DNA from: Patescibacteria group bacterium
Lineage (GTDB): Bacteria > Patescibacteriota > Patescibacteriia > PEXW01
Reading direction: 5' to 3'
NCBI GenBank assembly: GCA_038065235.1
Contig: JBBTRK010000006.1
Span: 3,255 to 67,254 of the forward strand
DNA: 64,000 bases
This document shows, piece by piece, positions 1 through 64,000 of the stretch. Positions within the stretch are counted from its first letter, which is position 1. Each line of letters begins with the position of its first letter. The notes under the pieces are model-generated. The model searched no databases. It had not been told where the DNA came from and was given only the letters and a program-made list of their open reading frames with translations. A program made the translations under genes and the position numbers.

Positions 1-2657
1 CGGTATGTACCATTGATGTACGTTTTAGGAACTTCGCCAACTTTCCATGTGGTTGCTACATGCGTCCACGTATTTGGTTGCCATAGTTCGTAAGAGGTTG
101 TCCACCCGACAAATGAAGATCCTGCTGGGTATAAGATAAAACTTAGCCACTGTCTCCCATCATTTGCGTAGCGGATGAGTAGTCGTTCACTCCCGGCAGC
201 ATCAAAGTAGTTTACCATTTGCATGTATGAGCTAGCTTTCCAATTTTCGGATCGTACCCAAAAGTGTATTGTTCCAGTATTTCCAGCAAGCGGTTGGGTA
301 TATTGTTTTGTGATCAGTGGTTTGCCGGTAGTCTGTTGTACTGGCACAAAATTTGTAGAGGGAGTATTAGGTAATCTACTTACGGTCTTTGGTTTTGACG
401 CAGGATCCAAGGGGTCAGTTTTGGATTGTATTTCAATTTTATCATTTGTGCCATCAGCATCCGTATCAGCCCTCGTGGAGTTTGTGTTGTATTTTAGCTC
501 CTCAGCACCGGTTAAACCGTCATAATCAGCATCTTTGGACGCATCAGTTTCAGCGGAAACAACACGTTCGTCAGCTGTGTTTTTTCCTGCCACATACATC
601 TCGGCGTAGTAACTAGAACCACCAAAGCTGTCATCGTCAGATGCCTTTGGCATCACCATCTCGTAGGTCAAGGTGTACCCGGTATCTTTTGTTGCGTACA
701 CGAATGGCTTACCAGTGAAGACATCATTGGGTATCGTGCTGCGCTTGTTGTATGCGCCAAAATAGTTTTGTGGATCTTCCCCTAACCCAAGGCCTAATGG
801 TTCTATAGAGTTCCCTATGGATTCAATCTGCAAACTGGCATTTGTGTTCGTTACCTTTTGTTTTTCGGGTTTTTCCAATAGGGCGGTTAACGTATCAGGA
901 TAGGCACCTTTACGATTCTTGTAGTTACCCAATGCACTGCGAATGTCATCGACAGCCGAACGCTGCTTATCGAATTTCTGTTGTTCCTCTGTAATCCCAG
1001 AGATTAGGCGTTCTGCCTCATCCCACGAAATTGGGTTGCTTGGCACGTCGACTTTCGGTTGCTCGCCGAGGTGCTCGAAGGTGAGGGCAATACTCAAGCG
1101 TACCTGTTTGTCTTTCAGCTTTTCTACTTTCTCTGGTGGCACGACAATTGTTTCAAACTGCAGCTTGTGCGGTGTGCCATTGAGATTCTCTATCCATATC
1201 GTCAACGTCGTCTGCCCGGCAATGACGCGCAGACGGTCCAAGTTTTCTGCCTTCACGAGTTCATCCAGTGTTTCGCCGACTTCTTTGACAAGGGCGTTGC
1301 GCTTCGTGGCATCTTCTTTGTACGCCGTCACTGTTGCTGGGAGCTTGTCGGCATCCATAGTGATTTTTATCTTATTCAAGCGTCGACCATTCAAATTCTC
1401 CGAGCCTTCGCGGGTAAGGACAATTGCCTTCGTATCCAACGCTTTACGGATGAATGTCACGGTTTCGGTTTTCACTTTCCCAAGGTCGTCACCAGTTGGC
1501 GTCGAGCCGGTAACGCTATCTAGCGGGAAGATTCCATTGGCCGAGTCCCCGGCGGCCGGGTCGATGAGCACCCACTTGTCCTTGAGAGACGTGAGGTCAA
1601 TAAAGAAGAGGGATGGGAACTGGCGAACAATCCCGTAGTACTTGGCATCTTGCATGCGCACTTCGCCATCAACGGCTATAGTGGTGCCACCTGACGCGTA
1701 CGAGCCTTTCAGGCTGACGTACCCACGGGGCGACTTCTTGCCGTTCACGTCCTGTTCCGCAACGAAGGTCGTCACGCTCCCGCTCAACAGCATATCCGAT
1801 GGCAGGTACCGGAAGAGTGTTGAAGAATCGAAGGTTTCAAGGACGGACGTGCTGCTGTCGCCAGTCGTGCAGGTCGTCGCAGTACCCTCCGCTGAACTCA
1901 CGTTGCCCTTTTTCGTGCTGTCCTGCGTGCAGGTGTACTGCAGGGTATAGTTTTTCTTGTCCTCCGAAAGGGTGTAGGTAATAGGGTTCTCCCCTTCTAC
2001 TCGCATGGTGATATATTTCTTTTCTCTTAGTTCATCCAATGTTGCGGGGTAGCTCGTGGTGTTATCATTGTAGAGTGCGAGCGCCGTTCGCAGTTGACCC
2101 GAATAAGCATCGAGCTCCATGTCCCATGCGCGTGCCTTTGCTGGGCTCACTGCACCTACTACTGGTTCGGGCCAACGTTTCGCTGCGCCATTTTGGGGTT
2201 CTACTTTCACGCTCATCGCGAGGCCAATTTCGCCACTCTTCGTACCCGAGAGTACGTCAATCGCTTTCACCAACTGGTCTTCTAGGTTACTCTTGTTAAG
2301 GAACGGCAGAGGAATGTACCCGCGAATAGCCGCGAAGGCGACGCCCCCGAGGATAAGTAAGCCACCCGCGACAGAGGCGAGGAGGACGAGGTGGCGCATG
2401 AGCCAGGATTTACCTTTCGACTTCGCGTTTGGATCGAATGCTTGCTGAATTTCCGTACGTACGCTCTCGGTTGGGGTTTGCTTGGGCACAAAGGCTGGTT
2501 GAGCCGTAGGTGCAGGAATCGCTGGGGCGAGTATTTTTTGGATTTGATCTGCCTGCCATCCTTGTGCCTTCAGCTGTTCAGCAATCTGCGCATCCAAAAG
2601 ACCCGCGGCGCGTGCCTGGGCAATCCACTGCATAACCCCTTCGTATGCATTATCCAT
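1..2657 (-). CDS. Large membrane-anchored extracellular protein, 3' truncated by window edge (start codon near 2655-2657; no stop in window). One TM helix near the N-terminus, thrombospondin-type-3-like DxDxDG Ca-binding motifs and a LamG/ConA-like C-terminal region.
   Basis: Hand translation of the minus strand from the ATG at about 2657 gives a continuous open frame to position 1 (MDNAYEGVMQWIAQARAAGLLDAQ... TM segment LVLLASVAGGLLILGGVAFAAI ... DADYDGLTGAEE, DTDADGTNDKIE ... WQPNTWTHVATTW). Plus-strand ORFs listed in this span (943..1638 and others) are low-complexity shadow frames. Confidence 0.5.
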   Translation of the reverse strand, partial: MDNAYEGVMQWIAQARAAGLLDAQIAEQLKAQGWQADQIQKILAPAIPAPTAQPAFVPKQTPTESVRTEIQQAFDPNAKSKGKSWLMRHLVLLASVAGGLLILGGVAFAAIRGYIPLPFLNKSNLEDQLVKAIDVLSGTKSGEIGLAMSVKVEPQNGAAKRWPEPVVGAVSPAKARAWDMELDAYSGQLRTALALYNDNTTSYPATLDELREKKYITMRVEGENPITYTLSEDKKNYTLQYTCTQDSTKKGNVSSAEGTATTCTTGDSSTSVLETFDSSTLFRYLPSDMLLSGSVTTFVAEQDVNGKKSPRGYVSLKGSYASGGTTIAVDGEVRMQDAKYYGIVRQFPSLFFIDLTSLKDKWVLIDPAAGDSANGIFPLDSVTGSTPTGDDLGKVKTETVTFIRKALDTKAIVLTREGSENLNGRRLNKIKITMDADKLPATVTAYKEDATKRNALVKEVGETLDELVKAENLDRLRVIAGQTTLTIWIENLNGTPHKLQFETIVVPPEKVEKLKDKQVRLSIALTFEHLGEQPKVDVPSNPISWDEAERLISGITEEQQKFDKQRSAVDDIRSALGNYKNRKGAYPDTLTALLEKPEKQKVTNTNASLQIESIGNSIEPLGLGLGEDPQNYFGAYNKRSTIPNDVFTGKPFVYATKDTGYTLTYEMVMPKASDDDSFGGSSYYAEMYVAGKNTADERVVSAETDASKDADYDGLTGAEELKYNTNSTRADTDADGTNDKIEIQSKTDPLDPASKPKTVSRLPNTPSTNFVPVQQTTGKPLITKQYTQPLAGNTGTIHFWVRSENWKASSYMQMVNYFDAAGSERLLIRYANDGRQWLSFILYPAGSSFVGWTTSYELWQPNTWTHVATTWKVGEVPKTYINGTY

Positions 2658-2747
2658 ATGCTGATTTTTATTTTTCGATACATATATCTTACCAGAAAAT
2701 GCGAGTTTTGTCAAAAGACACCCAAGAAACAGTTATGCTACGCTGCA

Positions 2748-3236
2748 TCTATGATCGGCAGTCATCCACACGGTACACATCACCATTTTGCAAGACTCCT
2801 TGTCCTGGTGGTTGGTGCAATCGTGACCGTCGTCATTACCGCGAGTATGGTTGTTGAGCAGCAGTCAGCTGCGACGCCATCAGCTCCGTGTGTACCGCTC
2901 GCGATTATTGACAGCGTCGCGCGTGCTGATCTCATTCTCACGGGTGAGGTCTTCCTCGTCGTGCCTGCAGATCCAGGGTACGCGACAGTCCTCATAACCC
3001 CGGAGCGCGTGTACAAGGGCGAGGTCTTGAAAGCAGGCGTCCGGATTCGTGCCAAAGCAGATTCACTGGTGGGCGGTAGCGTTTTGGATGACCTCCACTT
3101 CGCCTCAAATCAGCCGCCGTACCTCCTCTTCCTGCAGCAGGATACGGATGGCCTGTACCGTACGAGTAAATGCATCGGTAGTCGTTCGCTGGGGAGCGGA
3201 TTGACGGTTGACGAGCGAGCAGCCTTCGGGTTGTAG
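2748..3236 (+). CDS. Small hypothetical protein with N-terminal hydrophobic segment (start uncertain, within ORF 2391..3236)
   Basis: ORF frame 2391..3236; internal Met followed by LLVLVVGAIVTVVITASMVV hydrophobic stretch; no recognisable family. Confidence 0.25.
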   Translation, partial: SMIGSHPHGTHHHFARLLVLVVGAIVTVVITASMVVEQQSAATPSAPCVPLAIIDSVARADLILTGEVFLVVPADPGYATVLITPERVYKGEVLKAGVRIRAKADSLVGGSVLDDLHFASNQPPYLLFLQQDTDGLYRTSKCIGSRSLGSGLTVDERAAFGL

Positions 3237-3345
3237 ATTTTGTCACAAAGAGTCGTACGCTTGAACGTCGCCTGGCGGTAAATTTTCAATCCTGATATCC
3301 TCCTAGACGGATGGGAGTTCCCATCCGTCTTTTGTCCCCTACGCT

Positions 3346-5093
3346 ATGCGCCTGCTCTGGGAATATCTCAAAAAGTATAAAAAGCTCCTGCTCGGAGCCC
3401 TGCTTTTGGCGGCTATCAATCAGGTGTTCTCTCTGCTCGACCCGCAGCTTGGGCGGATATTGGTAGACAAGTATGCCAGCCACGCGAGTACATTTACCCA
3501 GCATGAGTTTATACGCGGCGTCATCCTACTCGTACTCCTGTCTATGGCCGCGGCACTTATGTCCCGCATCGCCAAGAACTTCCAAGATTACTTCGTCAAC
3601 GTTATTGTACAACGCATGGGTGCTCGGTTGTACGCTCATAGTGTGAGCCACTCGTTTTCCCTCCCCTATCAAGCCTTTGAAGATCAACGCTCGGGCGAGC
3701 TCTTGCAGAAATTGCAGAAAGCCCGGACGGACGCGCAAGCCTTGATCACTAGCGCTATTGGCATTCTCTTCTTCTCCCTGATCGGCATCATTTTCGTCCT
3801 GGTGTACGCGAGTACCGTGCACTGGTCCATTGGGCTGGTGTACTTCCTCATGATTCCCATTTTGGGCTTCATCACGTTCTACATTAGCCGGAGAATAAAA
3901 GTTGCACAGAGGCAAATTGTTGCAGAGATGGCCTCGCTTTCCGGTTCTACCACAGAGACCTTGCGGAATGTGGAATTAGTGAAGAGCTTAGGTTTAGACA
4001 GCCAAGAAATTGACCGCCTGAATGCTACGAATGACCGCATTCTCCAGTTGGAGTTGAAGAAAATCATTCTCATTCGAAAATTTAGCTTCATCCAAGGAAC
4101 GCTCATCAACACCTTCCGATCTGCTTTGCTGGTGCTTATGTTCTGGCTCATTTTTCAGCAGCACATATCCTTGGGTGAATACTTTACGCTACTCATTTAC
4201 TCCTTCTTCATTTTCAGCCCATTGGCTGAGTTGGGGATGGTTGCTCAGCACTATCAAGAAGCACGCGCCAGCATGGAGCAGCTGGAAAAAATTCTCAAGC
4301 AACCAGCAGATGAACAACCGTCGCATCCGCTGGCCGTGGATAAGCTCACCGGTATCACGTTCCAGGATGTAGGCTTTCGCTACGCTTCAGCAGTCCACCC
4401 AGCCGTGGAGCACGTGGATGTCACGCTGCGCTCGGGTCAGACTATTGCTTTTGTTGGGCCCTCGGGCTCGGGCAAAACTACCCTCGTGAAACTCCTCGCG
4501 GGATTGTATAGGTCCACTCACGGCAAGTTGCTCTTTAACGATGTAGACAGCCAAGCCATGGATTATCGACAGTTCCGTCAGCGCATTGGCTTGGTGGCAC
4601 AAGAGACGCAATTATTTGCCGGGAGACGGTCCGCGAGAACCTCCTTTTCGTGCGCCCCAAGGCAACTGACGCCGAATGTATGGAGGCTCTGGACGCCGCT
4701 GCCGCTACGAATATTATGCAGCGCTCCGCCCAAGGGTTGGATACGCGCATTGGCGAAGGCGGCCTAAAACTCTCGGGTGGCGAGCGTCAACGTTTGGCCA
4801 TTGCCCGCGCGTTACTTCGCCAGCCTGACCTGATCATTTTTGATGAAGCAACCAGCAGCTTAGATAGCATTACCGAGCAGTCCATTACCGAAACCATCAA
4901 AGATATTACGGCCAAGAAACCACAGCTTATGACCGTGCTCATTGCCCACCGGCTCTCGACTATTGCGCACGCCGACGTCATTTACGTGCTGGAACGCGGC
5001 AAGGTAGTGGAACATGGCAACCATGCGGACCTGCTCAAAAAAGGTGGCCTCTACGCAGCCTTGTGGCGGCAGCAAGGAGCGAGTCAAGCGTAA
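3346..5093 (+). pseudogene. ABC exporter (MsbA-like fused permease + ATPase) interrupted by a frameshift near 4621-4626
   Basis: ORF 3346..4767 carries six-TM permease region and Walker A (GPSGSGKTT). ORF 4650..5093 in another frame carries ABC signature LSGGERQRLAIARAL and Walker B LIIFDEATSSLD. The expected conserved junction LFAG-TVRENLLF is restored by removing 2 nt from gggAGacggtcc. Confidence 0.7.
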
Positions 5094-5115
5094 GATATTT
5101 TGCTACCATTAGTGT

Positions 5116-5685
5116 ATGCAAAAGCGAGCTATCATCGTTCACTGTTGGGATGGGTACCCGGACTACTGTTGGTATCCAACTGTCAAAGCCGAACTCGAAA
5201 AAGAGGGCTTTGAGGTGCAGGTGCCGGCTATGCCCGAAACCAATGCTCCAAAGCTAAACCTTTGGTTACCGGTACTCAAAGAGATTGCCGGTACACCAGG
5301 TGAGGACCTTTTCCTTATTGGCCACAGTGCTGGCTGCGTTACCATTCTTCGGTACTTAGAACAGTTACCAGTTGGCGTAAAAATTGGTGGGGTTGTACTC
5401 GTTGCCGGATTTACGGATGATCTCGGGTATGATGAGTTAAAGAATTTTTTTGCTACCCCCGTGCCTTTGGCCTCCATCCGAGAGAAAGCGAAAGGTTTCG
5501 TCGCCATTCACTCTGATAATGACCCGTTTGTCGATCTGAAGTACGGTGAGATTTTTAAAAAGGAGCTCGGTGCCGAAGTTATTGTTAAGCACAACATGAA
5601 ACATTTTTCGGGTCCTCGCGATAATGAAGAAAGCTGTACGTCACTGCCCGACGTGACGCAAGCGGTGTTGACGTTAGCCAAGTAA
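5116..5685 (+). CDS. Alpha/beta-fold serine hydrolase, YdeN/RBBP9-like
   Basis: 189 aa; GHSAG nucleophile-elbow motif (LIGHSAGCV), size and layout typical of RBBP9/YdeN-like hydrolases. Confidence 0.65.
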   Translation: MQKRAIIVHCWDGYPDYCWYPTVKAELEKEGFEVQVPAMPETNAPKLNLWLPVLKEIAGTPGEDLFLIGHSAGCVTILRYLEQLPVGVKIGGVVLVAGFTDDLGYDELKNFFATPVPLASIREKAKGFVAIHSDNDPFVDLKYGEIFKKELGAEVIVKHNMKHFSGPRDNEESCTSLPDVTQAVLTLAK

Positions 5686-5689
5686 TACC

Positions 5690-6013
5690 ATGAAGATTAC
5701 CTGGGTACTTATCAACTGTAACTCCCGAGGCGAGGCTGACCGGATTGGTAGCGTACTGCTTTTGAAGCGAAATGTTGCATGTTACGATATTATTCTCCGA
5801 TCAAAAGCCGCGTACTTTTGGCCGCCGCGCAGTGGGAAAATTGAAACTGCAAAAGGAGCGTTACTTATAGCAGTAACCCTACCTTCTTTAGCGTCGAAGC
5901 TCGTTCCGCTTATAACAAAATTACACAGCGATAAACTTCCGTTTATTGGTAAACTACGGATAGAAGTGACATCAGAATATGCGCGCTGGGTACAGGGAGA
6001 GCTGAAGAAATGA
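5690..6013 (+). CDS. cutA: CutA1-like divalent-cation tolerance protein
   Basis: 107 aa; pattern ...VACYDII....YFW......E....LLIAVT......L...I..LH.YE.P ... matches the CutA1 fold consensus. Confidence 0.55.
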   Translation: MKITWVLINCNSRGEADRIGSVLLLKRNVACYDIILRSKAAYFWPPRSGKIETAKGALLIAVTLPSLASKLVPLITKLHSDKLPFIGKLRIEVTSEYARWVQGELKK

Positions 6014-6222
6014 GGCCTGGCTTGTATGAGCACTATAAAGGCAAGTCATATGAAGTCTTAGGTGTGGCTCGTCACTCGGAAACGCTTGTATATTTGGTTG
6101 TCTACCGGGCGCGTTATGGGAAGCAAGCACTTTGGGTGCGGCCCAGGAAAATGTTTGAAGGATATGTGAGAGTACAGGGCAAACGCATAAAGCGATTTAC
6201 TTTTTTGCGCCGTGCAAAGTAA
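6010..6222 (+). CDS. DUF1653 family small protein
   Basis: 70 aa; GLYEHYKGKSYEVLGVARHSETLVYLVVYRARYGKQALWVRP is the characteristic DUF1653 signature; 4-nt overlap with upstream gene. Confidence 0.6.
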   Translation: MRPGLYEHYKGKSYEVLGVARHSETLVYLVVYRARYGKQALWVRPRKMFEGYVRVQGKRIKRFTFLRRAK

Positions 6223-6790
6223 GCGTCAAGCAAGATTGCAGACTGTTGCCAGCCAGCGCCAAGCGGGGTTCATTGTCGTGCTGGAAGATATTCATGATCC
6301 GCACAACGCTGCGGCAATTCTTCGAACTTGCGATGCCTTTGGCGTGCAAGATGTGTGGTTCATCTTCAACCAGGAGAAAGCGTACAACCCGAAGCGCGTC
6401 GGAAAGTCGAGCAGCTCGTCCGCAAATAAATGGTTGACGTTCCGCGTGTTCAAGTCCGTCACCGAATGCAAGGCCGCGCTCAAGAAATTGAAGTATCAAT
6501 CAGTTGGGACGGTTCTCCGGAAAGGCGCCGAGGATTTTACCAAAGCCAAACTCACCGCAAAACGAATTGCGCTTTGGGTCGGCAATGAACATGCGGGTTT
6601 GTCCGAAGAAGCCAGTGCGGCATGCGATCGCCTACTGCTCTTGCCGATGCGCGGCTTTGTGGAGAGCTTGAATGTGTCGGTGATGACCGCGATTTGCGTG
6701 TATGAAATATTTCGCCAACGCGCTGGTAGGAAATATCAAAGGAGCCCACGGGAGGCGTCGGTTATTCTGAAAGAATTTTTGGAGCGTTGA
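6212..6790 (+). CDS. SpoU/TrmH-family RNA 2'-O-methyltransferase
   Basis: 192 aa; motifs VVLEDIHDPHNAAAILRTCDAFGV and LWVGNEHAGLS, LLLPMRGFVESLNVSV typical of SPOUT methyltransferases. Confidence 0.75.
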   Translation: MQSKRQARLQTVASQRQAGFIVVLEDIHDPHNAAAILRTCDAFGVQDVWFIFNQEKAYNPKRVGKSSSSSANKWLTFRVFKSVTECKAALKKLKYQSVGTVLRKGAEDFTKAKLTAKRIALWVGNEHAGLSEEASAACDRLLLLPMRGFVESLNVSVMTAICVYEIFRQRAGRKYQRSPREASVILKEFLER

Positions 6791-6801
6791 GCTCCAACTT
6801 T

Positions 6802-6897
6802 GTCATTCTGAGTCCCGCAGTAGCGGGACGAAGAATCTTGCCGGACTTTCCGGGTAGCAAGATCCTTCCCCCTCGATGGGCTCGGGGTCAGGATGAA
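6802..6897. repeat. Structured palindromic intergenic repeat, subfamily 1 copy A (GTCATTCTGAG...GAAGAATCTTGC...GCAAGATCC...TCAGGATGA); contains GTCCCGCAGTAGCGGGAC hairpin
   Basis: Seen directly: nested inverted repeats; same architecture at about 23567, 29017, 34012. Confidence 0.7.
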
Positions 6898-6913
6898 AAA
6901 TAAGAATGCACGC

Positions 6914-7195
6914 CTAGGAAAGTCGTGCATTTTGTAATTCAAGTCTTCGTTTTTCTGCAAAGAGCGCCATTTCAATCTCTAGGTAGCGTCGGTCATTATC
7001 TGGGCTCGAAAAGTATGTATAGATACTTTTAAATCCAAAATAATCCGCCATTGCTTGGGCATTTTCGAAGGCTTTGTCCCCCACGGCCCATTCCAGTAGT
7101 CTCGCAAGATCATCTGCATTTTTTGCACCTAGACTTTGGGCAATCTTATCAACAAACTCTTGTTGTTCTTCTGTAAGCCGTACTGCTTCACTCAT
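6914..7195 (-). CDS. Hypothetical small protein
   Basis: 93-aa ORF with good coding look (MSEAVRLTEEQQEFVDKIAQSLG...); no family recognised. Confidence 0.35.
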   Translation of the reverse strand: MSEAVRLTEEQQEFVDKIAQSLGAKNADDLARLLEWAVGDKAFENAQAMADYFGFKSIYTYFSSPDNDRRYLEIEMALFAEKRRLELQNARLS

Positions 7196-7231
7196 GCAAA
7201 CTCCTTTTTTGAGGTTCTAGATAATTATAAG

Positions 7232-9079
7232 TCATTTTTTTACCGCCCGTACAATCGCCCTGGCATCAATCCCTTCGTAGGCCAGGAGCTGTTCGGGTGT
7301 GCCGCTGCGGGGAATTTTGCGGACGGCGAGTGAGGTAACTTTTGCAAGATTCCCAACCACTTCTCGTACCGCGTCGGCAATGCCACCTTCAGCGACGTGG
7401 TCCTCGACGACGATAAGGTGCTTGGTCTGGCGAGCGGCCCGGAGCAACGTCACTCGGTCAATTGGCTTCACGCTGTATAGGTCAATGACACGGACGTTGA
7501 TCTTGCGCTTGAGTAGTTCGTTGTAGGCTTTTGCAGCTTCGTGGACCGTGATGCCAGCAGCGATAATCGTCGCCCGGTCTTTCCGGCTTTCGGCCAGAGT
7601 TTTGCTGCCGCCAATGGGGAAGGCCCCGGTATTCTTATAGAGCACAGGCAGCTTCTCCCGCGTCGTGCGGATGTACACGATGCCTTTAGCGCGGGCGGCT
7701 TGTTCCACTAACTTTTCTGTACTCACTGCATCACTTGGGTACAGTACGGTGCTATTGAACGTAGACCGGAACATGGCAATATCCTCCACGCCCATTTGTG
7801 AAGCGCCGTCGTGGCCAATGGAAGCGCCGGCGTGGGAACCGCACAGGACGAGGTGTGCATCGCTCAAGGCTGCCATGCGGATTTGATCATGTGCCCGCGT
7901 TAAGAAAGCGGCAAAGGTCGATGCGAACGGTGTCTTGCCGCGTCGGGTCATGCCCAGCGCCGTGCTCACCATGTTCTGCTCGGCAATGAACATTTCGTAG
8001 AAGCGCTTGGGCTGTGCTTTCGCAAAAACTTCGGTCATGGTGGAGTTGCTCGTCTCGGCATCTAGCACCACGAACTCGGGGTACGCTGGAGCAATATGCG
8101 CCAGCGCCGTGCCGTACGCTTCACGTGTGGCGACGAGTGCACCGCGCGTGTAGTGGAATGGTTTCGCGGGTTTCCGTTTCAAAACCTTTGGTAGTCGTCC
8201 ATGCGGTTTCGCTACAACACCATGGATGCGTTGCGCTTTGCCGAGTTCATCCAATGCCTGGGCGAGCTGCACCTTGGTGAGCGCCTTGCCGTGCCAGCCG
8301 TTCTTGTTCTCTAAAAATCTCACGCCTTTCCCCTTTACCGTTTTCGCGAGGATGATCGTGGGCTTGTTGCTCTTCGCGAGTGCACGACGGTAGACCTTCG
8401 CGATTGCGTCGAGGTTATGACCATCGACAGTAAACGTTCGCCAACCAAACGCGGCAAAGCGTTTGGCGTACACCTGCACGTTCCAGCCCAGCATGGTTTG
8501 TCCGCGCTGGCCGAGCCGGTTGATGTCGGCAATGGCAATGAGATTATTCAGTTTGTAGTGACTCGCGAGCTGCGCCGCTTCCCAGATTTGCCCTTCGGCC
8601 AGCTCGCTATCACCGAGTAGCACGAAGGTCCGGTACGGCAGTTTGTCCATCCTGGCGGCCAACGCCATGCCCAACCCAACCGAAAGGCCTTGGCCGAGCG
8701 AACCAGTGGCTGCTTCGGCGTATGGGAAAGATGAAGGAATCGGGTGGCCTTCGAGTTGGCTGCCGAACTTTCGCAAGGTGAGAAGCTCGCGTTCGGGAAT
8801 AATTCCGGCCGCGGCGTAGAGTGAATAGAGCAAGGGTGCGGCATGGCCTTTTGAAAAAATAATCCGGTCGTTGGTTGGGTTCTTTGGTTTCTTCAGGTCA
8901 GCGCGGAAGAAGCCACCGAAGAACAGCACTGCCATAAGGTCTGTAGCCGAGAGCGACGAGGTAGCGTGGCCAGAGCCGGCGGCCGTGGTCATCTGCAATA
9001 TCCAGCGGCGGATTGTGAGCGCGAGTGCGGTAACTTGTTTCTGCGTCATGGGTACAGTGTACCACTCCCATCCTGCCAT
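7232..9079 (-). CDS. tkt: Transketolase (single chain with TPP-binding and C-terminal domains; start possibly at Met-11, about 9049)
   Basis: 615 aa; GSGHATSSLSATDLMAVLFF..., GHPIPSSFPYAEAATGSLGQGLSVGLGMALA, ...GASIGHDGASQMGVEDIAMFRS are transketolase hallmarks. Confidence 0.85.
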   Translation of the reverse strand: MAGWEWYTVPMTQKQVTALALTIRRWILQMTTAAGSGHATSSLSATDLMAVLFFGGFFRADLKKPKNPTNDRIIFSKGHAAPLLYSLYAAAGIIPERELLTLRKFGSQLEGHPIPSSFPYAEAATGSLGQGLSVGLGMALAARMDKLPYRTFVLLGDSELAEGQIWEAAQLASHYKLNNLIAIADINRLGQRGQTMLGWNVQVYAKRFAAFGWRTFTVDGHNLDAIAKVYRRALAKSNKPTIILAKTVKGKGVRFLENKNGWHGKALTKVQLAQALDELGKAQRIHGVVAKPHGRLPKVLKRKPAKPFHYTRGALVATREAYGTALAHIAPAYPEFVVLDAETSNSTMTEVFAKAQPKRFYEMFIAEQNMVSTALGMTRRGKTPFASTFAAFLTRAHDQIRMAALSDAHLVLCGSHAGASIGHDGASQMGVEDIAMFRSTFNSTVLYPSDAVSTEKLVEQAARAKGIVYIRTTREKLPVLYKNTGAFPIGGSKTLAESRKDRATIIAAGITVHEAAKAYNELLKRKINVRVIDLYSVKPIDRVTLLRAARQTKHLIVVEDHVAEGGIADAVREVVGNLAKVTSLAVRKIPRSGTPEQLLAYEGIDARAIVRAVKK

Positions 9080-9119
9080 AGAGAAAACGCCGTCCGGGGT
9101 GGGGACGACGTTTTGAAGA

Positions 9120-9476
9120 TCAGGCTTTGGGTTTTGGGTGACCTTTAACGAGGAGCGTGTGCCCCAGGTGATAGCAGACGATGCCAGCGAGGCAAACGTA
9201 CCAGCCAGTGCCGAGGCCGAGGTGCGCGGAGTATGCGATGAGCGTTAGGCCAACGAATCCAGCCGACAACGTAATCGCGCCCTGCCAGGATACATACCAC
9301 GGTCTTGCCAAGCCGGCGACGAACGAGAGGATGGGTATCCAGATAATGCCCTGAGCTTTCGGGACGTTCGCTATCTCGACGAATACCAGCCACATGATGA
9401 TTACAATCGCTGAAACGCCAACGCCAATGCCGAAGAGGATCTGGTTCGCGCGTTCCTGCGCGGTTTGTTCAGTCAT
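9120..9476 (-). CDS. Hypothetical membrane protein (3-4 TM helices)
   Basis: 118-aa ORF, hydrophobic throughout (IVIIMWLVFVEIANVP..., LSFVAGLARPWYVSW). Confidence 0.4.
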   Translation of the reverse strand: MTEQTAQERANQILFGIGVGVSAIVIIMWLVFVEIANVPKAQGIIWIPILSFVAGLARPWYVSWQGAITLSAGFVGLTLIAYSAHLGLGTGWYVCLAGIVCYHLGHTLLVKGHPKPKA

Positions 9477-9576
9477 GACAACTCCTTTTGCAATGAGCTT
9501 TCTTCAATCTTCTGGCTATCCAATCATAGTTCGAGTGTTCCGTCAAGCCTAGAGCGAACCCTGGTATACTGCCCAC

Positions 9577-10173
9577 ATGCAGCTCATCTTCGCCACGCAC
9601 AATCCTGGTAAGGTCGTTGAAATGAAGCAAATTCTCCACGGCCTGCCGTTCGAAGTCATGAGTGCAGATGACGCTGGGGTCCATGAGGATGTGGTGGAAG
9701 ATGGGGTGACGTTCGAGGAGAACGCGCTGAAGAAGGCGCGGTTTGTGAGCCAGAGGACCGGCCAGTGGGCGGTAGCTGATGACTCGGGCATTTCTATTGA
9801 TGCGCTGGACGGCGCACCCGGCGTGTTTTCGGCACGGTGGGCGGGAGATGACGCGACCGGCGAGCAACTCGTGGCGTACACCCTGAAAGAGTTGGATGGT
9901 ATTCCCGAGCACCGGCGGAGCGCGTGGTTCGAATCCTCAGCTGCACTCGTCTCACCGGACGGGCAGGAGTGGGTGTTCACCGGCAAAGTGGAAGGCATGA
10001 TCCCCATGGCACCGCGCGGGACACCGCGGGAACGGTTGCCCTACGACGTCATCTTCATTCCCGAAGGTCACACGAAGACCTTTGCCGAGATGACGGATGA
10101 CGAGAAGAACAGCTTGAGCCATCGGGGAGAAGCGTTCCGCCAGCTCAAGGACTTTCTCGGCAACCTAGAGTAG
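9577..10173 (+). CDS. rdgB: Non-canonical purine NTP pyrophosphatase (RdgB/HAM1, dITP/XTP pyrophosphatase)
   Basis: 198 aa; LIFATHNPGKVVEMKQIL, FEENALKKARF, ADDSGISIDALDGAPGVFSARWAG, SHRGEAFRQL are Ham1-family motifs. Confidence 0.85.
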   Translation: MQLIFATHNPGKVVEMKQILHGLPFEVMSADDAGVHEDVVEDGVTFEENALKKARFVSQRTGQWAVADDSGISIDALDGAPGVFSARWAGDDATGEQLVAYTLKELDGIPEHRRSAWFESSAALVSPDGQEWVFTGKVEGMIPMAPRGTPRERLPYDVIFIPEGHTKTFAEMTDDEKNSLSHRGEAFRQLKDFLGNLE

Positions 10174-10176
10174 CGA

Positions 10177-11175
10177 ATGGCTACCAACCCATTTGCGAAG
10201 GAAGCGGCGCGCGTTGCACGAGCAACGGGTTTTCGGCTCGGCGCGCTCCTCTACACCGCGCGGCACTATGGCCGGCAGTACCGGAACGCGATCTACCAGG
10301 GCACGTTCCGTGGCAAGCCCGCGGTGCTGAAGCTGTACGACGAGCCGCAGCCGACTGACGAGCCGCGGGCACTCGCGGCTTTTAATCGGTCGAAACGTAG
10401 TACTATCCTCCACGCGCCCAAGCTGTACGCGTCGGGCATCGTGTCACCCACGCGTGGTTGGTTGATTATGGAGCGCCTGGCAGATCAAGGTCATTTTTTA
10501 CACTCGCCACTCTCCCCTGCTGATCGAGAAGAATTCCTACGCGTGTTCATGGCGTACCGCCAGAGCTTTCCCACGAAGCCGCACCGGCCGCTGACGCTGC
10601 TGGAGCAGCTCCCAGCACACGAGTACCACACCGTTCGGATTAGCCGGTGGCTGCAGCTCGCGGTGGATACGGAGATTGCTAGGCCGTTGCGGCAGCAGGC
10701 ACTCTCCGGTAAGACGTTTGCCCCACTGTACGAGGCGGCCCTCGTGCTCTTGCGAAAGGAATTTAAAAATCGAAGAATGCTCTGGTGCCACGGCCATGTG
10801 AAGCCGAAGGAGATTTTCCAGTGCGCAGATGGCTCGTACGCCCTGACGGACTTCGCGCACACGCGCATGTACCCCGAAGGCTACGAGCTCGCGTTCATCA
10901 TCTGGGCAGACTGGATGCTGCCTGGCAACTGGCGGCTAGCGTACAGCCAGTGGAAAAAACCCATTCGCGAGTGGCTAGCGCTCATCCGCCCCCTGGCCGT
11001 GAAGCTTAGGTACAAACGTGTCGACGCACTTCTGCATGCAAGTTTGGTCGAACGTACGCTTGGTACCATCCTCGCGGATGTTGAGTCACTTGACCTCTCG
11101 TACGCCGAACGGCGGGGACGGCTGAAGCACTTGTTTCGATTGTTGCGAGAATTGCTCGATGGTCAAACATTGTAA
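10177..11175 (+). CDS. Protein-kinase-like fold phosphotransferase (APH/choline-kinase-like), specificity unknown
   Basis: 332 aa; catalytic-loop-like HGHVKPKEIF and DFG-like ALTDFAHTRMYP; starts 4 nt after rdgB stop. Confidence 0.45.
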   Translation: MATNPFAKEAARVARATGFRLGALLYTARHYGRQYRNAIYQGTFRGKPAVLKLYDEPQPTDEPRALAAFNRSKRSTILHAPKLYASGIVSPTRGWLIMERLADQGHFLHSPLSPADREEFLRVFMAYRQSFPTKPHRPLTLLEQLPAHEYHTVRISRWLQLAVDTEIARPLRQQALSGKTFAPLYEAALVLLRKEFKNRRMLWCHGHVKPKEIFQCADGSYALTDFAHTRMYPEGYELAFIIWADWMLPGNWRLAYSQWKKPIREWLALIRPLAVKLRYKRVDALLHASLVERTLGTILADVESLDLSYAERRGRLKHLFRLLRELLDGQTL

Positions 11176-11180
11176 CCTAT

Positions 11181-11993
11181 ATGCATAGCGTCATCGAAGC
11201 AATTGTACAGCGTCGAAATAAAAGTGTACCTGTTCAGGATGGCAAGAAAATTGGCCTGGTGCTGTACGGCGGGGTCATGGGCGGCATTCGGGGTGCCGGA
11301 GCGATGATTGCTTTGGAGGAAATGGGCTTGGCACATGCTTTCGACTGCATCTACACGAATTCTGCGGGATTTGCGAATGCGTCTTACCTTTTAGCTGGGG
11401 CAACACAGCTAGGGACTTCTATATACTACGAGGATCTCGCGAGTTGGAAGTTCATTAACCCTTTCCGGCTTTGGAAGATTGTGGATATTGACTTCCTAAT
11501 TTCCGTCATGCGGGAAGGTAAGCACTTACCAATTGAAAATATTCTTGCGTCTCACACAAAGCTGTTTGTTGCGCTACAGAATGTGCAAAAACATCAAGCC
11601 GAGTACCTTGAAGTGCATAGTGAGCCGAGTGAGCAGTACTTGGAACTCATGCGGGCTGCAACCTCAATACCATTTCTTCACCCTGGTACCGTGAATATTC
11701 ACGATAAGCCATACATGGACATACCGTTGCACCAGCCAGATTTGCACATTGATAAAGCTTTAGCCAATGGCTGCACCGAGGTTCTTGTAATAGCAAATTA
11801 CTCTAGTCAACTTCCTATAGGGCTCATAGCTGACCGACGAGTGTGTATCATTCAACCCGCACCGTCGTGGAAGCTTGCGCGTCTTGAGCGGCAGTCTACA
11901 AGACTACAGCTAGCATGTGTACAGATGGGGACGCTGGTGTTTCAATCATTTGGGGTTGAGAGAGAAATAACATTAGGGTATGCAAAGCTTTAA
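11181..11993 (+). CDS. Patatin-like phospholipase
   Basis: 270 aa; oxyanion-hole motif LVLYGGVMGGIRGAG and nucleophile-elbow-like YTNSAGF, consistent with patatin family (catalytic Ser-Asp dyad). Confidence 0.65.
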   Translation: MHSVIEAIVQRRNKSVPVQDGKKIGLVLYGGVMGGIRGAGAMIALEEMGLAHAFDCIYTNSAGFANASYLLAGATQLGTSIYYEDLASWKFINPFRLWKIVDIDFLISVMREGKHLPIENILASHTKLFVALQNVQKHQAEYLEVHSEPSEQYLELMRAATSIPFLHPGTVNIHDKPYMDIPLHQPDLHIDKALANGCTEVLVIANYSSQLPIGLIADRRVCIIQPAPSWKLARLERQSTRLQLACVQMGTLVFQSFGVEREITLGYAKL

Positions 11994-12303
11994 CCAACGT
12001 GTTTTTGCCGTGGTGCGGAAAATTCCCAAAGGCCGCGTGGCAACGTACGGCCAGATTGCTGCACTCATCGGTAGTCCTCGCGCGGCGCAAGCAGTGGGCT
12101 GGGCGCTGCACTCGCTAGATGCAAGGCCAGATAATAGTGTACCGTGGCAGCGCGTTATCAATCGGTTGGGGTATATTTCTACAACTTGTCTTGAACATAC
12201 CGCCGACGAGCAGGCCTTCCTATTACAAAAGGAAGGGGTGAAAGTTATCAAGCAGAAGAAGATGTGGAATGTCGATTTAGAGAAGTATCTTTGGAAGCCA
12301 TGA
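11980..12303 (+). CDS. Alkyltransferase-like protein (ATL; MGMT DNA-binding domain with Trp replacing the active-site Cys)
   Basis: 107 aa; KIPKGRVATYGQIAALIGSPRAAQAVGWAL...VPWQRVIN: MGMT fold but PCHRV is replaced by PWQRV, as in Atl1/YbaZ-type ATLs; overlaps patatin gene by 14 nt. Confidence 0.7.
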   Translation: MQSFNQRVFAVVRKIPKGRVATYGQIAALIGSPRAAQAVGWALHSLDARPDNSVPWQRVINRLGYISTTCLEHTADEQAFLLQKEGVKVIKQKKMWNVDLEKYLWKP

Positions 12304-12310
12304 TATATTA

Positions 12311-12339
12311 TTAAACCTGCTCAATAGGTGTGCTATAAT
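12311..12339 (+). promoter_or_regulatory. Sigma-70-type promoter (TTAAAC-17 nt-TATAAT) ending 6 nt before the ATG at 12346, leaderless arrangement
   Basis: Perfect -10 TATAAT at about 12334-12339, 17-bp spacer, -35-like TTAAAC. Confidence 0.5.
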
Positions 12340-12345
12340 GGTGAT

Positions 12346-13020
12346 ATGAAAATTGCATTGCAGAAACGTGCTATAATATTGCGTCGAGCAGGTTGGTCGT
12401 ATAACATTATTGCATCTCGACTACATGTATCAAAAAGTTCTTTAAGTCATTGGCTTCGGAGTGTCCCATTTTTTCCAAACAGCACTGTACGGCGGCGGAT
12501 TCGTGAAGGGCCCGCTAAATCAGCGGCACAAAGTGTAGCTCGTAAACTCGCGCGTTTGACTCTGGTTAAGAGAGAGGCTGTGAAAGAATTGAGAACATTG
12601 AATGATCGTGATTGGTTTATGCTGGGACTCGGACTCTACATTGGTGAGGGGACAAAGGCGTATGAAAATATTACCATCGTTAATGCCGATGTTGGGGTTA
12701 TTAAGTTGGCCATTCGTTGGTTTACGAAAATTGGGAATTTAAACAAACAGCATTTCTCCGTTACCCTACATATCTACCCCGATATTTCGGCTGTAAAAGC
12801 AATTTCTTACTGGTCAAGAAATACGAGCATACCAAGGACACGTTTTACAAAGGTAGTTATTGACAAGCGAACGAATAAATCTCGTATTCGACATGGGCGC
12901 TTGCCTTATGGGACGGCTCATGTAACAGTGCGAAGCCATGGTGATGTGCGAAGAGGTGTGGACTTGCACCGAAAGATTATTGCTTGGATCCAACAGATTA
13001 ATAGATTTTTGCGGGTATAG
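12346..13020 (+). CDS. HTH + LAGLIDADG-like putative homing-endonuclease-family protein (free-standing); stop codon overlaps the 5' end of tRNA-Gly
   Basis: About 224 aa from ATG 12346; N-terminal HTH-like segment (GWSYNIIASRLHVSKSSLSHWLR) and LAGLIDADG-like motif WFMLGLGLYIGEGTK; AT-rich relative to neighbours. Confidence 0.45.
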   Translation: MKIALQKRAIILRRAGWSYNIIASRLHVSKSSLSHWLRSVPFFPNSTVRRRIREGPAKSAAQSVARKLARLTLVKREAVKELRTLNDRDWFMLGLGLYIGEGTKAYENITIVNADVGVIKLAIRWFTKIGNLNKQHFSVTLHIYPDISAVKAISYWSRNTSIPRTRFTKVVIDKRTNKSRIRHGRLPYGTAHVTVRSHGDVRRGVDLHRKIIAWIQQINRFLRV

Positions 13021-13084
13021 TTTAATGGTCAAACATCTCCCTTCCAAGGAGAAGTCGGGAGTTCGATTCTCCCTACCCGCTCCA
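13011..13084 (+). tRNA. tRNA-Gly (anticodon TCC), CCA encoded
   Basis: GCGGGTA acceptor / TACCCGC, anticodon loop CTTCCAA, T-arm GGGAGTTCGATTCTCCC, 3' TCCA. Confidence 0.85.
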
Positions 13085-13401
13085 CTCGACGCGTCCCGCT
13101 ACGCGGGACTTGCTCGTGGTCTTCGACCAGCTATTGAGTAGCGCAAAGAATGTTAAGTTGCGATGCGTCGAGTGTCCCGAGCGCTTGTCGAGGGACAACC
13201 ACGCGAAGCCTCGCTTAACCCCACGACCGCGTGCTCGTCCCGCAGATATGGGACTGCGCGCCACGCTCGTAGGAACCCCGAATGGAACCGAACGGGTGCG
13301 ACAACCCCAAAATATAGTATGTTGCTTTTTTCCTACAAATGTGTTTTTTTGGTACACTAATACTCTATAGGTATTGTGGGCAATATAAAAACATCCCAGG
13401 T

Positions 13402-15045
13402 ATGAACATAGAAAGTACGCCGCTAAAAGAAGCCCTGCTTGCGGGGAACTACGTCAGCACCGAGGATCTCCAACGCGCCGAGCAGTACAGCAAAGACAAC
13501 CATTCGCCGATGGTTGATTTTCTGCTGCAGGAAAACCTAATCTCCAATGATATTCTCGGCCAAGCTATGGCCGAACACTTCGGCGTGACGTACGCAGACC
13601 TCAACACCTACCCGCCTTCGCGCGAGCAGGTACTGCGTATACCCGAGCGTATCGGCAGTGCCTCCCGCGTTGTAATTTTTAAGGAAGCGAAGGGGAAGGT
13701 GACGGTTGCTACGGATAACCCGAAGCGGCCCGACCTTGCAACATCTATCCAGAACGCATTGGGTGTGAAGGACGTTACGATTGCTTACGGTTTGCCTGAT
13801 GACGTCGACGCGACACTGCGGCACTACCGCAAGCCGCTCACCACCCGTTTTGCCGAAATTCTTTCGGCTAAGCACCGCGTGGCACCCGAGCTTTTCGAAG
13901 CCATTCTCGGTGACGCGCTTAATGCTCGCGCTTCGGACGTGCACTTTGATGCGCAGGATAAAGAGGTTGTCATCCGCTTCCGCATCGATGGGGTGCTACA
14001 CGAAGCCGGCCGCATCCCAAAAATTTACTACGAGAATCTCCTCAACCGCGTTAAGGTGCAGGCGCACCTCCGCATCGACGAGCACTACGCGACGCAGGAC
14101 GGTGCCATGCGCATGGAGCATAGCGGCCGGCTTATCGACTTGCGCGTCTCCATTGCACCCACGCTGGATGGTGAGAAGATTGTCTTGCGTTTGCTAGGCG
14201 AGTACGTGAAGAACTTTACGCTCACCGACCTGGGTGTAGCCTCCCACGACCTGGGCAAAGTCTACGATGCTATCGAGAAGCCATTCGGTATGGTCATTGT
14301 CTGCGGCCCGACAGGTAGCGGCAAGACCACAACGCTGTACGGCATCCTGCGCATGCTCAACCGGCCCGAGATAAACATTGCAACTATTGAAGACCCCGTG
14401 GAGTACAAAGTGCCAGGTCTCAACCAGATTCAGGTGAATGCTGATACGAACCTGACGTTCGCCACCGGTTTGCGCTCTATTGCCCGGCAAGACCCAGATG
14501 TGATCATGGTTGGCGAAATCCGTGACCAGGAGACCGCGGACATCAGCGTGAACGCGGCACTCACCGGTCACCTGCTCCTCTCCACCTTCCACGCGAATGA
14601 CGCGGCAACGGCAATCCCCCGCCTCATGGAAATGGGTGTGGAGCCATTCCTCCTCGCTTCGACGTTGGAGCTCCTCGTGGCGCAGCGCTTAGTACGAAAA
14701 CTCTGTGAAACCTGCCGTTACAGTGAGCCAACTAAACTCGAGGATATTGAGAAGCACCTACCGTCAGCGAAGCAGTGGTTCCACGGTCGCACGCACCTCT
14801 ACCATGCCAAAGGGTGCGCGGCGTGCGGTGGGACTGGCTTCAAAGGCCGAACAGGGATCTTCGAGTTCATCCACGTCACCCGGCCGCTCCAGGAGCTCAT
14901 CCCCAAACAGCCATCGAGCCGGGAGATTTGGACCGTAGCCAGCAAGGGCGGCTCCCGCTCGCTCTTCGAGGACGGCATTGAGAAAGTGCAGAACGGCGTG
15001 ACGACGCTGGAGGAGCTGCTCCGCGTCGCAACCCCGTCACAGTAA
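13402..15045 (+). CDS. pilB: Type IV pilus assembly ATPase PilB / GspE family
   Basis: Walker A GPTGSGKTTTLY, Asp box, His box (LLSTFHANDAATAIPRLMEMG), C-terminal tetracysteine CETC...CAACGG; N-terminal GspE-N domain. Confidence 0.9.
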   Translation: MNIESTPLKEALLAGNYVSTEDLQRAEQYSKDNHSPMVDFLLQENLISNDILGQAMAEHFGVTYADLNTYPPSREQVLRIPERIGSASRVVIFKEAKGKVTVATDNPKRPDLATSIQNALGVKDVTIAYGLPDDVDATLRHYRKPLTTRFAEILSAKHRVAPELFEAILGDALNARASDVHFDAQDKEVVIRFRIDGVLHEAGRIPKIYYENLLNRVKVQAHLRIDEHYATQDGAMRMEHSGRLIDLRVSIAPTLDGEKIVLRLLGEYVKNFTLTDLGVASHDLGKVYDAIEKPFGMVIVCGPTGSGKTTTLYGILRMLNRPEINIATIEDPVEYKVPGLNQIQVNADTNLTFATGLRSIARQDPDVIMVGEIRDQETADISVNAALTGHLLLSTFHANDAATAIPRLMEMGVEPFLLASTLELLVAQRLVRKLCETCRYSEPTKLEDIEKHLPSAKQWFHGRTHLYHAKGCAACGGTGFKGRTGIFEFIHVTRPLQELIPKQPSSREIWTVASKGGSRSLFEDGIEKVQNGVTTLEELLRVATPSQ

Positions 15046-15056
15046 CACCACCACCC

Positions 15057-16112
15057 ATGCAGATTGGAGGCGCGAAGGAACGTGCGTACGTCGTTGAGAA
15101 CCTGGCCGTGCTCCTCGGCGCTGGCATGGATGTATTGTCTGCCGTCTCGGCTGTTGAGACGCAGGTGCGCTCGGTAGCGATGAAGCAGACGCTCGCGACG
15201 ATTCGAGAGGAACTCAGCAATGGCGCGGCAATTTGGCGCACACTCGATGCGGCGAAGATCCTGCCGAAGCGCGCGACGTACTTGGTGCGGTTGGGTGAAG
15301 ATTCTGGACGGCTCGCGGAGAATCTCACGCTCATCGCCAAGCAGCAAGAGAAAGACCGCCTGCTCACGTCAAAGATTCGATCCGCAATGGTGTACCCCAT
15401 TTTCGTTTTGGGTCTCACCATTGTGGTTGGCCTAGGAGTGTCGTGGTTCATCCTGCCGCGCTTGAGCACGGTATTTGGCTCGCTCAACGTCCACCTGCCA
15501 GCCATAACCAAAGCGCTCATTCAGTTTGGCGCATTTCTGCAGGACTGGGGAGCCATTGCTGTACCGGCAACTATCGTCGTCATCGGAGGGGCGATCATAG
15601 TTGCCTTTCGGCGGCCCGGGAGCAGAGCGGCACTGCAAGGGTTTGCTTTGAAAATCCCCGCGATACGGAATGTCGTGTTGGAGGTTGAGCTCACGCGGTT
15701 CGGCTTTGTCCTTGGCACGCTGCTGCAGGCTGGCTTGCCGGTCGTCGAGGCGGTGGAATCGCTAGAGCAGTCCTCGGCGATCGTGCAGTACAAGAAGCTC
15801 TACGCCAGGCTCCGTAGCGACATCGAGGATGGCGAATCATTCCACGCCAGCCTCCGCGCGTACCCCAAGAGCAATCAGCTCATTCCTATTCCGATCCAGG
15901 AACTTATTGCGACCGGTGAGCAATCTGGCAAGCTCGCCGAGATGCTGCTGCGCATCTCCGTCATCTACGAGCAGAAGACTGACCAGAGTACCAAGAACCT
16001 CTCTTCTATCCTGGAGCCAATTCTCCTCGTCATTGTTTGGCTGGGCGTGCTCGGCGTGGCTGTTGCCATCATCCTGCCCATTTACAGTCTCGTCGGGCAG
16101 TTCAACCCGTAG
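15057..16112 (+). CDS. pilC: Type IV pilus platform protein PilC / GspF family
   Basis: 351 aa with two T2SS-F repeats and 3 TM segments (MVYPIFVLGLTIVV...). Confidence 0.85.
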   Translation: MQIGGAKERAYVVENLAVLLGAGMDVLSAVSAVETQVRSVAMKQTLATIREELSNGAAIWRTLDAAKILPKRATYLVRLGEDSGRLAENLTLIAKQQEKDRLLTSKIRSAMVYPIFVLGLTIVVGLGVSWFILPRLSTVFGSLNVHLPAITKALIQFGAFLQDWGAIAVPATIVVIGGAIIVAFRRPGSRAALQGFALKIPAIRNVVLEVELTRFGFVLGTLLQAGLPVVEAVESLEQSSAIVQYKKLYARLRSDIEDGESFHASLRAYPKSNQLIPIPIQELIATGEQSGKLAEMLLRISVIYEQKTDQSTKNLSSILEPILLVIVWLGVLGVAVAIILPIYSLVGQFNP

Positions 16113-16160
16113 GTCATGCCCCGGCGCGGATTTATCCAGCACCACTTTGCAGACCACATA

Positions 16161-16631
16161 ATGCATAATTCTTCTCGACGCGTTGCCGCTCGTGACGTAC
16201 AAAGTGGTGCTGGATTTACCCTTATTGAAGTCCTTCTCTCGGTGGCTCTCATTGGGCTCATCGCCAGCATTGGCGCAGTGGTGTACCAGCAGTTGCAGAA
16301 CCGCAATGCCCTAGACGTCGCTGCGGTGACCGTGGCCACGCAGTACCGACGCGCACAAGCCTTGAGCCGCGCCGCAGACGCAGACACCACCTGGGGCGTG
16401 CGCGTGAATGCCGGCACACTCACTCTTTTCCAAGGCACCTCGTTCGCAACGCGTGTTTCCGCGTTTGACGAGGTATCCACACTCTCATCATCAATTACCC
16501 CGAGCGGCTTGGTGGAAGTTATTTTCGCCAAGCTCACGGGTTTGCCGCAGGCCACGGGCACGCTCACCCTCACCGGTCCGAACGACACGCGGACCCTCAC
16601 CCTCAATGCGCAAGGCACGGTCAGCTACTAG
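16161..16631 (+). CDS. Prepilin-type pseudopilin / minor pilin
   Basis: Class III signal ...SGAG|FTLIEVLLSVALIGLIASIGAVVY with Glu+5; start chosen at Met 16161 (alternative 16116). Confidence 0.7.
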   Translation: MHNSSRRVAARDVQSGAGFTLIEVLLSVALIGLIASIGAVVYQQLQNRNALDVAAVTVATQYRRAQALSRAADADTTWGVRVNAGTLTLFQGTSFATRVSAFDEVSTLSSSITPSGLVEVIFAKLTGLPQATGTLTLTGPNDTRTLTLNAQGTVSY

Positions 16632-18348
16632 CAAAGGTTTCTCCGTCGTCGAGGTGCTCCTCGCCGCATCGATTTTCTCGTTGCTCGTCACGGCACTGGT
16701 TGGTGCGTTCCTCTATGGCCAGGAATCGTCAGCGCTCGCCGGCGCCCGCGCCCGAGCCGGCCAGCTGGCTGATGAAGGTTTGGAAGCGAGCCGAAGCATT
16801 CGCGATGGGGCATTTACCAACCTCACCGATGGGGCGCATGGCTTGGCCGTCAGCGGCGGCGTGTGGACCTACAGCGGCACGCAGGATATTGCCGGTCAAT
16901 TTACACGAGCGGTAACCGTGAGTACCGTTGACGCAAACACGAAAACGCTCACCAGCACCGTCAGCTGGCAGCAGAATGCCCAGCGCACTGGGACAGCGAG
17001 CGCAACGACTCGGCTGACGAATTGGTCCGTGGCTGTCGCGGCACTTTTCCCGGATGGTCTGCTCGTCTATGGCGACGGCACGACCACGCCGAAGTACCGA
17101 ACCTACGCCACAAGCACGAATACATTCGGCGCCCAGACCGGCACGCTTGTCGCTACTTCTGGCCGAACCTTTACCCTACGTACGTCGCCCACGAAGACCG
17201 AGGCGATTGCTGGGTACGTGACCGCCGCTGGCGTACTCAACGTGTTGTGTTTCAATGGCACCACCTGGACAAATGATTGGTCGGTCACCGTTGGCGGCAC
17301 CGGCACCACGCGCCGTTTCGACATTGCTTACGAAACTGCGAGTGGCGATGTTATGGTGCTTTATAGCACGAACACGGCAACGACGAACGAGCTGGCGTAC
17401 CGGACGAAGTTGGGGAGCGCCGGCTGCGGTGCGGCGAACTGGGCAGCGGCGACGAACCTTAACCCTGTGCGCACCTCTGGCATCGTCCACTGGGTGAAAA
17501 TGGCGTGGGATAGGCGGGCTGGCCAGAATCTCATCACCGCCATTTGGGCGGATGCAAGTGCTGACCTCTCGGCCATGGTGTGGAGCGGCAGCGCGTGGGG
17601 CAACGAGCCGACCACGGCGATGAGCACAACCCTCGAAGTGGTTACTGCAGCACAGGATGTGGAAGATTTTGATGTGGATTACGAATCGCTGTCTGGTGAC
17701 GTTATGGTGGTGTGGTCTAATGCTGTTGTGGGTAATACCGTGCGGTACCGGGCGTGCACGGGTGGAACAGCTACCTGCACATGGAGCGCAATAACCACCC
17801 CGATATTTGCCGACGATGCAACGAATTTGGATATTTCGGCAAACCCCAATACTGACCAAATAGTTTTTGCCTCGATTGGCAATTTACAGAGCGACTTACA
17901 GCTTGGCTACTGGAGCGGTACCGCGTGGACGATTGCTACCAACGTCGATCAAACCGCCGCAACGCCACTTGCCGGGACAAAATTAGTGAGCACTGGCTGG
18001 CTCATCAATGGTGCTACAACGCGGAGCATTGTGGTTTACAACGATAGCGCAACTACGAATATTGGTTACTATGCCGGTAACCTGGGGGTCTTCACCGTGC
18101 AAGCAGATTTTGCCCCCACGCCAGTATTTGCAAATCCGCAAAAGTATTACCAGCTCGAGATGAACCCGTTGAGCAAAGACCAGCTCATGTTAAGCCTGTC
18201 GGATAACCTTAACGATTCATACAGCAAGCGTTTGCTAATGACCGCGGTACCCGCTTTCACCTGGACGAATGCCGATGGCGGGGCGCTGGTGACCACGCTT
18301 CCGCAAGCCATCAACAGCCCCTTCGCCTTTGCCTATAAGCGGTTTTAA
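16606..18348 (+). CDS. Large (about 580 aa) type IV pilin-like protein with extended Thr/Ala/Gly-rich C-terminal domain
   Basis: N-terminus MRKARSATSKG|FSVVEVLLAASIFSLLVTALVG (prepilin motif, Glu+5); the ORF-track start 16408 is an upstream out-of-context extension; overlaps previous gene by about 26 nt in a different frame. Confidence 0.65.
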   Translation: MRKARSATSKGFSVVEVLLAASIFSLLVTALVGAFLYGQESSALAGARARAGQLADEGLEASRSIRDGAFTNLTDGAHGLAVSGGVWTYSGTQDIAGQFTRAVTVSTVDANTKTLTSTVSWQQNAQRTGTASATTRLTNWSVAVAALFPDGLLVYGDGTTTPKYRTYATSTNTFGAQTGTLVATSGRTFTLRTSPTKTEAIAGYVTAAGVLNVLCFNGTTWTNDWSVTVGGTGTTRRFDIAYETASGDVMVLYSTNTATTNELAYRTKLGSAGCGAANWAAATNLNPVRTSGIVHWVKMAWDRRAGQNLITAIWADASADLSAMVWSGSAWGNEPTTAMSTTLEVVTAAQDVEDFDVDYESLSGDVMVVWSNAVVGNTVRYRACTGGTATCTWSAITTPIFADDATNLDISANPNTDQIVFASIGNLQSDLQLGYWSGTAWTIATNVDQTAATPLAGTKLVSTGWLINGATTRSIVVYNDSATTNIGYYAGNLGVFTVQADFAPTPVFANPQKYYQLEMNPLSKDQLMLSLSDNLNDSYSKRLLMTAVPAFTWTNADGGALVTTLPQAINSPFAFAYKRF

Positions 18349-18351
18349 CCC

Positions 18352-18864
18352 ATGCGCCGAACCATGCACCAGAAAGGTTTCACGCTAGTTGAGCTTCTAC
18401 TCTACGTTGCGATGACGACGATTATGGTTGGCACGATTTCGGTGTTCCTATTCATAATCTTGCAGGTACGGGTAAAGAACCAAGTTATTAATGAAGTAGA
18501 GCAGCAAGGCCAGCAAGTCGTGCAGCGCATAAATCAGGTGGTACGCAATGCCACCGGGATTACCGTACCGTCCATTGGTGTAAGCGGAGCCAGTACCACG
18601 CTTACCGTCACGCCAGCCGGAAACAGCCCCACAGTCTTCGACCTTTCCACCGGGGCGCTGCGCATTACCGAAGGTGCGGGCTCACCTATCGTCCTTACCA
18701 ACGCCCGCGTGACCGTTTCGGCGCTTACGTTTACCAATACCAGCCGCAGTGCCATATCCAAAGACCTCCGCGTAACCTTTACCCTCACGGCCGTGAATAG
18801 CAGCGGCCGCAACGAGTACGATTACACCAAGACCTTTACGACCTCTGCCCATGTCCGCCCCTAA
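18352..18864 (+). CDS. Prepilin-type pseudopilin / minor pilin
   Basis: MRRTMHQKG|FTLVELLLYVAMTTIMVGT. Confidence 0.7.
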   Translation: MRRTMHQKGFTLVELLLYVAMTTIMVGTISVFLFIILQVRVKNQVINEVEQQGQQVVQRINQVVRNATGITVPSIGVSGASTTLTVTPAGNSPTVFDLSTGALRITEGAGSPIVLTNARVTVSALTFTNTSRSAISKDLRVTFTLTAVNSSGRNEYDYTKTFTTSAHVRP

Positions 18865-19243
18865 GCCCAAAGGTTTTGTCACGCTCATGAGCGTCCTCAT
18901 CCTGGGGGCGGTCGGTGTTTCGGTGGTCGTTTCCCTCATCCAGCTGGGCTTAGGCAGCTCGCGGACCAGCTTTGCCACCGAGCAATCTATCCAGGCGCGC
19001 GGTCTCGCAGACGCGTGCGGGGAAGCAGCCTTGAGCACAATCCGGCTTACGCCAGCGTTTACAGGGACAACCCCCCTAACTTTTGGCTCTGGTACCTGCT
19101 CATTCACGGTAACGAATACCGGCGGGACAACCCGGCTCGTTGTTGCCAGTGGGACTGTTGGCACCATTCTCCGTCGAGTGAGCATTGTTGTCGCCACGGT
19201 CGCGCCAGTCACCCTTACGAGTTGGCAAGAGGTTGCGAACTAG
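18851..19243 (+). CDS. Pilin-like small protein (degenerate prepilin N-terminus)
   Basis: MSAPKPKGFVTLMSVLILGAVGVSVVVSL; hydrophobic N-terminal helix but no Glu+5; overlaps previous gene by 14 nt. Confidence 0.45.
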   Translation: MSAPKPKGFVTLMSVLILGAVGVSVVVSLIQLGLGSSRTSFATEQSIQARGLADACGEAALSTIRLTPAFTGTTPLTFGSGTCSFTVTNTGGTTRLVVASGTVGTILRRVSIVVATVAPVTLTSWQEVAN

Positions 19244-19290
19244 TCGCTTTGGCGTATACTGTACGTAGTTCACTCTTAATCCTAGGTCAT

Positions 19291-19749
19291 ATGCGCAGCA
19301 CTTCACGCGGTTTTACTCTCATCGAAATTCTGCTGGTCGTGGCGGCAATTGGCATCCTTGCCGGTATTGTTATTTTGGCAATTAACCCCAACAAGCAGCT
19401 GGGCGACACGAAGGACGCGCAGCGGAGCGCTGACGTGACCACCATTCTCAACGCGGTGTACCAGTACGCCATTGATAGTAACGGCGTTGCGCCGGCGACG
19501 ATTACCAACGGCACAGGGTGTGGCATAGCCACGCAAGAAGTCTGCAAGACCGGCGGCACCTGTACGGGGCTTACTGACCTGGGCGTGCTTACCACCAATG
19601 CCAAGTACCTTGTTGCCATGCCTACCGATCCAACGGGTGCATCCACCAACGGGGCTGGCTACGAAGTGTATAAGAACGCCACGACAAGCCGCATCACGGT
19701 TTGCGCGCCAGATGTGGAGCAGAGCGCTACAATATCCGTTACTCGGTAA
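19291..19749 (+). CDS. Type IV pilin, candidate major pilin (about 152 aa, Cys-containing C-terminal region)
   Basis: MRSTSRG|FTLIEILLVVAAIGILAGIVILAI; four Cys in C-terminal half; followed by strong hairpin. The ORF-track start 19015 is an N-terminal shadow extension. Confidence 0.7.
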   Translation: MRSTSRGFTLIEILLVVAAIGILAGIVILAINPNKQLGDTKDAQRSADVTTILNAVYQYAIDSNGVAPATITNGTGCGIATQEVCKTGGTCTGLTDLGVLTTNAKYLVAMPTDPTGASTNGAGYEVYKNATTSRITVCAPDVEQSATISVTR

Positions 19750-19766
19750 CATTCTCATTCATTCAG

Positions 19767-19798
19767 AAAACTGCTCTCGAGATGCTCGCGGCAGTTTT
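19767..19798. terminator. A/T-flanked 8-bp hairpin (AAAACTGC-16 nt-GCAGTTTT) between major pilin (plus) and IMPase (minus) gene ends; putative bidirectional terminator
   Basis: Perfect inverted repeat with internal palindrome TCTCGAGA in loop. Confidence 0.35.
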
Positions 19799-19800
19799 CG

Positions 19801-20565
19801 TTAGTGGGAAACGTGTCGAAGCTTCTCGAGCAGCAGCAGTGGTCCCGCGTACAGGTCTCGGCTCTTTGGTTTCCATTCGTTTCCACGTTCATCCTGCACA
19901 GCACACCCAGCCTCCTGCGCAATGACTACACCAGCCGCAACGTCCCACAGGTTTATTGGCCCCGCGATGATGACTGCGTCGAGCCGGCCCGCAGCCAGGT
20001 AGGCCAGGTCGAGCGCGGTTGAGCCAGCGTGGCGGACAGCCCGCAGCTTGTGGCTGAGCTTTTCAGCGATGACGAGCGACGCGTGCAACGACCGAAGAGA
20101 GTGGCTGTAGCCGTATCCGATGATGGCCTGGCTGAGCGGCCGGCTGGGGTGGCGGTGCAGAGGTTTGCCATTCTTCGTTGCGCCCTGGCCGTGCGCGCCA
20201 ATGAACGTCTCACCCGTGGGCGGGCAAGTGATGACCCCGAAGAGCGACGTGTCACCTTCCATGAGAGCAATGGATACGCCGAAGAACGGCACATGTAGGA
20301 CGAAGTTCGTGGTGCCATCCAGCGGGTCAATGACCCAGCGGAGTTTTCCCGGCCGGTTGTGACCTTCTTCCGAGAGGACGCCAATGTTCGGGAAAGCTTT
20401 ACGCAGTGTACGCTGGATGAGAAGGTTCGCTGCTCTATCTGCAGAGGTCACGAGCTCGTGGGCAGACTTCGCGTCCACGTCACGGCGGTGGAGGTTCTGG
20501 AAGCGTTTGAGCAGAAGCTTCCCGGCGAGATCTGCTGCGCGTTTTGCAATGGTGATTGGTTGCAT
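19801..20565 (-). CDS. Inositol monophosphatase family protein (SuhB-like)
   Basis: Motifs WVIDPLDGTTNF and EEG..., start taken at MQPITIAKRAADLAG. Confidence 0.8.
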   Translation of the reverse strand: MQPITIAKRAADLAGKLLLKRFQNLHRRDVDAKSAHELVTSADRAANLLIQRTLRKAFPNIGVLSEEGHNRPGKLRWVIDPLDGTTNFVLHVPFFGVSIALMEGDTSLFGVITCPPTGETFIGAHGQGATKNGKPLHRHPSRPLSQAIIGYGYSHSLRSLHASLVIAEKLSHKLRAVRHAGSTALDLAYLAAGRLDAVIIAGPINLWDVAAGVVIAQEAGCAVQDERGNEWKPKSRDLYAGPLLLLEKLRHVSH

Positions 20566-20623
20566 AGACGTTTGACTTCCCCTGTGTCCCCTCCTTACCA
20601 AGGAGGGGACGTAAGGGGTGGTA

Positions 20624-21286
20624 TTAGAGTTTACCGATAAGCCAATAGTAGCAGTTTGCGGCGTACTCGCGCAGCACGCCCTTCGTGCTCTGCAACCTTC
20701 GGTTGGGTGAGTTCTGCGAGACAGTGCTACGGTCTGCAGCGCGGCACGTCACCGGCGGGGCCCCGGCGTTGCGGAAGAAGGCGCACGCCCGGCGGGTGTG
20801 GAAGTCGCTGGTGAGCACGATGATGGACTTCCAGCCGAGTTTGCGACCAATGGCGATTACGTTTGCGGCATTTTCTAGGGTGTTTTGGGCTTCGGCCTCT
20901 TGAATGATATTGTTCTCAACCACCCCCAGCTGCTGTAAGAGTTTGGCCATTGCCGGCGCTTCGGCAAACGGGTTGCTGCCAACTTTCCCACCGGTTACGA
21001 CGACAACTGGCGCAATCTTGTCATTCAAGAAGAGCTGCGCCCCGGTGCGCACGCGCTCCTCGGTTTTGAAAGAGAGTACCCCGGTTTCCTCGTCAATGCC
21101 GCCGCCGAGGATGACCAGTGCGTCAACATTTTTCAGCGGTTCTTGCTCCAGCCACGTGCGGCCCAGCATGACGTTGAGGTTGGTGAAGCCAGAGAGGATG
21201 ACGAAGAGCACAAGCGTGCCAATGAGCAGCCAAACTGCAGGCGGGAGCTTGCGGTAGATTTTCTCGTAGCGTGGTGCGAGCTTCAT
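20624..21286 (-). CDS. DUF218 (YdcF/ElyC-like) membrane-anchored protein
   Basis: N-terminal TM helix then VDALVILGGG ... VVVTGG ... LTSDFHTRRA pattern of DUF218; start at MKLAPRYEK giving ATGA overlap with nfo. Confidence 0.6.
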   Translation of the reverse strand: MKLAPRYEKIYRKLPPAVWLLIGTLVLFVILSGFTNLNVMLGRTWLEQEPLKNVDALVILGGGIDEETGVLSFKTEERVRTGAQLFLNDKIAPVVVVTGGKVGSNPFAEAPAMAKLLQQLGVVENNIIQEAEAQNTLENAANVIAIGRKLGWKSIIVLTSDFHTRRACAFFRNAGAPPVTCRAADRSTVSQNSPNRRLQSTKGVLREYAANCYYWLIGKL

Positions 21287-22122
21287 GATCGAAGCTTCTT
21301 CAGCAAAGCAATGTCTTTGATGTGCTTGCCGTCGTGGTGGGTTTCTAGAACCATGTCGATGTTCTTTAGCTTCGGGTGTCGGCACAAGGCCTTGAATCCC
21401 GCTAAGCCAATTTTCCCATCGCCAATGTGCTCGTGCCTGTCGCGGTGGTCGCCCAAACCCATTTTACTATCGTTCACATGGAAGAGCTTTAGGTATTGCA
21501 GGCCAATGAGCTTGTCAAATTTTTTCAGGAAAGCGTAAACTGCCGACTTCGTGCGCAGGTCGTAGCCGCTGGCAAAGGCGTGACAGGTGTCTAGGCAGAT
21601 GCCGATTTTTTTCTTACTCGCCGCAGGCACAGCCTTGATGAACGATGCGAGTTCCTCGAGCGTATCTCCCACCACCGCGCCAGCCCCGGCGGCATTTTCG
21701 AGCAGGAAGAGCGCAGTGCCGGTGTAGCCTTTGAGAATTTCCTTTATTGCATCCGCCACCATCTTCGTCGCCTTTGCTTCTGGTACGTCTTTCGCCGAGC
21801 CCAAATGCGTCATGACTGCGGTGACTCCTAACAAAGTTGAACGCTCCAATTCACCCCGAACAATTTCAATAGAACCTTTGCGCAGGCGCGGGTTTGCCGA
21901 AGCAAAGTTGATGAAGTAGGGGGTGTGCACGTAGGTGCGCGGGATGGTGTACTTTTCATTCTCGGCTTTGAATGCCGCAATAATGTCCGCGGTCAGCTTG
22001 GGTGCCGCACCGCCCTGCGGCGAGCGCGTGAAAAATTGGTAGACTTCACATTTCAGGTCGTGGGCGTTCTTCGGGGCGTTCTGGCTGCCGCCCGCGGCGG
22101 AGACGTGGTTGCCGATAAGCAT
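21283..22122 (-). CDS. nfo: Endonuclease IV (AP endonuclease family 2)
   Basis: MLIGNHVSAAGG start, HTPYFINFAS, LENAAGAG, CLDTCHAFASGYD, HVNDSK...LGDHRDRHEHIG metal-binding motifs. Confidence 0.8.
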   Translation of the reverse strand: MLIGNHVSAAGGSQNAPKNAHDLKCEVYQFFTRSPQGGAAPKLTADIIAAFKAENEKYTIPRTYVHTPYFINFASANPRLRKGSIEIVRGELERSTLLGVTAVMTHLGSAKDVPEAKATKMVADAIKEILKGYTGTALFLLENAAGAGAVVGDTLEELASFIKAVPAASKKKIGICLDTCHAFASGYDLRTKSAVYAFLKKFDKLIGLQYLKLFHVNDSKMGLGDHRDRHEHIGDGKIGLAGFKALCRHPKLKNIDMVLETHHDGKHIKDIALLKKLRS

Positions 22123-22205
22123 ACGAGTAGTATAGCATCGGAACCCATCCCTAATTTCACAAAAGGTATAGTAAAGGAACGCATTGTACTCCTTCAAATC
22201 AGTAC

Positions 22206-23495
22206 TTACTTCTTCGGTTCGACCTTTTCCAGAATCCAGGCAATGGTCTTCCGGTTGGTGAGCACCATTTTCAAGTAATTCTTGTAGTCATCGGAGTCTA
22301 CTTGCTTCAGTAGCTCTGGGTTACTGCCCAAGCGGAGTTTTTCGGCGCTGATTTCACCTTCGACTTCTGCTGTGCTGGCGACCAGGTTATTTGCATCAGC
22401 CATGTGTCGCAGCAACAGTGCAACTTTCACGCGGTCTTCGGCGCGCTTCACGAATTCTTTCTTCAAGTCATCACGGGTCTTCTTGAGGGACGAGAGGTAG
22501 TCTTCAAACTTTCCGCCATCGTGCTTAATAGCATGCTGGAGTTCGTGGACCATTTTATCCTGCTCCGATTCGACCAGGATTGCAGGCACGTCATCGATCG
22601 TGCTCTTCTTCAGGAGTTCCTCCAGGATTGCCTGCTCGTAGCGCTGGCGTTCTCGGTCTGCAGACTCCTCGTGCAGGTTCTCCTTCACCTTCTCTCGTAG
22701 TTTCTCCATGCTCTCAAAGTTGCCTAGCTTCTTGGCAAAAGCGTCATCCAGATTGGGCATGCTGGTGTCGTACACCGTGCGGAGCTTCACCTTGAACTCT
22801 GCCTCCTTGCCCTGCAGGTCTTTCTTGCCGTACTCCTTGGGGAAGGTGAGCTTGAAAGTTTTCTCCTGATCAGCTTCCAGGCCAATGAGCTGCTCTTCAA
22901 AGCCCGGGATGAACATTTGTTCGCCAATGGTCATGGTCTGGTTCGTCCCCTTCCCATTCTCCAGCGGGACGTTGTTGAGCGCGACGTCGAAGTCCACATC
23001 CACGCGGTCACCGTGCTTCGCTGGGCGCTTGGCTGCTGCGTGCGAGGCGTGGGTTAGCTGCAGGCTTTTCAACGTTTTCTCAATTTGCTCGTTCGTCACT
23101 TCCACTGGTTTCCGTTCAATCTTGATCGAGCCAATGTCGCCGACCTTGATTTCTGGCAGCACCGGGACTTCGGCCGAGAACACAAATGGGTTTCCCTCGG
23201 CGAGTTTCTCCACGCTGATTTTCGGTTGCCCAATGGTCCGTAGCTTCTGTTCGACGACAGCCTTCGCGAAGGTGTCCTGCAAGGCGTGCTCGGCTGCGTG
23301 TTCCAGTATGCTCCCGAGGCCGACCTTCTTCTCAATCATTTCTCGCGGGGCCATGCCCGGGCGGAAGCCAGGAATCTTCGCACTCGCGGCGAGGTGCTGG
23401 ACTGCGCCGGTGATGTGCTTGGCAAATTCCTCTGCCGTGAGTTCCACAGTGAGTTTGACGAGGCCTTTGGATTGCTTGGTGGCGGTAACCTGCAT
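22206..23495 (-). CDS. tig: Trigger factor
   Basis: 429 aa; N-terminal ribosome-binding signature FRPGMAPREMIEKKVG, central PPIase-like and C-terminal arm domains. Confidence 0.9.
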   Translation of the reverse strand: MQVTATKQSKGLVKLTVELTAEEFAKHITGAVQHLAASAKIPGFRPGMAPREMIEKKVGLGSILEHAAEHALQDTFAKAVVEQKLRTIGQPKISVEKLAEGNPFVFSAEVPVLPEIKVGDIGSIKIERKPVEVTNEQIEKTLKSLQLTHASHAAAKRPAKHGDRVDVDFDVALNNVPLENGKGTNQTMTIGEQMFIPGFEEQLIGLEADQEKTFKLTFPKEYGKKDLQGKEAEFKVKLRTVYDTSMPNLDDAFAKKLGNFESMEKLREKVKENLHEESADRERQRYEQAILEELLKKSTIDDVPAILVESEQDKMVHELQHAIKHDGGKFEDYLSSLKKTRDDLKKEFVKRAEDRVKVALLLRHMADANNLVASTAEVEGEISAEKLRLGSNPELLKQVDSDDYKNYLKMVLTNRKTIAWILEKVEPKK

Positions 23496-23566
23496 AGCAA
23501 AAACGGCTAGGGTGAGAGGGTTAGGTTAGCCGAAAAGCTGGAGTCCGTAAAGGGTCACCCTCTCTT

Positions 23567-23655
23567 GTCATTCTGAGGCCGAGCTCACCGAGGCCGAAGA
23601 ATCTTGCTGCCTTATTAAAAGCGCGCAAGATCCTTCGCTGTTGCTCAGGATGACA
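23567..23655. repeat. Structured palindromic intergenic repeat, subfamily 1 copy B
   Basis: GTCATTCTGAGGCCGAGCTCACCGAGGCCGAAGAATCTTGC...GCAAGATCCTTCG...CTCAGGATGACA; reverse-complement orientation of copy D. Confidence 0.7.
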
Positions 23656-23747
23656 AATGAATATACAGCTATCTGTCCCAAACCCCCGGACTGCTAAAAA
23701 GAAGAAGCCCCGCAGTGGTGCAGGGCTTTAAAATGCAAGCAGACTAT

Positions 23748-24185
23748 TTACCCTTGCATTTCCATCCAAGCTGAGGGTGTGTGGTATATCTCGAGTGAGG
23801 CAGTGGCTCCATCGGGAACCAGATGTACGAATTCAAGTTCAATATCTGTTCCAATGGTGTCGAGTTCGCCGATTGTTTTCGACTCTGCATTCCCGAACAA
23901 AATGGTAATATGCAGGTCGTGAGTGAAAATGTCGAACGGGCTTCGTTCGAGGACGTCAATTATGACATCTTTAGGCATCACAGTTCCACCAACACCAGGG
24001 AAGGAAAGATACTTTGCCACTGGTTCTGGTATGGCTGCAATTATCTTTTTAAGAGCCTCATCGTTTACAGTCGCTTTGTTGTTACGTTTAATGATAACTT
24101 GTGACACGTTTACCTCCGTTTTTTTTGGTTGAGTTTGACCGATGAGTATACAGGAATAGGCGCCTCTGTCAATAGCAGAGGGCAT
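23748..24185 (-). CDS. Hypothetical protein in AT-rich segment
   Basis: 145-aa ORF, lower GC than flanks; no family recognised. Confidence 0.35.
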   Translation of the reverse strand: MPSAIDRGAYSCILIGQTQPKKTEVNVSQVIIKRNNKATVNDEALKKIIAAIPEPVAKYLSFPGVGGTVMPKDVIIDVLERSPFDIFTHDLHITILFGNAESKTIGELDTIGTDIELEFVHLVPDGATASLEIYHTPSAWMEMQG

Positions 24186-24214
24186 ACGACCTAACAGGTT
24201 GTAATGACGGATTG

Positions 24215-25666
24215 TTAGTTTTTAGGTCTTACATCCACCACCCGCTTCTCTTTGGGCTCGGTTTCCATGCCGACCATCTTCAATATTTCGGCGAGCGGCT
24301 TTTCGACCAAGCGGGCAGTCACGCCGGTTTCGGCCATGATTTTGCGGTTGAGGGCGTGCTCCAGCTGCATGAAGGTTACATTTGGCTTCGGCGCAACGTA
24401 GAGGACGAGCTCATCAACTTCGAATGGGTCGTTGTTCACTTTGGCAATTTGCAGCTGCCACTCTTCCACTTCGGGGCTGCCCGAGAGCAAGGGGAAGAAG
24501 GCGTTGAGGTCTACGAGTTCGCCTTTCACTTTAGTCAAGTTAAATTCTTTGATTTCAGATTTGCGTTTAATATCTTTACTAATCCTCGCCACGGTGCGGC
24601 CGCAGTGTGAGCACTGGTCGTAAGATATGCCTTGGATAATATCACCCGTGCGATAGCGCACCATGACGGTGCCGCGCCAGTTGAGGCTGGTATACACCAG
24701 CTCGCCAGGTTGGCCATCAGGGACGCGGTTGCCTGCATCGTCCACCACTTCGAATATTTCCATGTCTGGGTAGGTGTGGTAGCCGGTTTCCTCACTGCAT
24801 TGCGTCCACGCAGTCTTGCCTTCGGTCATGGCGTAGGTAGCGATGATCTTCACGTCCATGGCGCCAACTTCTTTGAGGAGGTCTTTCACCTTCGCGCGCA
24901 AGCCTTCGCTCACCCGCTCGCCGCCGAACACCACGTACTGCATGCTGGACCAGTTTTTCTTCTGTGTGACAGCTTCGCGCAAACTGTGGTAGAAGTAGCC
25001 GGGGATAGCAGTGACGACAGTTGCCTTTAACCGCTCAATGGCGTCAATGATTTTCTGCGTGCCCATCACTTTGCCGCCGCCGGTTTGCAGTGTGGTGAGC
25101 CCGAGGCTAGAGGTGGCGAAGAAGGCCAGCCAGAAGGCCAGGTGCGGTGCATAGGGGAAGGCATTCACCACCACGGCGTTGCCAGGAATGCCCATGGTGA
25201 GGAAGAGCCGGCTGGCTGTTTCTTTGAGAACGCTCAAGTCCCGTTGCGAGTAGCCAACAGCGGTTGGGAGCGCAGTGCGGCCGGTGGTGAAGTGCAGGTG
25301 AATGGGCTTGTACTCCCACTCTAATTTTTTCTTCACATCCTGGCCGGCGAGCTTCTGGAGCAGGATGCCAATGAGCTTGGTTTTGGCGGCATACTGCTTG
25401 ATGAGGTGCTCGTCAGGTTGCAGGATGAAGGCGCGGGATTTCGCGGGGTCTTCCGGCGTTGGGGCTAAATCGGCTTTCGAGGAGAACGGGATCTTCTGCA
25501 AATCGTCGATGGAGTTTATGTCCGAGAATTTTAGGTTGTGCTTCTCGAAGAGTGCGCGAAAGTACGGGCTGTAAGGCAGCTCGTGGTGGAAGAAGTGTCG
25601 CAGGCGCTTGGTCTGCAGGCTGGTGATTTCGTCGGTGGTGAGGCGGGAAACGGTAGACCAATCCAT
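24215..25666 (-). CDS. Adenylate-forming enzyme, phenylacetate-CoA ligase / coenzyme F390 synthetase-like (PaaK family)
   Basis: 483 aa; PaaK-like N-terminal region and AMP-binding core (TSGTT-like FTTGRTALPT, YAMTEG..., GELVYTSL). Confidence 0.65.
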   Translation of the reverse strand: MDWSTVSRLTTDEITSLQTKRLRHFFHHELPYSPYFRALFEKHNLKFSDINSIDDLQKIPFSSKADLAPTPEDPAKSRAFILQPDEHLIKQYAAKTKLIGILLQKLAGQDVKKKLEWEYKPIHLHFTTGRTALPTAVGYSQRDLSVLKETASRLFLTMGIPGNAVVVNAFPYAPHLAFWLAFFATSSLGLTTLQTGGGKVMGTQKIIDAIERLKATVVTAIPGYFYHSLREAVTQKKNWSSMQYVVFGGERVSEGLRAKVKDLLKEVGAMDVKIIATYAMTEGKTAWTQCSEETGYHTYPDMEIFEVVDDAGNRVPDGQPGELVYTSLNWRGTVMVRYRTGDIIQGISYDQCSHCGRTVARISKDIKRKSEIKEFNLTKVKGELVDLNAFFPLLSGSPEVEEWQLQIAKVNNDPFEVDELVLYVAPKPNVTFMQLEHALNRKIMAETGVTARLVEKPLAEILKMVGMETEPKEKRVVDVRPKN

Positions 25667-25675
25667 GTAGGTAGT

Positions 25676-26311
25676 CTAATAGGGCGATGGCATACCTGCA
25701 AGCTCGCCAATAGCCACCATGATGGTGCGGGTGGTGCTGGTCAACAAGTCTTTGGTTATTTGGTTTTCCGTACGTTTCGGGAAGATGAGTGGCGTACCGA
25801 CACGGAGCGCCATATTGCGACGAGGCGAGAGCGAAGCGCGGATAGCTTGGCTAACGGTCCAGGTGAACGGACCCTGAAAACCGCAAGGGATAACCGGTAC
25901 CCCAGTCCAATGAGCCAAACGAGCCACGCCGGTTTTGCCCGGCATAACAAACGGCGCAGCATTGCGCATACCTTCTGGGAAAATCCCGACAGGATTCCCA
26001 GCTTCGAGTTCTCGACGTAATTGCACCAAGCACTCGCTCGGTTGGTTTTCATTTTTTTCTACCATGCCTAGCCACTCGTACCCAAATTTTTTACCGAATA
26101 CTTTTATAAGTTTGTCATACACCACAAAGATGACCGGTTGATGCGTGAATCGGTAGACGACAGCAACGATGAACATGGGGTCGGGTGAGCCAATGTGATT
26201 GACTGCCAGGATGTATGAGCCGGTTTTTGGAAAGTTCTCTAAGCCTTCGATCGTGTGGAAACGTCGAGTGAATAATGGCAGGAGCCAATTGAGGCCAGCG
26301 TAGCGTTTCAT
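25676..26311 (-). CDS. plsC: 1-acyl-sn-glycerol-3-phosphate acyltransferase family (PlsC-like)
   Basis: HxxxxD motif (VNHIGSPDP), FPEGMRN, PGKTGVARLA blocks. Confidence 0.6.
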   Translation of the reverse strand: MKRYAGLNWLLPLFTRRFHTIEGLENFPKTGSYILAVNHIGSPDPMFIVAVVYRFTHQPVIFVVYDKLIKVFGKKFGYEWLGMVEKNENQPSECLVQLRRELEAGNPVGIFPEGMRNAAPFVMPGKTGVARLAHWTGVPVIPCGFQGPFTWTVSQAIRASLSPRRNMALRVGTPLIFPKRTENQITKDLLTSTTRTIMVAIGELAGMPSPY

Positions 26312-26928
26312 CCGGTATAAGTTTTGTCGGCGAGCTCAGCGACACGGCTCATGATTTGTGCCATGACCTTGTCGAGCAGCGGTCGGTCCACCGTGAGGCT
26401 ATACCAAGCCGAGAGGTCGATGGGTTTGCCAATGGTCATTTGCAAGCGACCCATAAGCATGTCGTGGCGGTGGTCGGCAGAGGTTTGGGGTATGGGCGTC
26501 GTCCGCCGCAAGCCAATGGGGATGACTGGCGCGCGTGTTGCAAGCGCTAGGCGGGCCGCGCCGGTTTTAACTTTCCCAATCGTCTGTAGCGTATTTACCC
26601 CCGCTTCGGGGTAGAAGCACACCAGCTCACCGCGCTGGAGGATTGATGTTGCTTCGGCAAGGGTTTGCTTGCGATTTGGAAAAAGTGGGATGGTATTCGC
26701 GATGTACCGGACTATAGGGTTTTCAAAAATTTTCCATTTCGTAATAAAGTATGGCATGCGGTGGCGGTGAGCCAGCACAACGCCGAAGAGCGCTTGCGGA
26801 TCTTGCAAGCCAACATGATTAGCAACGAGTATCGCGCCGCCAGTTTTTGGAATATTATCCAAACCTTCCGCTGACGTTGCGCGCCAGCGGAAGAGGGGTG
26901 ACAGGAGGGTACGGAGGTCAAAAGCCAT
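26308..26928 (-). CDS. Second PlsC-family lysophospholipid acyltransferase
   Basis: VANHVGLQDP (HxxxxD), FYPEAGVN, KTGAARLA; 4-nt overlap with downstream paralogue. Confidence 0.6.
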   Translation of the reverse strand: MAFDLRTLLSPLFRWRATSAEGLDNIPKTGGAILVANHVGLQDPQALFGVVLAHRHRMPYFITKWKIFENPIVRYIANTIPLFPNRKQTLAEATSILQRGELVCFYPEAGVNTLQTIGKVKTGAARLALATRAPVIPIGLRRTTPIPQTSADHRHDMLMGRLQMTIGKPIDLSAWYSLTVDRPLLDKVMAQIMSRVAELADKTYTG

Positions 26929-26949
26929 ACGCCACTCGTTTATCAGAAA

Positions 26950-28962
26950 TTAGAGCTTCCAGTTAATCAGCAGGCCGACGATGAGCAGAGCCACAATGTT
27001 GATGATCTTGATCATTGGGTTGATGGCTGGGCCGGCAGTATCTTTGTACGGGTCGCCCACAGTGTCGCCGGTGACGGCTGCCTTGTGCGCTTCCGAACCC
27101 TTGCCGCCGAAGTTGCCAGCCTCAATAAATTTCTTGGCATTATCCCAGGCGGCGCCGCCACTGGTCATAGAGATGGCGACGAAGAGGCCAGTGACAATTG
27201 CGCCGACGAGCATGCCGCCGACCGCAACTGGGCCGAGGATGAGGCCGACGACGATTGGCGCAAGCACGGGGATAAGCGCAGGTACGAACATGGCGCGGAT
27301 GGCGCCGCGGGTAACAATATCAACCGCCCGGCTGTAGTCGGGTTTCTGCGTGCCCAACATAATACCAGGCATTTCCCGAAACTGGCGGCGCACTTCTTCC
27401 ACCACGTAGCCCGCGACCTTGCCGACTGCTTCCATAGCGCGGGCGCCGAAGAAGAATGGCAACATGCCGCCGATGAATAGGCCGATGATGACGTTCACGT
27501 CGCTAAGGTCAAATTGCAGGTTGTACCCTCGGTCCGCGAACTCCTGCACGTACGCCGCGAAGAGCACGATGGCGGCGAGGCCAGCGGAGCCAATTGCATA
27601 GCCTTTGGTCACCGCTTTCGTGGTGTTGCCAACTGCATCGAGCGGGTCGGTTACGTCGCGGATTTCCTGTGGCAAGTTGGCCATTTCGGCAATGCCGCCA
27701 GCGTTATCCGTAATCGGACCAAACGCATCGATAGTAATGATAATGCCGGTGAGTGAGAGCATGGCCATGGCCGCGATCGCGACGCCGTACAATCCTGCCA
27801 GCTCGTATGAGCCCCAGATGCCTAAGGCAATTGCGATGACCGGGAAAACCGTTGCTTTCATACCCACGGCGAGGCCGGTGATTATGTTCGTGCCATGGCC
27901 CGTGCGTGACGCTTCGGCAATGGATTGCACGGGGCGGTACTTGGTTGACGTGAAGTACTCGGTAATAACCACGATGAGCGCGGTGACGCCGAGACCGACG
28001 AGGCTCGCTAGGTACAACTGCGTTACGGTGTACTGGCCATTATCCTTCATGAGCCACTGCGTAATGGGGTAGAAGAATATTGCCGCAATAACTCCGGCGG
28101 CGATGAGGCCTTTGTAGAGCGCGCCCATGATGTTCTGCTTCACGCCCAATCGGATGAAGAACGTGCCGAGGATGGAGGCGACAATAGAGATGGCACCGAG
28201 TGCGAGTGGGTAGATCAACGGCGCGTCCATACCCGGGAAGAGCAGGGAGCCCAAGAGCATGGCGGCAATTGCGGTCACAGCGTAGGTCTCGAAGAGGTCT
28301 GCAGCCATACCGGCGTCGTCGCCGACGTTATCACCCACGTTATCGGCAATCACGGCCGGGTTGCGTGGGTCGTCTTCGGGTATCCCAGCTTCCACTTTAC
28401 CCACGAGGTCAGCACCGACGTCCGCGGCTTTGGTGAAGATGCCACCACCGAGCCGAGCGAAGACCGAGATGAGCGAGCCACCGAAGCCAAGGCCGATGAG
28501 CGCTTTTACGTCTTTCGTAATCCAGTAGAAAACGGTCACACCGAGCAAGGCGAGGCCCACCACGAGCAAACCCGTGACCGCGCCGCCACGGACGGCGACT
28601 TTTAACGCTGGCTGCATGCCCGATTTCGCAGCTTCAGCGGTGCGGACGTTGGCGCGCACGGCAATGTACATGCCGACGTACCCAGCGAGTGCCGAGAGCA
28701 CAGCACCGACGAGGAAGCCAATGGCGGTAGTCCAATCTACGAACAAGCCGAGGATGACGAAGAGCGCAGCGGCAATCCAGGCAACGGTCATCGTCTGCCG
28801 GTTGAGGTACGCCCGCGCACCTTGCTGAATGGCGCTGGCAATTTCTTTCATTTTATCTGTCCCCTGTGGGAGGCCGAGAATCCATTTCGCCAGCCAGAGG
28901 CCAGCGAGAATAGCGAGGATGGCTGCACCGAGAGCGAAGCTTAAGGTCTGCGTCATTTCCAT
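26950..28962 (-). CDS. hppA: Membrane-bound H+/Na+-translocating pyrophosphatase
   Basis: 670 aa, about 16 TM; signature blocks [29 protein letters not shown], DAxGNTTKAxTKGxAIGSA, [25 protein letters not shown]. Confidence 0.9.
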
Positions 28963-29005
28963 ACGGTTACGAATTACGAATGAAAGATACGAATGGGATC
29001 AAAAT
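28963..29005 (-). promoter_or_regulatory. Upstream motif with ATTCGTA heptamer direct repeats immediately 5' of hppA ATG (shared with cmk upstream region)
   Basis: Sense strand: ...CCCATTCGTATCTTTCATTCGTAATTCGTAACCGT-ATG; near-identical ...ATTCGTATCTCTATTCGTAATTCGTAACCG-ATG before cmk. Confidence 0.35.
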
Positions 29006-29016
29006 ATTTATTTTAT

Positions 29017-29142
29017 GTCATTCTGACCCCGAGTAATCGAGGGGGAAGAATCTTGCCGCTATTTACCTTGCGCAAGATCCTCCCGCCTGCCTCGTCACTA
29101 CGAGTTCGGCGGGCAGGTCGGCCTGCTGGCCTCAGGATGACA
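29017..29142. repeat. Structured palindromic intergenic repeat, subfamily 1 copy C (longest copy)
   Basis: TGTCATTCTGACCCCGAG...GGGGAAGAATCTTGCCGC...GCGCAAGATCCTCCCGCC...GGCGGGCAGG...CTCAGGATGACA between hppA start and nusA end. Confidence 0.7.
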
Positions 29143-29163
29143 ATCGAATAGAGAAGAGTAAAA

Positions 29164-30549
29164 TTACGAGTCAGTTTTTTCTGATGGAACTTCGGGTTTT
29201 GTTTCTTCTGGTGCTTGCGCTTCCGCAACAGGCGCAGCCTCAGCCGGGGCTTCAGTATTCGCTTCGGCTGCTGCAGCAGCTTTGGCGGCTTCAGCTTCTT
29301 CTTTGCTGCGGCGCGGCGCGCCACCTTCACCGACGATATCGATGCGCCAGCCCGTGAGCTTGGCAGCGAGGCGGACGTTCTGGCCAGACTTGCCGATGGC
29401 GAGGGAAAGCTGGTCTTCCTTCACCTCAACTTTGGCGGTATGCGTCTCGTCATCGAGCGTTATGGAGATGACCTTCGCGGGCGAGAGGGCGTTGCCGATG
29501 AAAGCGATGTTATCCTCGGACCATTCGATGATATCAATTTTCTCGCCGCCGAGCTCGTTAATGACCGTCTGCACGCGGCTGCCACGTTGGCCAACACACG
29601 AGCCGATCGGGTCGATGTTCGGCTGCAGGCTAGCGACGGCAATCTTCGAGCGGAAGCCAGCTTCACGCGCCACGGCTTTGATCTCGACCGTCGCGTTCTG
29701 AATTTCTGGCACCTCGAAGGCGAAGAGCTTGCGGACAATTTCTGGGTGGGTGCGGGAGACAATGATCTCTGGCCCTTTGGTCGTGGAGTTCACGGACACA
29801 ATGTAGACTTTGATGCGGGCGCCCGCGCGGTATTGCTCGGTGGGCAGCTGCTCGCTCGGCGGCATAATACCCATGGCGTGGCCAATGTCGAACATGACCA
29901 AGCGGCCTTCCTGTCTCTGGACCGTGGCGTTGAAGAGCTCCCCTTCTTTATCCTTGAATTCTTTGAAGATAATTTCCCGTTCGGCTTCGCGGAGCTGTTG
30001 GATGATTACCTGTTTGGCCGTTTGGGCAGCCATGCGGCCATACGTGGATGGCGGGAAGAGTTCGGTGCGGATGACGTCGCCAATAGCCGCGCCTTTCTTC
30101 AGGGTCTTCGCATCGGTCTTGGTAATTTCGGTTTTCGGGTCGAAGCGTTCGAACACCGGTTCCTCGGGCTGTGCTTCGGTTGTGGCTTCCTCTGCCGCTT
30201 CTGCCTGCTTCAGGGCATGCGCTTCTTCTTCGCTGCGTGCCACGGTTTCCCCGGCGGCAACTTTTGCGGCCCGGTCAGCTTCCTCGGCTTCAATTTTCGC
30301 TTTGCGTTCGGCATCGTAGGCTTCGGTGGTAGCCTTCTTGGTATCTTCCACAACCGTCTTCTCATCGAAAATCCGGCTCGACCCGTCTTCCAGGCTGAAG
30401 TCGACCTTGATATTCTGGTCTTTCTCACCGAAATCCTTGCGGTATGCCACGGCGAGTGCAGCCTCCACGGTGTGGATGACCGAATCCATGGGGATGCGTT
30501 TTTCGTCCGCGATCTGCTTCATTGCGTCGATAATTGGGTTGGCAGCCAT
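29164..30549 (-). CDS. nusA: Transcription termination/antitermination factor NusA with large low-complexity insertion and acidic C-terminal tail
   Basis: NusA N-terminal segment, S1 domain and two KH domains (GSCVGQRGSRVQTVINELGGEKIDII; GKSGQNVRLAAKLTGWRIDI); about 150-aa Ala/Glu/Lys-rich insert and EEAEAAKAAAAAE... tail. Confidence 0.85.
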   Translation of the reverse strand: MAANPIIDAMKQIADEKRIPMDSVIHTVEAALAVAYRKDFGEKDQNIKVDFSLEDGSSRIFDEKTVVEDTKKATTEAYDAERKAKIEAEEADRAAKVAAGETVARSEEEAHALKQAEAAEEATTEAQPEEPVFERFDPKTEITKTDAKTLKKGAAIGDVIRTELFPPSTYGRMAAQTAKQVIIQQLREAEREIIFKEFKDKEGELFNATVQRQEGRLVMFDIGHAMGIMPPSEQLPTEQYRAGARIKVYIVSVNSTTKGPEIIVSRTHPEIVRKLFAFEVPEIQNATVEIKAVAREAGFRSKIAVASLQPNIDPIGSCVGQRGSRVQTVINELGGEKIDIIEWSEDNIAFIGNALSPAKVISITLDDETHTAKVEVKEDQLSLAIGKSGQNVRLAAKLTGWRIDIVGEGGAPRRSKEEAEAAKAAAAAEANTEAPAEAAPVAEAQAPEETKPEVPSEKTDS

Positions 30550-30624
30550 ACGTATGTAGGAAAAAAAGAAACAGCCTCATTCAAGGGCTGTCTAGAGAGG
30601 AGTATACAGTAACCGTGCGGTTCG

Positions 30625-30972
30625 TCAACCCCACACGTCAATCAAGTGTGTGCAGCGAGGCGGGTTTCCAGTAATTCCAATCACATCGATGCGATATGCG
30701 CCTTGGAGTTTGTGTAGAGTGACGTACCATTCGGCCGCGCGGCGCATGCGCTCTAGCTTCTTGCCCATTACCACTTCCTCAGGGTTTCCGAAAGCCGTTG
30801 AGGCACGGAATTTTACCTCGACAAAGACTGTAGTTTTTCTATCATCACACACCAGGTCAATTTCGCCGAACGGTGACCGCACGTTGCGTTCCACAAGCCG
30901 GTAACCCTTTTGGCGCAGAAACTCAGCCGCGAGATCTTCGCCGCGCATTCCACGTTCCTGCGTCAGGCTCAT
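30625..30972 (-). CDS. YraN/UPF0102-family endonuclease-like protein
   Basis: GEDLAAEFLRQKGYRLVERNVRSPFGEIDLV...VFVEVKFR matches UPF0102; start at internal Met (about 30972 or 30948). Confidence 0.6.
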   Translation of the reverse strand: MSLTQERGMRGEDLAAEFLRQKGYRLVERNVRSPFGEIDLVCDDRKTTVFVEVKFRASTAFGNPEEVVMGKKLERMRRAAEWYVTLHKLQGAYRIDVIGITGNPPRCTHLIDVWG

Positions 30973-31063
30973 AGATCCCGCAATTAGACTTGGTGAAAAG
31001 ATGTCTGCGGGATGACGCGCGCAAAAATGCAGTTTTGATGTATTTGCAGGTCCATTGCCCGCG

Positions 31064-31618
31064 TCACTTCTTGAAGACAAGGCCGAAGTGGTACGGCCCA
31101 GGTTTCATTTCCTCCACGAAGAGGAAGCCGGCATCTTCCGCCGAGCGTCGAATGTCTGAAGCGTGGATGAGCTGTTCACGGTGCGGTCCCATCTTCACGC
31201 CTGTAATTTTCCAGTCAATAATGAGAAGGCGGCCGCCGGTTTTGAGCATGCGGTACGTCTCGCGCAGAATGTCTGGGTGGCGGTGCGATTGGAAGAGGAG
31301 GTTGATGAGCAAGCTGACATCGACAACTTCATCGCGCACCAAGCGGGCGCCGCGGTACACCTCGAGGTTGGACCACACGGGTACGATGTTCGCGAGGTCT
31401 GCCAAACGTGCGCGGCTGACGAGGTTGGAGAGTGCGGACTTCAGCACGTCGATGCCGAAGACCGTCCCCTTGCTCCCGACCATCTTCGCTGCTTGCAGCA
31501 CGAAGTACCCCGAGCCGCCGCAGCCGAGGTCAGCCACGACCATGCCTGGCCCCACGCCCATGCGGCGCAGGATGTGTTCAGTGTGGAAGAGGGTTGTGCC
31601 CGAGGGGATTTTCGCCAT
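31064..31618 (-). CDS. Class I SAM-dependent methyltransferase
   Basis: Motif I VVADLGCGGSGYFVL, acidic motif II GIDV, motif III LKTGGRLLIID. Confidence 0.6.
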   Translation of the reverse strand: MAKIPSGTTLFHTEHILRRMGVGPGMVVADLGCGGSGYFVLQAAKMVGSKGTVFGIDVLKSALSNLVSRARLADLANIVPVWSNLEVYRGARLVRDEVVDVSLLINLLFQSHRHPDILRETYRMLKTGGRLLIIDWKITGVKMGPHREQLIHASDIRRSAEDAGFLFVEEMKPGPYHFGLVFKK

Positions 31619-31624
31619 AGTATT

Positions 31625-32437
31625 TTACCGTTGTGTTCGCTTCGCGCGCTTCTTCGCTCGAGGTGCTCTCTTCTTTATACTCTTCTTCAGCTTCTTTGTC
31701 TGGATGACGCGTTTCTTCGGTTTACCAGTTGCGACCCGCGTGCGTCCTCGTCGAGTGGGTTTTGCTTTACGGAACACCGTAGGTTTCTTCTTCTTATTTA
31801 TGAATTTTTTCGAAGCTTTTTGGGCTGCCGTTTGAACAGGTGCAAAACTCATCCTGTGTGCCAGTGTTGGGCCGTGCATGGCGAGGAGCTTGGCGTGCAA
31901 GGGCGTACCGTAACCCTTGTGCACGTGAAAGTGGAATTTGGGGTACAGCCGGTTGAGCTCCGAGCTCATGATTTGGTCGCGCACAACCTTGGCGATGATT
32001 GATGCGGCGCTGATGCTCCGCTCCAGCGCATCGCCGTCGATGATGTTCACGACCGGTGTTGCACCGAGGTCGATTTTGAACGCATCTACTAAGACCGCAT
32101 CGGGGGAGACGTGGAGCTTCTCCACAGCTTTCTTCAGTGCAGCAAGGTTCGCTTTGTGTACGCCGTCCTTATCGATTTCGGTAACGGGTACGACGTATGC
32201 TGTCCAGGCCAGAGCTTTCTTCGTAATCGAAACGAACGCCCGTTCGCGCTGCGTCGGGGTTAACATTTTCGAATCGTAGAGCTCGGTGGGAATATCCGTC
32301 TCGTCCAAAATTACCGCCGCGGTCACCAGCGGTCCTGCCCAGCTGCCTTTTCCTGCCTCATCCACTCCAGCAATCAGCCGATGTCCTGCTTTTCGCAATT
32401 TCGTTTCGTGGTGGTTGGTGGGGGCTGATTTTGGCAT
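31625..32437 (-). CDS. rnhB: Ribonuclease HII with about 60-aa Lys/Arg-rich C-terminal extension
   Basis: IAGVDEAGKGSWAGPLVTAAV (DEAGRG motif), KVVRDQIM, HKGYG...; tail KKKKPTVFRKAKPTRRGRTR...KKRAKRTQR. Confidence 0.85.
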   Translation of the reverse strand: MPKSAPTNHHETKLRKAGHRLIAGVDEAGKGSWAGPLVTAAVILDETDIPTELYDSKMLTPTQRERAFVSITKKALAWTAYVVPVTEIDKDGVHKANLAALKKAVEKLHVSPDAVLVDAFKIDLGATPVVNIIDGDALERSISAASIIAKVVRDQIMSSELNRLYPKFHFHVHKGYGTPLHAKLLAMHGPTLAHRMSFAPVQTAAQKASKKFINKKKKPTVFRKAKPTRRGRTRVATGKPKKRVIQTKKLKKSIKKRAPRAKKRAKRTQR

Positions 32438-32470
32438 GCAGCCAGTATACTCTATCCCTGTCTTTTTTAC

Positions 32471-32527
32471 ACAAAAATAAAAGGGCTCGAGGCCTGTATA
32501 TCATAGAGATTAAGAGGCTGAGCCCTT
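32471..32527 (-). terminator. Rho-independent terminator (8-bp GC-rich stem + T-tract) 35-40 nt upstream of rnhB start
   Basis: AAGGGCTC-loop-GAGCCCTT followed by TTTTATTTTT on minus strand. Confidence 0.5.
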
Positions 32528-32894
32528 AAATAGTTTAGTGAGTAGACGTGGGCCACCCGGTTCGCAACTCCTCAACGAGAGCAGTCGTCAACCGGGCAGC
32601 TCATGCCATGAACCTCGCTAAACTTTGCATTCATCGTTTTCCACATTTCTCGATGAATAGTGACTACCACTCTTGTGGTTATACCCCTTGCCCGAAAGCG
32701 TAAGAGTTAACCTTTTATGCTAGGGAATTTTTATATTCTCCTAGTTTTTCTTTTCAGTCAGCCGTGTGGACGGCTATGACGAGTAGTAGAACAGAAGCCC
32801 CACAACGTTTGGTAGTGCCAGCTGTCGTACTTCTCGTTTCCTTGGGTTTTCCAAGGGTAGTAGTCTGCGGATTCAAGGAGCGTTCTTAATTTCT
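32475..32894 (-). ncRNA. Orphan structured RNA candidate (about 420 nt), class unassigned, bounded by consensus promoter and intrinsic terminator
   Basis: Minus strand: TTGACA-17 nt-TATACT at about 32929-32901; terminator hairpin AAGGGCTC...GAGCCCTT + TTTTATTTTT at about 32527-32471; no ORF >=60 aa; multiple internal hairpins. RNase P P4 (GGAAAGUCCGG) and tmRNA tRNA-like-end motifs not found. Confidence 0.3.
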
Positions 32895-32900
32895 ATCAGG

Positions 32901-32929
32901 AGTATAGCACCATTTTGACCCCATGTCAA
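32901..32929 (-). promoter_or_regulatory. Sigma-70 consensus promoter TTGACA-17-TATACT driving the ncRNA candidate
   Basis: Exact -35 hexamer, 17-nt spacer, 5/6 -10. Confidence 0.5.
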
Positions 32930-32961
32930 CAATTTGGTGTGGCTAAGGTTAGCCAAAATGC

Positions 32962-33522
32962 CTACAGGCCTTTCTTCCAGGCTTGGAATTTGGCTTTTAC
33001 CTTCCGGACGACCGTCGGGATAGGGATACGGCTGGTGTTGAGGACGAAGTCGTACTGGTCTTTCTGCAGGAAGTCTACCCCGTAGAGTATGCGGTAGCGC
33101 TTCCGGTCAGAGCGCACGCGTTTCGCATGGAGGCGCATCACGGAAGCAATTGACTGCTGTTCTCCCAGTTCGCTCTGCCGTTCGCGGCGGTTCTGCAGCG
33201 TCCGCTTAGCACCGATGCGTGGGCTTACGGTGAGCAGGACTTTAAAAGAGCTCGGGAAGAAGTGCCAGGCGGTCCGGCTGCTGATGACGATGCGTGGTTG
33301 GTGGCTAACCGTTCGAACGAGCTGCTGGTCAAAGGCTTTGTCTCCAGCATTTGGGTGCGCCTCTGACCAGGCATTAAACTCGTGGAGCGACATGCCTTTC
33401 TGCTGCGCGGCCTTCCGGCGAAGCTGCCCGACGTCTATTGTCTTGTAACGCAGGAGCTTGGCCAAGCGGTCCGTGACTGTCGATTTTCCTGACCCCGGCG
33501 CGCCGTTGATGGTGATGATCAT
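32962..33522 (-). CDS. cmk: Cytidylate kinase-like P-loop kinase
   Basis: MIITINGAPGSGKSTV P-loop, 186 aa, archaeal/short-type CMP kinase architecture. Confidence 0.55.
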   Translation of the reverse strand: MIITINGAPGSGKSTVTDRLAKLLRYKTIDVGQLRRKAAQQKGMSLHEFNAWSEAHPNAGDKAFDQQLVRTVSHQPRIVISSRTAWHFFPSSFKVLLTVSPRIGAKRTLQNRRERQSELGEQQSIASVMRLHAKRVRSDRKRYRILYGVDFLQKDQYDFVLNTSRIPIPTVVRKVKAKFQAWKKGL

Positions 33523-33565
33523 CGGTTACGAATTACGAATAGAGATACGAAATACGAATCGGGGA
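33523..33565 (-). promoter_or_regulatory. Second copy of ATTCGTA-repeat upstream motif, immediately 5' of cmk ATG
   Basis: Sense strand CCCCGATTCGTATTTCGTATCTCTATTCGTAATTCGTAACCG-ATG. Confidence 0.35.
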
Positions 33566-33964
33566 CTATTTAGGCTTTCCTAGTAGTAAGAAGTCTAGCG
33601 CAAAAATTGTTGCAATGAACAGTCCGAAGGCAGAGTACGTCCATACGTGCGTGACGTACCAGATGTTCGCAGCGTAGCAAATTGCAATCAGGATGAGCGC
33701 CGTTTTCAGCGCGTACGTGGTGAACTGCAGTGCCGGGTGTTTATCCCAGCCAATGAATTGTCGCGCCGTGAAGAAGAAGTCCAGAATTACTGCCAGTGCA
33801 CTTACCGCACCCGCGGCAATGAGTTGTTCGGATAAGCCGTAGCGCGTGGCGGCGAAGGCCATGATGATGACCACCACCCAACAGCGGAAGAGGTCGGTGA
33901 TGATAAGTATAGTGCCGGCGAAATTACGACCGGGTTGAAGGTGGTGCCAATGCCTTGCGATCAT
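33566..33964 (-). CDS. Hypothetical membrane protein (4 TM)
   Basis: 132-aa hydrophobic ORF. Confidence 0.4.
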   Translation of the reverse strand: MIARHWHHLQPGRNFAGTILIITDLFRCWVVVIIMAFAATRYGLSEQLIAAGAVSALAVILDFFFTARQFIGWDKHPALQFTTYALKTALILIAICYAANIWYVTHVWTYSAFGLFIATIFALDFLLLGKPK

Positions 33965-33985
33965 GAGAAAAGGATAGCATGCCTT

Positions 33986-34101
33986 GTCAATGCGAGCCCG
34001 CCATATTTTTTGTCATCCTGAGCAACAGCGAAGGATCTTGCACGCTTTTGAAGAGTACGGCAAGATTCTTCGGCCTCGGTGAGCTCGGCCTCAGAATGAC
34101 A
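33986..34101. repeat. Compound repeat: subfamily-2 head fragment (TGTCAATGCGAGCCCG) + complete subfamily-1 copy D (34012-34101)
   Basis: GTCATCCTGAGCAACAGCGAAGGATCTTGC...GCAAGATTCTTCGGCCTCGGTGAGCTCGGCCTCAGAATGACA; reverse complement of copy B with transition (wobble-compatible) differences. Confidence 0.7.
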
Positions 34102-34142
34102 ATTGGAAAACCCAAGCGGCAGTGTAGCTGTGGAAAACTCGG

Positions 34143-34535
34143 CTACTTACGCAAAACCCAGGCGATGTTGAAGTCCTGCGCCTCGAAGAACTTCTTGGCG
34201 AAATCTGCAACGACGTTGGGGTCGTAGAACTTGCAGCTGAAGATATCCAGGTAGATGTTGTTGCTCTGGTTGGCGAAATGGCCGGAGATGAGGGACGTCT
34301 CGATGAGCTGGGTCATGGAGAAGCCGGCGACGCGCTCATCTTCACCGAAGTCAACAACGACGGTATCGCCGAAGCGTTTCATGCCTATGAGGTCGCAGAG
34401 TTCGCGGACAAACTGTTTGATTTTTTCTGCATCCCGGAGCGTTGTCGGATTGCAGGTGTGCAGGTCGAGCTGCGTGGCGAGGCCCCAGGCGTCGGTGCTC
34501 TCGTAGCGCTGCTGCAGGTCGGCGACACTTTCCAT
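34143..34535 (-). CDS. speH: Pyruvoyl-dependent S-adenosylmethionine decarboxylase proenzyme (small SpeH/SpeD class)
   Basis: 130 aa; cleavage/active-site region GFSMTQLIETSLISGHF and DIFSCK pattern of class 1b AdoMetDC. Confidence 0.6.
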   Translation of the reverse strand: MESVADLQQRYESTDAWGLATQLDLHTCNPTTLRDAEKIKQFVRELCDLIGMKRFGDTVVVDFGEDERVAGFSMTQLIETSLISGHFANQSNNIYLDIFSCKFYDPNVVADFAKKFFEAQDFNIAWVLRK

Positions 34536-34612
34536 TTCTTTTGGTGGTTAAGAAGAATTCAGCAATATATATTGTACGGCATGGAGCTGCAGGCGCAAGA
34601 GTTTTCCCCTCT

Positions 34613-34727
34613 GTCATTGCGAGCCCGAATCTTACGAGGGCGCGGCAATCCCGTTTTTTGGTGTGTAGCCACGAGCCCTCGCTCGTGGTTCAGATTAAAG
34701 CCCGCAGCGAGGGCTGCGGGCTACACG
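34613..34727. repeat. Structured intergenic repeat, subfamily 2 copy E (partial: head GTCATTGCGAGCCCG...GCGGCAATCCCG then divergent hairpins)
   Basis: Shares head with copies F, G, H; followed by CCACGAGCCCTCGCTCGTGG and GCCCGCAGCGAGGGCTGCGGGC hairpins. Confidence 0.6.
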
Positions 34728-34812
34728 ATAATGGCGCCGCCCGCGTTGGGATGTTTTTGTAACCAAAAGCCGCTCGGAAATCCGAGCGGCTTGTTCAATC
34801 AATTACTTATGC

Positions 34813-37113
34813 TTACTCGCGTCGGCGGAAGTGGCCACCATCACCGCCACCCCGGGGGCCGTTGAAGCCGCGCGGGCCGCGGTGGTCTCGGCCACCAGTG
34901 CCGTTGAAGCCACCTTGGCCACCCGTATCAAAGGCAGACTCTGGAATGACCAGGTCGCTTTCGGCACCCAAGGCTTTCACCGAGAGGCTAATGCGGCCAC
35001 GCTCCTTGTCCACCTCCATGACCTTCACCTTCAGCTTCTGGCCAACCTGGACAATGTCCGAGACAGCGCGGATGCGGGCCGAGGCGAATTCGGAAATGTG
35101 GACCATGCCATCTTTGCCCGGAGCGAACTCCACAATGGCGCCAATCTCGCCGCCGCTGTTACGGTCCTTCATGATTTGGGTCACCGTGCCTTCGAAGATC
35201 TCACCAACCACGACCTCGCGGGTGATGTTCTTAATCCACTCCTCAGCCTTCTTGGCCATTTCCGAATTGGTGGAGGTAATGAAGATTAAACCGTCGTCAT
35301 CGATGTCGATCTTGGTCACGTCTGCACCGCCGCACTCGTCAATAATCTTGTTGATGGTCTCGCCACCCTTGCCAATGACGTCGCGGATGAGCTCGGGGTT
35401 GATGCGGATGCTGGTGATGCGCGGGGCGTACGGCGACAGCTCTTTGCGCGGCTCGGCAATTGCCTTGGCCATGACGTCCAGAATCTGCAACCGGGCCTTC
35501 TGCGCGCCGGTGAGTGCTTCCTTTACCATGTCCATGGTCAGCCCATCTACCTTGATGTCTACCTGGATGGCGGTGATGCCCTTGGTGGTACCAGCAACTT
35601 TGAAGTCCATGCCACCAGCGTGGTCTTCAAGGCCTTGGATGTCGGTGATGACTTTATATTTGCTTGCGTCCTTTGGGTCGACAATGAGACCCATGGCAAT
35701 GCCGGCAACCGGCGCGCTAATTGGTACGCCCGCGTCCATGAGCGCCAGGGACGAGCCGCACGCCGAGGCTTGCGAGGTTGAGCCATTGCTGGAGAGCACT
35801 TCGCTCACCACGCGGATGGTGTAGGGGAAAGATTCCTTATCTGGCAGCACAGGCATGAGTGCCTTTTCGGCGAGGGCGCCGTGGCCAATTTCGCGGCGTC
35901 CGGGGCCGCGGTTCGGTTTCACCTCACCAACCGAGTAGGAGGGGAAGTTGTAGTGGTGCATGTAGCGCTTCTTGCCATTCTCTTCCATACCGTCCAGGGT
36001 CTGCTCATCGCCCGGCGAACCGAGCGTGACAATGGACATAACCTGCGTCTCGCCACGTTGGAAGACGCCAGTGCCGTGCGTGCGCGGGAGCAGCGCAACT
36101 TCCGCAGAGAGCGAGCGGAGTTCATCCACCCCGCGGCCATCCACGCGCTTGCCGGTTTCCAGCACCAGGGCCATCGCGGCTTCGCTGATGAATTCATCCA
36201 GCATGCCCACGCCTATAGCACGCTCATCCTTGCTTACTTCATTATCCGCTTTGAGCATGACGTCGAGTTCAGCAGTCAAATTCTTTATTGCTGTGCTCTG
36301 CGCTTGCTTGGTCGGGTCCACGAAGAGGCTCTGCTCCTTCTCGGCAGTGAAGAACGCCTCTACCTTCGCATGGAGCTTTTTTTTCATATCAGCGTCAGCG
36401 CCTTCAGTAGCGATGACGATCTTCGGCTTGCCCACCGCAGCAACCACCTGCTCGATGAGCTCGATGATCTTGCGGTTGTGCTTCAATCCGAACTCCACAG
36501 CACCGGCGACGGTCGCTTCGTCTACCTGCTTAGCACCAGCTTCAATCATCACGGCTTTCTCTTTGCTCGCTGCTAGCACGAGGTCTAGGTCGGACTTCAG
36601 GCGTGCTTCGTAAGAGGGGTTCAGCACCCACTCGCCGTTGATCTGGCCGACGCGAACGCCGGCGATTGGGCCGTTCCACGGAATTTCGGACATGGAGAGC
36701 ACGGTGGCAGCGCCGATGAGCGCTGGCATGTCGGGGTCATTCTCCTGGTCGACGGAGAGGACGAGCACGGAAACCTGCACGTCGTTGCGCATCCGGCTAT
36801 CGAACAATGGCCGGACCGAGCGGTCTATGACGCGGCCGGTGAGAATAGCCTCGTCGGTCGGTCGGCCTTCACGCTTGATGAAGCGCGAGCCCTTAATTTT
36901 CCCGGCGGCGTAGAGGCGTTCCTCGTAGTCCACCATGAGCGGGAAGTAGTCTATACCTTCGCGCACTTTACCAGAGCGCACGACGGTGGCGAGCACGACG
37001 GTGTCGCCGTACTGGACGGTGCACGCGGCGTTCGCCAGGCCGGCGTACTTGCCCGTCTGGATGCTGAGGGTCTTGCCGCCGATGTCGGCGGTGAATGTCT
37101 TGATGTCTGCCAT
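34813..37113 (-). CDS. pnp: Polynucleotide phosphorylase with Gly/Arg-rich (RGG-like) C-terminal tail
   Basis: Two RNase PH domains, KH (GKGGETINKIIDECG) and S1 domains; start MADIKTF at 37113; tail GGQGGFNGTGGRDHRGPRGFNGPRGGGDGGHFRRRE. Confidence 0.9.
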   Translation of the reverse strand: MADIKTFTADIGGKTLSIQTGKYAGLANAACTVQYGDTVVLATVVRSGKVREGIDYFPLMVDYEERLYAAGKIKGSRFIKREGRPTDEAILTGRVIDRSVRPLFDSRMRNDVQVSVLVLSVDQENDPDMPALIGAATVLSMSEIPWNGPIAGVRVGQINGEWVLNPSYEARLKSDLDLVLAASKEKAVMIEAGAKQVDEATVAGAVEFGLKHNRKIIELIEQVVAAVGKPKIVIATEGADADMKKKLHAKVEAFFTAEKEQSLFVDPTKQAQSTAIKNLTAELDVMLKADNEVSKDERAIGVGMLDEFISEAAMALVLETGKRVDGRGVDELRSLSAEVALLPRTHGTGVFQRGETQVMSIVTLGSPGDEQTLDGMEENGKKRYMHHYNFPSYSVGEVKPNRGPGRREIGHGALAEKALMPVLPDKESFPYTIRVVSEVLSSNGSTSQASACGSSLALMDAGVPISAPVAGIAMGLIVDPKDASKYKVITDIQGLEDHAGGMDFKVAGTTKGITAIQVDIKVDGLTMDMVKEALTGAQKARLQILDVMAKAIAEPRKELSPYAPRITSIRINPELIRDVIGKGGETINKIIDECGGADVTKIDIDDDGLIFITSTNSEMAKKAEEWIKNITREVVVGEIFEGTVTQIMKDRNSGGEIGAIVEFAPGKDGMVHISEFASARIRAVSDIVQVGQKLKVKVMEVDKERGRISLSVKALGAESDLVIPESAFDTGGQGGFNGTGGRDHRGPRGFNGPRGGGDGGHFRRRE

Positions 37114-37248
37114 AGGGCGGACCTTTCTTTGGCTCCGCCGCACCCACAGTTTGCAGTCAGGAGAGCGCGTCGCTGGGACGTGGGCTACTGACTTCAAACT
37201 ACGAACGCGAGCTGGAGCTTGGTTAAGAGAGAAAACGAGTGAGTGAGT

Positions 37249-37788
37249 TTAGCGGCGCAACAGGCGCAGGCGGCCTTCGCGCGCGAGCTTGCTAGGAATC
37301 AGGAACGAGCGCTTGTCGATGGAGAGGTCGGTGAATTGGTCAACGGCTTCTTTGAGCTTGATGGAGGCAGCGAGGCCGAAGGCCATGCCTTCCACGCGGA
37401 CGCCTTCATGTTGCAGGGCGCGGACGAGGGGGACGAAGTCGCCGTCGCCAGTGATGAGGATGACCACGTCAACCTTCTTGGCGTAGCGCAGGGCGTCAAT
37501 AGCGATACCGACATCCCAGTCACCTTTCTTCGTACCGTCGCCGAAGACCTGCAGTTCTTTCATCCGGAGTTCGTAGCCAACTTTCGTGAGCAGTTCAAAG
37601 AATTTTTCCTCTTCTGGCGTCTGGTTGCTAATGCCGTAGGCGAACGCGCGGATGAGTTTGCGGTTGCCCACGCCCTTCTCCAGAATTGCACCAAAGTTTG
37701 GCCGGCTGCCGTGGAGGCGCCGAGCCGAGTGGTAGAGGTTGGAGAGGTCTACGAAGACGCCGATGCGTTGGTCTGCGGTGGAAATCAT
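37249..37788 (-). CDS. NYN-domain (LabA-like) putative ribonuclease
   Basis: GVFVDLSNLYHSARRL..., VVILITGDGDFVPLV motifs of NYN/LabA; sits between rpsO and pnp; ATG overlaps rpsO stop by 1 nt (TAATG). Confidence 0.7.
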   Translation of the reverse strand: MISTADQRIGVFVDLSNLYHSARRLHGSRPNFGAILEKGVGNRKLIRAFAYGISNQTPEEEKFFELLTKVGYELRMKELQVFGDGTKKGDWDVGIAIDALRYAKKVDVVILITGDGDFVPLVRALQHEGVRVEGMAFGLAASIKLKEAVDQFTDLSIDKRSFLIPSKLAREGRLRLLRR

Positions 37789-38087
37789 TATTCGGCTGGG
37801 GCGGTGGGAATCACGTAGGTCTGGGCTTTGAGCTTGAGCTTCTTGGCGAGCTCCTCGAAGCGGGTGTTGTCTTCACGCTGCAGGTACACCATGAGGCGGC
37901 GGCGCTGGCCGACCTTCTTCAGCAGTCCACGACGAGAGCTGAAATCCTTCTTGTGGGTTTTCAGGTGGTCTGTCAGGTGGGTGATTTCGTACGAGAGTAT
38001 GGCAATTTGGACCTCGGGCGAGCCCGTGTCCCCTTCGTGGGTCTTGTACTTCTTGATAATCCTATCCTTGGCAGTCTTGTCGAGCAT
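37788..38087 (-). CDS. rpsO: 30S ribosomal protein S15
   Basis: [69 protein letters not shown]. Confidence 0.85.
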
Positions 38088-38213
38088 AGCGTGATCCTTT
38101 CGCGGTGACCTAGCCACCCCGAGCAATGTCGAGGGGGAGCCGATGTCACCGTACCAGTGAATATTGAGACGCAGAGACTATAGCGGGATTGGCTAATGCT
38201 GTCAACCTTCATT

Positions 38214-38325
38214 GTCATTGCGAGCGACCGAAGGAAACGTGGCAATCCCGCTTACATTGGTACAAGTCACGAGTTCAGCGGGATTGCTTCGTCAGTGCCC
38301 ATGGGCACTTCCTCGCAATTGACAG
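38214..38325. repeat. Structured palindromic intergenic repeat, subfamily 2 copy F (plus a partial fragment at about 38183-38207)
   Basis: GTCATTGCGAGCGACCGAAGGAAACGTGGCAATCCCGC...GCGGGATTGCTTCGTCAGTGCCCATGGGCACTTCCTCGCAATTGACAG. Confidence 0.7.
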
Positions 38326-38378
38326 AGAAAGAAAAACCCCAGGCATTAAAATGTCTGGGGTCAAGAACGTGAGCAATT

Positions 38379-39023
38379 TCACGCATGTGGCTGGAAGAGC
38401 TGCCAGGCGCGGTGTGCGCGAGCAGCACATGTCCATAGCGTGGAAGCGACGATGGTCAGCAGACCGAACGCGATTATGAACGTGTCGGCGTTTGGGAAGA
38501 TCCCAGCGATGATGACGGTACCCATGATTTGAACGTGGAGCGTGGCACGAGTGAGCGGCCGCTTCTCCACGAGCTTGCGGTCCATACTCTCGATCTTCGC
38601 GCGCATCCAGCTGCTAATGATGTTGGCAAAGCCCGCAGCGCAGATGGCGAGCGTAATCCAGTTCGCAACCCGAGGCATGCAGTAGGCTGCAGCGCCCAGG
38701 AAGAGCGCGCTGTCTGCGAACCGATCAACGGCGGGGTCTAGGAACGTGCCGAACTGCTGTCGGTGCAGCTGTCGATCGGGCATGCGACGGGAGAGCTCGC
38801 CATCCATAACATCGCCGAAGCCGTTGAGGAGCAGCAGGATGAGGGTCGCCCACCATGCTCCCATCCCGAAGGCAAAGCCGGCACCGAACGCCAGCAGTAA
38901 GCCGATGAGGGTCACAGTGTTCGGCTCTACGCGGGCATTGAATAGCAACGTCACGACCGGCCTAAACACGCGCGCCGCTAGCATATGTGCTTTCGTGGTG
39001 GTGAGTGTGGGTGGCACGGCCAC
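38379..39023 (-). CDS. CDP-alcohol phosphatidyltransferase family protein
   Basis: DG(x)2AR(x)8G(x)3D(x)3D signature: GDVMDGELSRRMPDRQLHRQQFGTFLDPAVDRFAD; multi-TM. Confidence 0.7.
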   Translation of the reverse strand: MAVPPTLTTTKAHMLAARVFRPVVTLLFNARVEPNTVTLIGLLLAFGAGFAFGMGAWWATLILLLLNGFGDVMDGELSRRMPDRQLHRQQFGTFLDPAVDRFADSALFLGAAAYCMPRVANWITLAICAAGFANIISSWMRAKIESMDRKLVEKRPLTRATLHVQIMGTVIIAGIFPNADTFIIAFGLLTIVASTLWTCAARAHRAWQLFQPHA

Positions 39024-39167
39024 CTCCTTTCTATGTCAGAGAACGTATTTTGCCCCACCTTACGCCTGGGGGCTTAGAAATGCAAATGAAAATCCCCCAA
39101 CCATTTGGCGTAACAGTTGAGGGATGTGCTGCAGCTGCTGTAGTTCAGCGGCGAGATTTGGAAAGGA

Positions 39168-39860
39168 TTAGCCTTTGATGCGGTCAGGGTAGTCGGTGAA
39201 GATCCCATCGACGCCTTTGGCCTTCAGGCGGTTCGCTTCGTCCTGGTCGTTAACCGTGTACACTGCCACGTTGAGGCCAAGATCGTGCGCACTGTCGACT
39301 AGTTCTTGGGTGACGAAATCCCGGTCAAGGTTGATGGAGTAGGCTCCCATGTCCTTGGCGTACTGTGCGAGGTTCACCGGCACGCCACAGAACAGCACAC
39401 CGATACGGATGTCCGGCATGAGCTTATGAAACTTTGCCAGTTCCACGTGGTTAAAGGAGGAGACGAGGAAATCTTCGGAGTCCCAACCCACATCACTCTT
39501 GTGGCGAATATACGCGCGGATTACCTTGGCGACTTCTTCAGCCGTGCCCACACCCTTCAGTTCAATATTGACGTACGTGTCGGAGCCAACAGTATCCAAC
39601 ACTTCTTGGAGCGTCGGGATTTGGGCGCCACCACCAGCATCCAACTTGCGGAGTTCCTCGAAAGTCATTTCCATGACCCAGCCCTTGCCGTTTGTGGTAC
39701 GGTCCACAGTATTGTCATGGATGACGACGAGTTGTCCATCGACGCAGTACACATCCAGTTCGATTGCTTTCGTGGACTTTATCCCTTCCAAGAATGACGG
39801 GATGGTGTTCTCGGGTTTGAGTCCGCGAGCGCCTCGATGGCCAAAAATTTTCATTGCCAT
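39168..39860 (-). CDS. Glycerophosphodiester phosphodiesterase (GDPD family)
   Basis: IFGHRGARGLKPENT and ELDVYCVDGQLVVIHDNTVDRTTNG catalytic motifs. Confidence 0.8.
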   Translation of the reverse strand: MAMKIFGHRGARGLKPENTIPSFLEGIKSTKAIELDVYCVDGQLVVIHDNTVDRTTNGKGWVMEMTFEELRKLDAGGGAQIPTLQEVLDTVGSDTYVNIELKGVGTAEEVAKVIRAYIRHKSDVGWDSEDFLVSSFNHVELAKFHKLMPDIRIGVLFCGVPVNLAQYAKDMGAYSINLDRDFVTQELVDSAHDLGLNVAVYTVNDQDEANRLKAKGVDGIFTDYPDRIKG

Positions 39861-40080
39861 AGTGAATCCTTTCTCGTATGAGCGGTTTTAGTGTATTTGT
39901 TTTTGACTTCGTAGACTAGCGGAAAATATTGGTAATGTCAATGCTTGTCTTCCTGTCTGTCTTCCTGTCGTCCCTGGCAGTTCACTCGGGACCTTGCCGC
40001 AAGATGCCGGATCGGTGTCCGGCATGACAAAGGAAAGGTAATTCGCTTTTTTCCTAGTAGTGTCGTACAATATCCGCGCT

Positions 40081-41028
40081 ATGGCTGTACCTACTTTATC
40101 CAAGCTCCTCACCGAATTTCTGGAGTACTTGGAAATCGAGAAGAACGTCTCCCCGCTCACGGTGAAGAATTACGACTTCTACCTGCGCCGTTTCTTAACG
40201 TGGGGCAAGCTGCAGGACCCCAAGGACATTACCTCGGAGAAAGTTCGGCAGTACCGGCTCTACCTCAACCGTCTGGTCAATCCGCAGAAGGAGCTGCTCA
40301 AAGCGAGCACGCGCAACTACCACCTCATCGCCTTGCGCGCCTTCCTCAAGTATATGGCCAAGCGCGATGTAGTCTCGCTCTCGTCAGAGAAAGTTGAACT
40401 CGCCAAGCAGCAGGATCGGCAGGTGAGCTTCATGGAAGGTTCTGACCTCGAAAGATTCTTAGAGGCGCCGTTGAAAATTGAACAACAAAATATTGTGCAG
40501 ATTCGGGATAAGGCAATTCTGGAGCTCCTTTTCTCCACGGGTCTGCGCGTTTCAGAGTTGGCAGGACTAAAGAAGGATCAGATTAATATGGAGAAAGATG
40601 AATTCACCGTCCGCGGCAAGGGCGGCAAGCTGCGCGTCGTGTTCCTCAGCCATAACGCGCGGCACTGGGTTGCTGAGTACCTGAAGCAGCGCAGCGATGA
40701 CGAGGAGTGGATGTTCTTGCGTCACGACCGCGCCATGAAGCGCTCGGCCGAGAACTTCAAACCCATTACCCCGCGCTCTATCCAGCGCATCGTGCAGTTC
40801 TACGCCAAAGCCGCTGGCATCACCAAGCGCATCACGCCGCACACCTTGCGTCACAGCTATGCCACGGACTTGCTGATGAACGGCGCAGACATCCGCAGTG
40901 TGCAATCCATGCTCGGCCATGCGTCAATTACGACGACGCAAATTTACACGCACGTCACCAACCAGCAGCTGCGGGAAGTGTACAAGGCCTTTCACAATAG
41001 AAGAGGTAAAAAACAAAAGGACGATTGA
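40081..41028 (+). CDS. Tyrosine site-specific recombinase, XerC/XerD-like
   Basis: N-terminal SAM-like domain (MAVPTLSKLLTEFLEYLEIEKNVS), catalytic R...K...HxxR...Y: LSTGLRVSE, TPHTLRHSYATDLL, GHASITTTQIYTHV; tRNA-Arg 35 nt downstream. Track start 40060 (GTG) is an alternative. Confidence 0.8.
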   Translation: MAVPTLSKLLTEFLEYLEIEKNVSPLTVKNYDFYLRRFLTWGKLQDPKDITSEKVRQYRLYLNRLVNPQKELLKASTRNYHLIALRAFLKYMAKRDVVSLSSEKVELAKQQDRQVSFMEGSDLERFLEAPLKIEQQNIVQIRDKAILELLFSTGLRVSELAGLKKDQINMEKDEFTVRGKGGKLRVVFLSHNARHWVAEYLKQRSDDEEWMFLRHDRAMKRSAENFKPITPRSIQRIVQFYAKAAGITKRITPHTLRHSYATDLLMNGADIRSVQSMLGHASITTTQIYTHVTNQQLREVYKAFHNRRGKKQKDD

Positions 41029-41062
41029 CGGTTCAACCTTTTCGTCGTAGCGTTTACAACTT

Positions 41063-41137
41063 GCCCTGGTAGTTCAACGGATAGAACAGTGGACTTCTAA
41101 GCCACGAATGGGGGTTCAATTCCCTCCCAGGGCACCA
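41063..41137 (+). tRNA. tRNA-Arg (anticodon TCT), CCA encoded
   Basis: GCCCTGG/CCAGGGC acceptor, anticodon loop CTTCTAA, T-arm GGGGGTTCAATTCCCTC. Confidence 0.8.
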
Positions 41138-41196
41138 ACAATATTAAGATTATGTCCGACACCGAAATTCTCAACGTCTTGGATGAGTAAGGGAAC

Positions 41197-41676
41197 GTGG
41201 TGCGCACGGTAACGCGTGAAGAGGCCGAACGCGACAACCACACCACGCCCAATGCGCTCATGTTCATTTTCACCCCGAAGGGTGCAGTGTGGGTGCAGAA
41301 GCGCGCGAAGACGAAGAAGCACTTCCCCGGGCTTTGGGATATTTCGGCGTGTGGCGGAATCGTGCACGGTGAGAAGCCGGAAGTGAGCGCACAGCGGGAG
41401 ATGGAAGAGGAGATGGGTTTTACCTGTCCATTGCACTTTGTAGAATTTTTCTTCAACGAGTTCCCTGGTGAGCATGGTTCAATGCACCGACGGATTTCAC
41501 ACTTGTACATTGGCATGAGTGACAAGATTCCTCAGGTGAATGAAGAAGTGGACGAATTCGTGTCTGTGCCTGCTGCAGAACTTGCGCAGAAAATCCAGCA
41601 GCACCCCGAGGAGTACGTACCATCGTTTTTAATGGAATTGGAAAAGGCGCGGGCAGCTTACGCAAAGCTATTCTAA
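41197..41676 (+). CDS. NUDIX hydrolase; the conserved N-terminus (ATG 41152, MSDTEILNVLDE) is separated from the body by an in-frame TAA at about 41188-41190
   Basis: Nudix box GGIVHGEKPEVSAQREMEEEMGF; upstream in-frame peptide MSDTEILNVLDE-stop-GNVVRTVTREEAER matches the usual Nudix N-terminus. Confidence 0.6.
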   Translation: MVRTVTREEAERDNHTTPNALMFIFTPKGAVWVQKRAKTKKHFPGLWDISACGGIVHGEKPEVSAQREMEEEMGFTCPLHFVEFFFNEFPGEHGSMHRRISHLYIGMSDKIPQVNEEVDEFVSVPAAELAQKIQQHPEEYVPSFLMELEKARAAYAKLF

Positions 41677-41693
41677 ATAGTAGGGCGTCAATC

Positions 41694-42269
41694 TTAAAGA
41701 CGTGATTTGTGTTGTGAGTGTGGTACCGTAAGCCACTGGTGGATGTGCGACCAGATGAAACGCACCATGGCCCATATCCACAGACTCGCAACGACGTAAC
41801 CGAAGAGCACGTCGGAGAGCCAGTGCACGCCAAGGACGAGGCGCGAGTAGCCGACGAGAATAATTAAAACAGTGCCGACCAATCCTGGCCACCAGCGTTT
41901 GGGTTTGCGGAAGAGGATAATCAATGACGCCGTGAAGAGCACAATGCCCAGGGCGTGACCACTGGGGAAACTATAGCCGCTCTCGTGAACGAGAACATGT
42001 ACGAGCGCGGCATCTGGGCGCGGCCGGGCAAAAACACCCTTAAGAAATGGCGTGAGGATGTTTCCAGCCGAAATAACGATGAGTTTAGCAGCAAGGTCAC
42101 GGCGTTTGCGGTGGTAGAGCACGACGGTCACGAGCAAGCACATCCCGGCAAGGAACGTGGGCTCGAAGACAAGACTCACGAGGTGCATGAACTGGTTGAG
42201 CCAGTCTGCGCTGGCTTGTTGGATGGCGTGGCTTACTGCAAGATCAAACATGAACGGCATGGAGAACAT
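41694..42269 (-). CDS. PAP2-family membrane phosphatase (phosphatidic acid / undecaprenyl-PP phosphatase-like)
   Basis: KxxxxxxRP (KGVFARPRP), PSGH (SFPSGHA), SRxxxxxHxxxD-like third motif; 5-6 TM. Confidence 0.7.
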   Translation of the reverse strand: MFSMPFMFDLAVSHAIQQASADWLNQFMHLVSLVFEPTFLAGMCLLVTVVLYHRKRRDLAAKLIVISAGNILTPFLKGVFARPRPDAALVHVLVHESGYSFPSGHALGIVLFTASLIILFRKPKRWWPGLVGTVLIILVGYSRLVLGVHWLSDVLFGYVVASLWIWAMVRFIWSHIHQWLTVPHSQHKSRL

Positions 42270-42335
42270 GCAAGTAATGTTAGCACGTTTTAGTAATGCA
42301 ATTTTTAGTCAGCTTGCCATCGTGCAAATCTGAAA

Positions 42336-42434
42336 TGGTGGACCTGCCCGGCAGGGCCGGGTCCGGCTTTGCCGGAAGGGGAATCGGCCTTCGGCCCGGG
42401 GCGCTGCGATTGCTCGCGCCCGTTCGATTCCCCA
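42336..42434. other. GC-rich highly structured element bounded by an 11-bp direct repeat of the tRNA-Ala 3' end (TGGTGGACCTG at 42336 and 42478); not a canonical tRNA
   Basis: Hairpins CCTGCC-CG-GCAGG, CCGGC-TTT-GCCGG, GGCC-TTCG-GCC (UUCG tetraloop), GGGCGC...GCGCCC, long closing stem GGGGAATCG...CGATTCCCC. Confidence 0.25.
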
Positions 42435-42477
42435 ATACAAAAACGATCAGCCACCACTGCGTGATGTCTGCTCGTTT

Positions 42478-42551
42478 TGGTGGACCTGAGGGGAATCGAA
42501 CCCCTATACCCCGGATGCAAACCGGGTGCTCTACCACTAAGCTACAGGCCC
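42478..42551 (-). tRNA. tRNA-Ala (anticodon TGC), CCA encoded
   Basis: GGGCCTGTAGCTTAGTGGTAGAGCACCCGGTTTGCATCCGGGGTATAGGGGTTCGATTCCCCTCAGGTCCACCA. Confidence 0.85.
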
Positions 42552-42559
42552 AAAAAAAT

Positions 42560-42835
42560 TTACAGTGATTCGCTCTCTTCTTCCTGCGGCGTGAGCGTGG
42601 GCTCGTTCGGATTGAATACCTTTTTCAGTCCGCTGCCAAGCCCGCCGCTCATGAGGAGGAAAGAGAGCAAGATGATGAACACGCCAATGAGTTTGTAGAA
42701 GAGGCGGGTGCCACCGTCGGAGCCGAGGTGCGCTTCAGCCCACTCAATGCGACCCATGTTATCCATTAGCCAGTTGGACTTCCAAATGATGACGAAGCCA
42801 ACTGCGATGAGGATGATGCCGACGAGGTACTTCAT
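42560..42835 (-). CDS. Small membrane protein (2 TM), hypothetical
   Basis: 91-aa ORF MKYLVGIILIAVGFVIIW...LIGVFIILLSFLLMSGG. Confidence 0.4.
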   Translation of the reverse strand: MKYLVGIILIAVGFVIIWKSNWLMDNMGRIEWAEAHLGSDGGTRLFYKLIGVFIILLSFLLMSGGLGSGLKKVFNPNEPTLTPQEEESESL

Positions 42836-42994
42836 AGAGAGATTCTAGCATGGGGTCAAGCGAGACTGCCCTGAACCACTCGTCCTTCGGACTCGGGAAC
42901 AGGGCATGAACCACTTCCTATATAGATTACTGATATTCAGGAACTAGCGAGTGATTGTTGGCTCGCCATGAACCCGAACGTAGTGAGTGGTTCA

Positions 42995-43154
42995 TGGTGG
43001 GCAACGTAGGAGTCGAACCTACGACCTTCTCGGTGTAAACCCGCTTCGACTCGCGGAGCTCGCCGACGCGAGGCGAGCGAGACGCTCTGGCCTGGGTGCT
43101 CCCGATGGGTCGCACCCGTCCCGCAGTAGCGGGACCCAGCTGAGCTTCTCATAA
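42995..43154 (-). pseudogene. Disrupted tandem tRNA-Val(TAC)-like copy: intact T-arm/3' end and anticodon arm, but 38-nt and 49-nt insertions (anticodon-stem/loop junction and D-loop) and a non-pairing 5' acceptor strand
   Basis: Aligns to tRNA-Val 16 nt upstream (shares CTACGACCTTCTCGGTGTAAAC, GAGACGCTCT, AGCTGAGC); D-loop insert contains GTCCCGCAGTAGCGGGAC, identical to the hairpin in repeat A. Confidence 0.45.
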
Positions 43155-43161
43155 GACTGCC

Positions 43162-43238
43162 TGGTGGGCGGTGTAGGATTCGAACCTACGACCTTCTCGG
43201 TGTAAACGAGACGCTCTAACCAGCTGAGCTAACCGCCC
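43162..43238 (-). tRNA. tRNA-Val (anticodon TAC), CCA encoded
   Basis: GGGCGGTTAGCTCAGCTGGTTAGAGCGTCTCGTTTACACCGAGAAGGTCGTAGGTTCGAATCCTACACCGCCCACCA. Confidence 0.85.
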
Positions 43239-43330
43239 GTAAGTCTTCTTTTCATAGCATGACTATCGGATAGCGCAAAGTGCGCACATCATTAGTCAAA
43301 CCGCTCGAACGGGCATCTTTCGCATACCCC

Positions 43331-43385
43331 TTGACACCCCTGCTACTGCGTGATACTATGTACTGGTAGTACGTAGTACTACATA
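43331..43385 (+). promoter_or_regulatory. padR promoter (TTGACA-17-TACTAT) followed by palindromic operator-like sites GTACTGGTAGTAC / GTAGTACTAC overlapping the transcription start region
   Basis: Exact -35, 17-nt spacer; two adjacent perfect palindromes immediately downstream, typical of PadR autoregulation. Confidence 0.45.
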
Positions 43386-43403
43386 CCATTCACCCCAACA
43401 CCC

Positions 43404-43721
43404 ATGGAAAATATTACGGAAATGCTCAAAGGCGTGCTCGAAGGCTGCGTACTAGAGACCATTAGCCGCAGCAAAACCTACGGCTACGCCATTGCCTCGG
43501 CCTTGCGCCAGCTCGGCTTCACCGACGTGGTGGAAGGCACGGTCTACACCATCCTGCTGCGGCTCGAAAGCCGCAAGCTGGTGGACATCGAGAAGCAGCC
43601 CTCGGACCTGGGGCCGCCGCGCAAGTTCTACACGCTCAACCCTGCCGGGCGCAAAGAGCTGGCAGGCTTCTGGGCCAAATGGAAGTTCGTCTCCGCTCGC
43701 ATTAACACCTTGAAAGGCTAA
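43404..43721 (+). CDS. PadR-family transcriptional regulator
   Basis: LEGCVLETISRSKTYGYAIASAL...VVEGTVYTILLRLESRKLV winged-HTH PadR signature. Confidence 0.8.
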   Translation: MENITEMLKGVLEGCVLETISRSKTYGYAIASALRQLGFTDVVEGTVYTILLRLESRKLVDIEKQPSDLGPPRKFYTLNPAGRKELAGFWAKWKFVSARINTLKG

Positions 43722-43725
43722 CGCT

Positions 43726-44064
43726 ATGTACAACTTTCTCAAAAAAATTATCGGGGATAAGCGAGAGTGGCGCAGGATGGAAGCGCGCGCCAAAGCCCTG
43801 CCCTCGGACTACCAAGTGGTGTACGGGGAAATCAAAGGCTACCTGTTCAAGTTTTCGGCGGGCAGCGGGCTGGATACTATGGACGTCTTGCGGGATCTGC
43901 TGGGCTTGTTCGAAGAAGGTGCGGCAAACCACAAAGGCGTGCTGGAAATTACCGGGCAGGATGTGGCAGCGTTCTGCGACGAGCTACTCAAGAACACCAA
44001 GACCTACACAGCCAACTGGGGCGCAGCGCTGAACCGGGATATTGCGAAGAAGCTTGGGAAATAG
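43726..44064 (+). CDS. DUF1048-family protein (PadR-associated)
   Basis: 112 aa immediately downstream of padR; pattern ...KREWRRMEARAKALPSDYQVVY..I..YLF.. typical of DUF1048 partners of PadR. Confidence 0.55.
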   Translation: MYNFLKKIIGDKREWRRMEARAKALPSDYQVVYGEIKGYLFKFSAGSGLDTMDVLRDLLGLFEEGAANHKGVLEITGQDVAAFCDELLKNTKTYTANWGAALNRDIAKKLGK

Positions 44065-44159
44065 GAAACGAATGTATAGACAGCCGTAATTGCTGGGTGT
44101 AGATTGTAGGCGCTATTTAATGAGACCCCACGTGATCTGAAGAAAGAAGGGGCTAATTA

Positions 44160-44894
44160 ATGTCTCTATTATTAAAAGCTAACATGGAGCTAGACCCACG
44201 AATTACTTTATTGTCGACAACAGGAAGTACCGAGCCATTTGTAGCCAGAATTGAGTTAGGGTTACCAGAAATTGTTAACGCGACCAAGTTTGATAACAAA
44301 GAAAAAATTAATGAGGCAATTCTTGTCATGGGTATTGAGTGCCTTCACCCTGCATTTGTCAGTCTTCAAGAAATTCGAAAACTAAAGCCCGACAACCGGC
44401 AAGTTCCACTTGTGAATATCCAGAAGCTCTATAAAGATCTTTATGGATATTTGTGGTCAGCATACAAGGATAGAATGCAACTTATCGTTAAACTGTTAGG
44501 GTTTAACATTGGATTTCTATTTCAAAATGATTTGGACTTTGAGAAAGGTGTGACCTCTTTCCAGCATCAGCACATAGACCCACAATTCTTTGAGATGCTC
44601 CGAAATGAACGAAAGACGTGGCAACAGGCGCTTGCAAAGTTTAGAAATGATTATTTAGATCACAATAAATTAACAGAGCCGGAAGTACGGCACTACTTCA
44701 AACCGCAAGTTGCGGAAACGATGTTTCAGAATTGCTGGGAGGCAATTGAGGATATTCTTATCACACTCATTAGAACTGGTTTACAGTTGGAAGCGGGTAT
44801 CGATATCGCTCAGATTCCAGAAGTTGAGCGTGATCCTAGCTTCCCAAAGCGTTTTCGTTTTATAATAAAACATTCTGCTCAGCCTGCTAAGTAG
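44160..44894 (+). CDS. Hypothetical protein (AT-rich gene, no recognised domain)
   Basis: 244-aa ORF in low-GC block. Confidence 0.4.
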   Translation: MSLLLKANMELDPRITLLSTTGSTEPFVARIELGLPEIVNATKFDNKEKINEAILVMGIECLHPAFVSLQEIRKLKPDNRQVPLVNIQKLYKDLYGYLWSAYKDRMQLIVKLLGFNIGFLFQNDLDFEKGVTSFQHQHIDPQFFEMLRNERKTWQQALAKFRNDYLDHNKLTEPEVRHYFKPQVAETMFQNCWEAIEDILITLIRTGLQLEAGIDIAQIPEVERDPSFPKRFRFIIKHSAQPAK

Positions 44895-44985
44895 CAAATT
44901 ATTTTACCCGCCACCTTCACCGCGGCGGCTTTATTAAATATGTCTTACATTGCACTGACGAGCCTGTGCTTGCTACTATCCTGCT

Positions 44986-45594
44986 ATGACCAACGATAAA
45001 ATTAAAGCCGTCCTATTTGATGCGGATGGGGTAACAATTACTCCAAAAGAGCCTTTTTCTGTTCAATACGCAAAATTACACGGACTAGATCCCAAGATAC
45101 TTAGTTCTTTTTTTGATGCGCATTTTGGTGAAGCTTTGATTGGAAAACGCGATCTAAAAGAATTACTTGAAACAAAGCGCGATCTTTGGGAGTGGAAGGG
45201 CCCCATTGAAAATTTGTTGACAAATTGGTTTGAGGCAGAAAACCATAAAAATCAGGAGTTACTCATCCTCATCCACCAAGTACGAGCCACTGGCCTATCC
45301 TGTTACTTGGCAATGAACCAAGAAAAATACCGAAGCAAGTACATAAAAGAAATAATGTTTCCAGAAGTTTTTGACTTCATTTATTCTTCAGCCGAAATTG
45401 GTATGAAGAAGCCAGATCCAAAATACTACCAATACATCATCAATGAATTACAGAATGCACACGTCATTCATGAGCCAGGTGAGATAGTATATTTTGATGA
45501 TTCGGTTTCAAACGTACAGGCAGCAAAAGATTTAGGATTACAGGCGCATCTATACACTGGCGTCGAACAGGTGAAGAAAGTGATGCTATCCTAA
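44986..45594 (+). CDS. HAD-superfamily hydrolase
   Basis: Motif I LFDADGV, motif III K (GMKKPDP), motif IV FDDS. Confidence 0.7.
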   Translation: MTNDKIKAVLFDADGVTITPKEPFSVQYAKLHGLDPKILSSFFDAHFGEALIGKRDLKELLETKRDLWEWKGPIENLLTNWFEAENHKNQELLILIHQVRATGLSCYLAMNQEKYRSKYIKEIMFPEVFDFIYSSAEIGMKKPDPKYYQYIINELQNAHVIHEPGEIVYFDDSVSNVQAAKDLGLQAHLYTGVEQVKKVMLS

Positions 45595-45601
45595 ACCTAC
45601 T

Positions 45602-46000
45602 ATGACCAACGAAATTACCACCTACAACCGCAGCCAAGCAAAAGATGCCAAGCGCATATGCGATGCCCTGCGGCGGGTTATTGATGCAGCCTTGCCCAAG
45701 GCCGAGAGTAAGGTGTGGCATGCCGGACCAGTGTGGTTTTTGGCGGGCAACCCGATTGTTGGCTACTCCTTGCGCAAGCAGGGCGTGCAGTTGCTGTTCT
45801 GGAGCGGCACGTCGTTTGCCGAACCGGGCCTGCTGCCCATTGGCAACGTCCAGAAGTTCAAGGCCGCGGGCATTACCTACACCAGCGTCAAAGACCTAAA
45901 GTTGGCCGACCTCAAACGCTGGCTACGAAAAGCCAAAACCATCCAGTGGGATTACAAGAACATTGTAAAGCGCAGGGGGAAACTAGTGCGGTTGAAGTAG
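45602..46000 (+). CDS. DUF1801 (YdhG-like) domain protein
   Basis: 132 aa; typical DUF1801 layout. Confidence 0.5.
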   Translation: MTNEITTYNRSQAKDAKRICDALRRVIDAALPKAESKVWHAGPVWFLAGNPIVGYSLRKQGVQLLFWSGTSFAEPGLLPIGNVQKFKAAGITYTSVKDLKLADLKRWLRKAKTIQWDYKNIVKRRGKLVRLK

Positions 46001-46101
46001 TTCATCACCAATCCAAATTTGCGTAAGTATGTATCTCGGCATTACGCTCCTCATAGCTGACTCACGTGCCTATATTCAGTCGAAAGTGATAGTATACAGA
46101 T

Positions 46102-46974
46102 ATGGGGAACCTAACTGACAAGAGGGTGCTTATCACCGGGGTTGGTTTGAAACCAGTTCGTTTTGTATTCAAGGACATCACTACCGGTAGACCATCGCAT
46201 ACTGCAATCGTTGTGGATGCGAAGGAATTCAAAGCGAATATCGGAGCAGCAACTGCATTAGAATGCGCGAAGGCTGGCGCGATCGTGCACCTTGTAGCAC
46301 GCACGGAAAAAAATTTGACGATTGTAAAACAGTGGATTGAAAGTATCGTGGCTGACGCCAAAGTCGAATTTACCGCTACAGATCTTGGTGATAGGCAATC
46401 ATTAAAGCGTCTCGTTGAGAGTATTCCGCGCAATCATCCTCTCTACTGGGTACAATCAGTTGGTCTTGGTGCTGGAACAATTAAGCTTAAAGACGATAAT
46501 CCTTATTTACCGATCGATGAAATCCCTGAGGGGCTTGTAGATGCTGAACTTTCAGTTTTGAAAAATACAATAACACTTTTGCAATCACTATTACCTCGTT
46601 TCCGCCAGCAAGAAGAAACACGTGTTTGCATTATTTCCTCAATGTCAGCCGTTCGGTCTTTTGCTTCTGGCAGTATCCATAATGCTGCAAAAGGCGCAAT
46701 AAGCCGTTTCGCAAACGCGGCAATGATTGAACTCGATCATGAAAAAATATTTGTAACCGATATTCGTCCTGGCGGTGTTGATACCGGCATGTATGATTCT
46801 GAGGTTGTCCGCAAAACTGTTCAACGTATATCAAAAGACTTTAATTATTCTGATATCCACTACATTCCTCCCTCAGCCGTTGGACAAGCGATAGTTCATG
46901 CCCTCTCCACTGATGCGCACATTACTTCCATAAACATGGTTGGTAAAGGACAATGGCCGCATGAGGGGTCTTGA
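46102..46974 (+). CDS. Short-chain dehydrogenase/reductase-like protein (atypical SDR)
   Basis: N-terminal Rossmann motif KRVLITGVGL..., catalytic-region-like S...Y...K pattern degenerate; AT-rich. Confidence 0.5.
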   Translation: MGNLTDKRVLITGVGLKPVRFVFKDITTGRPSHTAIVVDAKEFKANIGAATALECAKAGAIVHLVARTEKNLTIVKQWIESIVADAKVEFTATDLGDRQSLKRLVESIPRNHPLYWVQSVGLGAGTIKLKDDNPYLPIDEIPEGLVDAELSVLKNTITLLQSLLPRFRQQEETRVCIISSMSAVRSFASGSIHNAAKGAISRFANAAMIELDHEKIFVTDIRPGGVDTGMYDSEVVRKTVQRISKDFNYSDIHYIPPSAVGQAIVHALSTDAHITSINMVGKGQWPHEGS

Positions 46975-47035
46975 CCCACATGGCTTGAGCTGAGCTCAAA
47001 TTAAAACCTCAAAAGACTCCGTACCAAAGTCAAAG

Positions 47036-47470
47036 CTACCTCACCGCTTTTTTCAGCAGGCTGGTAATTTTTGCTTTTTCCGCAGCGCCTAACTTCTTCA
47101 ACGCAAAGGCTACGGGCCACATTGGGCCGTCGTCCAGTTTAGCGGTGTCACTAAAGCCAAGCGACGCGTACCGCGTTTTGAACTTGCTCCCCGCTTGGAA
47201 AAAGCACACCACCTTCTCACCCTTGGCGTAGGCAGGCATGCCGTACCAGGTTTTTGATAGAAGACTTGGCGCGTGCTTGGCCACCAGGGCGTGGAGTTTT
47301 TTCGCAATGGACTTGTCTGGCTCTTTCATTTTTGCAATGGCCGCCTGCACATCCCGCTCGCCTTGCGCCCGGTTCTTGCCAGCGCGGGCTTCGGCCACCA
47401 GCTCTTTGGCCCGGTTCTGCATGGCCGTTTTTTCAAAATCCGAGAATCCTTGGCTTTTCTGCTTTGGCAT
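47036..47470 (-). CDS. Hypothetical protein, DUF1801-like
   Basis: 144-aa ORF; weak resemblance to YdhG/DUF1801. Confidence 0.35.
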   Translation of the reverse strand: MPKQKSQGFSDFEKTAMQNRAKELVAEARAGKNRAQGERDVQAAIAKMKEPDKSIAKKLHALVAKHAPSLLSKTWYGMPAYAKGEKVVCFFQAGSKFKTRYASLGFSDTAKLDDGPMWPVAFALKKLGAAEKAKITSLLKKAVR

Positions 47471-47659
47471 AGTGTTTTGCGTTTACGGAAAATAGTTGAA
47501 AAATTTCTCCTGCATCTGCTATACTCATACTCTACCATTCGGAGTTTTCTATGGCACTAGCAATTACCGTTAGTAGCTCCGAGAATTTGTCCGCTTGTTC
47601 CCATTGGCGGCTTTTATCGTTGTATAGTACATAGAGCTCTCCCCTTACAATCTGACTAC

Positions 47660-47821
47660 ATGACTGCAGATGCCCCTAATGGTTTTGCCGAGGTGTACGA
47701 CGCCCACATCGAGAAGATTTACACCTTCATCTACTACCGCGTGCTCGTCCCGCGTGCGCAGGACTGCGCGCCACATCCACGGGGATCCCGCAGTAGCTGC
47801 GACATCCAATATGATAGTTAA
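47660..47821 (+). pseudogene. Remnant of ECF sigma-factor N-terminus (region 2.1-like FAEVYDAHIEKIYTFIYYRV) running into a GTCCCGC hairpin module
   Basis: 53-aa ORF; first 30 aa match ECF sigma consensus, remainder is translation of hairpin repeat (ACCGCGTGCTCGTCCCGC...GGACTGCGCGCCAC also at about 13226). Confidence 0.3.
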
Positions 47822-48155
47822 GAAGAAAGAACGACGAAAAGAAGTTATTACTCGAAACTGGAAAGTTTTTGATTATCCATTGCGTTCAAAGACGACTGGC
47901 ATTGCATACCAGATACTGAGCGGCCGCACCCCAAAAGTAGGGAGTTTTCGAAACAACATTTGCACCGAGATTTTTTACATTATCGGTGGCTCAGGAGTAA
48001 TTGTTGTAAAAAACCATGAATACATCTTACGTGAAGGCGATGTATATATCGCCAAACCCAAAGAGCAGCATTTCTTAGTTGGCAAAAAACTAACGTTTTT
48101 AGTGATTACCACACCAAATTGGTATCCAGCGCAGTGCGAGATCCTGAAAGATTAG
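47811..48155 (+). CDS. Cupin-domain protein
   Basis: About 114 aa; G(X)5HXH-like/ cupin beta-barrel motifs EIFYIIGGSGVIVV...GDVYIAKPKEQHF. Confidence 0.5.
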   Translation: MIVKKKERRKEVITRNWKVFDYPLRSKTTGIAYQILSGRTPKVGSFRNNICTEIFYIIGGSGVIVVKNHEYILREGDVYIAKPKEQHFLVGKKLTFLVITTPNWYPAQCEILKD

Positions 48156-48202
48156 ATTTAATAATTTTTGACGTGCCACGTTTGTGGAGCCCCGATGACA
48201 AT

Positions 48203-48751
48203 ATGAACGAAGAAGACATTCTAAATCTCATCAAGGCGGACGAATGGATGATGAGCATTTTGCGCACTGCAGAAGCGCTTCAGCTTCCCGATTGGGTCAT
48301 CGGTGCAGGTTTTGTGCGCAATAAGGTGTGGGACCATTTGCATGGGTACACGAAGTCAGCAGTTGATACGGCTGATATTGATTTGGTGTACTTTGATCCA
48401 AACGGGAATGATGAGAAAGCCGACGAGACGTTGTCGAAAAAGCTACTAACAGAAACAGGCCTACCATGGGAAGTCGTGAATGAGGTGTATGCGCACATTT
48501 GGAATAACTTGCCGCCGTATCGGTCAACCAAAGACGCGCTCGCTCAATGGCCCGAGACTGCGACCGGGATTGGGGTGAGGCTGGAGAACGGGACATTACA
48601 ATTGGTCGCTCCGCATGGTATAGATGATCTCGTCCACCTCATAGTTCGGCCAAGCCCGAAATTCCCAGATGGTGAAACACGCGTGGCAGAGCGGGCACGC
48701 GAAAAGAAGTGGCAAGAAAAGTGGCCGAAGTTGTGCTTTCTTTCTGCATAA
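48203..48751 (+). CDS. Nucleotidyltransferase-family protein (DUF925/NTP_transf_6-like)
   Basis: GAGFVRNKVWDHLHGY...DIDLVYFD pattern. Confidence 0.45.
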   Translation: MNEEDILNLIKADEWMMSILRTAEALQLPDWVIGAGFVRNKVWDHLHGYTKSAVDTADIDLVYFDPNGNDEKADETLSKKLLTETGLPWEVVNEVYAHIWNNLPPYRSTKDALAQWPETATGIGVRLENGTLQLVAPHGIDDLVHLIVRPSPKFPDGETRVAERAREKKWQEKWPKLCFLSA

Positions 48752-48761
48752 TTCCTCAACT

Positions 48762-48971
48762 ATGCCAGACGTACAAACCTTCCACTGTCGAGATTGCGGG
48801 CATGATGGCTCAGCAGTAATGGACGAGAAAGAACGTCCGCAAGGGTCTGACCTCATCACGAAGTACTCAGGCTTCTTGGGTGCGCGGGTAATGAAGTTCG
48901 CGAACATCCTCATCGAGCCAACCAAGCGTTGTGAGCGGTGCAAGAGCAAGAAGCTTACTCGTCTCCCATAG
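48762..48971 (+). CDS. Small zinc-ribbon protein (two CxxC pairs)
   Basis: HCRDCGH ... CERCKS; 69 aa. Confidence 0.3.
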   Translation: MPDVQTFHCRDCGHDGSAVMDEKERPQGSDLITKYSGFLGARVMKFANILIEPTKRCERCKSKKLTRLP

Positions 48972-48985
48972 CCACTTGAAGTAAA

Positions 48986-49019
48986 GAAAAACCGTCATCC
49001 AAAAGGGGTGACGGTTTTC
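48986..49019. terminator. Bidirectional intrinsic terminator (ACCGTCA-11 nt-TGACGGT flanked by A5/T4 tracts) between convergent genes
   Basis: Seen directly; abuts stop codon of sigma factor gene. Confidence 0.5.
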
Positions 49020-49878
49020 ACATAAGGTACGGTCGCAGTGCGCGACTACGGGAAGCATGGCGGAGACGCTTGATGGCCTTCTCCTTAATCTGACGCACGC
49101 GCTCTCGGGTGAGCGAGTAGCGAACCCCAATCTCTTCGAGGGTATGCCGTTTCTCGTGGTCGAGTCCGAAGTAGAGTTTGATCACCTCGGCCTCACGAGC
49201 AGTGAGCGTATCCAGAGTTTGCTCGATGAGCTCTTTCAATTCACGCGCATGCAATATTTCATCGGCTGCGGGTGTGTGCTTATCTTTCAGGGAATCGTTG
49301 AGTGAACTGTCATTCGTTTCACTGTAGGGGGCATCGAGCGAAGGGTTCACACCTTGAATGACTATGGCTTCGCTCACCGTGTGTTCCGTGTAATTCAGTT
49401 CAATGGCGATCTCGTCCGGGGACGGTTGCCGCCCGAGTCCCTGCTCCAGACGGGCGGATGCCTTATTCGTTTTGTTCACCGCCTCCACACGGCTCAACGG
49501 CAGACGGTAAATTCGACTCTGCTCGGCGAGCGCATACAGGATTGCCTGGCGGATCCACCACACCGCGTAGCTAATGAACTTGTACCCAAGCGCCCCGTCG
49601 AAGCGTTTGGCCGCCTTGATGAGACCTAGGTTACCCTCGTTAATGAGGTCAGCTAAAGTCATGCCCTGGTTCTGGTACTTTATGGCGACAAACACCACAA
49701 AGCGTAGATTTGCCTTGGTGAGTTTTTCCAAGGCCAACTTGTCACCTTTCTTAATGCGCCGGGCGAGCCGTACTTCTTCGTGAGCCGGGAGCGGATGCGA
49801 GTTTTCGATCTGTCGCATGTATATCTCTAGTGACCGTTCGTCATCAGACCCAATCGGGAGTTTGCTCACGCAACTCAC
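49018..49878 (-). CDS. RNA polymerase sigma-70 family factor (compact RpoD/SigA-like, regions 2-4)
   Basis: Region 2 LADLINEGNLGLIKAAKRFD, YAVWWIRQAI; region 3; region 4 LTAREAEVIKLYFGL...TLEEIG..YSLTRERVRQIKEKAIKRLR. Confidence 0.8.
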   Translation of the reverse strand: MSCVSKLPIGSDDERSLEIYMRQIENSHPLPAHEEVRLARRIKKGDKLALEKLTKANLRFVVFVAIKYQNQGMTLADLINEGNLGLIKAAKRFDGALGYKFISYAVWWIRQAILYALAEQSRIYRLPLSRVEAVNKTNKASARLEQGLGRQPSPDEIAIELNYTEHTVSEAIVIQGVNPSLDAPYSETNDSSLNDSLKDKHTPAADEILHARELKELIEQTLDTLTAREAEVIKLYFGLDHEKRHTLEEIGVRYSLTRERVRQIKEKAIKRLRHASRSRALRPYLM

Positions 49879-50039
49879 CTCCTTCCGAATTGTTAAAAGT
49901 TTGTTTGTTTCAGCCGCTGACTATACCAGAGGGGTTGTGGGATGTCAAAAAAAGTGGTGCTGGGTTGACTGACAACCGCAATCATCGTACACTGCGCACG
50001 CAATCGAAGTTCTTTTCGTCGTCTATTCGGACGCACCGG

Positions 50040-50114
50040 GGTGGCCATGGTGTAGTGGTAACACAGAGGCTTGTGGAGCCTTTATCTCGGGTTCGATCCC
50101 CGATGGCCACCCCA
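50040..50114 (+). tRNA. tRNA-His (anticodon GTG) with encoded G-1 and CCA
   Basis: G-GTGGCCA...anticodon loop TTGTGGA...GGGTTCGATCCCCGA TGGCCAC C CCA. Confidence 0.85.
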
Positions 50115-50185
50115 GTTTGTCTGAAGAATATTTTTTTCGTCATCCATCGTCGTTTCGGCGGGTTTCGGCTACAATAGATGCAGCT

Positions 50186-51790
50186 ATGGCAGATACTTCC
50201 CTATTTCCGAATAGCGTCCAGAAGTTGGTGCAGTCGTATGAGCAGCCTTTGCCGAACCTGGAGGCGCCCCCAGGCGTGCCCGGCATAAAATTGAACGAGG
50301 TCATTGGCAAAATGGCCTATTTCTACGAGAAGCTGCGTAATAGCATTGAGTTCAACGAAGAACACCTCCTGCGGCGGAACGCCATCGAACGTATCCTGCG
50401 CCGAAGATTCTTGGTTGAGAATCGCGCTCAGGTGAATGCGCGGCTGCTCATCCATGAGCTCATCCGTGGCCGTTACTTACCGAATGATGCGCTTCCCGAA
50501 ACGCTCGTGGTCGTCGTGCAGAACTACGTGGACCGCTACCTTGCCCTACTCGACCATTTGCAGCTCAAGCGCACGTACCCTGAAGATCGCCGACACATTC
50601 GCTGGCTTTTGAGCGTCGCCTCTGCAGACTTAGAAGAACGTCTGTCCCCCAGCACGCGGCAAGATGCGCTTGTAGAGGTTATGTATGCAACCATTCGTAG
50701 CAGTTTGGTGCTTCCTGCAAACGTCCCTGCTGGCCAAGAACAGGATGTGCTGGTGTACCTGGCTATTCACCGTGCACTCATCAAAAGTGACGATGCGGTG
50801 TTGCGGTACCACCTCTTCAAGTGGGCATATCCACAGTGGGAGAATCCCAACCACGCCGTGACCGAGCAGGTGCGCGAGAAGTTCCCCAAGCTCGTCGAAT
50901 CTATTGAAGCTAAAATCAACCACCCGCTCTCGGAACGTATACTCGTCATCTGTCGGCGGTACACCATTCCCTTCATCATCCTCGCCGATGTGGTACGGGA
51001 GCAGGGCGGTGCCGCGGCTAGGCTCTTGCTGCAGCAACCTGCGGCGTTGCAGGAAGCAGTTGAGGAAGCCATGAAGACGAAATTGAAGACCGCCAGGACA
51101 CGTCTCCGTCGGACCTCGGTGCGTAGCATTATCTACATTTTCATAACCAAGATGATGCTAGCTTTGTCAATCGAGCTTCCGTATGAGATTTTCGTCCTGC
51201 GCGAGCGTGCGCTCCTGCCCATCTACATCAATAGCATTTTCCATCCAATACTCATGTTCACCATTGCCCTGACGGTGAAGCTCCCTGGCAAAGAGAACAC
51301 CGCCCTGGTGGTACAAGCGGTACAGGAAATTGTGAACCCCAGTGTGCCCCGAGAGATTTTCGGCGCACGTCTTCGCCCCCGTCCCCGCGGGAAGGTGCGG
51401 TCATTCTTCTTCTACCTCTTCTACTTCGCGACGTTCGGGGTAACTTTCGGGGCAATCATTTGGGGTCTCATGACGCTGCAATTCAACTGGCTCTCCATCG
51501 TCGTCTTCATCTTCTTCCTCTCCGTCATTTCCCTGTTCGGGACGCGGGTGCGGGGTATTGCGCGGGAGCTCACCGTGCGTGACCGGCGAGAGAATCTGTT
51601 CCTATTGCTACTTTCCTCGCTATCGCTGTCAATCTTGCGCGTTGGCCAGTGGCTCAGCAAAAAGGTGCCAAAGGTTAACTTCATCGTTTTCTTCCTAGAC
51701 TTCATCATCGAGGCGCCGTTCAAGATGTTCGTCGAAGCCGTGGATGAGTGGTTCAGCTTCCTCAAGGAGAAGCGCGAAGAGATTTCCTAG
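50186..51790 (+). CDS. Hypothetical protein with soluble N-terminal half and polytopic membrane C-terminal half
   Basis: Start MADTSLF (track ORF 50117 overlaps tRNA-His); C-terminal FFFYLFYFATFGVTFGAIIWGLMTL..., IVVFIFFLSVISLF TM segments; no family recognised. Confidence 0.5.
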   Translation: MADTSLFPNSVQKLVQSYEQPLPNLEAPPGVPGIKLNEVIGKMAYFYEKLRNSIEFNEEHLLRRNAIERILRRRFLVENRAQVNARLLIHELIRGRYLPNDALPETLVVVVQNYVDRYLALLDHLQLKRTYPEDRRHIRWLLSVASADLEERLSPSTRQDALVEVMYATIRSSLVLPANVPAGQEQDVLVYLAIHRALIKSDDAVLRYHLFKWAYPQWENPNHAVTEQVREKFPKLVESIEAKINHPLSERILVICRRYTIPFIILADVVREQGGAAARLLLQQPAALQEAVEEAMKTKLKTARTRLRRTSVRSIIYIFITKMMLALSIELPYEIFVLRERALLPIYINSIFHPILMFTIALTVKLPGKENTALVVQAVQEIVNPSVPREIFGARLRPRPRGKVRSFFFYLFYFATFGVTFGAIIWGLMTLQFNWLSIVVFIFFLSVISLFGTRVRGIARELTVRDRRENLFLLLLSSLSLSILRVGQWLSKKVPKVNFIVFFLDFIIEAPFKMFVEAVDEWFSFLKEKREEIS

Positions 51791-51873
51791 CATTCGTCAA
51801 TTCTTGACAATCTCCTACCGACCTGAAGGGTGATTTGCTATACTCCTACCACTTCATTCTTAACGAATACGCT

Positions 51874-53055
51874 ATGCGTAAGTTAACGTTTGCCAGTAGC
51901 ATCGGCGCGATTGCGCTGTTTGCCCTTGTTGGCTTTGGCCAACCCGCCAGAGCCACCGAGAAGCTAGAGTTAGAGCCAGTATCGAAGGTGAAGGTTCCTG
52001 GGACTTTCGTTACGGGAACATTGACTGCGATGAGTAGCGCGTCAGTGCCGGCGACGCTCACGGTGAAAGCTGGGGCGACCATTTACACGGCAGAGGTTAC
52101 ATCCGCGACGACGATTGTTCGGAGGTACAATGGCAGCACCGACCTGGGCGAGTTTCTGGTTGGCGATACCGTTGAAGTACGCGGCACACTCTCGAATGAC
52201 GTGGCGAATACGATTAGCGCAACGAAGTTAAAAAACGTTTCGATCCAGCGTGTTGGTGGGACGTTTAAGGGGAAAGTTGTTTCTCGGAACTGCGATGCAG
52301 GTTACTTTACCTTCAAGCCCGAAGGACGCGATGAGCAGTCGGTATACTTCACCGCGAACACGAAGTTCATTCGCGGGGGTGAGAAGATCAGCTGTGCCAG
52401 CCTCGTAGCGAACGAACGGGTAAAGGTCATTGGCCTGTGGCGGAAAGCAGATGCCCGCATTGACGCCGACCGGGTGATCGTCGATATGCGGACGATTAGC
52501 GGCACGATCAGCACGATCACGCTGACCAATGGTGGCTTACCCGCAACCTTGGTCATCGATCGGAAGGGGAAGGTTAAGAGCACTGCCTTCCAGGCCGCGA
52601 CGTCGGAGAGCAGCGAAACTACCACGGAGTCTTGGACGGTGAACATTACCAGCACCACGAAGCTGTACCGTAAGTACATGAAGATTGCGACGATTGAGGA
52701 AATGCTCGTTGGCGACAAAGTTGACGTTCGCGGAACAGTAGCTGAAGGGAACGTCATGAATGCCAGAGTGCTTCGCAACAACTCCCTCGTCATCAAGTAC
52801 GGCGATATGCAGGGCACCGTTCTTTCTGTCGATGCAGATGCGAAAACGTTCGTGCTGCGGACGAAGGAGAAGAAGCTAGGCGACGTTATCGTAACCGTGA
52901 CCGACGCCACAAAGTATGTGGACGAGAACGGCATGCGTGTATTCACTGACCTCACGGTCGGCGATAAGTTGAAGGTCCTCGGAACTTACAACTCGAGCAC
53001 CAAGAAGATTGCCGCAACCCGCGTCTTTTTCAAGGAAGCGCAAGAGACACTCTAG
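51874..53055 (+). CDS. Secreted repeat protein (signal peptide + at least 4 copies of a 60-aa beta-rich module ending ...VGD.V.V.G...)
   Basis: MRKLTFASSIGAIALFALVGFGQPARA signal; internal repeats TIVRRYNGSTDLGEFLVGDTVEVRGTL / KVIGLW / LVGDKVDVRGTV / TVGDKLKVLGTY. Confidence 0.55.
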   Translation: MRKLTFASSIGAIALFALVGFGQPARATEKLELEPVSKVKVPGTFVTGTLTAMSSASVPATLTVKAGATIYTAEVTSATTIVRRYNGSTDLGEFLVGDTVEVRGTLSNDVANTISATKLKNVSIQRVGGTFKGKVVSRNCDAGYFTFKPEGRDEQSVYFTANTKFIRGGEKISCASLVANERVKVIGLWRKADARIDADRVIVDMRTISGTISTITLTNGGLPATLVIDRKGKVKSTAFQAATSESSETTTESWTVNITSTTKLYRKYMKIATIEEMLVGDKVDVRGTVAEGNVMNARVLRNNSLVIKYGDMQGTVLSVDADAKTFVLRTKEKKLGDVIVTVTDATKYVDENGMRVFTDLTVGDKLKVLGTYNSSTKKIAATRVFFKEAQETL

Positions 53056-53104
53056 AGATTGGTTCGAAGAAAAGCGGCTCCGCGAGGAGCCGCTTTTTGT
53101 ATTT

Positions 53105-53196
53105 GTCACTGCGAATCCCTTAGCAGTGAGGTGAAGCAATCCCCCTGATACAACGGGATTGCCACGCCTCTCGATTACTCGAGGCCCGCAATGACA
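53105..53196. repeat. Structured palindromic intergenic repeat, subfamily 2 copy G
   Basis: GTCACTGCGAATCCCTTAGCAGTGAGGTGAAGCAATCCCCC...ACGGGATTGCCACGCC...CGCAATGACA. Confidence 0.65.
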
Positions 53197-53200
53197 ATAA

Positions 53201-56200
53201 TTACCGCGGAATCAGCCGGACCACGCTGGCGCCGAGTACGCGGCCCTTGCTGTAGGTAATCTTCTTAATGGTCTGGCGGCCGTCGCTGTTGGTGAAGGTC
53301 ATGTCGTAGGTGGCGTTCTTCAACTTACTCGTGGGCACGGTGACGAGCAGGCTCTTGGCGCTCTTCACCTGTACCTTGCTCGCCTTCACTGTGCCGACAG
53401 CAGCACTGACCTTGCTGGTAAAGTTTGTGCCGACAATTTCCAGTACCATGCTGCTGCCAGATTTGCTCTTGTACTTCACGCCGCTCACGGTGGGCTTCTT
53501 CTTCGCTGTACCCGTGACAGAGAATTTTGTGAGGTGCGTGGTGGTGAGCGTGGCAGTGTTGTCTTTGGTGTCCACTAAACCGGTGGCCCCATCGGTTGAC
53601 CAGGTCTCGGTCTGCGGGTCCCAGAATTTCGTGGCCAGGCCCTTCTCGCGCAGGCCGCTATTCACCACGGCACTGTCGGTGTAGGGCAACGTTATCGTGG
53701 CAGGCTTATCGAGGTTCTTCTTCTCATTGCCCGAGCTGTCGATCGCCTTCACTTCGTAAGCCAGCGACGCAGGCCGGTCAGACGTCGTCGGGTCGATATC
53801 AATCGTCGGCGTGACTGTGACGGAGACGGTGCCGCTGGTGCCCAAGGCAAATGGCGGCAAGGATACGGTTGTACCATCGGCCAAGCTAATAGCTAAGCCA
53901 TCATCCGCACTGGCAGACTTCGTGATCGGCCCGGGAATGGTTATACCCGAATCTTTGAGGGTCAGGTTCACGGTGTTTGCGCCAACCTTGGGGGTAACTT
54001 CGGAAACCTCGCTAGTGGTAAGTTTAGTGCCGCTGATATCCGTGACGACTACGTTCCATTTCTCGCCGCTGGTGACGTTCAAACTGTAGGTGCCAGTCGC
54101 ACTCACCGTGCCCGTGACTTGCGAACCGTCGTTGGAGTAGGCGGTGACCGTGCCGCCCTTTTCGGCCTTTGTACCAAACTTTACCGTACCTTGTAATGTA
54201 GCGTTGGTTGCTTCAAATTTGAAATTCGCAGTGGTCGTGCTGCTGCCCGAAACTTTCACGGCCTTGCCGTCGGGTGGTAGCTGGGTCTCGGCCACGGCTG
54301 GGGTTTCGCCGACGGTTACCAGGTACGTACCGTCAGGAACTTTGGCGGTGTACACCCCGCTATCATTCGTTTCTACAGTCACGGTCACAATATCGTTTGG
54401 GTTGGTGGCGGCATTATTCTCCAACGCCGTGCGGTTATCCAGGGTAACCAAGGCACGTTTTACCACTGCGCCGCTAGTGTCCGTAACGGCACCGGTAACC
54501 GTGTTATTCCCTTTGAATACCGTTAGGTTGCGGGCCACGCTCTGGCCGGCGGTCACGGTAACGCTATTTTGTCCGGCGGGTTTGTTTAGCAACGCAGCCG
54601 TGAGTTCTGGATTCTCAATGTCGTAGTCGTACAACCACGTTCCCGCAGCCAGCGGCAGGCTATACGTACCATCAGCCGCTACTGTTGTGCTGGTGAAATT
54701 CCCGTCAGCGTCCAAGGCCAAAATCTGTATATCCGAACCCGGGCTGGTCACCATTGTACCGTCTTGGAGTTTGAGGGCACCCGTCAGCGTTGCGTCATAT
54801 GCCCGGAGAGTCAGGTCCTGGGTGGCGGTACTGCCAGCCATGGTGACTTGTTTTTCCGACCCGCCCGCGTAATTAGCGCCTGGTGCGGCTTGCACCCCGA
54901 CGATTACCTTTGAGCCTGTGACTTCGGTTGAAGCAAAATCGAGGCTGAAAGTGCCGTCAACCACGGGGGCAGACACGCGGACTTTATTATTTATGGTACG
55001 GACATAGGCGCTGCCCACAAAGTCTGTGACTTTTGTGCCGGCGCTGTTGAGCACGTTGCCGGTAATCCCACGGTCAATCGTTTTCATCTTAATATTAAGA
55101 TCGCTCACGGTCTGACCATTGATGACGGTCGCTGTGGCTGGCGCTACTTGGGCGTACTGAGTTTTCCCGGTCGGGGCATTCAGGCCAATACTCCAGGTGC
55201 CGGCACCGACGGTAATATCAAAGGCGCCAGTGGGATCGGTATTCACATTCACGCGCTCGCTCCCACCTTCCCGAACTGCCAGCAGCGAAACATTAGAAAG
55301 CGCTGCGCCAGAGGTTGAGGTAACTTTACCTTTGAGGTGTGCGCTGTTGACTGATGCGGTAACTGTACCTAAGTCCACGTTCCCGCCTTCGGTCATGACG
55401 AAGGTCGTGGCAGCCGGGTCAAAAGACTTGCCTTGCAAATCCGTGTGGAATGCCGAGAGGGAATAAATACCAGGTGTCAGGTACACACTCACCACCGAAT
55501 CAGCTTGGCGGACTTTGCGCACTGTACCCACGCCGTCGGCGCGGCGGATGTCCACATCTGCCACAAAACTGCTCGTGGTTAGGTTGCTGCCATCGCTATT
55601 TAGCAAACGCACGGTGACTTTACCGGTAGCGGGGGTCACCACAAAGTTCAAGGTCTGGGTTTCGGTGGTGCTGTCTGCAGCAAAATCCACGCGGGTCGGT
55701 GCGACTTCCGAAATCCAAGTCGGGGTGTATTCCGAAAGGTTGACCACCGGCTGCACAAACCAGGTGCCACCCACCATAGTCCCGCTGTACACCCCACTCG
55801 CGTTGGTGCGCACATTCGAGAGTCGGCTCGCCCCGGTTATATTGTACGGGTCGATATTAATGTCGGCATCGGTAATAATTTTACCGGTAGTATCGGTTAC
55901 CGTACCGGTAATCGTCTTCGACGTTTGGGTGAACGTGAAATTAACCGCTGTTTGCGACGTACCCGAGTAGGTAAAATTATAGGAACCGTTACCCGAACGA
56001 TTGTAACCGGTGGGGGTACGCGCCTCTACCACGTAAGGAGTACCGTTGGTCAAGTCGTTATTGAAGGCGTAGGTACCATTTGCGGCCGTGGTGGTGTTCA
56101 CGCTAAAAATTCCGTCCGGTGTATGTAGCTCAATTGTGACGCTTGCCATCGGCGTACCGGTAGTAGTGCTTACCGTGCCAGTCACGACATTCACCACCGC

Positions 56201-56299
56201 CCGGGCGGGCTGGATGACGCCGGGAAAAGACAAAAGCATGGCAGCAACCATGAGACTGGCTGTACCACGGAGAGATCGTCGGAGCGTGCGGGTACGCAT
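53201..56299 (-). CDS. Giant (1032 aa) secreted/surface protein built of tandem CarboxypepD_reg-like (transthyretin/Cna-B-type) beta-sandwich repeats; putative adhesin
   Basis: Signal peptide MRTRTLRRSLRGTASLMVAAMLLSFPGVIQPARA; repeated motif (I/V)TG(T/N/A)V.....G.......V.L.; Thr/Asn/Gly/Val-rich. Confidence 0.7.
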   Translation of the reverse strand: MRTRTLRRSLRGTASLMVAAMLLSFPGVIQPARAVVNVVTGTVSTTTGTPMASVTIELHTPDGIFSVNTTTAANGTYAFNNDLTNGTPYVVEARTPTGYNRSGNGSYNFTYSGTSQTAVNFTFTQTSKTITGTVTDTTGKIITDADINIDPYNITGASRLSNVRTNASGVYSGTMVGGTWFVQPVVNLSEYTPTWISEVAPTRVDFAADSTTETQTLNFVVTPATGKVTVRLLNSDGSNLTTSSFVADVDIRRADGVGTVRKVRQADSVVSVYLTPGIYSLSAFHTDLQGKSFDPAATTFVMTEGGNVDLGTVTASVNSAHLKGKVTSTSGAALSNVSLLAVREGGSERVNVNTDPTGAFDITVGAGTWSIGLNAPTGKTQYAQVAPATATVINGQTVSDLNIKMKTIDRGITGNVLNSAGTKVTDFVGSAYVRTINNKVRVSAPVVDGTFSLDFASTEVTGSKVIVGVQAAPGANYAGGSEKQVTMAGSTATQDLTLRAYDATLTGALKLQDGTMVTSPGSDIQILALDADGNFTSTTVAADGTYSLPLAAGTWLYDYDIENPELTAALLNKPAGQNSVTVTAGQSVARNLTVFKGNNTVTGAVTDTSGAVVKRALVTLDNRTALENNAATNPNDIVTVTVETNDSGVYTAKVPDGTYLVTVGETPAVAETQLPPDGKAVKVSGSSTTTANFKFEATNATLQGTVKFGTKAEKGGTVTAYSNDGSQVTGTVSATGTYSLNVTSGEKWNVVVTDISGTKLTTSEVSEVTPKVGANTVNLTLKDSGITIPGPITKSASADDGLAISLADGTTVSLPPFALGTSGTVSVTVTPTIDIDPTTSDRPASLAYEVKAIDSSGNEKKNLDKPATITLPYTDSAVVNSGLREKGLATKFWDPQTETWSTDGATGLVDTKDNTATLTTTHLTKFSVTGTAKKKPTVSGVKYKSKSGSSMVLEIVGTNFTSKVSAAVGTVKASKVQVKSAKSLLVTVPTSKLKNATYDMTFTNSDGRQTIKKITYSKGRVLGASVVRLIPR

Positions 56300-56371
56300 A
56301 CGCTTTGGGGTTAGTTTGAGAGGTCAATCGAGTATACCACCTGCACCCCTGCAGTGCGCTATACTGCACGC

Positions 56372-58549
56372 ATGCTTCGGAGGAAAGGCACGACACTCAT
56401 CGAGACGCTCATCGGCATTGCCATCCTGGCATTCGTCATGACCTTTGCGTTCGCGATGTTCTCTTTGAGCACCGAGAAGCTCGCCCGCTCGAAATTTCGT
56501 GTACTGGCAACAGCACTGGCCACCGAGCAGGTAGAAATTATTCGGAATGTGCCGTTCGATCAGGTGGGGACTCAAGCGCCGACGTGCGAAGTAACCGGGC
56601 CTTTTTTGCGTACCAGTACCGTCACCCGTTCAAACGTCAACTTTACGGTTGACACCTGCGTGAAGTGGGTCGATGACCCGTTCGACAAGCTGGTAAGTGA
56701 TACGCCCTGGGATACCGTACCGACTGACTACAAGCTTGTAGAAATTTCGGTGAGCTGGCCCGGCGGTGATTCCCCGGTTAAGTTCACCACGACGGTGACG
56801 CCGAAGGGTTTGGAAGCGCCGTCAAACACGGGGTCGTTCCTAATCACCGTGTACGATGCGTCGGTGTTGCCTGTTCCCGAGGCAGATGTTACGGTCACGA
56901 ATACAATATTGGTGCCAGCCGTGAACATCGTTTCGAAAACCGATTTGCAAGGAAAATTGCAGCTTTTGGGTTTGGCGCCGGATGCGGGCAGCAACTATCA
57001 TATCGTCGTAACTAAGTCTGGCTACACCACGGATCAGACCGAGGCAGCGACTGCCCAGATACCCAACCCAGTTCTACAGGATTTCTCGTTATCCGCCGGG
57101 GGCATTGTGGACGTGGCTTTTAAAATTGACCGCGTGAGTAGTCTTGCTTTCACCACGGTCGGCGAAACATGTACGGCCATTCCGAGTGTTAATTTCAACC
57201 TCAAGGGGCAGAAATTAAAAGGGAACCCACCGCCAGACCCGGTGCTGAAGTACGATCAGAATTTTACGACCAGCAACCCCCTCGGCCAAGTAACCGCCAG
57301 TAACTTGGGGTGGGATCAGTACACATTGCTCTTGAGTGGCACGAGTAGGAACATCGCCGGCATTATTCCTCCAGCGAGCCTCAACGTGCTACCGAACACG
57401 AATCCACTTGTACAGCTGGTGCTGACGAGTAGCTACTCGGCTAACTCTCTTTTGGCGAGCGTGAAGGATACAAATACGAATCTGCCCGTGAGCGGTGCGA
57501 CGATTACTGTTACGGGTGTCGGCACCAAGGTCACTGGCCAAGGGGCTTGGTCGCAGACTGACTGGTCTGGCGGGATAGACCCAGCAGCGCTGTTCACCGA
57601 CGCGACGAAGACGAAGTTCGCTACCGAGGACGGGAACATCGATTGGCTTACCACACCGGGGCAAACAACGTTGCAGAAGGCCGCCTCAGCAGATACGGTA
57701 GTGGAGAGTTTTGACGCAACGACATATAAAGACCCCTCCATGACTGCGGTCTGGGATACTTCTGCCGGTGAAGTCCGCCTCCCGCAAACCAGCGGGCAGT
57801 ACGACGCGAGTGCAACCGGCCAGAGCCTGAAGCTACCTGTTGTTGCGGGGAAAATTGTTCGGGCTACGCTCACGGCAACGGATCAAACGAACGGCCAGAG
57901 TATCCAGTACTTCCTGGCCGCGGATGGCGTTACTTTCGAGGCGGTCACCCCCGGGGTCGCGTACGATTTCGTGGCAACCGGTGACGACCTACGGTTCAAA
58001 ATCCAGCTCGGGACGACTAATCCGGCCATGACGCCGACCGTTGCTAATATTTCTATAGCAGTAACCGTCGAAGCGTACGCCATTAGCGGTCATCTTACTT
58101 CCTCAACCTTCGATACGGGGACGGTTAGTAATTTTATTGATCTTACTTGGAATCCGCAGAGCCAGGGCGGGAATGTTGGGGCAGACCCCGTTCGTTTCCA
58201 GCTGGCGACGAATGATGACAACGCCACATGGAATTTTGTTGGATATGACGGCACTGCCGCTACGTACTTCACCACCAGCGGCACAACCGTGCCAGCCGCC
58301 CTCCAGGGCAAACGGTACGTGCGATACAAAATGTATTTACAAACGTCAGACCGAAAATTTACTCCAGGCGTCACGGATGTTAGTATCGGGTACACCACGG
58401 GCTGTACCCCGCCGGGACAAGCTTACTTCCCTGCCTTGAGTGTTCAGACGTACAGCGTCACCATTACGAAAGCAGGCTACATTGATTTGGTAGTTGACGT
58501 CGATGTCAACGGGAACCTGCAGAATACATTTAATCTCACGCCGAACTAA
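56372..58549 (+). CDS. Large (about 725 aa) pseudopilin-like protein with CarboxypepD_reg-like C-terminal domains
   Basis: N-terminus MLRRKG|TTLIETLIGIAILAFVMTFAFA (prepilin-like, Glu+5). Confidence 0.6.
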   Translation: MLRRKGTTLIETLIGIAILAFVMTFAFAMFSLSTEKLARSKFRVLATALATEQVEIIRNVPFDQVGTQAPTCEVTGPFLRTSTVTRSNVNFTVDTCVKWVDDPFDKLVSDTPWDTVPTDYKLVEISVSWPGGDSPVKFTTTVTPKGLEAPSNTGSFLITVYDASVLPVPEADVTVTNTILVPAVNIVSKTDLQGKLQLLGLAPDAGSNYHIVVTKSGYTTDQTEAATAQIPNPVLQDFSLSAGGIVDVAFKIDRVSSLAFTTVGETCTAIPSVNFNLKGQKLKGNPPPDPVLKYDQNFTTSNPLGQVTASNLGWDQYTLLLSGTSRNIAGIIPPASLNVLPNTNPLVQLVLTSSYSANSLLASVKDTNTNLPVSGATITVTGVGTKVTGQGAWSQTDWSGGIDPAALFTDATKTKFATEDGNIDWLTTPGQTTLQKAASADTVVESFDATTYKDPSMTAVWDTSAGEVRLPQTSGQYDASATGQSLKLPVVAGKIVRATLTATDQTNGQSIQYFLAADGVTFEAVTPGVAYDFVATGDDLRFKIQLGTTNPAMTPTVANISIAVTVEAYAISGHLTSSTFDTGTVSNFIDLTWNPQSQGGNVGADPVRFQLATNDDNATWNFVGYDGTAATYFTTSGTTVPAALQGKRYVRYKMYLQTSDRKFTPGVTDVSIGYTTGCTPPGQAYFPALSVQTYSVTITKAGYIDLVVDVDVNGNLQNTFNLTPN

Positions 58550-58579
58550 CGTATGCTAGGATCACGCCGAAAAAACATA

Positions 58580-59182
58580 ATGAAAAGTGCTGCGGGGTTC
58601 ACCCTCGTAGAATTACTTATAACCGCAAGCATCCTGGCCATAATTGGAACGTTGCTGGGCGTATTCGCTTCGGCGGGTATTCGCTCTTGGGGCCAGAATC
58701 GGGAGCAGGTAGAAGCGCAAGAGAGTGCTCGGGCAGCTTTGGCACGCATGACGAAAACAATCCGGAAAGCAGCCTCGGCGGATAATGGCGCGTATACCAT
58801 TTCGACCGCAGCAGCGCAGACATTGACCTTCTACGCCAACGTTGACAGCGATACGAACCGCGAGCAGGTGCGCTTCTTCCTGCAAGGGACAAATTTGAAG
58901 ATTGGTATCATCCAGCCTGTGGGTCAGCCTGCCACGTACCCCGCGGGGAATGAAGCCGTGAGTGTCCTGGCGGGCGGCATTCAGAATAGTGCGAACCCAA
59001 TTTTCCTCTACTACGATACCAATTACACTGGCACGCAAGCGGCACTCACCCAACCCGTGAACCTGCAGGATGTCCGTTTAGTACACATTACTTTGTCCAT
59101 TGATACTGACACTACGAAGCCCCCGACGGCAATCGATCTTCAGACCAGCACCTCATTCCGAAACTTGAAGAATAACCTGTAA
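58580..59182 (+). CDS. Prepilin-type pseudopilin
   Basis: MKSAAG|FTLVELLITASILAIIGTLLG. Confidence 0.7.
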   Translation: MKSAAGFTLVELLITASILAIIGTLLGVFASAGIRSWGQNREQVEAQESARAALARMTKTIRKAASADNGAYTISTAAAQTLTFYANVDSDTNREQVRFFLQGTNLKIGIIQPVGQPATYPAGNEAVSVLAGGIQNSANPIFLYYDTNYTGTQAALTQPVNLQDVRLVHITLSIDTDTTKPPTAIDLQTSTSFRNLKNNL

Positions 59183-59191
59183 GCTTTACGA

Positions 59192-60916
59192 ATGAGTATA
59201 CCAACCCGCCAACCCACAAACTCCCACCAACCAGTTCCCTATCCCAAAGGAACTATGCTTGTAAGTATTCTCGTCGTCACTGGCCTTTTTGTGACCCTAG
59301 GCATGCTCGCCCTACAGTTCGTCATCACGCAAAATGCCGCCAGCCGGTTCCGCGTGGATCGGGAGCGCGCCATCCAGATCGCCGAGGCCGGGGTGGACTA
59401 TTACCGTTGGCATTTGGCACATGTACCAGATGACTATCAGGATGGTACGGGTGCGGCGGGGCCGTATGTACACACTTATAAAGACGCGACCGGCAACACC
59501 CTGGGCACGTTCAGCCTGGAAATTACCCCGCCGCCTTCTGGTTCCACGGTGGTGACCATAAAATCCACCGGGCAAATCACTAATCGCCCAACGAGCAGTC
59601 GGACTGTTACGGTTCAACAAGGGATACCCTCATTCACCAAGTGGGCTGTAGTGGCGAATGCCGATATCCGCTTTGGCGTGGGCACCGAGGTGTTCGGGCC
59701 CATTCATTCTAACGGTGGTATTCGCTTCGACGGCCTGGCACACAACCTGGTCAGCTCGTACCGTTACAGCTACGACGACCCCGATCACACCGGCAGCAAT
59801 GAACTGGGCGTGCACACGCACGTTACACCCCTCGATGCCATTCCTCCGGTAACGCCACCCGCAACCATTGCGAGTCGGCCGGATGTTTTTGCGGTTGGGC
59901 GGCAGGTGCAGGCGAACTTCGTGGATTTCAATAGCATCAGCGTTGACATGCAGGCGATGAAAACAAAAGCCTCGGCCAACGGTATTTACGTTTTGCCCTC
60001 AGGCGGGCAGGGTTACCACATTACCTTCCGCCAGGATGGCAAGGTGGACATGCGCATCGTCAATACCCAGTTGCGTTGCCAGTACAGGTCTGGCGCACAA
60101 TGGCGTGACTATGGGTACTGCTCGAACAATTACAATTTGACCTGCACGCAGAACAGTAACTGCACCAGCGGCGCAACCTGCATCCAGTCCAGTCATTCCA
60201 TTGGCACCCGCGCGGCGGACCAGGCGGCCTTCACCTACCAGAGTGCCTCATCACTCGGCGTCCCAATCCCAGCGAATGGTCTCATATTCATTGAAGATGA
60301 CGCCTGGGTAGACGGCGTGGTGCCTAATGGTACGCGTCTTACCCTGGTGGCAGCCAAAGAACCGCTCGCGTCAGGTTTGGCGAATATTTACCTGGACAAA
60401 GATTTAACCTATGGCCGTTATTGTAACAATGCCACCCAGAATGCTTGTTCGCTCGATAGCGAATGTACCGGTGGGGCAACGTGCGTGGATGTATCAAATG
60501 GTACGTCAGCAGTGGGTCTTATAACCCAGCAAAACATCCTGGTTGGGTACTTCAGCGAGAATAACCTACGCCTAGATGCCGCACTCATCGCGCAGAACGG
60601 TCGGGTGGGTCGGCCTAATTTTGGTGCCAGCGGTTCCAGCTATCAACTCTACCCTACGGGTAGTCCGTTGCCGAACGGTGGAGGCGGCGAGAATAGTTGT
60701 GATGACTTTAGATCGCGAAGTCTTATTACCACTTTTGGCGCAATTGCCACCAATCAGCGCTACGGTTTTGCCTGGACTGGCGGCAGTTTTTGCAATAGCT
60801 CCAGTTCTGGCTACTGTGACCGCACCCTAAACTTTGATGCGAATCTCACGTACGCCCCGCCACCAGATTTTCCCACCACTGGGCAGTACGAAGCCTTGAG
60901 TTGGGAGGAGCAGTAG
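59192..60916 (+). CDS. Large pilus-associated protein (PilX/PilY-like candidate; N-terminal hydrophobic helix without Glu+5), Cys-rich C-terminal region
   Basis: KGTMLVSILVVTGLFVTLGMLALQFVITQ; multiple CxxxC-like motifs (CTQNSNCTSGATC, CSLDSECTGGATC). Confidence 0.5.
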   Translation: MSIPTRQPTNSHQPVPYPKGTMLVSILVVTGLFVTLGMLALQFVITQNAASRFRVDRERAIQIAEAGVDYYRWHLAHVPDDYQDGTGAAGPYVHTYKDATGNTLGTFSLEITPPPSGSTVVTIKSTGQITNRPTSSRTVTVQQGIPSFTKWAVVANADIRFGVGTEVFGPIHSNGGIRFDGLAHNLVSSYRYSYDDPDHTGSNELGVHTHVTPLDAIPPVTPPATIASRPDVFAVGRQVQANFVDFNSISVDMQAMKTKASANGIYVLPSGGQGYHITFRQDGKVDMRIVNTQLRCQYRSGAQWRDYGYCSNNYNLTCTQNSNCTSGATCIQSSHSIGTRAADQAAFTYQSASSLGVPIPANGLIFIEDDAWVDGVVPNGTRLTLVAAKEPLASGLANIYLDKDLTYGRYCNNATQNACSLDSECTGGATCVDVSNGTSAVGLITQQNILVGYFSENNLRLDAALIAQNGRVGRPNFGASGSSYQLYPTGSPLPNGGGGENSCDDFRSRSLITTFGAIATNQRYGFAWTGGSFCNSSSSGYCDRTLNFDANLTYAPPPDFPTTGQYEALSWEEQ

Positions 60917-60932
60917 GGGGTTCCACTTGATT

Positions 60933-61045
60933 GTCATTGCGAGCCCGAGCCCTGCGAGGGTGCGGCAATCCCGTTTGGACAAAGCGCAGTTCCATTTAAA
61001 CGAGATTGCTTCGTCGTCCGCACCAGTGGGACGTGGCATTGACAG
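60933..61045. repeat. Structured palindromic intergenic repeat, subfamily 2 copy H
   Basis: GTCATTGCGAGCCCGAGCCCTGCGAGGGTGCGGCAATCCCG...CGAGATTGCTTCGTCGTCCGCACCAGTGGGACGTGGCATTGACAG. Confidence 0.7.
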
Positions 61046-61210
61046 CTGTTACAGCCTGTTATAGGCTATGAATGTTAAGTCTCCTACGCCTGTCCCCTCT
61101 GGGGACAGTGTGTAGGATTTCTGTTAGAATGCGATTATGCAACGTGTACAGGTTTAACTTAGAGATATATACGTCAGTTATTTGCATCAACCTATGATAA
61201 AACTTCTGGA

Positions 61211-61627
61211 ATGAACGAGGAGCTCGAAAGACAAATACGATTAGAGCAAACAAGAGCGCATTTGGATACTTTTCGACAGCTTGTGGGCATGCGTTCTTCG
61301 TTGGTAGCGGTTGTTGCAACTTTGGCAGCGGGCTTACTCGTAGTAGCGACTTTCAATGACCGATTGATTCCTCTAACTGAACTCGTTAGAGTTTCACTCA
61401 TCATTCTGCTTGCACTTATCGTCGTTGCACTGTGGGATGTACTTTTAGAAATTCATCGAGGGACAAATAAAGTTATAGCAAAACTAGGCGTGCAAGAAAA
61501 AGCGAAAAGACTTTTTGCAGAAGGTGACTTCCTTCAGAAGTTTCAGAATATATCGATTTACATTTACATTCCACTAATGACTATAGTGATAATCTTCCTG
61601 ATATTTTCAATCATTAGGAACTGGTAG
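61211..61627 (+). CDS. Hypothetical membrane protein (AT-rich gene)
   Basis: 138-aa ORF with 3 TM segments. Confidence 0.35.
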   Translation: MNEELERQIRLEQTRAHLDTFRQLVGMRSSLVAVVATLAAGLLVVATFNDRLIPLTELVRVSLIILLALIVVALWDVLLEIHRGTNKVIAKLGVQEKAKRLFAEGDFLQKFQNISIYIYIPLMTIVIIFLIFSIIRNW

Positions 61628-61659
61628 TACTGTATTTTCATTCGCTAATCCCCGTAAGA

Positions 61660-62577
61660 ATGCCCCACAAACTCATTATCATCGGTTCCGGCCCAGCAGG
61701 CTTATCTGCCGCGCTTTACGCCAGTCGCGCCGAAATGCAACCACTCGTCATTGCCGGTAGCAAGCCTGGTGGACAGTTGATGGACACCACCGAGATTGAG
61801 AATTTTCCCGGCGTGCCATCTATGCAAGGGCCAGAGCTCATGCAGGTCATGCGCGGCCAGGCCGAGAAGTTCGGGACGAAGTTCATCGATGGCGACGCAA
61901 CGAAGGTTGACTTCAGCAGCCGGCCGTTCACCGTGTGGGTTGGCGATCGGCAAGAGCAAGCACAGACCGTCATCATCGCCACCGGTGCCACAGCCCGTTG
62001 GCTCAACATTCCCAGCGAGCAGAAGCTGCGCGGCCATGGCGTATCGGCCTGCGCCACGTGCGACGGATTCTTCTTCAAAGGCAAGGACGTTGCCGTCATT
62101 GGTGGAGGCGACTCGGCAATGGAAGAAGCAACATTCCTGACGAAGTTCGCCAACCACGTCACCATCCTGCACCGCAAAGATACGTTCAGCGCGAGCAAGA
62201 TCATGCAGAAGCGCGCTTTCGATAATCCAAAGATTTCCGTCGTCTGGAACACGACAGTTGTAGAAGTATTGGGCGAGGATAAAGTAACCGGTCTTCGTTT
62301 GCAGAACGTTCAAACGAACGCGACGGAAGATATGCCGATGGACGGGCTCTTCCTCGCGATTGGCCACATGCCCGCGACAAATATTTTTTCAGGCCAGGTT
62401 GAAACCGGTAAAGGCGGCTACATTGTCGTTACCGATTACACCCACACATCTGTGCCGGGCGTGTTTGCAGCGGGTGACGTGCAAGACCCGCGCTACCGCC
62501 AAGCGTCCGTGGCTGCCGGCTGGGGTGTCATGGCCATGTTGGATGCGGAGAAGTTCTTGGCTGCCTCGGAGGACTAA
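61660..62577 (+). CDS. trxB: Thioredoxin reductase
   Basis: FAD motif IIGSGPAGLSAALYA, redox CATC (ACATCDG), NADPH motif VAVIGGGDSAMEEA, C-terminal FAAGDVQD. Confidence 0.9.
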   Translation: MPHKLIIIGSGPAGLSAALYASRAEMQPLVIAGSKPGGQLMDTTEIENFPGVPSMQGPELMQVMRGQAEKFGTKFIDGDATKVDFSSRPFTVWVGDRQEQAQTVIIATGATARWLNIPSEQKLRGHGVSACATCDGFFFKGKDVAVIGGGDSAMEEATFLTKFANHVTILHRKDTFSASKIMQKRAFDNPKISVVWNTTVVEVLGEDKVTGLRLQNVQTNATEDMPMDGLFLAIGHMPATNIFSGQVETGKGGYIVVTDYTHTSVPGVFAAGDVQDPRYRQASVAAGWGVMAMLDAEKFLAASED

Positions 62578-62593
62578 GACAACTGAACAAAAA

Positions 62594-62626
62594 GAAAACG
62601 CACCGGTTGGAATACGGTGCGTTTTT
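62594..62626. terminator. Bidirectional rho-independent terminator (ACGCACCG-9 nt-CGGTGCGT + T5) between trxB and the convergent KAS III-like gene
   Basis: Seen directly. Confidence 0.6.
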
Positions 62627-62644
62627 GATGAGCGATGTTGGTGT

Positions 62645-63859
62645 CTACCTCCACGTAAAGTACGTACTGCCCCAGCTGTACCCACCGCCGAAGGCAATTT
62701 GCATGATGCGCGTGCCAGGCTTGATGAGCTCGAGCTCCCGTGCCTCGTAGGTGCAAAGGGCTGTGGCTGGGGACGTGGTATTGCCGAAGTGGTCAATGTT
62801 GTCGTACCAGATGATCGTGTGGGTTTTCTGTACTGTGCTCTTTCCAAAGGGAATTCCTTCAGGACAGTCCCGTGTCGCCATGCGGAACTCCACGTGCGGG
62901 TACTGTTTGGCGAGCCGCTTCACGACCGCCTCGCTCATCCTTTTGTTCGCCTGGTGCGGCGTAATGACATCGACGTCTTCGATGGTGAGGCCGAAGAACT
63001 CGAGCGCATCGGGAACGAGTCGGTCATTCACATGCGGGACAATGTCCTCAAATACTGTTCTGCCATCCATGAACATGAGGTGGTCGTCACGTCGCGGATC
63101 CAAGTGCTCTGCCAGGAGTGGCACGGCCGATCCGCCCGCGAGCGTCTTAATGCGGTTTTCGTTCACACCATCGATGCCGCCATCACCACCCATGAATACC
63201 GGCGGGTTTTTGAACCACGAGTGTTCGGGTGCACACGCTTCGAGCGCGTACGCTGCGCCTGCGTCGCCGAGAATAGCGAATGGTGAACGTGCACGGTGGT
63301 GACGACCCGTTGTGCTGCTCATGATGTCTGCCAACGCCACGATGCCACGCTTGCACGTACCGCTCTGGATGAGCGCGCAGCCGACGCTGAGGGCGGCCAT
63401 CGGGGTGGTGCAGGCGTACGAGACGTCCATGGTTATGCAATTTCGTAACCGCTTGCCGGCAAGACCATTTCGGTACGGCGGGAAGTGCATCTTCCGCAAC
63501 GCTACAGCCGACGTCGGCGGGGTCTGCGGGTGGTCCGGTGACACGGTACCCAGGATGAAGAATTCCGGCAGCTCCAGACCATCACCGTACGCATCGGTCC
63601 ATGCTTCGTGCGCAGCGCGCATGGCGTAGTCGCTCGTCGTCTCGCCTGGTTCGGCGAACCGACGTTCCTTAATACCAGTGCGGGAGAGGATCCACTCATC
63701 GCTCGTTTCGTACACTTCGCGTTCAGCATCCGTGAGCATAATGCCACTGGCGAGAACACACTCGCGTTCTTCCAGGTACATCCTGGCAATGTCGTCGTTC
63801 GTGACGATACGCTTGGGGAGGGCAATGCCCAAACCCGCAATGCGAACTCCTTGCATGTG
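62645..63859 (-). CDS. 3-oxoacyl-ACP synthase III-like (FabH/chalcone-synthase-like thiolase fold) with long insertions
   Basis: Active-site Cys region (DVSYACTTPMAALSVGCALIQSG), His/Asn region (HQANKRM, ...GNTTSPATALC); about 405 aa from MQGVRIAG. Confidence 0.7.
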   Translation of the reverse strand, partial: HMQGVRIAGLGIALPKRIVTNDDIARMYLEERECVLASGIMLTDAEREVYETSDEWILSRTGIKERRFAEPGETTSDYAMRAAHEAWTDAYGDGLELPEFFILGTVSPDHPQTPPTSAVALRKMHFPPYRNGLAGKRLRNCITMDVSYACTTPMAALSVGCALIQSGTCKRGIVALADIMSSTTGRHHRARSPFAILGDAGAAYALEACAPEHSWFKNPPVFMGGDGGIDGVNENRIKTLAGGSAVPLLAEHLDPRRDDHLMFMDGRTVFEDIVPHVNDRLVPDALEFFGLTIEDVDVITPHQANKRMSEAVVKRLAKQYPHVEFRMATRDCPEGIPFGKSTVQKTHTIIWYDNIDHFGNTTSPATALCTYEARELELIKPGTRIMQIAFGGGYSWGSTYFTWR

Positions 63860-63946
63860 CTTTCTCCTTTTCAAAGAGGTTTGTGTTTTCTTGTGCCCCC
63901 ACCCTACCGCCTCGACCTTCGGGCGTCAACTTGCTAGGCTACGACC

Positions 63947-64000
63947 ATGCGGAAGAAACTCATCGCTACTTTCATCCTTTCGCTCGCTGGTATTGCTCTT
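63947..64000 (+). CDS. 5' end of a gene encoding a signal-peptide protein (truncated by window)
   Basis: ATG then RKKLIATFILSLAGIAL hydrophobic leader. Confidence 0.25.
   Translation, partial: MRKKLIATFILSLAGIAL

Follow-up and report, generated by a model that had tools for sequence, protein, structure and literature searches.

Probable (C/T)GTC-tagged REP repeats are gained and lost between the genes of a groundwater Patescibacteria bacterium

The CGTC-tagged superfamily of repetitive extragenic palindromes (REPs), which includes dRS3 of Neisseria and RPE-4 and RPE-6 of Rickettsia, consists of repeats with a CGTC or TGTC tag, a stem starting with AT and a short tail, which occur mainly as head-to-head dimers, heterodimers being common (Di Nocera, De Gregorio & Rocco 2013, BMC Genomics 14:522; PMC3733652). 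In this report, we focused on a 64,000-nucleotide stretch of DNA (the window) from a small-genome groundwater bacterium of the Patescibacteria (CPR), in which palindromic repeats are gained and lost between genes. We consider it probable that these are REP-type DNA repeats of the (C/T)GTC-tagged superfamily; judged by their sequence, the CGTC-tagged REPs are the nearest known kind and the window repeats appear to be a G·A-containing, nested variant. No sign of their being RNA genes was found in this analysis. A sequence-only reading had named REP/MITE-like mobile hairpins among their candidate roles and had argued for selection on RNA structure. The mobile hairpin is supported in its REP form, which the tag, foot, tail, head-to-head pairing, intergenic siting and turnover between relatives all fit, but the argument for RNA-structure selection is not supported.

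The first finding is that the building block of these repeats is a unit of 30-50 nt, the elements of about 90-125 nt originally delineated being pairs of units. A unit starts with an unpaired YGTC tag, followed by a 5-bp foot beginning with AT (ATTCT/AGAAT, ATCCT/AGGAT or ATTGC/GCAAT), past which there are usually two tandem G·A mismatches in a Y-GA-R context on each side. The unit is completed by a variable inner hairpin, closed by G-C pairs, and by a short C-rich tail. Full elements are two units, mostly of differing types, placed head-to-head with their tags outside (52 unit pairs, vs 3 with tags inside), and 151 of 308 units, roughly half, are single. In the wider family the commonest inner cores are GCGAAGC, GCGTAGC and GCGCAGC, and the mismatches lie in C-GA-G or C-GA-A contexts. 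We take these cores and contexts to resemble the extra-stable d(GCGNAGC) minihairpins and the tandem sheared G·A motifs (Y-GA-R), which are structural motifs and not genetic elements. On either strand, the folds of full elements are much stronger than those of shuffled sequences (z -4 to -7). The module is the 30-50 nt unit and not the nested multi-hairpin of about 100 nt that had been ascribed to each copy; copy E is a half-element and copy H, with its degraded outer stem, folds weakly (z = -1.3). In nearest-neighbor energy models several isolated units come out as weakly stable (z -0.2 to -2), and on a strand carrying both units the models favor the inter-unit fold, which counts against the unit model.

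All eight loci listed by the sequence-only reading are present at the coordinates it gave, and a divergent copy that it missed brings the total to nine, plus a remnant (Table 1).

Table 1. Repeat copies and remnant in the window
Feature	Start	End	Strand	Description
Copy A	6801	6897	+	Head-to-head pair; covariance model 59.8 bits
Copy B	23566	23656	+	Head-to-head heterodimer; covariance model 70.7 bits
Copy C	29016	29143	+	Heterodimer; covariance model 52.8 bits
Remnant	33985	34002	+	Terminus of GC-type unit (TGTCAATGCGAGCCCGCC); adjoins copy D
Copy D	34011	34102	-	Downstream of speD; covariance model 72.9 bits
Copy E	34612	34658	+	Lone GC-type unit, not a full element
Copy F	38213	38326	+	GC-type heterodimer (G-T-G-GCAAT unit and GAA-GCAAT unit)
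Ninth copy	39966	40030		Divergent, compact; strand not assigned
Copy G	53104	53197	-	GC-type heterodimer, orientation opposite
Copy H	60932	61046	+	GC-type dimer, right unit degraded

Copies A to D form a subfamily with shared arms as described, with the exception of the degenerate right terminus of A (TCAGGATGAAAA). Copy A, 11 nt past a spoU-like stop and followed by a terminator-like hairpin (6909-6935), has on its left an ATTCT/AGAAT unit (6801-6838; inner hairpin TCCCGC-AGTA-GCGGGA) and on its right a minus-strand ATCCT/AGGAT unit (6862-6897) with a degenerate tag. Copy B, inside which short-read assemblies (Logan contigs) break, combines an ATTCT unit (23566-23603) with an ATCCT unit on the minus strand (23630-23656), and is flanked by a terminator-like hairpin (23728-23705, minus strand) on one side and the tig start (23495) on the other. 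It was rightly recognized as the reverse complement of D: one pair of arms (56 nt) is 89% identical and the other (41 nt) 98%. Copy C, whose right unit contains a nested hairpin (CCTGCC..GGCAGG), lies in the nusA-hppA spacer, 21 nt past the nusA stop. The second subfamily (E to H) is a looser group, with a single unit at E, G in the opposite orientation and a degraded outer stem in H. In E, the partner unit is replaced by an unrelated 63-nt palindrome (34663-34727), and the remaining unit stands 15 nt upstream of a speD -35-like box. Copy F fills precisely the interval from the upstream gene's terminator-like hairpin to an rpsO promoter-like site (TTGACA-17-TATAGT, 38205-38177, minus strand), while G lies 4 nt past the stop of a 1032-aa CarboxypepD_reg repeat protein and has a bidirectional terminator-like hairpin (53075-53100) on its opposite side. 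The stop of a 574-aa protein precedes H by 16 nt. The ninth copy (TGTC-GTCCC..GGGAC-CTTGC-CG-GCAAG-ATGCCGGA-TCGGTG-TCCGGCAT-GACA; fold z -2.3) has as its right unit a plain hairpin with an 8-bp perfect stem, of the classical CGTC-REP type.

As had been claimed for siting at gene ends and between genes, all nine copies are intergenic (genes being defined by Pfam), which given about 12% non-coding DNA has a chance probability of about 4e-9. The 11-mer GTCATTSYGAG, with at most one mismatch, occurs 14 times vs 4.3 expected, a number reached in 0 of 100 shuffles. A covariance model trained on subfamily-1 dimers finds A to D at 49-73 bits, these copies being part of its training set; with weak scores of 8.7-13.8 bits it also recovers F, H, E and G at their exact coordinates, and it scores the ninth copy, as a hit at 39967-40028, at 13.5 bits (E 0.17).

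Another finding is that individual copies are polymorphic between close relatives, even those with 95% identical NusA. Site C is empty in four relatives, where the nusA-hppA spacer measures 24-57 nt vs 201 nt in the window; site B is empty in relatives L151 and L153, and site F in L155, the 95% relative. Site D is empty in L150, where a terminator-like hairpin stands whose loop corresponds to the position of D, and in L155 it holds a different subtype, a GC-type dimer to whose right end the remnant in the window is orthologous. Copies B and D, which belong to one genome, share 89-98% identity. An inner hairpin of the subtype GACCTGCCCGCC..GGCAGGCGGGAG is found at different loci in the window (copy C) and in L153. 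Since the tag-side boundary of E (CTCGCAATGACAG|AGGGGAAAACTCTTGC, gene strand) is common to full dimers in L155 and L150, E is an old, orthologous insertion, and a unit kept at the same position in three relatives could have a function. Beyond this group, the same architecture is present in Planctomycetota, Acidobacteriota, Ignavibacteriae, Bacillota, Chloroflexota, Elusimicrobia, Gammaproteobacteria and Balneola, on alphaproteobacterial, cyanobacterial and Legionella plasmids, and in more than 120 viral contigs.

An alternative, which we regard as unlikely, is selection at the RNA level, with the repeats acting as structured RNA modules, whether 3'-UTR stabilizers, attenuators/terminators or small RNAs. 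The strong folds speak for it, as do the tandem G·A and closing G-C pairs, which make good RNA motifs too, and A, C and G lie in probable transcripts, 4-21 nt past stop codons. In viral contigs some units directly precede a ribosome-binding site and start codon (ATG), and capsid-family proteins are common neighbors (up to 12 of 150 matches, the counts of the three families possibly overlapping), which hints at RNA-level use in phages; mRNA stabilization by REPs is also reported for other bacteria (background text of PMC6006769). However, selection on RNA structure is unsupported because the single variable stem position is Watson-Crick paired inside the unit in 33/33 left and 33/33 right units, but pairs across units, in the outer and central stems of the sequence-only reading, in only 10/33. 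A program count gives CG 12 and UA 10, with 0 unpaired, for the pair inside the unit, and UG 12 and UA 10 as well as AU 10 and A·C 12 for the pairs across units. What had been read as transitions mostly keeping G-U pairing is compensation within the unit; across units, either strand shows a T·G wobble together with an A·C mismatch. Covariation evidence consists of this one position, and could reflect two unit lineages instead of repeated compensation. RNA-structure selection is unsupported also because both strands fold equally well, because the solo units in about 1.4 Mb of collected loci are not biased in orientation with respect to co-directional genes on their flanks (19 same, 23 opposite), and because B, E and F each sit between a terminator-like hairpin and a promoter-like site, in spacer that is probably untranscribed. 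Nor are A, E, F and G themselves terminators, as had been suggested, because separate intrinsic terminators adjoin them; no U-tract follows the elements. Moreover, there is no Rfam match in the window at E <= 5, or for canonical dimers from other organisms at E <= 1, and close relatives have empty sites.

The remaining alternatives treat the repeats as DNA. Domesticated binding sites for a nucleoid protein, topoisomerase or site-specific recombinase, kept by the host for chromosome organization, have little probability: the tag and foot (GTCATT...AATC) are conserved across phyla far beyond the needs of a hairpin, a copy is retained at site E and REPs elsewhere are reported to bind gyrase, IHF and Pol I (PMC6006769), but this is countered by the variable presence of copies between relatives, by the patchy copy numbers of CGTC REPs (50-fold variation; PMC3733652), by elements in phage contigs and by the lack of a candidate protein. 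Inverted termini, a size of 90-125 bp, intergenic siting and presence/absence polymorphism are also what MITEs would show, that is, deletion derivatives of a DDE-type insertion sequence moved by cut-and-paste via terminal inverted repeats (TIRs; TGTCAT...ATGACA), and relative L153 carries a fragmentary rve-type insertion sequence. This explanation is very improbable, as no target-site duplication is visible at C, the sole alignable insertion boundary (filled vs empty site), or apparent by eye at B, D and F, each "TIR" forms a hairpin of its own that is compensated internally, the many single units are unexpected for a TIR-dependent transposon, and no transposase whose ends match was found. An identity as integron-type attC sites, or as other hairpin recombination sites marking gene cassettes, is extremely unlikely. 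The window repeats are imperfect palindromes with strand-distinguishing mismatches, probably fold as single strands and have variable central parts, but the absence of RYYYAAC/GTTRRRY core sites contradicts this identity, the repeats are flanked by housekeeping genes of conserved synteny and not by cassettes, and there is no integron integrase in the vicinity, where the one tyrosine recombinase (40060-41028) is Xer-like.

For the REP reading that we prefer, we propose that the units are non-autonomous DNA, selfish or neutral, which would be copied or moved in trans as folded single-stranded DNA hairpins, like REPs by Y1/HUH transposases. No mobilizing enzyme was found in the window or adjacent to copies, or among the 203 nearest-neighbor ORFs of units in other loci. 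Units would settle in tolerant intergenic niches, sometimes inside the loops of pre-existing hairpins. Effects on transcripts, if any, would be secondary, and there may be such an RNA-level effect for the copies within transcripts (A, C and G).

Compared with known systems, bacterial MITEs such as Correia elements share with the window repeats a length of about 100 bp, inverted ends, intergenic siting and strain-variable presence, but in the window repeats no target-site duplication is seen, the halves are independent and each half is a hairpin. GTAG-tagged REPs (REP/BIME/REPIN) are closer, being short imperfect palindromes with an unpaired 5' tetranucleotide, found in high copy number as intergenic singlets and inverted doublets without target duplication, and presumed to act as single-stranded DNA hairpins. 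They differ in their tag (GT[AG]G vs YGTC here) and in being species-specific, whereas the sequence here crosses phyla; they are paired with RAYT (TnpA-REP, Y1 HUH) transposases, and no RAYT gene stands beside any copy examined here. The CGTC-tagged REPs, as described in PMC3733652, have in common with the window units an unpaired CGTC/TGTC tag at one end, a stem opening with AT (ATTC.., ATTGC..), a short C-rich tail, and occurrence singly or mostly as head-to-head dimers with tags outside, often heterodimers. They are likewise mainly intergenic, often just past gene ends, without a known associated transposase, and scattered across distant phyla, reduced genomes included; Patescibacteria are not among the five phyla named there for CGTC repeats. 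By the same text description, members of the published CGTC families form plain hairpins, in which a perfect stem of 8-9 bp carries a loop of 4-5 nt, whereas the window units have five Watson-Crick foot pairs, tandem G·A mismatches and an inner hairpin of 6 to >45 nt that is sometimes nested, so that they depart from the defining stem and loop dimensions, which counts against the assignment. No published REP-encoded peptide corresponds to the window type. The Sulfurovum CGTC-2 peptide RHSELVSGS is consistent with CGTCATTCTGAGCTTGTCTCAGGATC, a back-translation by chosen codons that is not unique and would have its 11-mer in common with the subfamily-1 terminus. Written out as GTCATTCTGAG, this terminus is compatible with the 5' arm so obtained.

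The repeat family of the window is real and well described, and it is of an ordinary kind, probably selfish or neutral DNA like that of REPs, made of 30-50 nt units that in the window are usually paired head-to-head with their tags outside. The sequence-only reading had listed eight palindromic intergenic repeats in two subfamilies, and all eight are present where it had placed them (copies A to H in the table). The four arm sequences quoted for subfamily 1 are each common to A-D, and B and D are indeed mutual reverse complements, with arms of 56 nt at 89% and 41 nt at 98% identity. Subfamily 2 (E-H) stands as a second group, although a looser one than proposed: G lies in inverted orientation, H has a decayed outer stem, and E is a half-element only, followed by an unrelated 63-nt palindrome. 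A covariance model of subfamily-1 dimers recovers A-D, which are within its training set, at 49-73 bits; it also places F, H, E and G precisely, at lower scores (9-14 bits), and detects a compact, divergent ninth copy (match at 39967-40028). The motif GTCATTSYGAG, with at most one mismatch, has 14 matches in the window against 4.3 expected. As claimed, all copies lie outside genes in a window that is ~88% coding, and the flanking genes are housekeeping ones (a SpoU-family methylase gene, tig, hppA, nusA, speD, pnp, rpsO and others). Five Logan short-read contigs stop 99 nt upstream of tig, that is, inside copy B, as expected where a sequence has further copies in the same genome.

Repeat copies and neighbouring features of the window, with the state of the same site in related loci (L150, L151, L153, L155)
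Feature	Position	Strand	Description	Same site in relatives
A	6801-6897	plus	subfamily 1	
B	23566-23656	plus	subfamily 1; upstream of tig	L151, L153: empty
C	29016-29143	plus	subfamily 1; nusA-hppA spacer of 201 nt	L155, L150, L151, L153: spacer of 24-57 nt, no element
Gene-free gap	32437-32962		525 nt, between cytidylate-kinase-like and RNase HII genes	L155: gap of similar size (6076-6587)
Strong promoter-like site in gap	32929-32901	minus	TTGACA-17-TATACT	
Remnant terminus	33985-34002		beside D	
D	34011-34102	minus	subfamily 1; downstream of speD, with GC-type remnant end	L150: terminator-like hairpin only; L155: GC-type dimer
E	34612-34658	plus	subfamily 2; single unit upstream of speD	L155, L150: same element boundary beside conserved promoter-like sequence
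Near-perfect 63-nt palindrome	34663-34727		GTGTAGCC...GGCTACAC; in place of E's missing partner unit; no other copy within window	
F	38213-38326	plus	subfamily 2; upstream of rpsO	L155: empty
Short direct repeat	39940-39970		TGTCTTCC / TGTC motifs, immediately upstream of ninth copy	
Ninth copy	39966-40030		divergent	
XerC/D-like tyrosine recombinase gene	40060-41028		directly upstream of tRNA-Arg(TCT)	
tRNA-Arg(TCT)	41063-41137			
tRNA-Val-like duplicate	42995-43160	minus	beside tRNA-Val	
Inner-hairpin match to A	43118-43135		GTCCCGCAGTAGCGGGAC	
tRNA-Val	43162-43238		intact	
G	53104-53197	minus	subfamily 2	
H	60932-61046	plus	subfamily 2	

The anatomy of the family is that of its half-elements. 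A scan of viral contigs with the pattern GTCATTSYGAG-N(8-38)-GAAGMAWYY gave at least 120 loci, and the recurrent object among the viral matches listed is a module of 30-50 nt, often solo and sometimes in an inverted pair. Its order is a YGTC tag, a foot (ATTCT, ATCCT or ATTGC), GA, an inner sequence, GA (GAA in the GC type), the foot complement and C, as in the unit TGTCATTCTGAGGCCGAGCTCACCGAGGCCGAAGAATC. Every window unit has TGTC or CGTC ahead of its foot, as do most units of other loci, and the feet, ATTCT/AGAAT and ATCCT/AGGAT in CT-type units and ATTGC/GCAAT in GC-type units, keep AU/UA at columns 4-5 and 42-43 in 21-22 of 22 aligned sequences. The stem has five Watson-Crick pairs only, followed by G·A/G·A and an inner hairpin of 6 to >45 nt; folded in isolation, window units form the foot, a 2x2 GA/GA internal loop and the inner stem, several being little stable under standard energy parameters. 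In the ninth copy, by exception, the right unit is a plain hairpin with a perfect 8-bp stem and a 6-nt loop. The inner sequence, usually a hairpin, has G as its first and C as its last base in 152 of 181 distinct cases; its most frequent cores are GCGAAGC, GCGCAGC and GCGTAGC. At the 3' end, canonical GC-type units finish with AAT-CCA(G) or AAT-CTC, and the AAT-CTT/AAT-CCC of window units runs into the central stem. A structural scan loosened to two tag mismatches (22 matches, shuffle mean 14.6) was treated as no better than shuffled and was replaced by one allowing at most one mismatch. We counted 308 units in ~1.4 Mb of collected loci, 151 of them solo; adjacent pairs have their tags outside (52), inside (3) or in tandem (32, a class that includes nested detections). 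A second class of GC-type units has G(T/C)G in place of the 3' GAA (GTGGCAATCC or GCGGCAATCC); it includes window units E, F-left, G-right and H-left and is always partnered, in this lineage, with a GAAGCAAT unit.

Two claims of the sequence-only reading, that differences between copies are mostly transitions preserving G-U pairing and that they denote selection on RNA structure, did not survive. Among 33 CT-type dimers, chosen by their outer tags only and in part from one genome, the single variable stem position is complementary inside the left unit in 33/33 and inside the right unit in 33/33; across the outer and central stems originally drawn, the same position is complementary in 10/33 only. 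Heterodimers (T/A with C/G) make up 23 of the 33 and T/A with T/A the other 10. The combination C/G with C/G, a dimer of two ATCCT/AGGAT units, is seen in 0/33. Counted on a 22-sequence alignment, the intra-unit pair is CG in 12, UA in 10 and unpaired in none, and the inter-unit pairs are UG in 12 and UA in 10, and AU in 10 and A·C in 12. Across the element, the mix leaves one wobble and one A·C mismatch whichever strand is read. The transitions mark two unit types, each internally Watson-Crick, and this covariation, which concerns one position, may come from there being two lineages of units, not from compensation arising repeatedly.

Nor does the wider case for RNA-structure selection hold, given this intra-unit pairing, the equivalence of the strands, the lack of orientation bias and the spacer positions of B, E and F. 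Each full element folds about equally on both strands, and solo units between co-directional genes have their GA orientation matching the genes in 19 cases and opposite in 23 (crude ORF calls). B, E and F have a terminator-like hairpin upstream and a promoter-like site downstream, F being flanked by a hairpin with a T-run and, directly after the element, by TTGACA-17-TATAGT; A, C and G are probably inside transcripts. No T-run of the kind expected for an intrinsic-terminator U-tract follows any window copy, and separate terminator-like hairpins adjoin A, B, E, F and G. The strand-equal folds, the 19 versus 23 orientations, the presence of copies in both spacers and transcripts and the separate terminators all fit insertion tolerance in any non-coding niche better than a specific RNA role. 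Rfam (release 15) returned only tRNAs in the window, even at E <= 5, and no match on canonical dimers of other organisms. The finding reveals no new RNA class. Two motif readings were rejected on inspection: a hammerhead-like reading of CUGA...GAAG, for which the CUGANGA core, the three-stem junction and any Rfam match are absent, and a kink-turn reading of the G·A pairs, which have no 3-nt bulge 5' of them. In a group of mutually related viral contigs (e.g. L009 7062-7093, L011, L048, L064, L107, L120), a ribosome-binding site and ATG follow single units at a distance of 20-35 nt, and capsid-type Pfam families are the commonest among 150 unit-nearest ORFs (Phage_capsid 6, GP7 3, SU10_MCP 3; counts may overlap); this placement and these neighbours may indicate RNA-level use in phages. 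L032, another unit-bearing viral contig, has Rfam whalefall-1 matches away from the unit itself (5907-5959 and 3657-3709; 29 and 26 bits, below the gathering score of 37). The gene-free gap in the table, which has no Rfam match, might contain an RNA or a small gene that is not annotated.

Comparison with relatives shows that the repeats come and go. The window contig is also found in a Hainich groundwater metagenome (ENA ERZ1292622). The closest NusA proteins (75-95% identity) belong to organisms named at source as Patescibacteria group or Parcubacteria, those at ~60% to Kerfeldbacteria, and one relative is on a 1.08-Mb contig, k141_1145919 of ENA ERZ27249449, which together point to a small-genome CPR bacterium as host. 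Gene order is kept in four relatives' loci, with NusA identities of 95% (L155), 86% (L150), 84% (L151) and 78% (L153). The proposed search for presence/absence polymorphism bore out: there are empty sites at B, C and F, and D's site holds only a hairpin in L150, with D positioned where the loop of that hairpin would be. No target-site duplication is visible when filled and empty sites are compared at C, and none was seen by eye at B, D and F. The inner hairpins of the element upstream of speD are unrelated between the window and L155 and L150. Relatives hold their own copies elsewhere, and one L153 unit carries the inner-hairpin subtype of copy C's right unit at a different locus. The near-identity of B and D and the empty sites in the relative with 95% NusA identity mark a recent gain in a CPR genome.

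The family extends far beyond this lineage. The subfamily-1 architecture, including the ATTCT + ATCCT heterodimer, is present in MAGs of Planctomycetota, Terriglobales, Ignavibacteriae (12 loci in one MAG), Bacillota, Caldilineaceae, Elusimicrobiaceae, Thiotrichaceae, Thermoanaerobaculia and Balneola. Canonical GC-type dimers are found on replicons of Novosphingobium (at least 40 places on one replicon), Methylosinus, Methylocystis, Methylobacterium, Aulosira and Legionella, and single units in Helicobacter canis prophages. In the Ignavibacteriae MAG CAISDA01 (L129-L149), twelve dimers lie between copies of another conserved inverted sequence, AAGAATCTTCATGCATATGACATCAGCACTCT, giving a longer composite palindromic element, and in viral contig L061 four 33-nt units (GTCGTCATTGCGAGCCTGCGAAGCAATCTG) stand in tandem at 2694-2818. 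Literature searches with ten repeat k-mers returned primers and unrelated matches only, and a full-text literature search paired candidate phyla radiation with repetitive extragenic palindromic in one paper only.

How the units are mobilised can be approached by analogy with REP/RAYT and IS200/IS605, in which case they would spread as single-stranded DNA hairpins with an enzyme acting in trans. Tandem Y-GA-R mismatches and GNA triloops stabilise DNA hairpins. No transposase adjoins the repeats in the window and no transposase family is present among 203 nearest-neighbour ORFs of units elsewhere; at the one alignable site, insertion took place without target duplication. A candidate REPtron-like gene, a 148-aa ORF of L151 bracketed by two units, was set aside as a predicted membrane protein. 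Single-stranded hairpin propagation would fit the way D seems to have entered a hairpin loop, and also the location of some REP families inside other palindromes, as described in PMC3733652. A bolder reading, which we consider rather unlikely, is that the G·A units are a distinct, uncatalogued REP-like replicator: a single-stranded DNA hairpin whose tag and foot would be recognised by a widespread putative enzyme, with exchangeable inner-hairpin cassettes, inter-phylum travel possibly on phages, recent gain even in a ~1-Mb Patescibacteria genome and a preference for existing hairpin loops. Loop entry is suggested by D lying at the place of a terminator hairpin loop, and cassettes by orthologous units of the window and L155, which have unrelated inner hairpins and well-conserved flanks, and by an 18-nt hairpin that copy A shares with a tRNA-like pseudogene. 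This match (GTCCCGCAGTAGCGGGAC; 18/18 identical to the inner hairpin of A, blastn-short E 7e-5) is in one insertion of the tRNA-Val-like duplicate and suggests that inner hairpins are portable. The duplicate, which has no call by ARAGORN or Rfam, is 91% identical in its 3' half to its intact neighbour and carries, by eye, ~45-nt insertions in the apparent D-arm and anticodon-stem regions. The XerC/D-like gene may encode either an Xer recombinase of the housekeeping kind or an integrase that uses a tRNA as its attachment site.

As ordinary REP-like DNA, the family is of moderate interest, for its G·A-containing nested variant, for its recent gain and loss in a CPR genome, and for belonging with a superfamily that has no known mobilising enzyme. 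Few abundant repeat families of bacteria are in this position; the CGTC-class REPs are among them. Patescibacteria genomes are streamlined and generally repeat-poor, and the window's host offers a small, tractable background for finding the enzyme via gene-repeat co-occurrence. In practice, the repeats break short-read assemblies of such genomes and probably give rise to false calls of small ORFs.

Among known systems, GTAG REPs (REPIN-RAYT) have GT[AG]G at the hairpin foot, whereas the window units have YGTC, and no Y1_Tnp match was found among the tested proteins, this genome being covered over 64 kb. The inverted ends are MITE-like, but a fixed-length target-site duplication is not seen. 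Integron attC sites were rejected, the elements having no RYYYAAC ... GTTRRRY core sites, termini of TGTCAT...ATGACA and syntenic housekeeping genes as neighbours. The likeness is to the CGTC-tagged REP superfamily defined by Di Nocera et al., which we compared (CGTC-1 to CGTC-4) through the prose of PMC3733652 and back-translated peptides. As set out in that paper, these REPs have a CGTC tag, often TGTC (CCTC being allowed), a stem of 8-9 bp that starts with AT and has complementary A-T in its first and second positions, a 4-5 nt loop, and a short unpaired 3' tail near CCA. Head-to-head dimers predominate, tail-to-tail ones are rare and heterodimers frequent; the repeats are intergenic, often downstream of genes, have no dedicated transposase, and occur in distant phyla and reduced genomes (Rickettsia RPE, Wolbachia), Neisseria dRS3 also being included. 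With codons of our choice, REP-encoded peptides of the paper back-translate to plain hairpins, e.g. GTCATTCCCGCGAAAGCGGGAATC and GTCATTGCCGGGCTTGACCCGGCAATCCA, and one Sulfurovum peptide is compatible with CGTCATTCTGAGCTTGTCTCAGGATC, which would have a 5' arm equal to the subfamily-1 terminus; the tables of the paper contain no G·A-type peptide. The window elements share the tag, the AT foot, the head-to-head and heterodimer habit and the absence of a flanking transposase, and depart from the superfamily in stem and loop dimensions, except in the plain 8-bp right unit of the ninth copy. On these shared features and that departure, as far as the available text of the paper goes, we file them as a putative structural variant inside the CGTC REP superfamily, from a phylum absent from its list.

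What the first reader, a model, noticed from the sequence alone, without database searches (positions are those of the whole stretch)
12311..13084. Free-standing LAGLIDADG-like HTH protein gene with leaderless consensus promoter, ending inside tRNA-Gly
An AT-rich 224-aa ORF combines an N-terminal HTH-like segment with a LAGLIDADG-type motif (WFMLGLGLYIGEGTK), and its TAG stop lies 10 nt inside the 5' end of tRNA-Gly(TCC). A TTAAAC-17-TATAAT promoter ends 6 nt before the ATG, implying a leaderless mRNA. In small bacterial genomes, LAGLIDADG enzymes are usually embedded in rRNA/tRNA introns or inteins. A free-standing copy fused to the 5' flank of a tRNA, compositionally distinct from its neighbours, suggests a domesticated or recently inserted homing-endonuclease-like element.
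Basis: partly seen in the sequence, partly recalled or inferred. Interest (0 to 1): 0.55.

Follow-up and report, generated by a model that had tools for sequence, protein, structure and literature searches.

The report
Homing-endonuclease-like gene docked on tRNA-Gly
This is a small selfish-looking gene for a DNA-binding, LAGLIDADG-type nuclease-like protein that sits, in many distantly related ultra-small bacteria (Patescibacteria), directly against the start of the tRNA-Gly(UCC) gene, which makes it one member of a large unannotated family that lives next to tRNA genes.

Summary
A 224-aa ORF (12346-13020) follows TTAAAC-17-TGcTATAAT by 6 nt, and its TAG is bases 8-10 of tRNA-Gly(UCC) (13011-13084).

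The protein is a transposase/resolvase-type HTH, a long helix and a divergent single LAGLIDADG-type domain. G-E-G-x-K is invariant in 80 homologues and aligns with I-DmoI E117/K120. Pfam LAGLIDADG models do not hit it, and AlphaFold plus Foldseek did not recover the fold. Homology rests on profile evidence (hhalign 97%, E 9e-12, to a two-domain archaeal LAGLIDADG_3 protein).

Every locus that could be scored (69 of 70 full-length homologous loci; one is cut at the contig end) has the gene on the same strand hard against tRNA-Gly(UCC). Half of the 57 scanned share TTGAAC-17-TAnnnT (6 nt to the ATG in most), implying leaderless mRNA.

The gene is patchy: about 80 hits in 185,579 species genomes and 1 of 41 sampled tRNA-Gly(UCC) loci. 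Gene-free loci have tRNA-Pro 3-11 nt from tRNA-Gly, against 717-748 nt where the gene is present. Two copies are broken. In 3 of 6 close pairs the gene is younger than its flanks. Relatives abut other tRNAs, including in phage tRNA arrays.

Best reading: a free-standing homing-endonuclease element, not recently inserted here.

The parts
12311..12316 (+). -35-like hexamer TTAAAC (family consensus TTGAAC)
   Evidence: Sequence. TTGAAC at the same distance in 22 of the 29 loci that match the pattern, out of 57 scanned.
12331..12339 (+). TG-extended -10 box TGcTATAAT. It lies 17 nt after the -35 and 6 nt before the ATG, implying a leaderless mRNA that starts at or next to the A of the ATG.
   Evidence: Sequence. 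Spacing is 17 nt in 29 of 29 matching loci, TG extension in 24 of 29, and 6 nt to the ATG in 22 of 29. Background rate is 0.089 per kb. No transcript data.
12346..13020 (+). 224-aa ORF: HTH plus a LAGLIDADG-type protein (identical to NCBI MAG protein AAB424_01050, Patescibacteria group bacterium)
   Evidence: There are 237 homologues in the word-indexed search. The profile search found 335, 3286 and 5580 clusters at E <= 1e-30, 1e-10 and 1e-3.
12346..12465 (+). N-terminal three-helix HTH (residues 1-40), transposase/resolvase/homeodomain-like type
   Evidence: HTH_23 at E 2e-4 in this protein, and in 34 of 40 homologues with best E 1.4e-7. AF2 helices 2-14, 19-26 and 30-36 at pLDDT about 90-94.
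12481..12591 (+). Long linker helix (residues 46-82), preceded by the conserved P-Y-x-P-N motif
   Evidence: AF2 helix H46-82. Alignment A1. Any role, such as dimerisation or a spacer between DNA-binding modules, is inferred only.
12604..13011 (+). Divergent single LAGLIDADG-type domain (residues 87-222), with an insertion of about 45 residues between the third and fourth predicted strands
   Evidence: I-DmoI domain 2 at E 1-2e-3. PADLOC 'HEase' at E 2e-4. hhalign to the N-domain of Woesearchaeota LAGLIDADG_3 proteins, probability 97.4%, E 9e-12 over 93 columns. The fold was not confirmed by Foldseek.
12613..12657 (+). Motif WFMLGLGLYIGEGTK. G100-E101-G102 and K104 are invariant. E101 and K104 align with I-DmoI residues 117 and 120.
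   Evidence: Alignments A1 and A2. PDB alignments, offset +16. The catalytic role of I-DmoI E117/K120 is from my own knowledge.
13011..13084 (+). tRNA-Gly(UCC) with encoded CCA. Its bases 8-10 (TAG) serve as the ORF's stop codon.
   Evidence: ARAGORN and Rfam at 70.7 bits. A same-strand tRNA-Gly(UCC) follows the homologue in 69 of 70 full-length loci.
13093..13109 (+). GC-rich hairpin GTCCCGC-tac-GCGGGAC, 8 nt after the tRNA. It has no T-run and may be a 3' processing or termination structure.
   Evidence: Function not tested.

Best explanation
The region 12311-13020 is a compact, free-standing homing-endonuclease-type selfish element of about 710 bp. It consists of its own leaderless promoter plus one gene, and it occupies the spacer immediately 5' of the tRNA-Gly(UCC) gene.

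Inferred mechanism:
- The protein dimerises through its single LAGLIDADG-type domain, with E101 and K104 forming the active site.
- The N-terminal HTH adds DNA contacts.
- The dimer recognises the gene-free version of the tRNA-Gly 5' junction and cuts it.
- Repair from a gene-carrying copy then copies the element in, with the highly conserved tRNA genes on one or both sides serving as homology arms.

Once resident, the element is inherited vertically for long periods, decays occasionally, and is sometimes re-acquired. In this window it is an old resident, not a recent arrival.

No room for a separate promoter is left in front of the tRNA. The element's promoter therefore probably also transcribes tRNA-Gly as an ORF-tRNA co-transcript. 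RNase P cleavage at the tRNA 5' end would then remove the last two sense codons and the stop codon. Only unprocessed transcripts could give normally terminated protein.

What is shown: the anatomy, the family-wide position, the promoter conservation, patchiness with gene-free sites, broken copies, lower synonymous divergence than the flanks, and relatives beside other tRNAs.

What is inferred: nuclease activity, the target site, homing, co-transcription and the non-stop consequence.
For: 1. Fixed position. In 69 of 70 full-length homologous loci from many Patescibacteria lineages, a same-strand tRNA-Gly(UCC) follows the gene (one locus is cut at the contig end). In the 67 loci with an intact gene, the gene ends between 98 nt inside and 69 nt before the tRNA start. 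17 loci have exactly the window's 10-nt overlap.

2. Patchy occurrence.
- Only 82 pattern hits, giving 73 loci, in one genome for each of 185,579 species.
- 1 of 41 evaluable metagenomic tRNA-Gly(UCC) loci carries it.

3. Gene-free sites.
- tRNA-Pro(UGG) is followed by tRNA-Gly(UCC) after 3, 6 or 11 nt in loci L139, L109 and L169.
- The distance is 717-748 nt in gene-carrying loci L010, L017, L019, L020 and L026, and 956 nt in L181.
- The tRNA-Gly of L169 (no gene) and L181 (gene present) are 98.7% identical.

4. Decay. L064 has an in-frame TAA and L065 has a frameshift.

5. The gene is younger than its surroundings. Identity at four-fold degenerate sites, gene versus flanking genes:
- L007/L070: 0.66 versus 0.31 (p = 1e-5)
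- L004/L005: 0.57 versus 0.33 (p = 8e-4)
- L040/L051: 0.62 versus 0.38 (p = 5e-5)
L019/L024 and L010/L018 share only the promoter-gene-tRNA block.

6. Catalytic signature. G-E-G-x-K is invariant in 80 sequences and aligns to I-DmoI 117/120. LAGLIDADG homology is supported by hhalign at 97% and by PADLOC HEase.

7. Relatives beside other tRNAs.
- L071 and L072 lie between tRNA-Tyr and tRNA-Thr(GGU), followed by tuf.
- L159 lies between tRNA-Leu and tRNA-Gly(GCC).
- Phage contigs L074-L076 carry relatives inside tRNA arrays. L075 ends 8 nt before tRNA-Val.

8. The HTH of L071 matches DNA-binding modules of phage HNH homing endonucleases (phrog_7545, E 9e-10).

9. The promoter is conserved as part of the unit.
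Against: - There is no direct evidence of nuclease activity or of a homing event.
- Pfam LAGLIDADG models do not hit this protein or any of 40 homologues.
- No presence/absence polymorphism was found in this species. No gene-carrying and gene-free pair with homologous flanks on both sides was found.
- The gene-free and gene-carrying tRNA-Gly genes compared are identical over their first 46 nt. It is therefore unexplained how a carrier allele would escape cleavage, unless recognition includes the displaced upstream spacer.
- The left flank is not conserved between lineages: tRNA-Pro, tRNA-Arg on the other strand, or a protein gene as here.
- Gene GC tracks host GC (r = 0.86), protein identity correlates with tRNA identity (Mantel r = 0.33), and 68 of 70 copies are intact. 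These observations fit long vertical residence, which domestication would also produce.
- The prevalence estimates are not restricted to Patescibacteria.
Confidence: 0.6

Rival explanations
1. A domesticated descendant of such an element. The protein would no longer promote its own spread. It would act as a DNA-binding regulator, repressing its own leaderless promoter and thereby setting transcription of the downstream tRNA-Gly(UCC), in the way WhiA is a LAGLIDADG-derived regulator.
For: - 68 of 70 copies are intact and many positions are invariant.
- Gene GC tracks the host, and there is partial congruence with the tRNA.
- There is no polymorphism within the species.
- The promoter region is conserved beyond the two hexamers. 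At consensus level it resembles tRNA-Gly positions 6-23, as an operator might.
- The tRNA has no obvious promoter of its own in the window.
Against: - The distribution is patchy, and gene-free tRNA-Pro/tRNA-Gly junctions work without the gene.
- Broken copies exist.
- The gene is younger than its flanks in 3 of 6 close pairs.
- The catalytic-type Glu and Lys are invariant, whereas WhiA-type regulators have lost them (the WhiA statement is from my knowledge).
- Relatives sit beside several different tRNAs and in phage tRNA arrays.
Confidence: 0.2
2. The protein is not a LAGLIDADG protein at all. It would be an HTH transcription factor with a different alpha/beta C-terminal domain, and the GLYIGEG stretch and the weak I-DmoI match would be convergent. 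Its adjacency to the tRNA would reflect an operon-like functional link, for example a tRNA-related function.
For: - No Pfam LAGLIDADG hit in 41 proteins.
- Foldseek on two AF2 models gives only weak OmpA-like and IspF-like matches, and the model reads as beta-alpha-beta-alpha-beta.
- hhalign against the canonical C-domain of L073 finds nothing.
Against: - hhalign gives 97% probability, E 9e-12 over 93 columns, to the N-terminal domain of proteins whose other half is a Pfam-significant LAGLIDADG_3 domain. That is a domain which by architecture must be the partner LAGLIDADG domain.
- That N-domain alone hits LAGLIDADG_3 at E 0.002.
- Relatives L071, L072, P0198 and P0219 give sub-threshold LAGLIDADG_3 hits.
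- I-DmoI matches at E about 1e-3 with both the single sequence and the profile, and the active-site Glu and Lys align. PADLOC HEase matches at E 2e-4.
- The AF2 low-confidence segment is exactly the motif and first strand.
Confidence: 0.1
3. An inactive relic. The endonuclease function would be lost, and the gene would persist only because its promoter has become the sole promoter of an essential tRNA, so deleting the element is counter-selected.
For: - The ORF abuts or overlaps the tRNA, so no separate tRNA promoter fits.
- Old residence is shown by the 52% nearest homologue.
- In 24 of 67 loci the stop codon lies inside the tRNA. In L006 the ORF reads through the whole tRNA, as if the 3' end were poorly policed.
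Against: A relic ORF would not keep 224 codons open with more than 20 invariant residues across 80 sequences at about 45% identity. Promoter retention alone needs only about 40 bp.
Confidence: 0.07

Closest known systems
I-DmoI and other archaeal LAGLIDADG_3-type homing endonucleases
   Same: The motif helix ends in G-E-G-x-K, followed by the beta-hairpin/helix segment. The profile match covers I-DmoI residues 94-156, with E117 and K120 aligned to E101 and K104. The domain is also homologous to the N-domain of two-domain Woesearchaeota LAGLIDADG_3 proteins.
   Different: I-DmoI is a two-domain monomer encoded inside an rRNA intron. This protein has one domain, an insertion of about 45 residues before the last strand and an extra N-terminal HTH. 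It is free-standing and is missed by the Pfam models.
Single-domain LAGLIDADG endonucleases of CPR rRNA insertions (for example I-ShaI, PMC11270868)
   Same: Same host phylum. Single-domain architecture that implies a homodimer. The target is a highly conserved RNA gene.
   Different: Those enzymes are encoded inside rRNA insertions or group I introns and are recognisable LAGLIDADG proteins. This one lies outside the RNA gene at its 5' edge, brings its own promoter and carries an HTH. The tRNA is not interrupted.
Phage T4 SegB, a free-standing homing endonuclease in the T4 tRNA gene cluster (PMC2330249)
   Same: A free-standing endonuclease gene lodged between tRNA genes. Its spread relies on cleavage nearby and co-conversion of the flanking tRNA region. 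Relatives of the present family also sit in phage tRNA arrays.
   Different: SegB is a GIY-YIG enzyme in a phage. This is a LAGLIDADG-type protein in a cellular genome, at one fixed position relative to one tRNA.
WhiA (LAGLIDADG-derived transcription regulator with an HTH)
   Same: It combines LAGLIDADG-type and HTH modules in a bacterial chromosomal gene. It is the model for the domestication rival.
   Different: From my knowledge, WhiA has two degenerate LAGLIDADG domains without catalytic acids, a C-terminal HTH, and near-universal vertical distribution in its clades. Here there is one domain with an invariant Glu, the HTH is N-terminal, and the distribution is patchy.
I-TevI autorepression (a homing endonuclease that binds an operator in its own promoter)
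   Same: A possible parallel. The conserved promoter region of this family resembles the tRNA-Gly D-arm region at consensus level, as an operator mimicking the target would.
   Different: This is purely an analogy recalled from memory. There is no locus-specific covariation (own 9.0 against permuted 8.93 of 18) and no binding data.

Membership tests
LAGLIDADG homing endonucleases | Motif helix ending in G-(D/E)-G, supplying the catalytic acid | tested here: met
   LGLGLYIGEGTK. G100, E101, G102 and K104 are invariant in 40 and in 80 sequences. They align with I-DmoI 117/120.
LAGLIDADG homing endonucleases | Significant match to a curated LAGLIDADG profile (Pfam LAGLIDADG_1/_2/_3) | tested here: not met
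   No hit for the window protein at E <= 10, and none for 40 homologues at E <= 1. Only sub-threshold LAGLIDADG_3 hits in relatives (E 0.03-0.08). An indirect link goes through the L073 N-domain (hhalign 97%).
LAGLIDADG homing endonucleases | alpha-beta-beta-alpha-beta-beta-alpha core fold with a helix-helix dimer interface | tested here: inconclusive
LAGLIDADG homing endonucleases | Sequence-specific double-strand cleavage of the element-free allele | not testable with these tools
   Needs biochemistry. The target site is unknown.
Free-standing homing endonuclease genes | Intergenic, own expression signals, not inside an intron or intein | tested here: met
   No intron family in the window. 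The conserved promoter-ATG architecture lies between neighbouring genes or tRNAs.
Free-standing homing endonuclease genes | Presence/absence at a fixed site among related genomes, with signs of transfer and decay | tested here: met
   Gene-free against occupied tRNA-Pro/tRNA-Gly spacers. 1 of 41 sampled loci occupied. 2 of 70 copies broken. Gene younger than flanks in 3 of 6 pairs. Caveat: no pair has both flanks homologous.
WhiA-like domesticated LAGLIDADG regulators | Two degenerate LAGLIDADG domains lacking catalytic acids, a C-terminal HTH, and a conserved vertical distribution | tested here: not met
   Single domain, invariant Glu, N-terminal HTH. No LAGLIDADG_WhiA Pfam hit. Patchy distribution.
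Intron-encoded endonuclease in a tRNA group I intron | ORF embedded in an intron that interrupts the tRNA | tested here: not met
   The tRNA-Gly is continuous and complete. There is no intron RNA match and no tRNA 5' remnant upstream of the ORF (mean z 0.27).
Integrase-type genomic islands at tRNA genes | Integrase gene, insertion at the tRNA 3' end, flanking direct repeat of the tRNA end | tested here: not met
   The element lies at the 5' end, is a 0.7-kb single gene and has no integrase. The only repeat linking its ends is a 12-of-16 match between the -10 region and the tRNA D-arm.

The most novel reading that the evidence does not exclude
This locus would be one representative of a large, unannotated clade of HTH-LAGLIDADG endonucleases: 335 protein clusters at E <= 1e-30 and more than 3,000 at E <= 1e-10.

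The clade would be specialised on the short spacers between tRNA genes in Patescibacteria, Chloroflexota-like bacteria and jumbo-phage tRNA arrays. It would use the near-universal tRNA genes themselves as target and homology arms, which would allow spread across very distant lineages.

Once inserted, the element's leaderless promoter would take over transcription of the essential downstream tRNA, making the element hard to lose. In about a third of cases the tRNA's own U8-A9-G10 supplies the stop codon. RNase P maturation of the tRNA would then turn the messenger into a non-stop mRNA and throttle endonuclease production.
Probability: 0.3. Interest if true: 0.7.

Novelty: new variant of a known kind. 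Interest (0 to 1): 0.55.

Why it matters
If correct, this adds a new habitat and architecture to homing endonucleases. They would be free-standing, HTH-extended, single-domain LAGLIDADG enzymes docked on the 5' edge of tRNA genes in ultra-small bacteria and in phage tRNA arrays.

- It would explain a recurrent 'hypothetical HTH protein' in Patescibacteria genomes.
- It would show that tRNA spacers, like rRNA, are invaded in this phylum.
- It would offer natural enzymes that recognise tRNA-gene DNA.
- It gives a concrete, testable case of a selfish element capturing the promoter of an essential tRNA, with tRNA processing coupled to the translation of its own messenger.
- It gives 29 comparative examples of a leaderless promoter architecture in an uncultured phylum.

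Tried and rejected
1. Recent insertion. Rejected: the nearest homologue is 52-53% identical, the GC offset is family-wide, and all contigs read that carry the identical neighbour have the gene.

2. Insertion inside the tRNA with a duplicated 5' part. Rejected: local alignment of 150 nt upstream of 58 ORFs against their own tRNA gave mean z 0.27. The window's 12-of-16 repeat (12327-42 against 13014-29) reflects a consensus-level resemblance without locus-specific covariation.

3. An intron-encoded enzyme or a split tRNA, including L071/L072 where the gene fills the glyT slot. Rejected: no tRNA-Gly exons or intron RNA were found.

4. The tRNA-Pro 3' end and tRNA-Gly 5' end forming a pseudo-palindromic target. 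Dropped: by eye only about 4 of 7 positions are symmetrical, and the spacers differ at 3, 6 and 11 nt.

5. A conserved separate tRNA promoter inside the ORF 3' end. None was found, apart from TATAAT-like boxes in some Saccharimonadia-type loci.

6. Structure-based confirmation.
- Foldseek against PDB, full-length and domain-only models, and against BFVD gave nothing significant.

7. Annotated phage genomes (INPHARED, tblastn) gave no match.

8. A defence-system role. PADLOC gave only the 'HEase' model.

9. My tRNA-Gly pattern for the metagenome scan turned out to be generic bacterial tRNA-Gly, covering all three anticodons. It gives gene-free sites and a rough prevalence, not a Patescibacteria-specific rate.

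10. No close pair of gene-carrying and gene-free loci with homologous flanks on both sides was found.

11. Four literature searches found no description of this family or arrangement.
Full report
**1. What is in the window**

The + strand carries an ATG at 12346 and a TAG at 13018-13020, giving a 224-aa ORF.
- tRNA-Gly(UCC) occupies 13011-13084 (ARAGORN; Rfam 70.7 bits).
- The last ten bases of the ORF are therefore the first ten bases of the tRNA. The stop codon is tRNA positions 8-10.
- Upstream lie TTAAAC (12311-16), a 17-nt spacer, TGcTATAAT (12331-39) and 6 nt to the ATG.
- A generic sigma-70 scan does not report this site, because TTAAAC matches TTGACA at only 3 of 6 positions.
- The gene has 43% G+C, against about 54% for the rest of the window.
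- Only one copy is present in the 64 kb.

The upstream neighbour is a 107-aa MGMT-type DNA_binding_1 protein. The downstream neighbours are type II/IV secretion ATPase and platform genes.

**2. The protein**

Pfam gives only sub-threshold HTH matches. HTH_23 scores E 2e-4 here, and it is found in 34 of 40 homologues with best E 1.4e-7. No LAGLIDADG model hits this protein or any of the 40 homologues. NCBIfam gives nothing useful.

Against PDB sequences the only hits are I-DmoI.
- E is about 2e-3 with the single sequence and 1e-3 with the family profile.
- Query residues 78-139 align to I-DmoI residues 94-155.
- This places E101 on residue 117 and K104 on residue 120. From my knowledge these are the catalytic Glu and an active-site Lys of the second I-DmoI domain.
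- PADLOC's 'HEase' model matches the same stretch at E 2e-4.

In alignments of 40 and 80 homologues, G100, E101, G102 and K104 are invariant. So are R88, N113, W125, W156, F167, D173, R175, K178, L186, G189, T190 and G204.

The strongest homology evidence is indirect. A Woesearchaeota protein (locus L073, 297 aa) has two motifs.
- Its C-terminal half is a significant Pfam LAGLIDADG_3 domain (E 4e-10).
- Its N-terminal half scores LAGLIDADG_3 at E 0.002 on its own.
- That N-terminal half aligns to the family profile with hhalign probability 97%. E is 4e-11 for the single sequence and 9e-12 for a four-sequence profile, over 93 columns.
- The alignment includes the helix inserted after the third strand.

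AlphaFold2 did not settle the fold.
- Full-length model: pLDDT 81.8. Domain-only model: pLDDT 81.7, pTM 0.75.
- The models show a three-helix HTH, a 37-residue helix and an alpha/beta domain. The motif loop and first strand are at low confidence.
- Foldseek against PDB (both models) and BFVD found no LAGLIDADG structure, with best E 0.02 to OmpA-like and IspF folds.

LAGLIDADG membership is therefore supported by sequence profiles and by the active-site signature. It is not supported by curated models or by structure prediction.

**3. The position is a family trait**

The protein has 237 homologues of about 220-226 aa in the word-indexed search, nearly all from Patescibacteria. A full profile search found 335, 3,286 and 5,580 clusters at E <= 1e-30, 1e-10 and 1e-3.

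A scan of one genome per species (185,579 species) gave 73 loci.
- In 69 of the 70 full-length loci, a same-strand tRNA-Gly(UCC) directly follows the gene. The remaining locus is cut at the contig end.
- In 17 loci the overlap is exactly the window's 10 nt.
- In 24 of 67 intact loci the stop lies 10-98 nt inside the tRNA. In the others the ORF ends 0-69 nt before it, mostly within 20 nt.

The promoter is also shared.
- 29 of 57 loci have TTGAAC (at most 1 mismatch), exactly 17 nt, then TAnnnT. 24 of the 29 have a TG extension and 22 of the 29 have 6 nt to the ATG.
- The background is 0.089 such sites per kb. 29 of the 73 sites in all these loci are at this one position.
- With the -10 box ending 6 nt before the ATG, the messenger should be leaderless. 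This is an inference, as there are no transcript data.

**4. Selfish element or ordinary gene?**

*Evidence for an element*

(a) Rarity. Only 82 motif hits were found in 185,579 species genomes. In a metagenome sample of tRNA-Gly genes, 1 of 41 evaluable UCC loci carried the gene. The sample is not restricted to Patescibacteria.

(b) Gene-free sites.
- tRNA-Pro(UGG) is followed by tRNA-Gly(UCC) after 3, 6 or 11 nt in L139, L109 and L169.
- In gene-carrying loci with the same two tRNAs the spacer is 717-748 nt (L010, L017, L019, L020, L026) or 956 nt (L181).
- In L019 the -35 box starts only 5 nt after tRNA-Pro.
- The tRNA-Gly genes of L169 and L181 are 98.7% identical.

(c) Decay. L064 has an in-frame TAA and L065 has a frameshift.

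(d) Age relative to flanks. Identity at four-fold degenerate sites, gene versus flanking genes:

| Pair | Gene | Flanks | Fisher p |
|---|---|---|---|
| L007/L070 | 0.66 | 0.31 | 1e-5 |
| L004/L005 | 0.57 | 0.33 | 8e-4 |
| L040/L051 | 0.62 | 0.38 | 5e-5 |

Three other pairs show no difference. The more AT-rich gene raises chance identity somewhat, but not to these values. L019/L024 and L010/L018 share nothing but the promoter-gene-tRNA block.

(e) Relatives beside other tRNAs.
- L071 and L072 (Chloroflexota-type MAGs) have a 208-215-aa HTH-LAGLIDADG relative between tRNA-Tyr and tRNA-Thr(GGU). It ends 4 nt before the latter and is followed by tuf. This is the slot that glyT occupies in the classical thrU-tyrU-glyT-thrT-tufB cluster (the E. 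coli cluster order is from my knowledge).
- L159 has a 220-aa relative between tRNA-Leu and tRNA-Gly(GCC), ending 11 nt before the tRNA.
- Three viral contigs carry relatives inside tRNA arrays. One is a 224-aa protein ending 8 nt before tRNA-Val.

(f) The HTH of L071 matches DNA-binding modules of phage HNH homing endonucleases.

*Evidence for long residence or domestication*
- Gene GC tracks host GC (r = 0.86), with a mean offset of about -5 points. The window's -11 points is at the extreme of that trend.
- Protein and tRNA identities correlate (Mantel r = 0.33).
- 68 of 70 copies are intact.
- The nearest non-identical homologue of the window protein is 52-53% identical.
- All 22 contigs read that carry the identical upstream protein also carry the gene, judged from the 3 places shown and 19 reported as similar.

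**5. Mechanism proposed**

*Shown*
- A 0.7-kb unit (promoter plus ORF) fills the spacer 5' of tRNA-Gly(UCC).
- The unit is patchy, sometimes broken, and sometimes younger than its flanks.
- It carries a conserved nuclease-type signature.

*Inferred*
- The protein forms a homodimer through the single LAGLIDADG-type domain, as single-domain CPR enzymes such as I-ShaI do (PMC11270868).
- The HTH extends the recognition site.
- The enzyme cuts gene-free alleles at or near the tRNA-Gly 5' junction, and repair copies the element in.
- The conserved tRNA genes provide homology, as in T4 SegB-mediated inheritance of the tRNA region (PMC2330249).

*Unknown*
- The target is unknown.
- The gene-free and occupied tRNA-Gly genes compared are identical over their first 46 nt. 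Immunity of carriers would therefore require that recognition include the displaced upstream spacer.
- The left flank varies between lineages.

*Expression*
- There is no room for a separate tRNA promoter in the window, and no conserved one was found in the family.
- tRNA-Gly is therefore probably co-transcribed from the element's promoter.
- RNase P cleavage at 13010/13011 would remove codons CGG GTA TAG and leave a non-stop messenger.
- Both points are inferences that transcript mapping can test.

**6. Comparison and novelty**

The element works like a free-standing homing endonuclease gene.
- Its nuclease domain is closest to I-DmoI/LAGLIDADG_3 enzymes, but it fails the curated-profile test and the fold test was inconclusive.
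- It differs from CPR rRNA-insertion endonucleases in lying outside the RNA gene and carrying an HTH and its own promoter.
- It differs from WhiA in domain number, domain order, retained Glu and patchy distribution.
- It is not an intron, an intein or an integrase island.

Four full-text searches found no description of this family or arrangement. That does not prove there is none. I class it as a new variant of a known kind.

**7. Verdict**

- Confidence in the selfish-element reading is 0.6.
- Domesticated regulator is 0.2.
- Not LAGLIDADG is 0.1.
- Relic is 0.07.
- Interest is 0.55.

Noticed in passing
window 13085-13340 (hairpins at 13093-13109, 13174-13196, 13237-13254); also 6812-6829 and 43118-43135: The 256-nt GC-rich non-coding stretch after tRNA-Gly holds three GTCCCG...CGGGAC hairpins and folds better than shuffles (z = -3.5). 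The identical hairpin GTCCCGCAGTAGCGGGAC recurs at 6812 and at 43118 (next to tRNA-Val). There are 9 matches to the pattern against 1.2 expected. This may be a REP-like or terminator-like repeat family.
   Followed up: partly
window 12327-12342 vs 13014-13029; loci L001-L070: The -10 region of the element's promoter resembles tRNA-Gly positions 6-23. It matches 12 of 16 in the window. The family mean is 9.0 of 18 in one register, against 4.8 +/- 0.85 in other registers. There is no locus-specific covariation (permuted 8.93). It could be chance (TATAAT in the D-loop), an operator that mimics the target, or a trace of origin.
   Followed up: partly
window 12330-12339 and 12368-12377: The exact 10-mer GTGCTATAAT (the extended -10 box) occurs again 38 nt downstream, inside codons 8-11 of the ORF. 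About 0.4 such repeats are expected by chance in this stretch.
   Followed up: no
L071 2575-3713 and L072 (Chloroflexota-type MAGs): In the cluster tRNA-Thr(UGU), tRNA-Tyr, [gene], tRNA-Thr(GGU), tuf, an HTH-LAGLIDADG relative occupies the slot where glyT sits in the classical cluster. No tRNA-Gly is present there.
   Followed up: partly
L006 2986-3750: One homologue (254 aa, P0044) has no stop before or early in the tRNA. It reads through the whole tRNA-Gly gene, so its C-terminal tail is a translation of the tRNA.
   Followed up: no
L074, L075, L076 (IMG/VR contigs of 41-252 kb): Phage contigs with dense tRNA arrays (6-11 tRNAs in 6.5 kb) carry distant relatives of the family between the tRNAs. 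One array includes a predicted tRNA-SeC(TCA), possibly a suppressor tRNA.
   Followed up: partly
L073 2549-3747 (Woesearchaeota MAG): A free-standing two-domain LAGLIDADG_3 protein lies directly after a ribosomal protein L37e-like gene. Its N-domain is the closest canonical link to the bacterial family.
   Followed up: partly
representative proteins P0171, P0172, P0179, P0190, P0198, P0199, P0219, P0221: Family members of 424-576 aa contain two or three HTH modules or tandem copies of the family domains. They may be single-chain, pseudo-dimeric versions.
   Followed up: partly
window 11181-12303: A patatin-like gene (11181-11993) overlaps by 14 nt a 107-aa MGMT-type DNA_binding_1-only protein (11980-12303). 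That protein has the PxxRV motif but appears to lack the alkyl-acceptor Cys context, so it may be an alkyltransferase-like protein.
   Followed up: no
L159 about 9079-10401: The relative beside tRNA-Gly(GCC) sits in a tmRNA, tRNA-Leu(UAA), [gene], tRNA-Gly(GCC) run, so another structured-RNA gene cluster is invaded.
   Followed up: no

Follow-up and report, generated by a model that had tools for sequence, protein, structure and literature searches.

A candidate free-standing gene for a structured non-coding RNA of about 420 nt between a cmk-like gene and rnhB in groundwater Parcubacteria

What is encoded in the 524-nt gap that separates a cytidylate-kinase-like (cmk-like) gene from rnhB on a Patescibacteria contig? 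The window analysed here is a 64-kb stretch of that contig, and all positions are counted from its first letter. The genes around the gap lie on the minus strand in the order AdoMet decarboxylase, membrane protein, cmk-like gene, gap, rnhB, methyltransferase, yraN and nusA, and an 82-kb Hainich aquifer contig carries the same locus. Palindromic repeat elements are present in the genome. A preliminary description of the window had seen in the gap either an unclassified, discrete non-coding RNA (ncRNA) or a very long attenuator-type leader of rnhB. We consider that the gap probably holds a free-standing gene for a stable, structured ncRNA of about 420 nt, belonging to a previously undescribed family found in one clade of groundwater Parcubacteria; we put the probability of this reading at roughly 0.7.

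The transcription signals on which the preliminary description was built were located on the minus strand (Table 1): the exact TTGACA-17 nt-TATACT promoter, the GC-stem and T-tract terminator, which stops 35 nt short of the rnhB ATG, and the TATACT box belonging to rnhB itself. The 17-nt spacer of the RNA promoter ends in TGC and so supplies the TG-n of an extended -10 element. With a match to consensus at 11 of 12 positions, this promoter is one of only four such sites in the 64 kb, compared with 0.6 expected from shuffles, and the remaining sites precede protein genes, rpsO among them. All 11 distinct homologues described below have the arrangement TTGACA-17-TGn-TATACT unchanged. High, constitutive transcription is therefore predicted from the quality of the promoter, and the transcript would start at about 32894. 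At the other end, the terminator hairpin AAGGGCUC...GAGCCCUU has a folding energy of about -19 kcal/mol and is followed by the U-tract UUUUAUUUUU; a simple terminator scan overlooked it for the sole reason that its loop exceeds 8 nt. A GC-rich hairpin with a U-tract ends all 11 distinct copies, and the terminator stem covaries (6 of 10 pairs compensatory). A promoter and a terminator of its own, both kept among relatives, are what a free-standing structured ncRNA gene in general should have.

Table 1. Features of the locus between the cmk-like gene and rnhB, by position in the window.
Feature	Position	Strand	Description
rnhB	31625..32437	-	downstream neighbour; RNase HII, C-terminal tail Lys/Arg-rich
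separate -10 box TATACT	32444..32449	-	6 nt before the rnhB ATG; outside the RNA gene
intrinsic terminator	32473..32527	-	interrupted GC-rich hairpin 32527-32481, then U-tract 32482-32473
predicted ncRNA transcript	32473..32894	-	about 422 nt; both ends predicted from promoter and terminator
P8-P9	32532..32624	-	long irregular hairpin of about 93 nt; sequence variable, structure kept
P7 hairpin	32629..32658	-	AUUCAUCG...CGAUGAAU; its UGUGG loop (32645-32641) supplies the 3' side of the kissing pairing
conserved core domain	32666..32861	-	78% mean pairwise identity; 47% invariant columns
P1 long-range helix	32861-32852 with 32675-32666	-	closes the five-way junction
P6 hairpin	32677..32712	-	GGUUAAC...GUAUAACC; 4 of 14 pairs compensatory
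P5 hairpin	32720..32744	-	invariant loop UAUAAAAA; 6 of 8 pairs compensatory (alignment with one chance row)
P4 hairpin	32754..32779	-	its CCACA loop (32769-32765) supplies the 5' side of the kissing pairing
P2-P3 arm	32780..32836	-	CGAGAAGUA...UACUACUCG; invariant block CUGUYCUACURCUCGUCAUAG inside
5' leader segment	32862..32894	-	mostly unpaired, poorly conserved (55% mean pairwise identity) save a GCUCYUU block
promoter, sigma-70-type	32901..32929	-	-35 TTGACA 32929-32924; -10 TATACT 32906-32901
cytidylate-kinase-like P-loop gene	32962..33522	-	upstream neighbour; PF13189

Homologues were collected from the contigs of RnhB homologues, through homologues of the Cmk-like protein, and by a motif scan of metagenomes with the invariant block CTACTRCTCGTCATAG-N10-20-CTGNCTG, which contributed 8 contigs. 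A scan of genome contigs with peptide patterns taken from the RnhB alignment returned mostly unrelated bacteria, the patterns being too general, and only one of its contigs (L006) was usable. In total, 11 distinct copies were full-length and a further one was partial; every one came from a Parcubacteria-type contig of groundwater or subsurface origin. The homologous RNA sits between a cmk-like gene and rnhB in every case. When nucleotide identities were compared over the same genome pairs, the RNA gave 0.64-0.77, cmk 0.53-0.62 and rnhB 0.60-0.80; by this measure the RNA matches or exceeds the conservation of the coding genes that flank it. The clade is narrow, with NusA 82-96% identical among members. 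Because all members belong to this one clade, the covariation reported below rests on few independent events, and the effective sequence number of the covariance model was 1.24.

Outside this clade, among the nearest outgroups inspected, no large intergenic region was found at rnhB or cmk in the sister clades L094 and L103-L105 (RnhB 52-57% identical) or in Kerfeldbacteria L043, nor at the cmk-like gene of the cmk-like outgroup L154. Searches of those outgroups with nhmmer and with the core covariance model gave no match, and the RNA may sit elsewhere in those genomes. Motif scans of viral contigs returned 42 and 0 matches, with about 19 expected by chance, and none was homologous by nhmmer. 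The blastn searches of phage and plasmid collections gave no match.

The RNA, in which the preliminary description had noted many local hairpins, folds far better than shuffled sequences. Its minimum free energy was -154.1 kcal/mol, compared with -109.1 ± 6.4 kcal/mol after shuffling (z = -7.07), and none of 100 shuffles was as good. RNAalifold predicted 99 pairs from the 11 sequences. In the same alignment 97.1% of the cells were paired, compared with 86% in shuffled alignments, and double-sided changes were present at 39 of the 99 pairs, compared with 22 ± 2.5 after shuffling, a count that none of 500 shuffles reached. When the partners were slid by 1-3 columns as a control, at most 10 pairs were double-changed. 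Conservation and covariation in related genomes had been proposed earlier as a check on this locus, and the homologues with their compensatory pairs bear it out; compensatory substitutions above controls are also what a structured ncRNA gene should display. The invariant G-U pairs mark the minus strand as the one that is folded.

The consensus fold is laid out in Table 1. Within the core, the five-way junction holds P2-P3, P4, P5 and P6, which are connected by the A-rich linkers CUGAAAAGAAAAAC and UAAAAGG. P1 and P2 are conserved and, since both never vary, are unproven by covariation. The high proportion of invariant columns in the core means that its sequence is constrained, which suggests specific tertiary or intermolecular contacts. 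Downstream of the core, P7 was misaligned by MAFFT and was handled separately; its stem covaries as CAUCG/CGAUG, CUUCG/CGAAG, CUCCG/CGGAG and CUUCA/UGAAG. The 3' hairpin P8-P9 is, judging from its substitutions, constrained mainly in shape: 22 of its 31 pairs are compensatory, at 62% mean pairwise identity and 23% invariant columns, and it retains a conserved internal loop, GGUUNAUG / UAC.

Further pairings were considered by eye. Neither a duplex between the P5 loop UAUAAAAA and the U-tract of the terminator nor one between the 5' GCUCYUU block and other parts of the RNA was consistent across members. Two copies of CUACUAC may compete for GUGGUAG, which would allow a second conformation; both copies and their shared partner are invariant. 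In an all-versus-all scan of column covariation for additional tertiary contacts, hundreds of column pairs co-varied, which is due to a split of the members into two subclades.

A covarying pairing of 5-6 bp is predicted between the loops of P4, in the core, and P7, in the 3' part (L4-L7). In the window the partners are CCACA and UGUGG, most relatives have CCAUG/CAUGG or CCAUGA/UCAUGG, and one (L092) has CCCAC/GUGGG. In a concatenated alignment of both hairpins, 2 of 5 kissing pairs were changed on both sides (UA to CG and GC to AU). A genomic alignment, fitted with a P4-P7 covariance model and biased towards it, had 99% of its cells paired and 17 of 43 pairs compensatory, a result that none of 500 shuffles reached; one of its rows is a chance match (E = 0.73) confined to P5. 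The kissing helix in the model-fitted alignment contained UA in 7 and CG in 3 sequences at one pair, and GC in 7 and AU in 3 at another. Its sole failure was a register shift of one column in L092, which by eye forms the CCCAC/GUGGG pairing given above. The loops of most members contain the palindrome CAUG. The CCACA/UGUGG pair of the window is non-palindromic, and the conserved interaction would therefore be the heterotypic one between L4 and L7. Judged from these sequences, the contact could dock two parts of one molecule or bridge two copies of the RNA.

These data bear on two further readings. The first is that the locus is a non-functional conserved spacer or the decayed remnant of a mobile element, its hairpins being incidental, a thought to which the palindromic repeats of the genome lend some colour. 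The RNA is, however, single-copy within the 64-kb window, blastn against the phage and plasmid collections did not match it, it is conserved at least to the degree of its coding neighbours, compensatory changes lie far above controls, and the promoter is intact in every member, so that we find this reading scarcely credible. The second is that the transcript is an mRNA, or a dual-function RNA, for a small protein. ORFs of 26-51 aa do occur in individual sequences, and the largest in the interval 32471-32929 are a plus-strand ORF of 51 aa and a minus-strand ORF of 40 aa, which agrees with the earlier statement that no ORF reaches 60 aa. When an ORF shared by the members was sought, however, none kept its frame, its length or its sequence. 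Indel lengths do not respect codon triplets, substitutions cluster in the stems as changes to both partners of a pair, and no arrangement of Shine-Dalgarno sequence and start codon is conserved. A coding function is highly improbable on this evidence, and the locus has the non-coding character of an ncRNA gene.

A more serious alternative is that the RNA is a very long cis-acting leader, a riboswitch or attenuator, of the rnhB-methyltransferase-yraN cluster, with the 5' core sensing a ligand or factor and the terminator serving as expression platform. The RNA and rnhB are co-oriented, the terminator lies directly upstream of rnhB in most members, and the combination of a junction with a kissing loop recalls the cobalamin riboswitches. 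A duplex of the 3' strand of P9 with the terminator 5' arm, with an energy of -15 to -23 kcal/mol, is also available to 4 of the 11 sequences. In the other 7, however, this duplex is weak (-5.6 to -11 kcal/mol) and its position is not conserved. When a conserved antiterminator was sought across the 11 sequences, the best partner of the terminator 5' arm differed in position, and the mutually exclusive terminator and antiterminator pairing of an attenuation leader was thus not found to be conserved. P8-P9 is itself a stable covarying hairpin, unlike an expression platform, and 420 nt far exceeds the length of known riboswitch leaders.

The region between the RNA and rnhB also speaks against a leader, which should be a 5' UTR free of an intervening promoter or gene. 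The TATACT box 6 nt before the rnhB ATG implies that the rnhB mRNA is leaderless, and relatives keep TATACT-N6-8-ATG at this gene. TATACT-N6-ATG occurs in four cases in the window, at rnhB and at three other candidate ATGs, and this recurrence suggests that the host organism makes leaderless mRNAs. A transcript reading through from the RNA would offer rnhB no Shine-Dalgarno sequence. In the relative L098 the gap between the RNA and rnhB is 820 nt and holds a hydrophobic ORF of 206 aa, encoded on the opposite strand and pointing towards the RNA, for which a Pfam search gave no match; in L095 the spacer is 180 nt. On the upstream side, cmk and the promoter are pushed apart in L092 by a 460-nt insertion of palindromic repeats, and the promoter and RNA gene are intact there. 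We regard the leader, which the preliminary description had offered as its second option, as unlikely, because L098 separates the RNA from rnhB and because a conserved antiterminator pairing was not found. Some link of the RNA to the cmk-like gene or rnhB may nevertheless exist, since the RNA always adjoins both genes.

The free-standing RNA was compared with known families. At gathering thresholds, a search of the whole window with the 4227 models of Rfam 15, which include RNaseP, tmRNA, 6S, SRP, OLE, ROOL, GOLLD, raiA, HEARO and riboswitches, found five tRNAs only. With permissive filters and E-values up to 10, the interval gave three noise matches of 9.9-13.6 bits (E = 3-7.5), compared with thresholds of 50-74 bits. 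No match within the RNA was obtained for the divergent members L097, L099, L005 and L091. The covariance-model search proposed in the preliminary description has thus been carried out, and no known family claimed the RNA. ARAGORN found the five tRNAs and no tmRNA in the window. The P4 helix of RNase P RNA (GGAAAGUCCGG, CR-I) was absent from 32471-32929 at up to 2 mismatches, and a T-arm/CCA pattern was absent from the interval, its matches in the window being confined to tRNA-Ala at 42477-42502; the earlier claim that the interval lacks both the P4 motif and a tRNA-like end therefore stands. An exact P4-like 11-mer does occur at 6841-6851 on the minus strand; it lies within a 95-nt repeat element and is matched by no RNase P model. 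The literature searched described no ncRNA of such a kind in Patescibacteria.

A highly divergent housekeeping RNA (RNase P RNA, tmRNA, 6S or SRP RNA) that current models miss has to be weighed against these results. The size, the strong promoter of stable-RNA type and the combination of conserved core and variable periphery would suit RNase P RNA or tmRNA. The silence of Rfam at E up to 10, for the window copy as for the divergent members, the missing tmRNA prediction and the missing P4 and T-arm/CCA motifs count against it. So does the architecture: P4 with CR-I and its CR-V partner was not found; the ends that P1 joins in RNase P RNA are not paired, the first 33 nt of the consensus being unpaired and the 3' end being the terminator hairpin; there is neither a tRNA-like domain nor, with no ORF conserved, a tag frame; and the fold is a five-way junction with hairpins over 422 nt, not a rod of about 180 nt with a central bubble. 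We judge this alternative very unlikely. The RNA is filed as a new family because it fails the tests for RNase P RNA, tmRNA, 6S RNA, a riboswitch leader and every Rfam 15 family at its gathering threshold. The unclassified, discrete ncRNA of the preliminary description is accordingly the option that we favour, given the conserved promoter and terminator, the covariation, the lack of a Rfam match and of a conserved ORF, and the separate TATACT of rnhB.

For this free-standing ncRNA the following course of events is proposed. Transcription would begin at the near-consensus, extended -10 sigma-70 promoter, at a high and constitutive rate, and would stop at the intrinsic terminator of the RNA to release a stable, separate RNA of about 422 nt; rnhB would start from its separate promoter as a leaderless mRNA. 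The transcript would fold into two domains, a sequence-invariant 5' core (P1-P6) and a 3' part (P7 and P8-P9), and L4-L7 pairing would either dock the two parts or bridge two RNA copies. The RNA would then be neither a cis regulator nor an mRNA, and would presumably act in trans through its folded core. As to its biochemical role, our guess is the RNA of a ribonucleoprotein (RNP), an RNA-only assembly or a catalyst.

Few bacterial ncRNAs exceed about 300 nt and also have an intricate fold backed by covariation. To our knowledge, nearly all such RNAs whose function is understood are ribozymes or the cores of major RNPs (rRNA, RNase P, tmRNA, group I and II introns), and more recently some have turned out to be unexpected RNA-only assemblies (ROOL, GOLLD, OLE). 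Patescibacteria have strongly reduced genomes of about 1 Mb. The RNA is probably important to the cell, since such a genome keeps a non-coding gene of 420 nt with a strong promoter and high conservation. A bolder reading, which we hold tentatively and think rather doubtful, is that it represents a new class among the large functional RNAs, confined to one lineage of ultra-small, host-dependent Parcubacteria; it would be catalytic, or would assemble through L4-L7, with or without protein, in the manner of ROOL and GOLLD, and its invariant core would perform a housekeeping task that proteins perform elsewhere. If the RNA is restricted to one clade and its role is mundane, it would be a modest addition to the RNA catalogue. 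In either case the candidate is well delimited: its position is defined and its structure modelled, and 11 homologues and a core covariance model go with it.

In size and organisation the RNA bears a superficial likeness to RNase P RNA. Bacterial RNase P RNA measures 350-420 nt, and rnpB shares with the present gene a strong promoter and a terminator of its own, a conserved multi-helix core, variable peripheral hairpins and long-range loop contacts; unlike rnpB, the RNA has no P4 helix, CR-I/CR-V or pairing of its 5' and 3' ends (P1), and no match to the Rfam RNaseP models. It resembles tmRNA (ssrA) in length and in a pseudoknot-like tertiary pairing, and differs from it in having no acceptor/T-arm domain and no tag frame, ARAGORN and Rfam both being negative. 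With 6S RNA it has in common a promoter of the type found at abundant RNAs and poor conservation between lineages, such that family models could miss it; unlike the extended rod of 6S RNA (about 180 nt, with a central bubble), the RNA is branched and 420 nt long. Leaders of the cobalamin riboswitch type likewise have a multi-way junction, a loop contact to a downstream hairpin and a terminator upstream of a co-oriented gene, whereas the present RNA is twice the usual length of such leaders, has no conserved antiterminator, precedes a gene with its own promoter and is uncoupled from that gene in L098; no riboswitch model matches it.

In its general behaviour the RNA is like the large orphan structured ncRNAs ROOL, GOLLD, OLE and raiA motif RNA, which are also long and free-standing, with an intricate fold, invariant junction and loop nucleotides, A-rich strands and covarying loop-loop contacts. 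The present RNA matches none of their Rfam models. Its length of 420 nt falls short of ROOL, GOLLD and OLE, it occurs in Parcubacteria with an apparently very narrow phyletic spread, and its context is a fixed one of housekeeping genes rather than of tRNAs or prophages. Kissing loops that covary in ROOL and GOLLD had long been taken for tertiary contacts until they were shown to bridge separate molecules (bioRxiv 10.1101/2024.12.08.627333). The L4-L7 contact could be a bridge of the same kind.

Two copies of CUACUAC occur in the predicted ~422-nt RNA between the cmk-like gene and rnhB, one on the 5' side of the long-range helix P1 and the other on the 3' side of helix P2. The complementary stretch GUGGUAG is present once, on the 3' side of P1. 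Either CUACUAC copy could pair with the sole GUGGUAG, and the sequence is thus compatible with a possible alternative conformer in which the two copies compete. All three blocks are invariant and therefore beyond the reach of covariation.

In L092, a groundwater Parcubacteria relative, an insert of ~450 nt separates the cmk-like gene from the promoter of the RNA, and the RNA gene itself is intact. The insert consists of GC-rich palindromic repeats such as CCCCTTCGAAAGGGGAGG and GGGTTACC...GGTAACCC. Part of it is resembled by a segment of the sequence L101. In L098, alone among the relatives, rnhB and the RNA are separated by a hydrophobic 206-aa ORF on the strand opposite to the RNA. Several membrane-spanning stretches are predicted in this ORF, and it matches no Pfam family.

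Besides the RNA promoter, the window holds three near-consensus promoters (TTGACA-16/17-TATACT or TATAGT). All three stand upstream of protein genes: a small one that starts with GTG and has a GGAGG Shine-Dalgarno sequence, one of 286 aa, and the rpsO region. No second ncRNA lies downstream of these three. TATACT followed by exactly 6 nt and ATG occurs four times in the window, including at rnhB. This spacing suggests that leaderless mRNAs with their 5' end at the ATG are common in the organism, and the other three ATGs are candidate gene starts.

A structured repeat element of ~95-110 nt has four copies in the window, all intergenic, with nested inverted repeats in the layout GTCATCCTGA...GAAGGATCTTGC...GCAAGATTCTTCG...CTCAGAATGACAA. 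An identical 26-mer is common to two of the copies. The copies of the element give rise to spurious ORFs, and an exact RNase P P4-like 11-mer inside one copy is a chance occurrence.

Positions of features in the window and in related sequences
Feature	Sequence	Position	Strand
P1-5', holds CUACUAC	window	32861-32852	-
P2-3', holds CUACUAC	window	32788-32780	-
P1-3', holds GUGGUAG	window	32675-32666	-
Repeat element	window	6795-6905	-
Repeat element	window	23560-23670	-
Repeat element	window	34000-34110	+
Repeat element	window	29005-29095	+
TATACT-N6-ATG	window	9565	+
TATACT-N6-ATG	window	56360	+
TATACT-N6-ATG	window	22134	-
TATACT-N6-ATG, rnhB	window	32449	-
Near-consensus promoter	window	24172-24144	-
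Near-consensus promoter	window	49948	-
Near-consensus promoter	window	38205	-
cmk-like gene	window	32962-33522	-
RnhB tail	window	31625-31830	-
Palindromic insert	L092	2994-3440	
Segment resembling insert	L101	4697-4791	
206-aa ORF	L098	2643-3263	+

The neighboring gene, called cmk in the preliminary description, encodes a PF13189 cytidylate-kinase-like P-loop protein. Its homologues share 51-85% identity within the RNA-bearing clade, with a sudden fall to 42% or less outside it. Many of the next matches are from DPANN archaea (Woesearchaeota, Nanoarchaeota), and the kinase may be archaeal-type or horizontally acquired. On the other side of the RNA, RnhB (RNase HII) ends in a Lys/Arg-rich tail of ~65 aa (KKPTVFRKAKPTRRGRTRV...KRAKRTQR), which is kept within the clade at variable length, whereas the RnhB homologues of other bacteria (200-210 aa) are without it.
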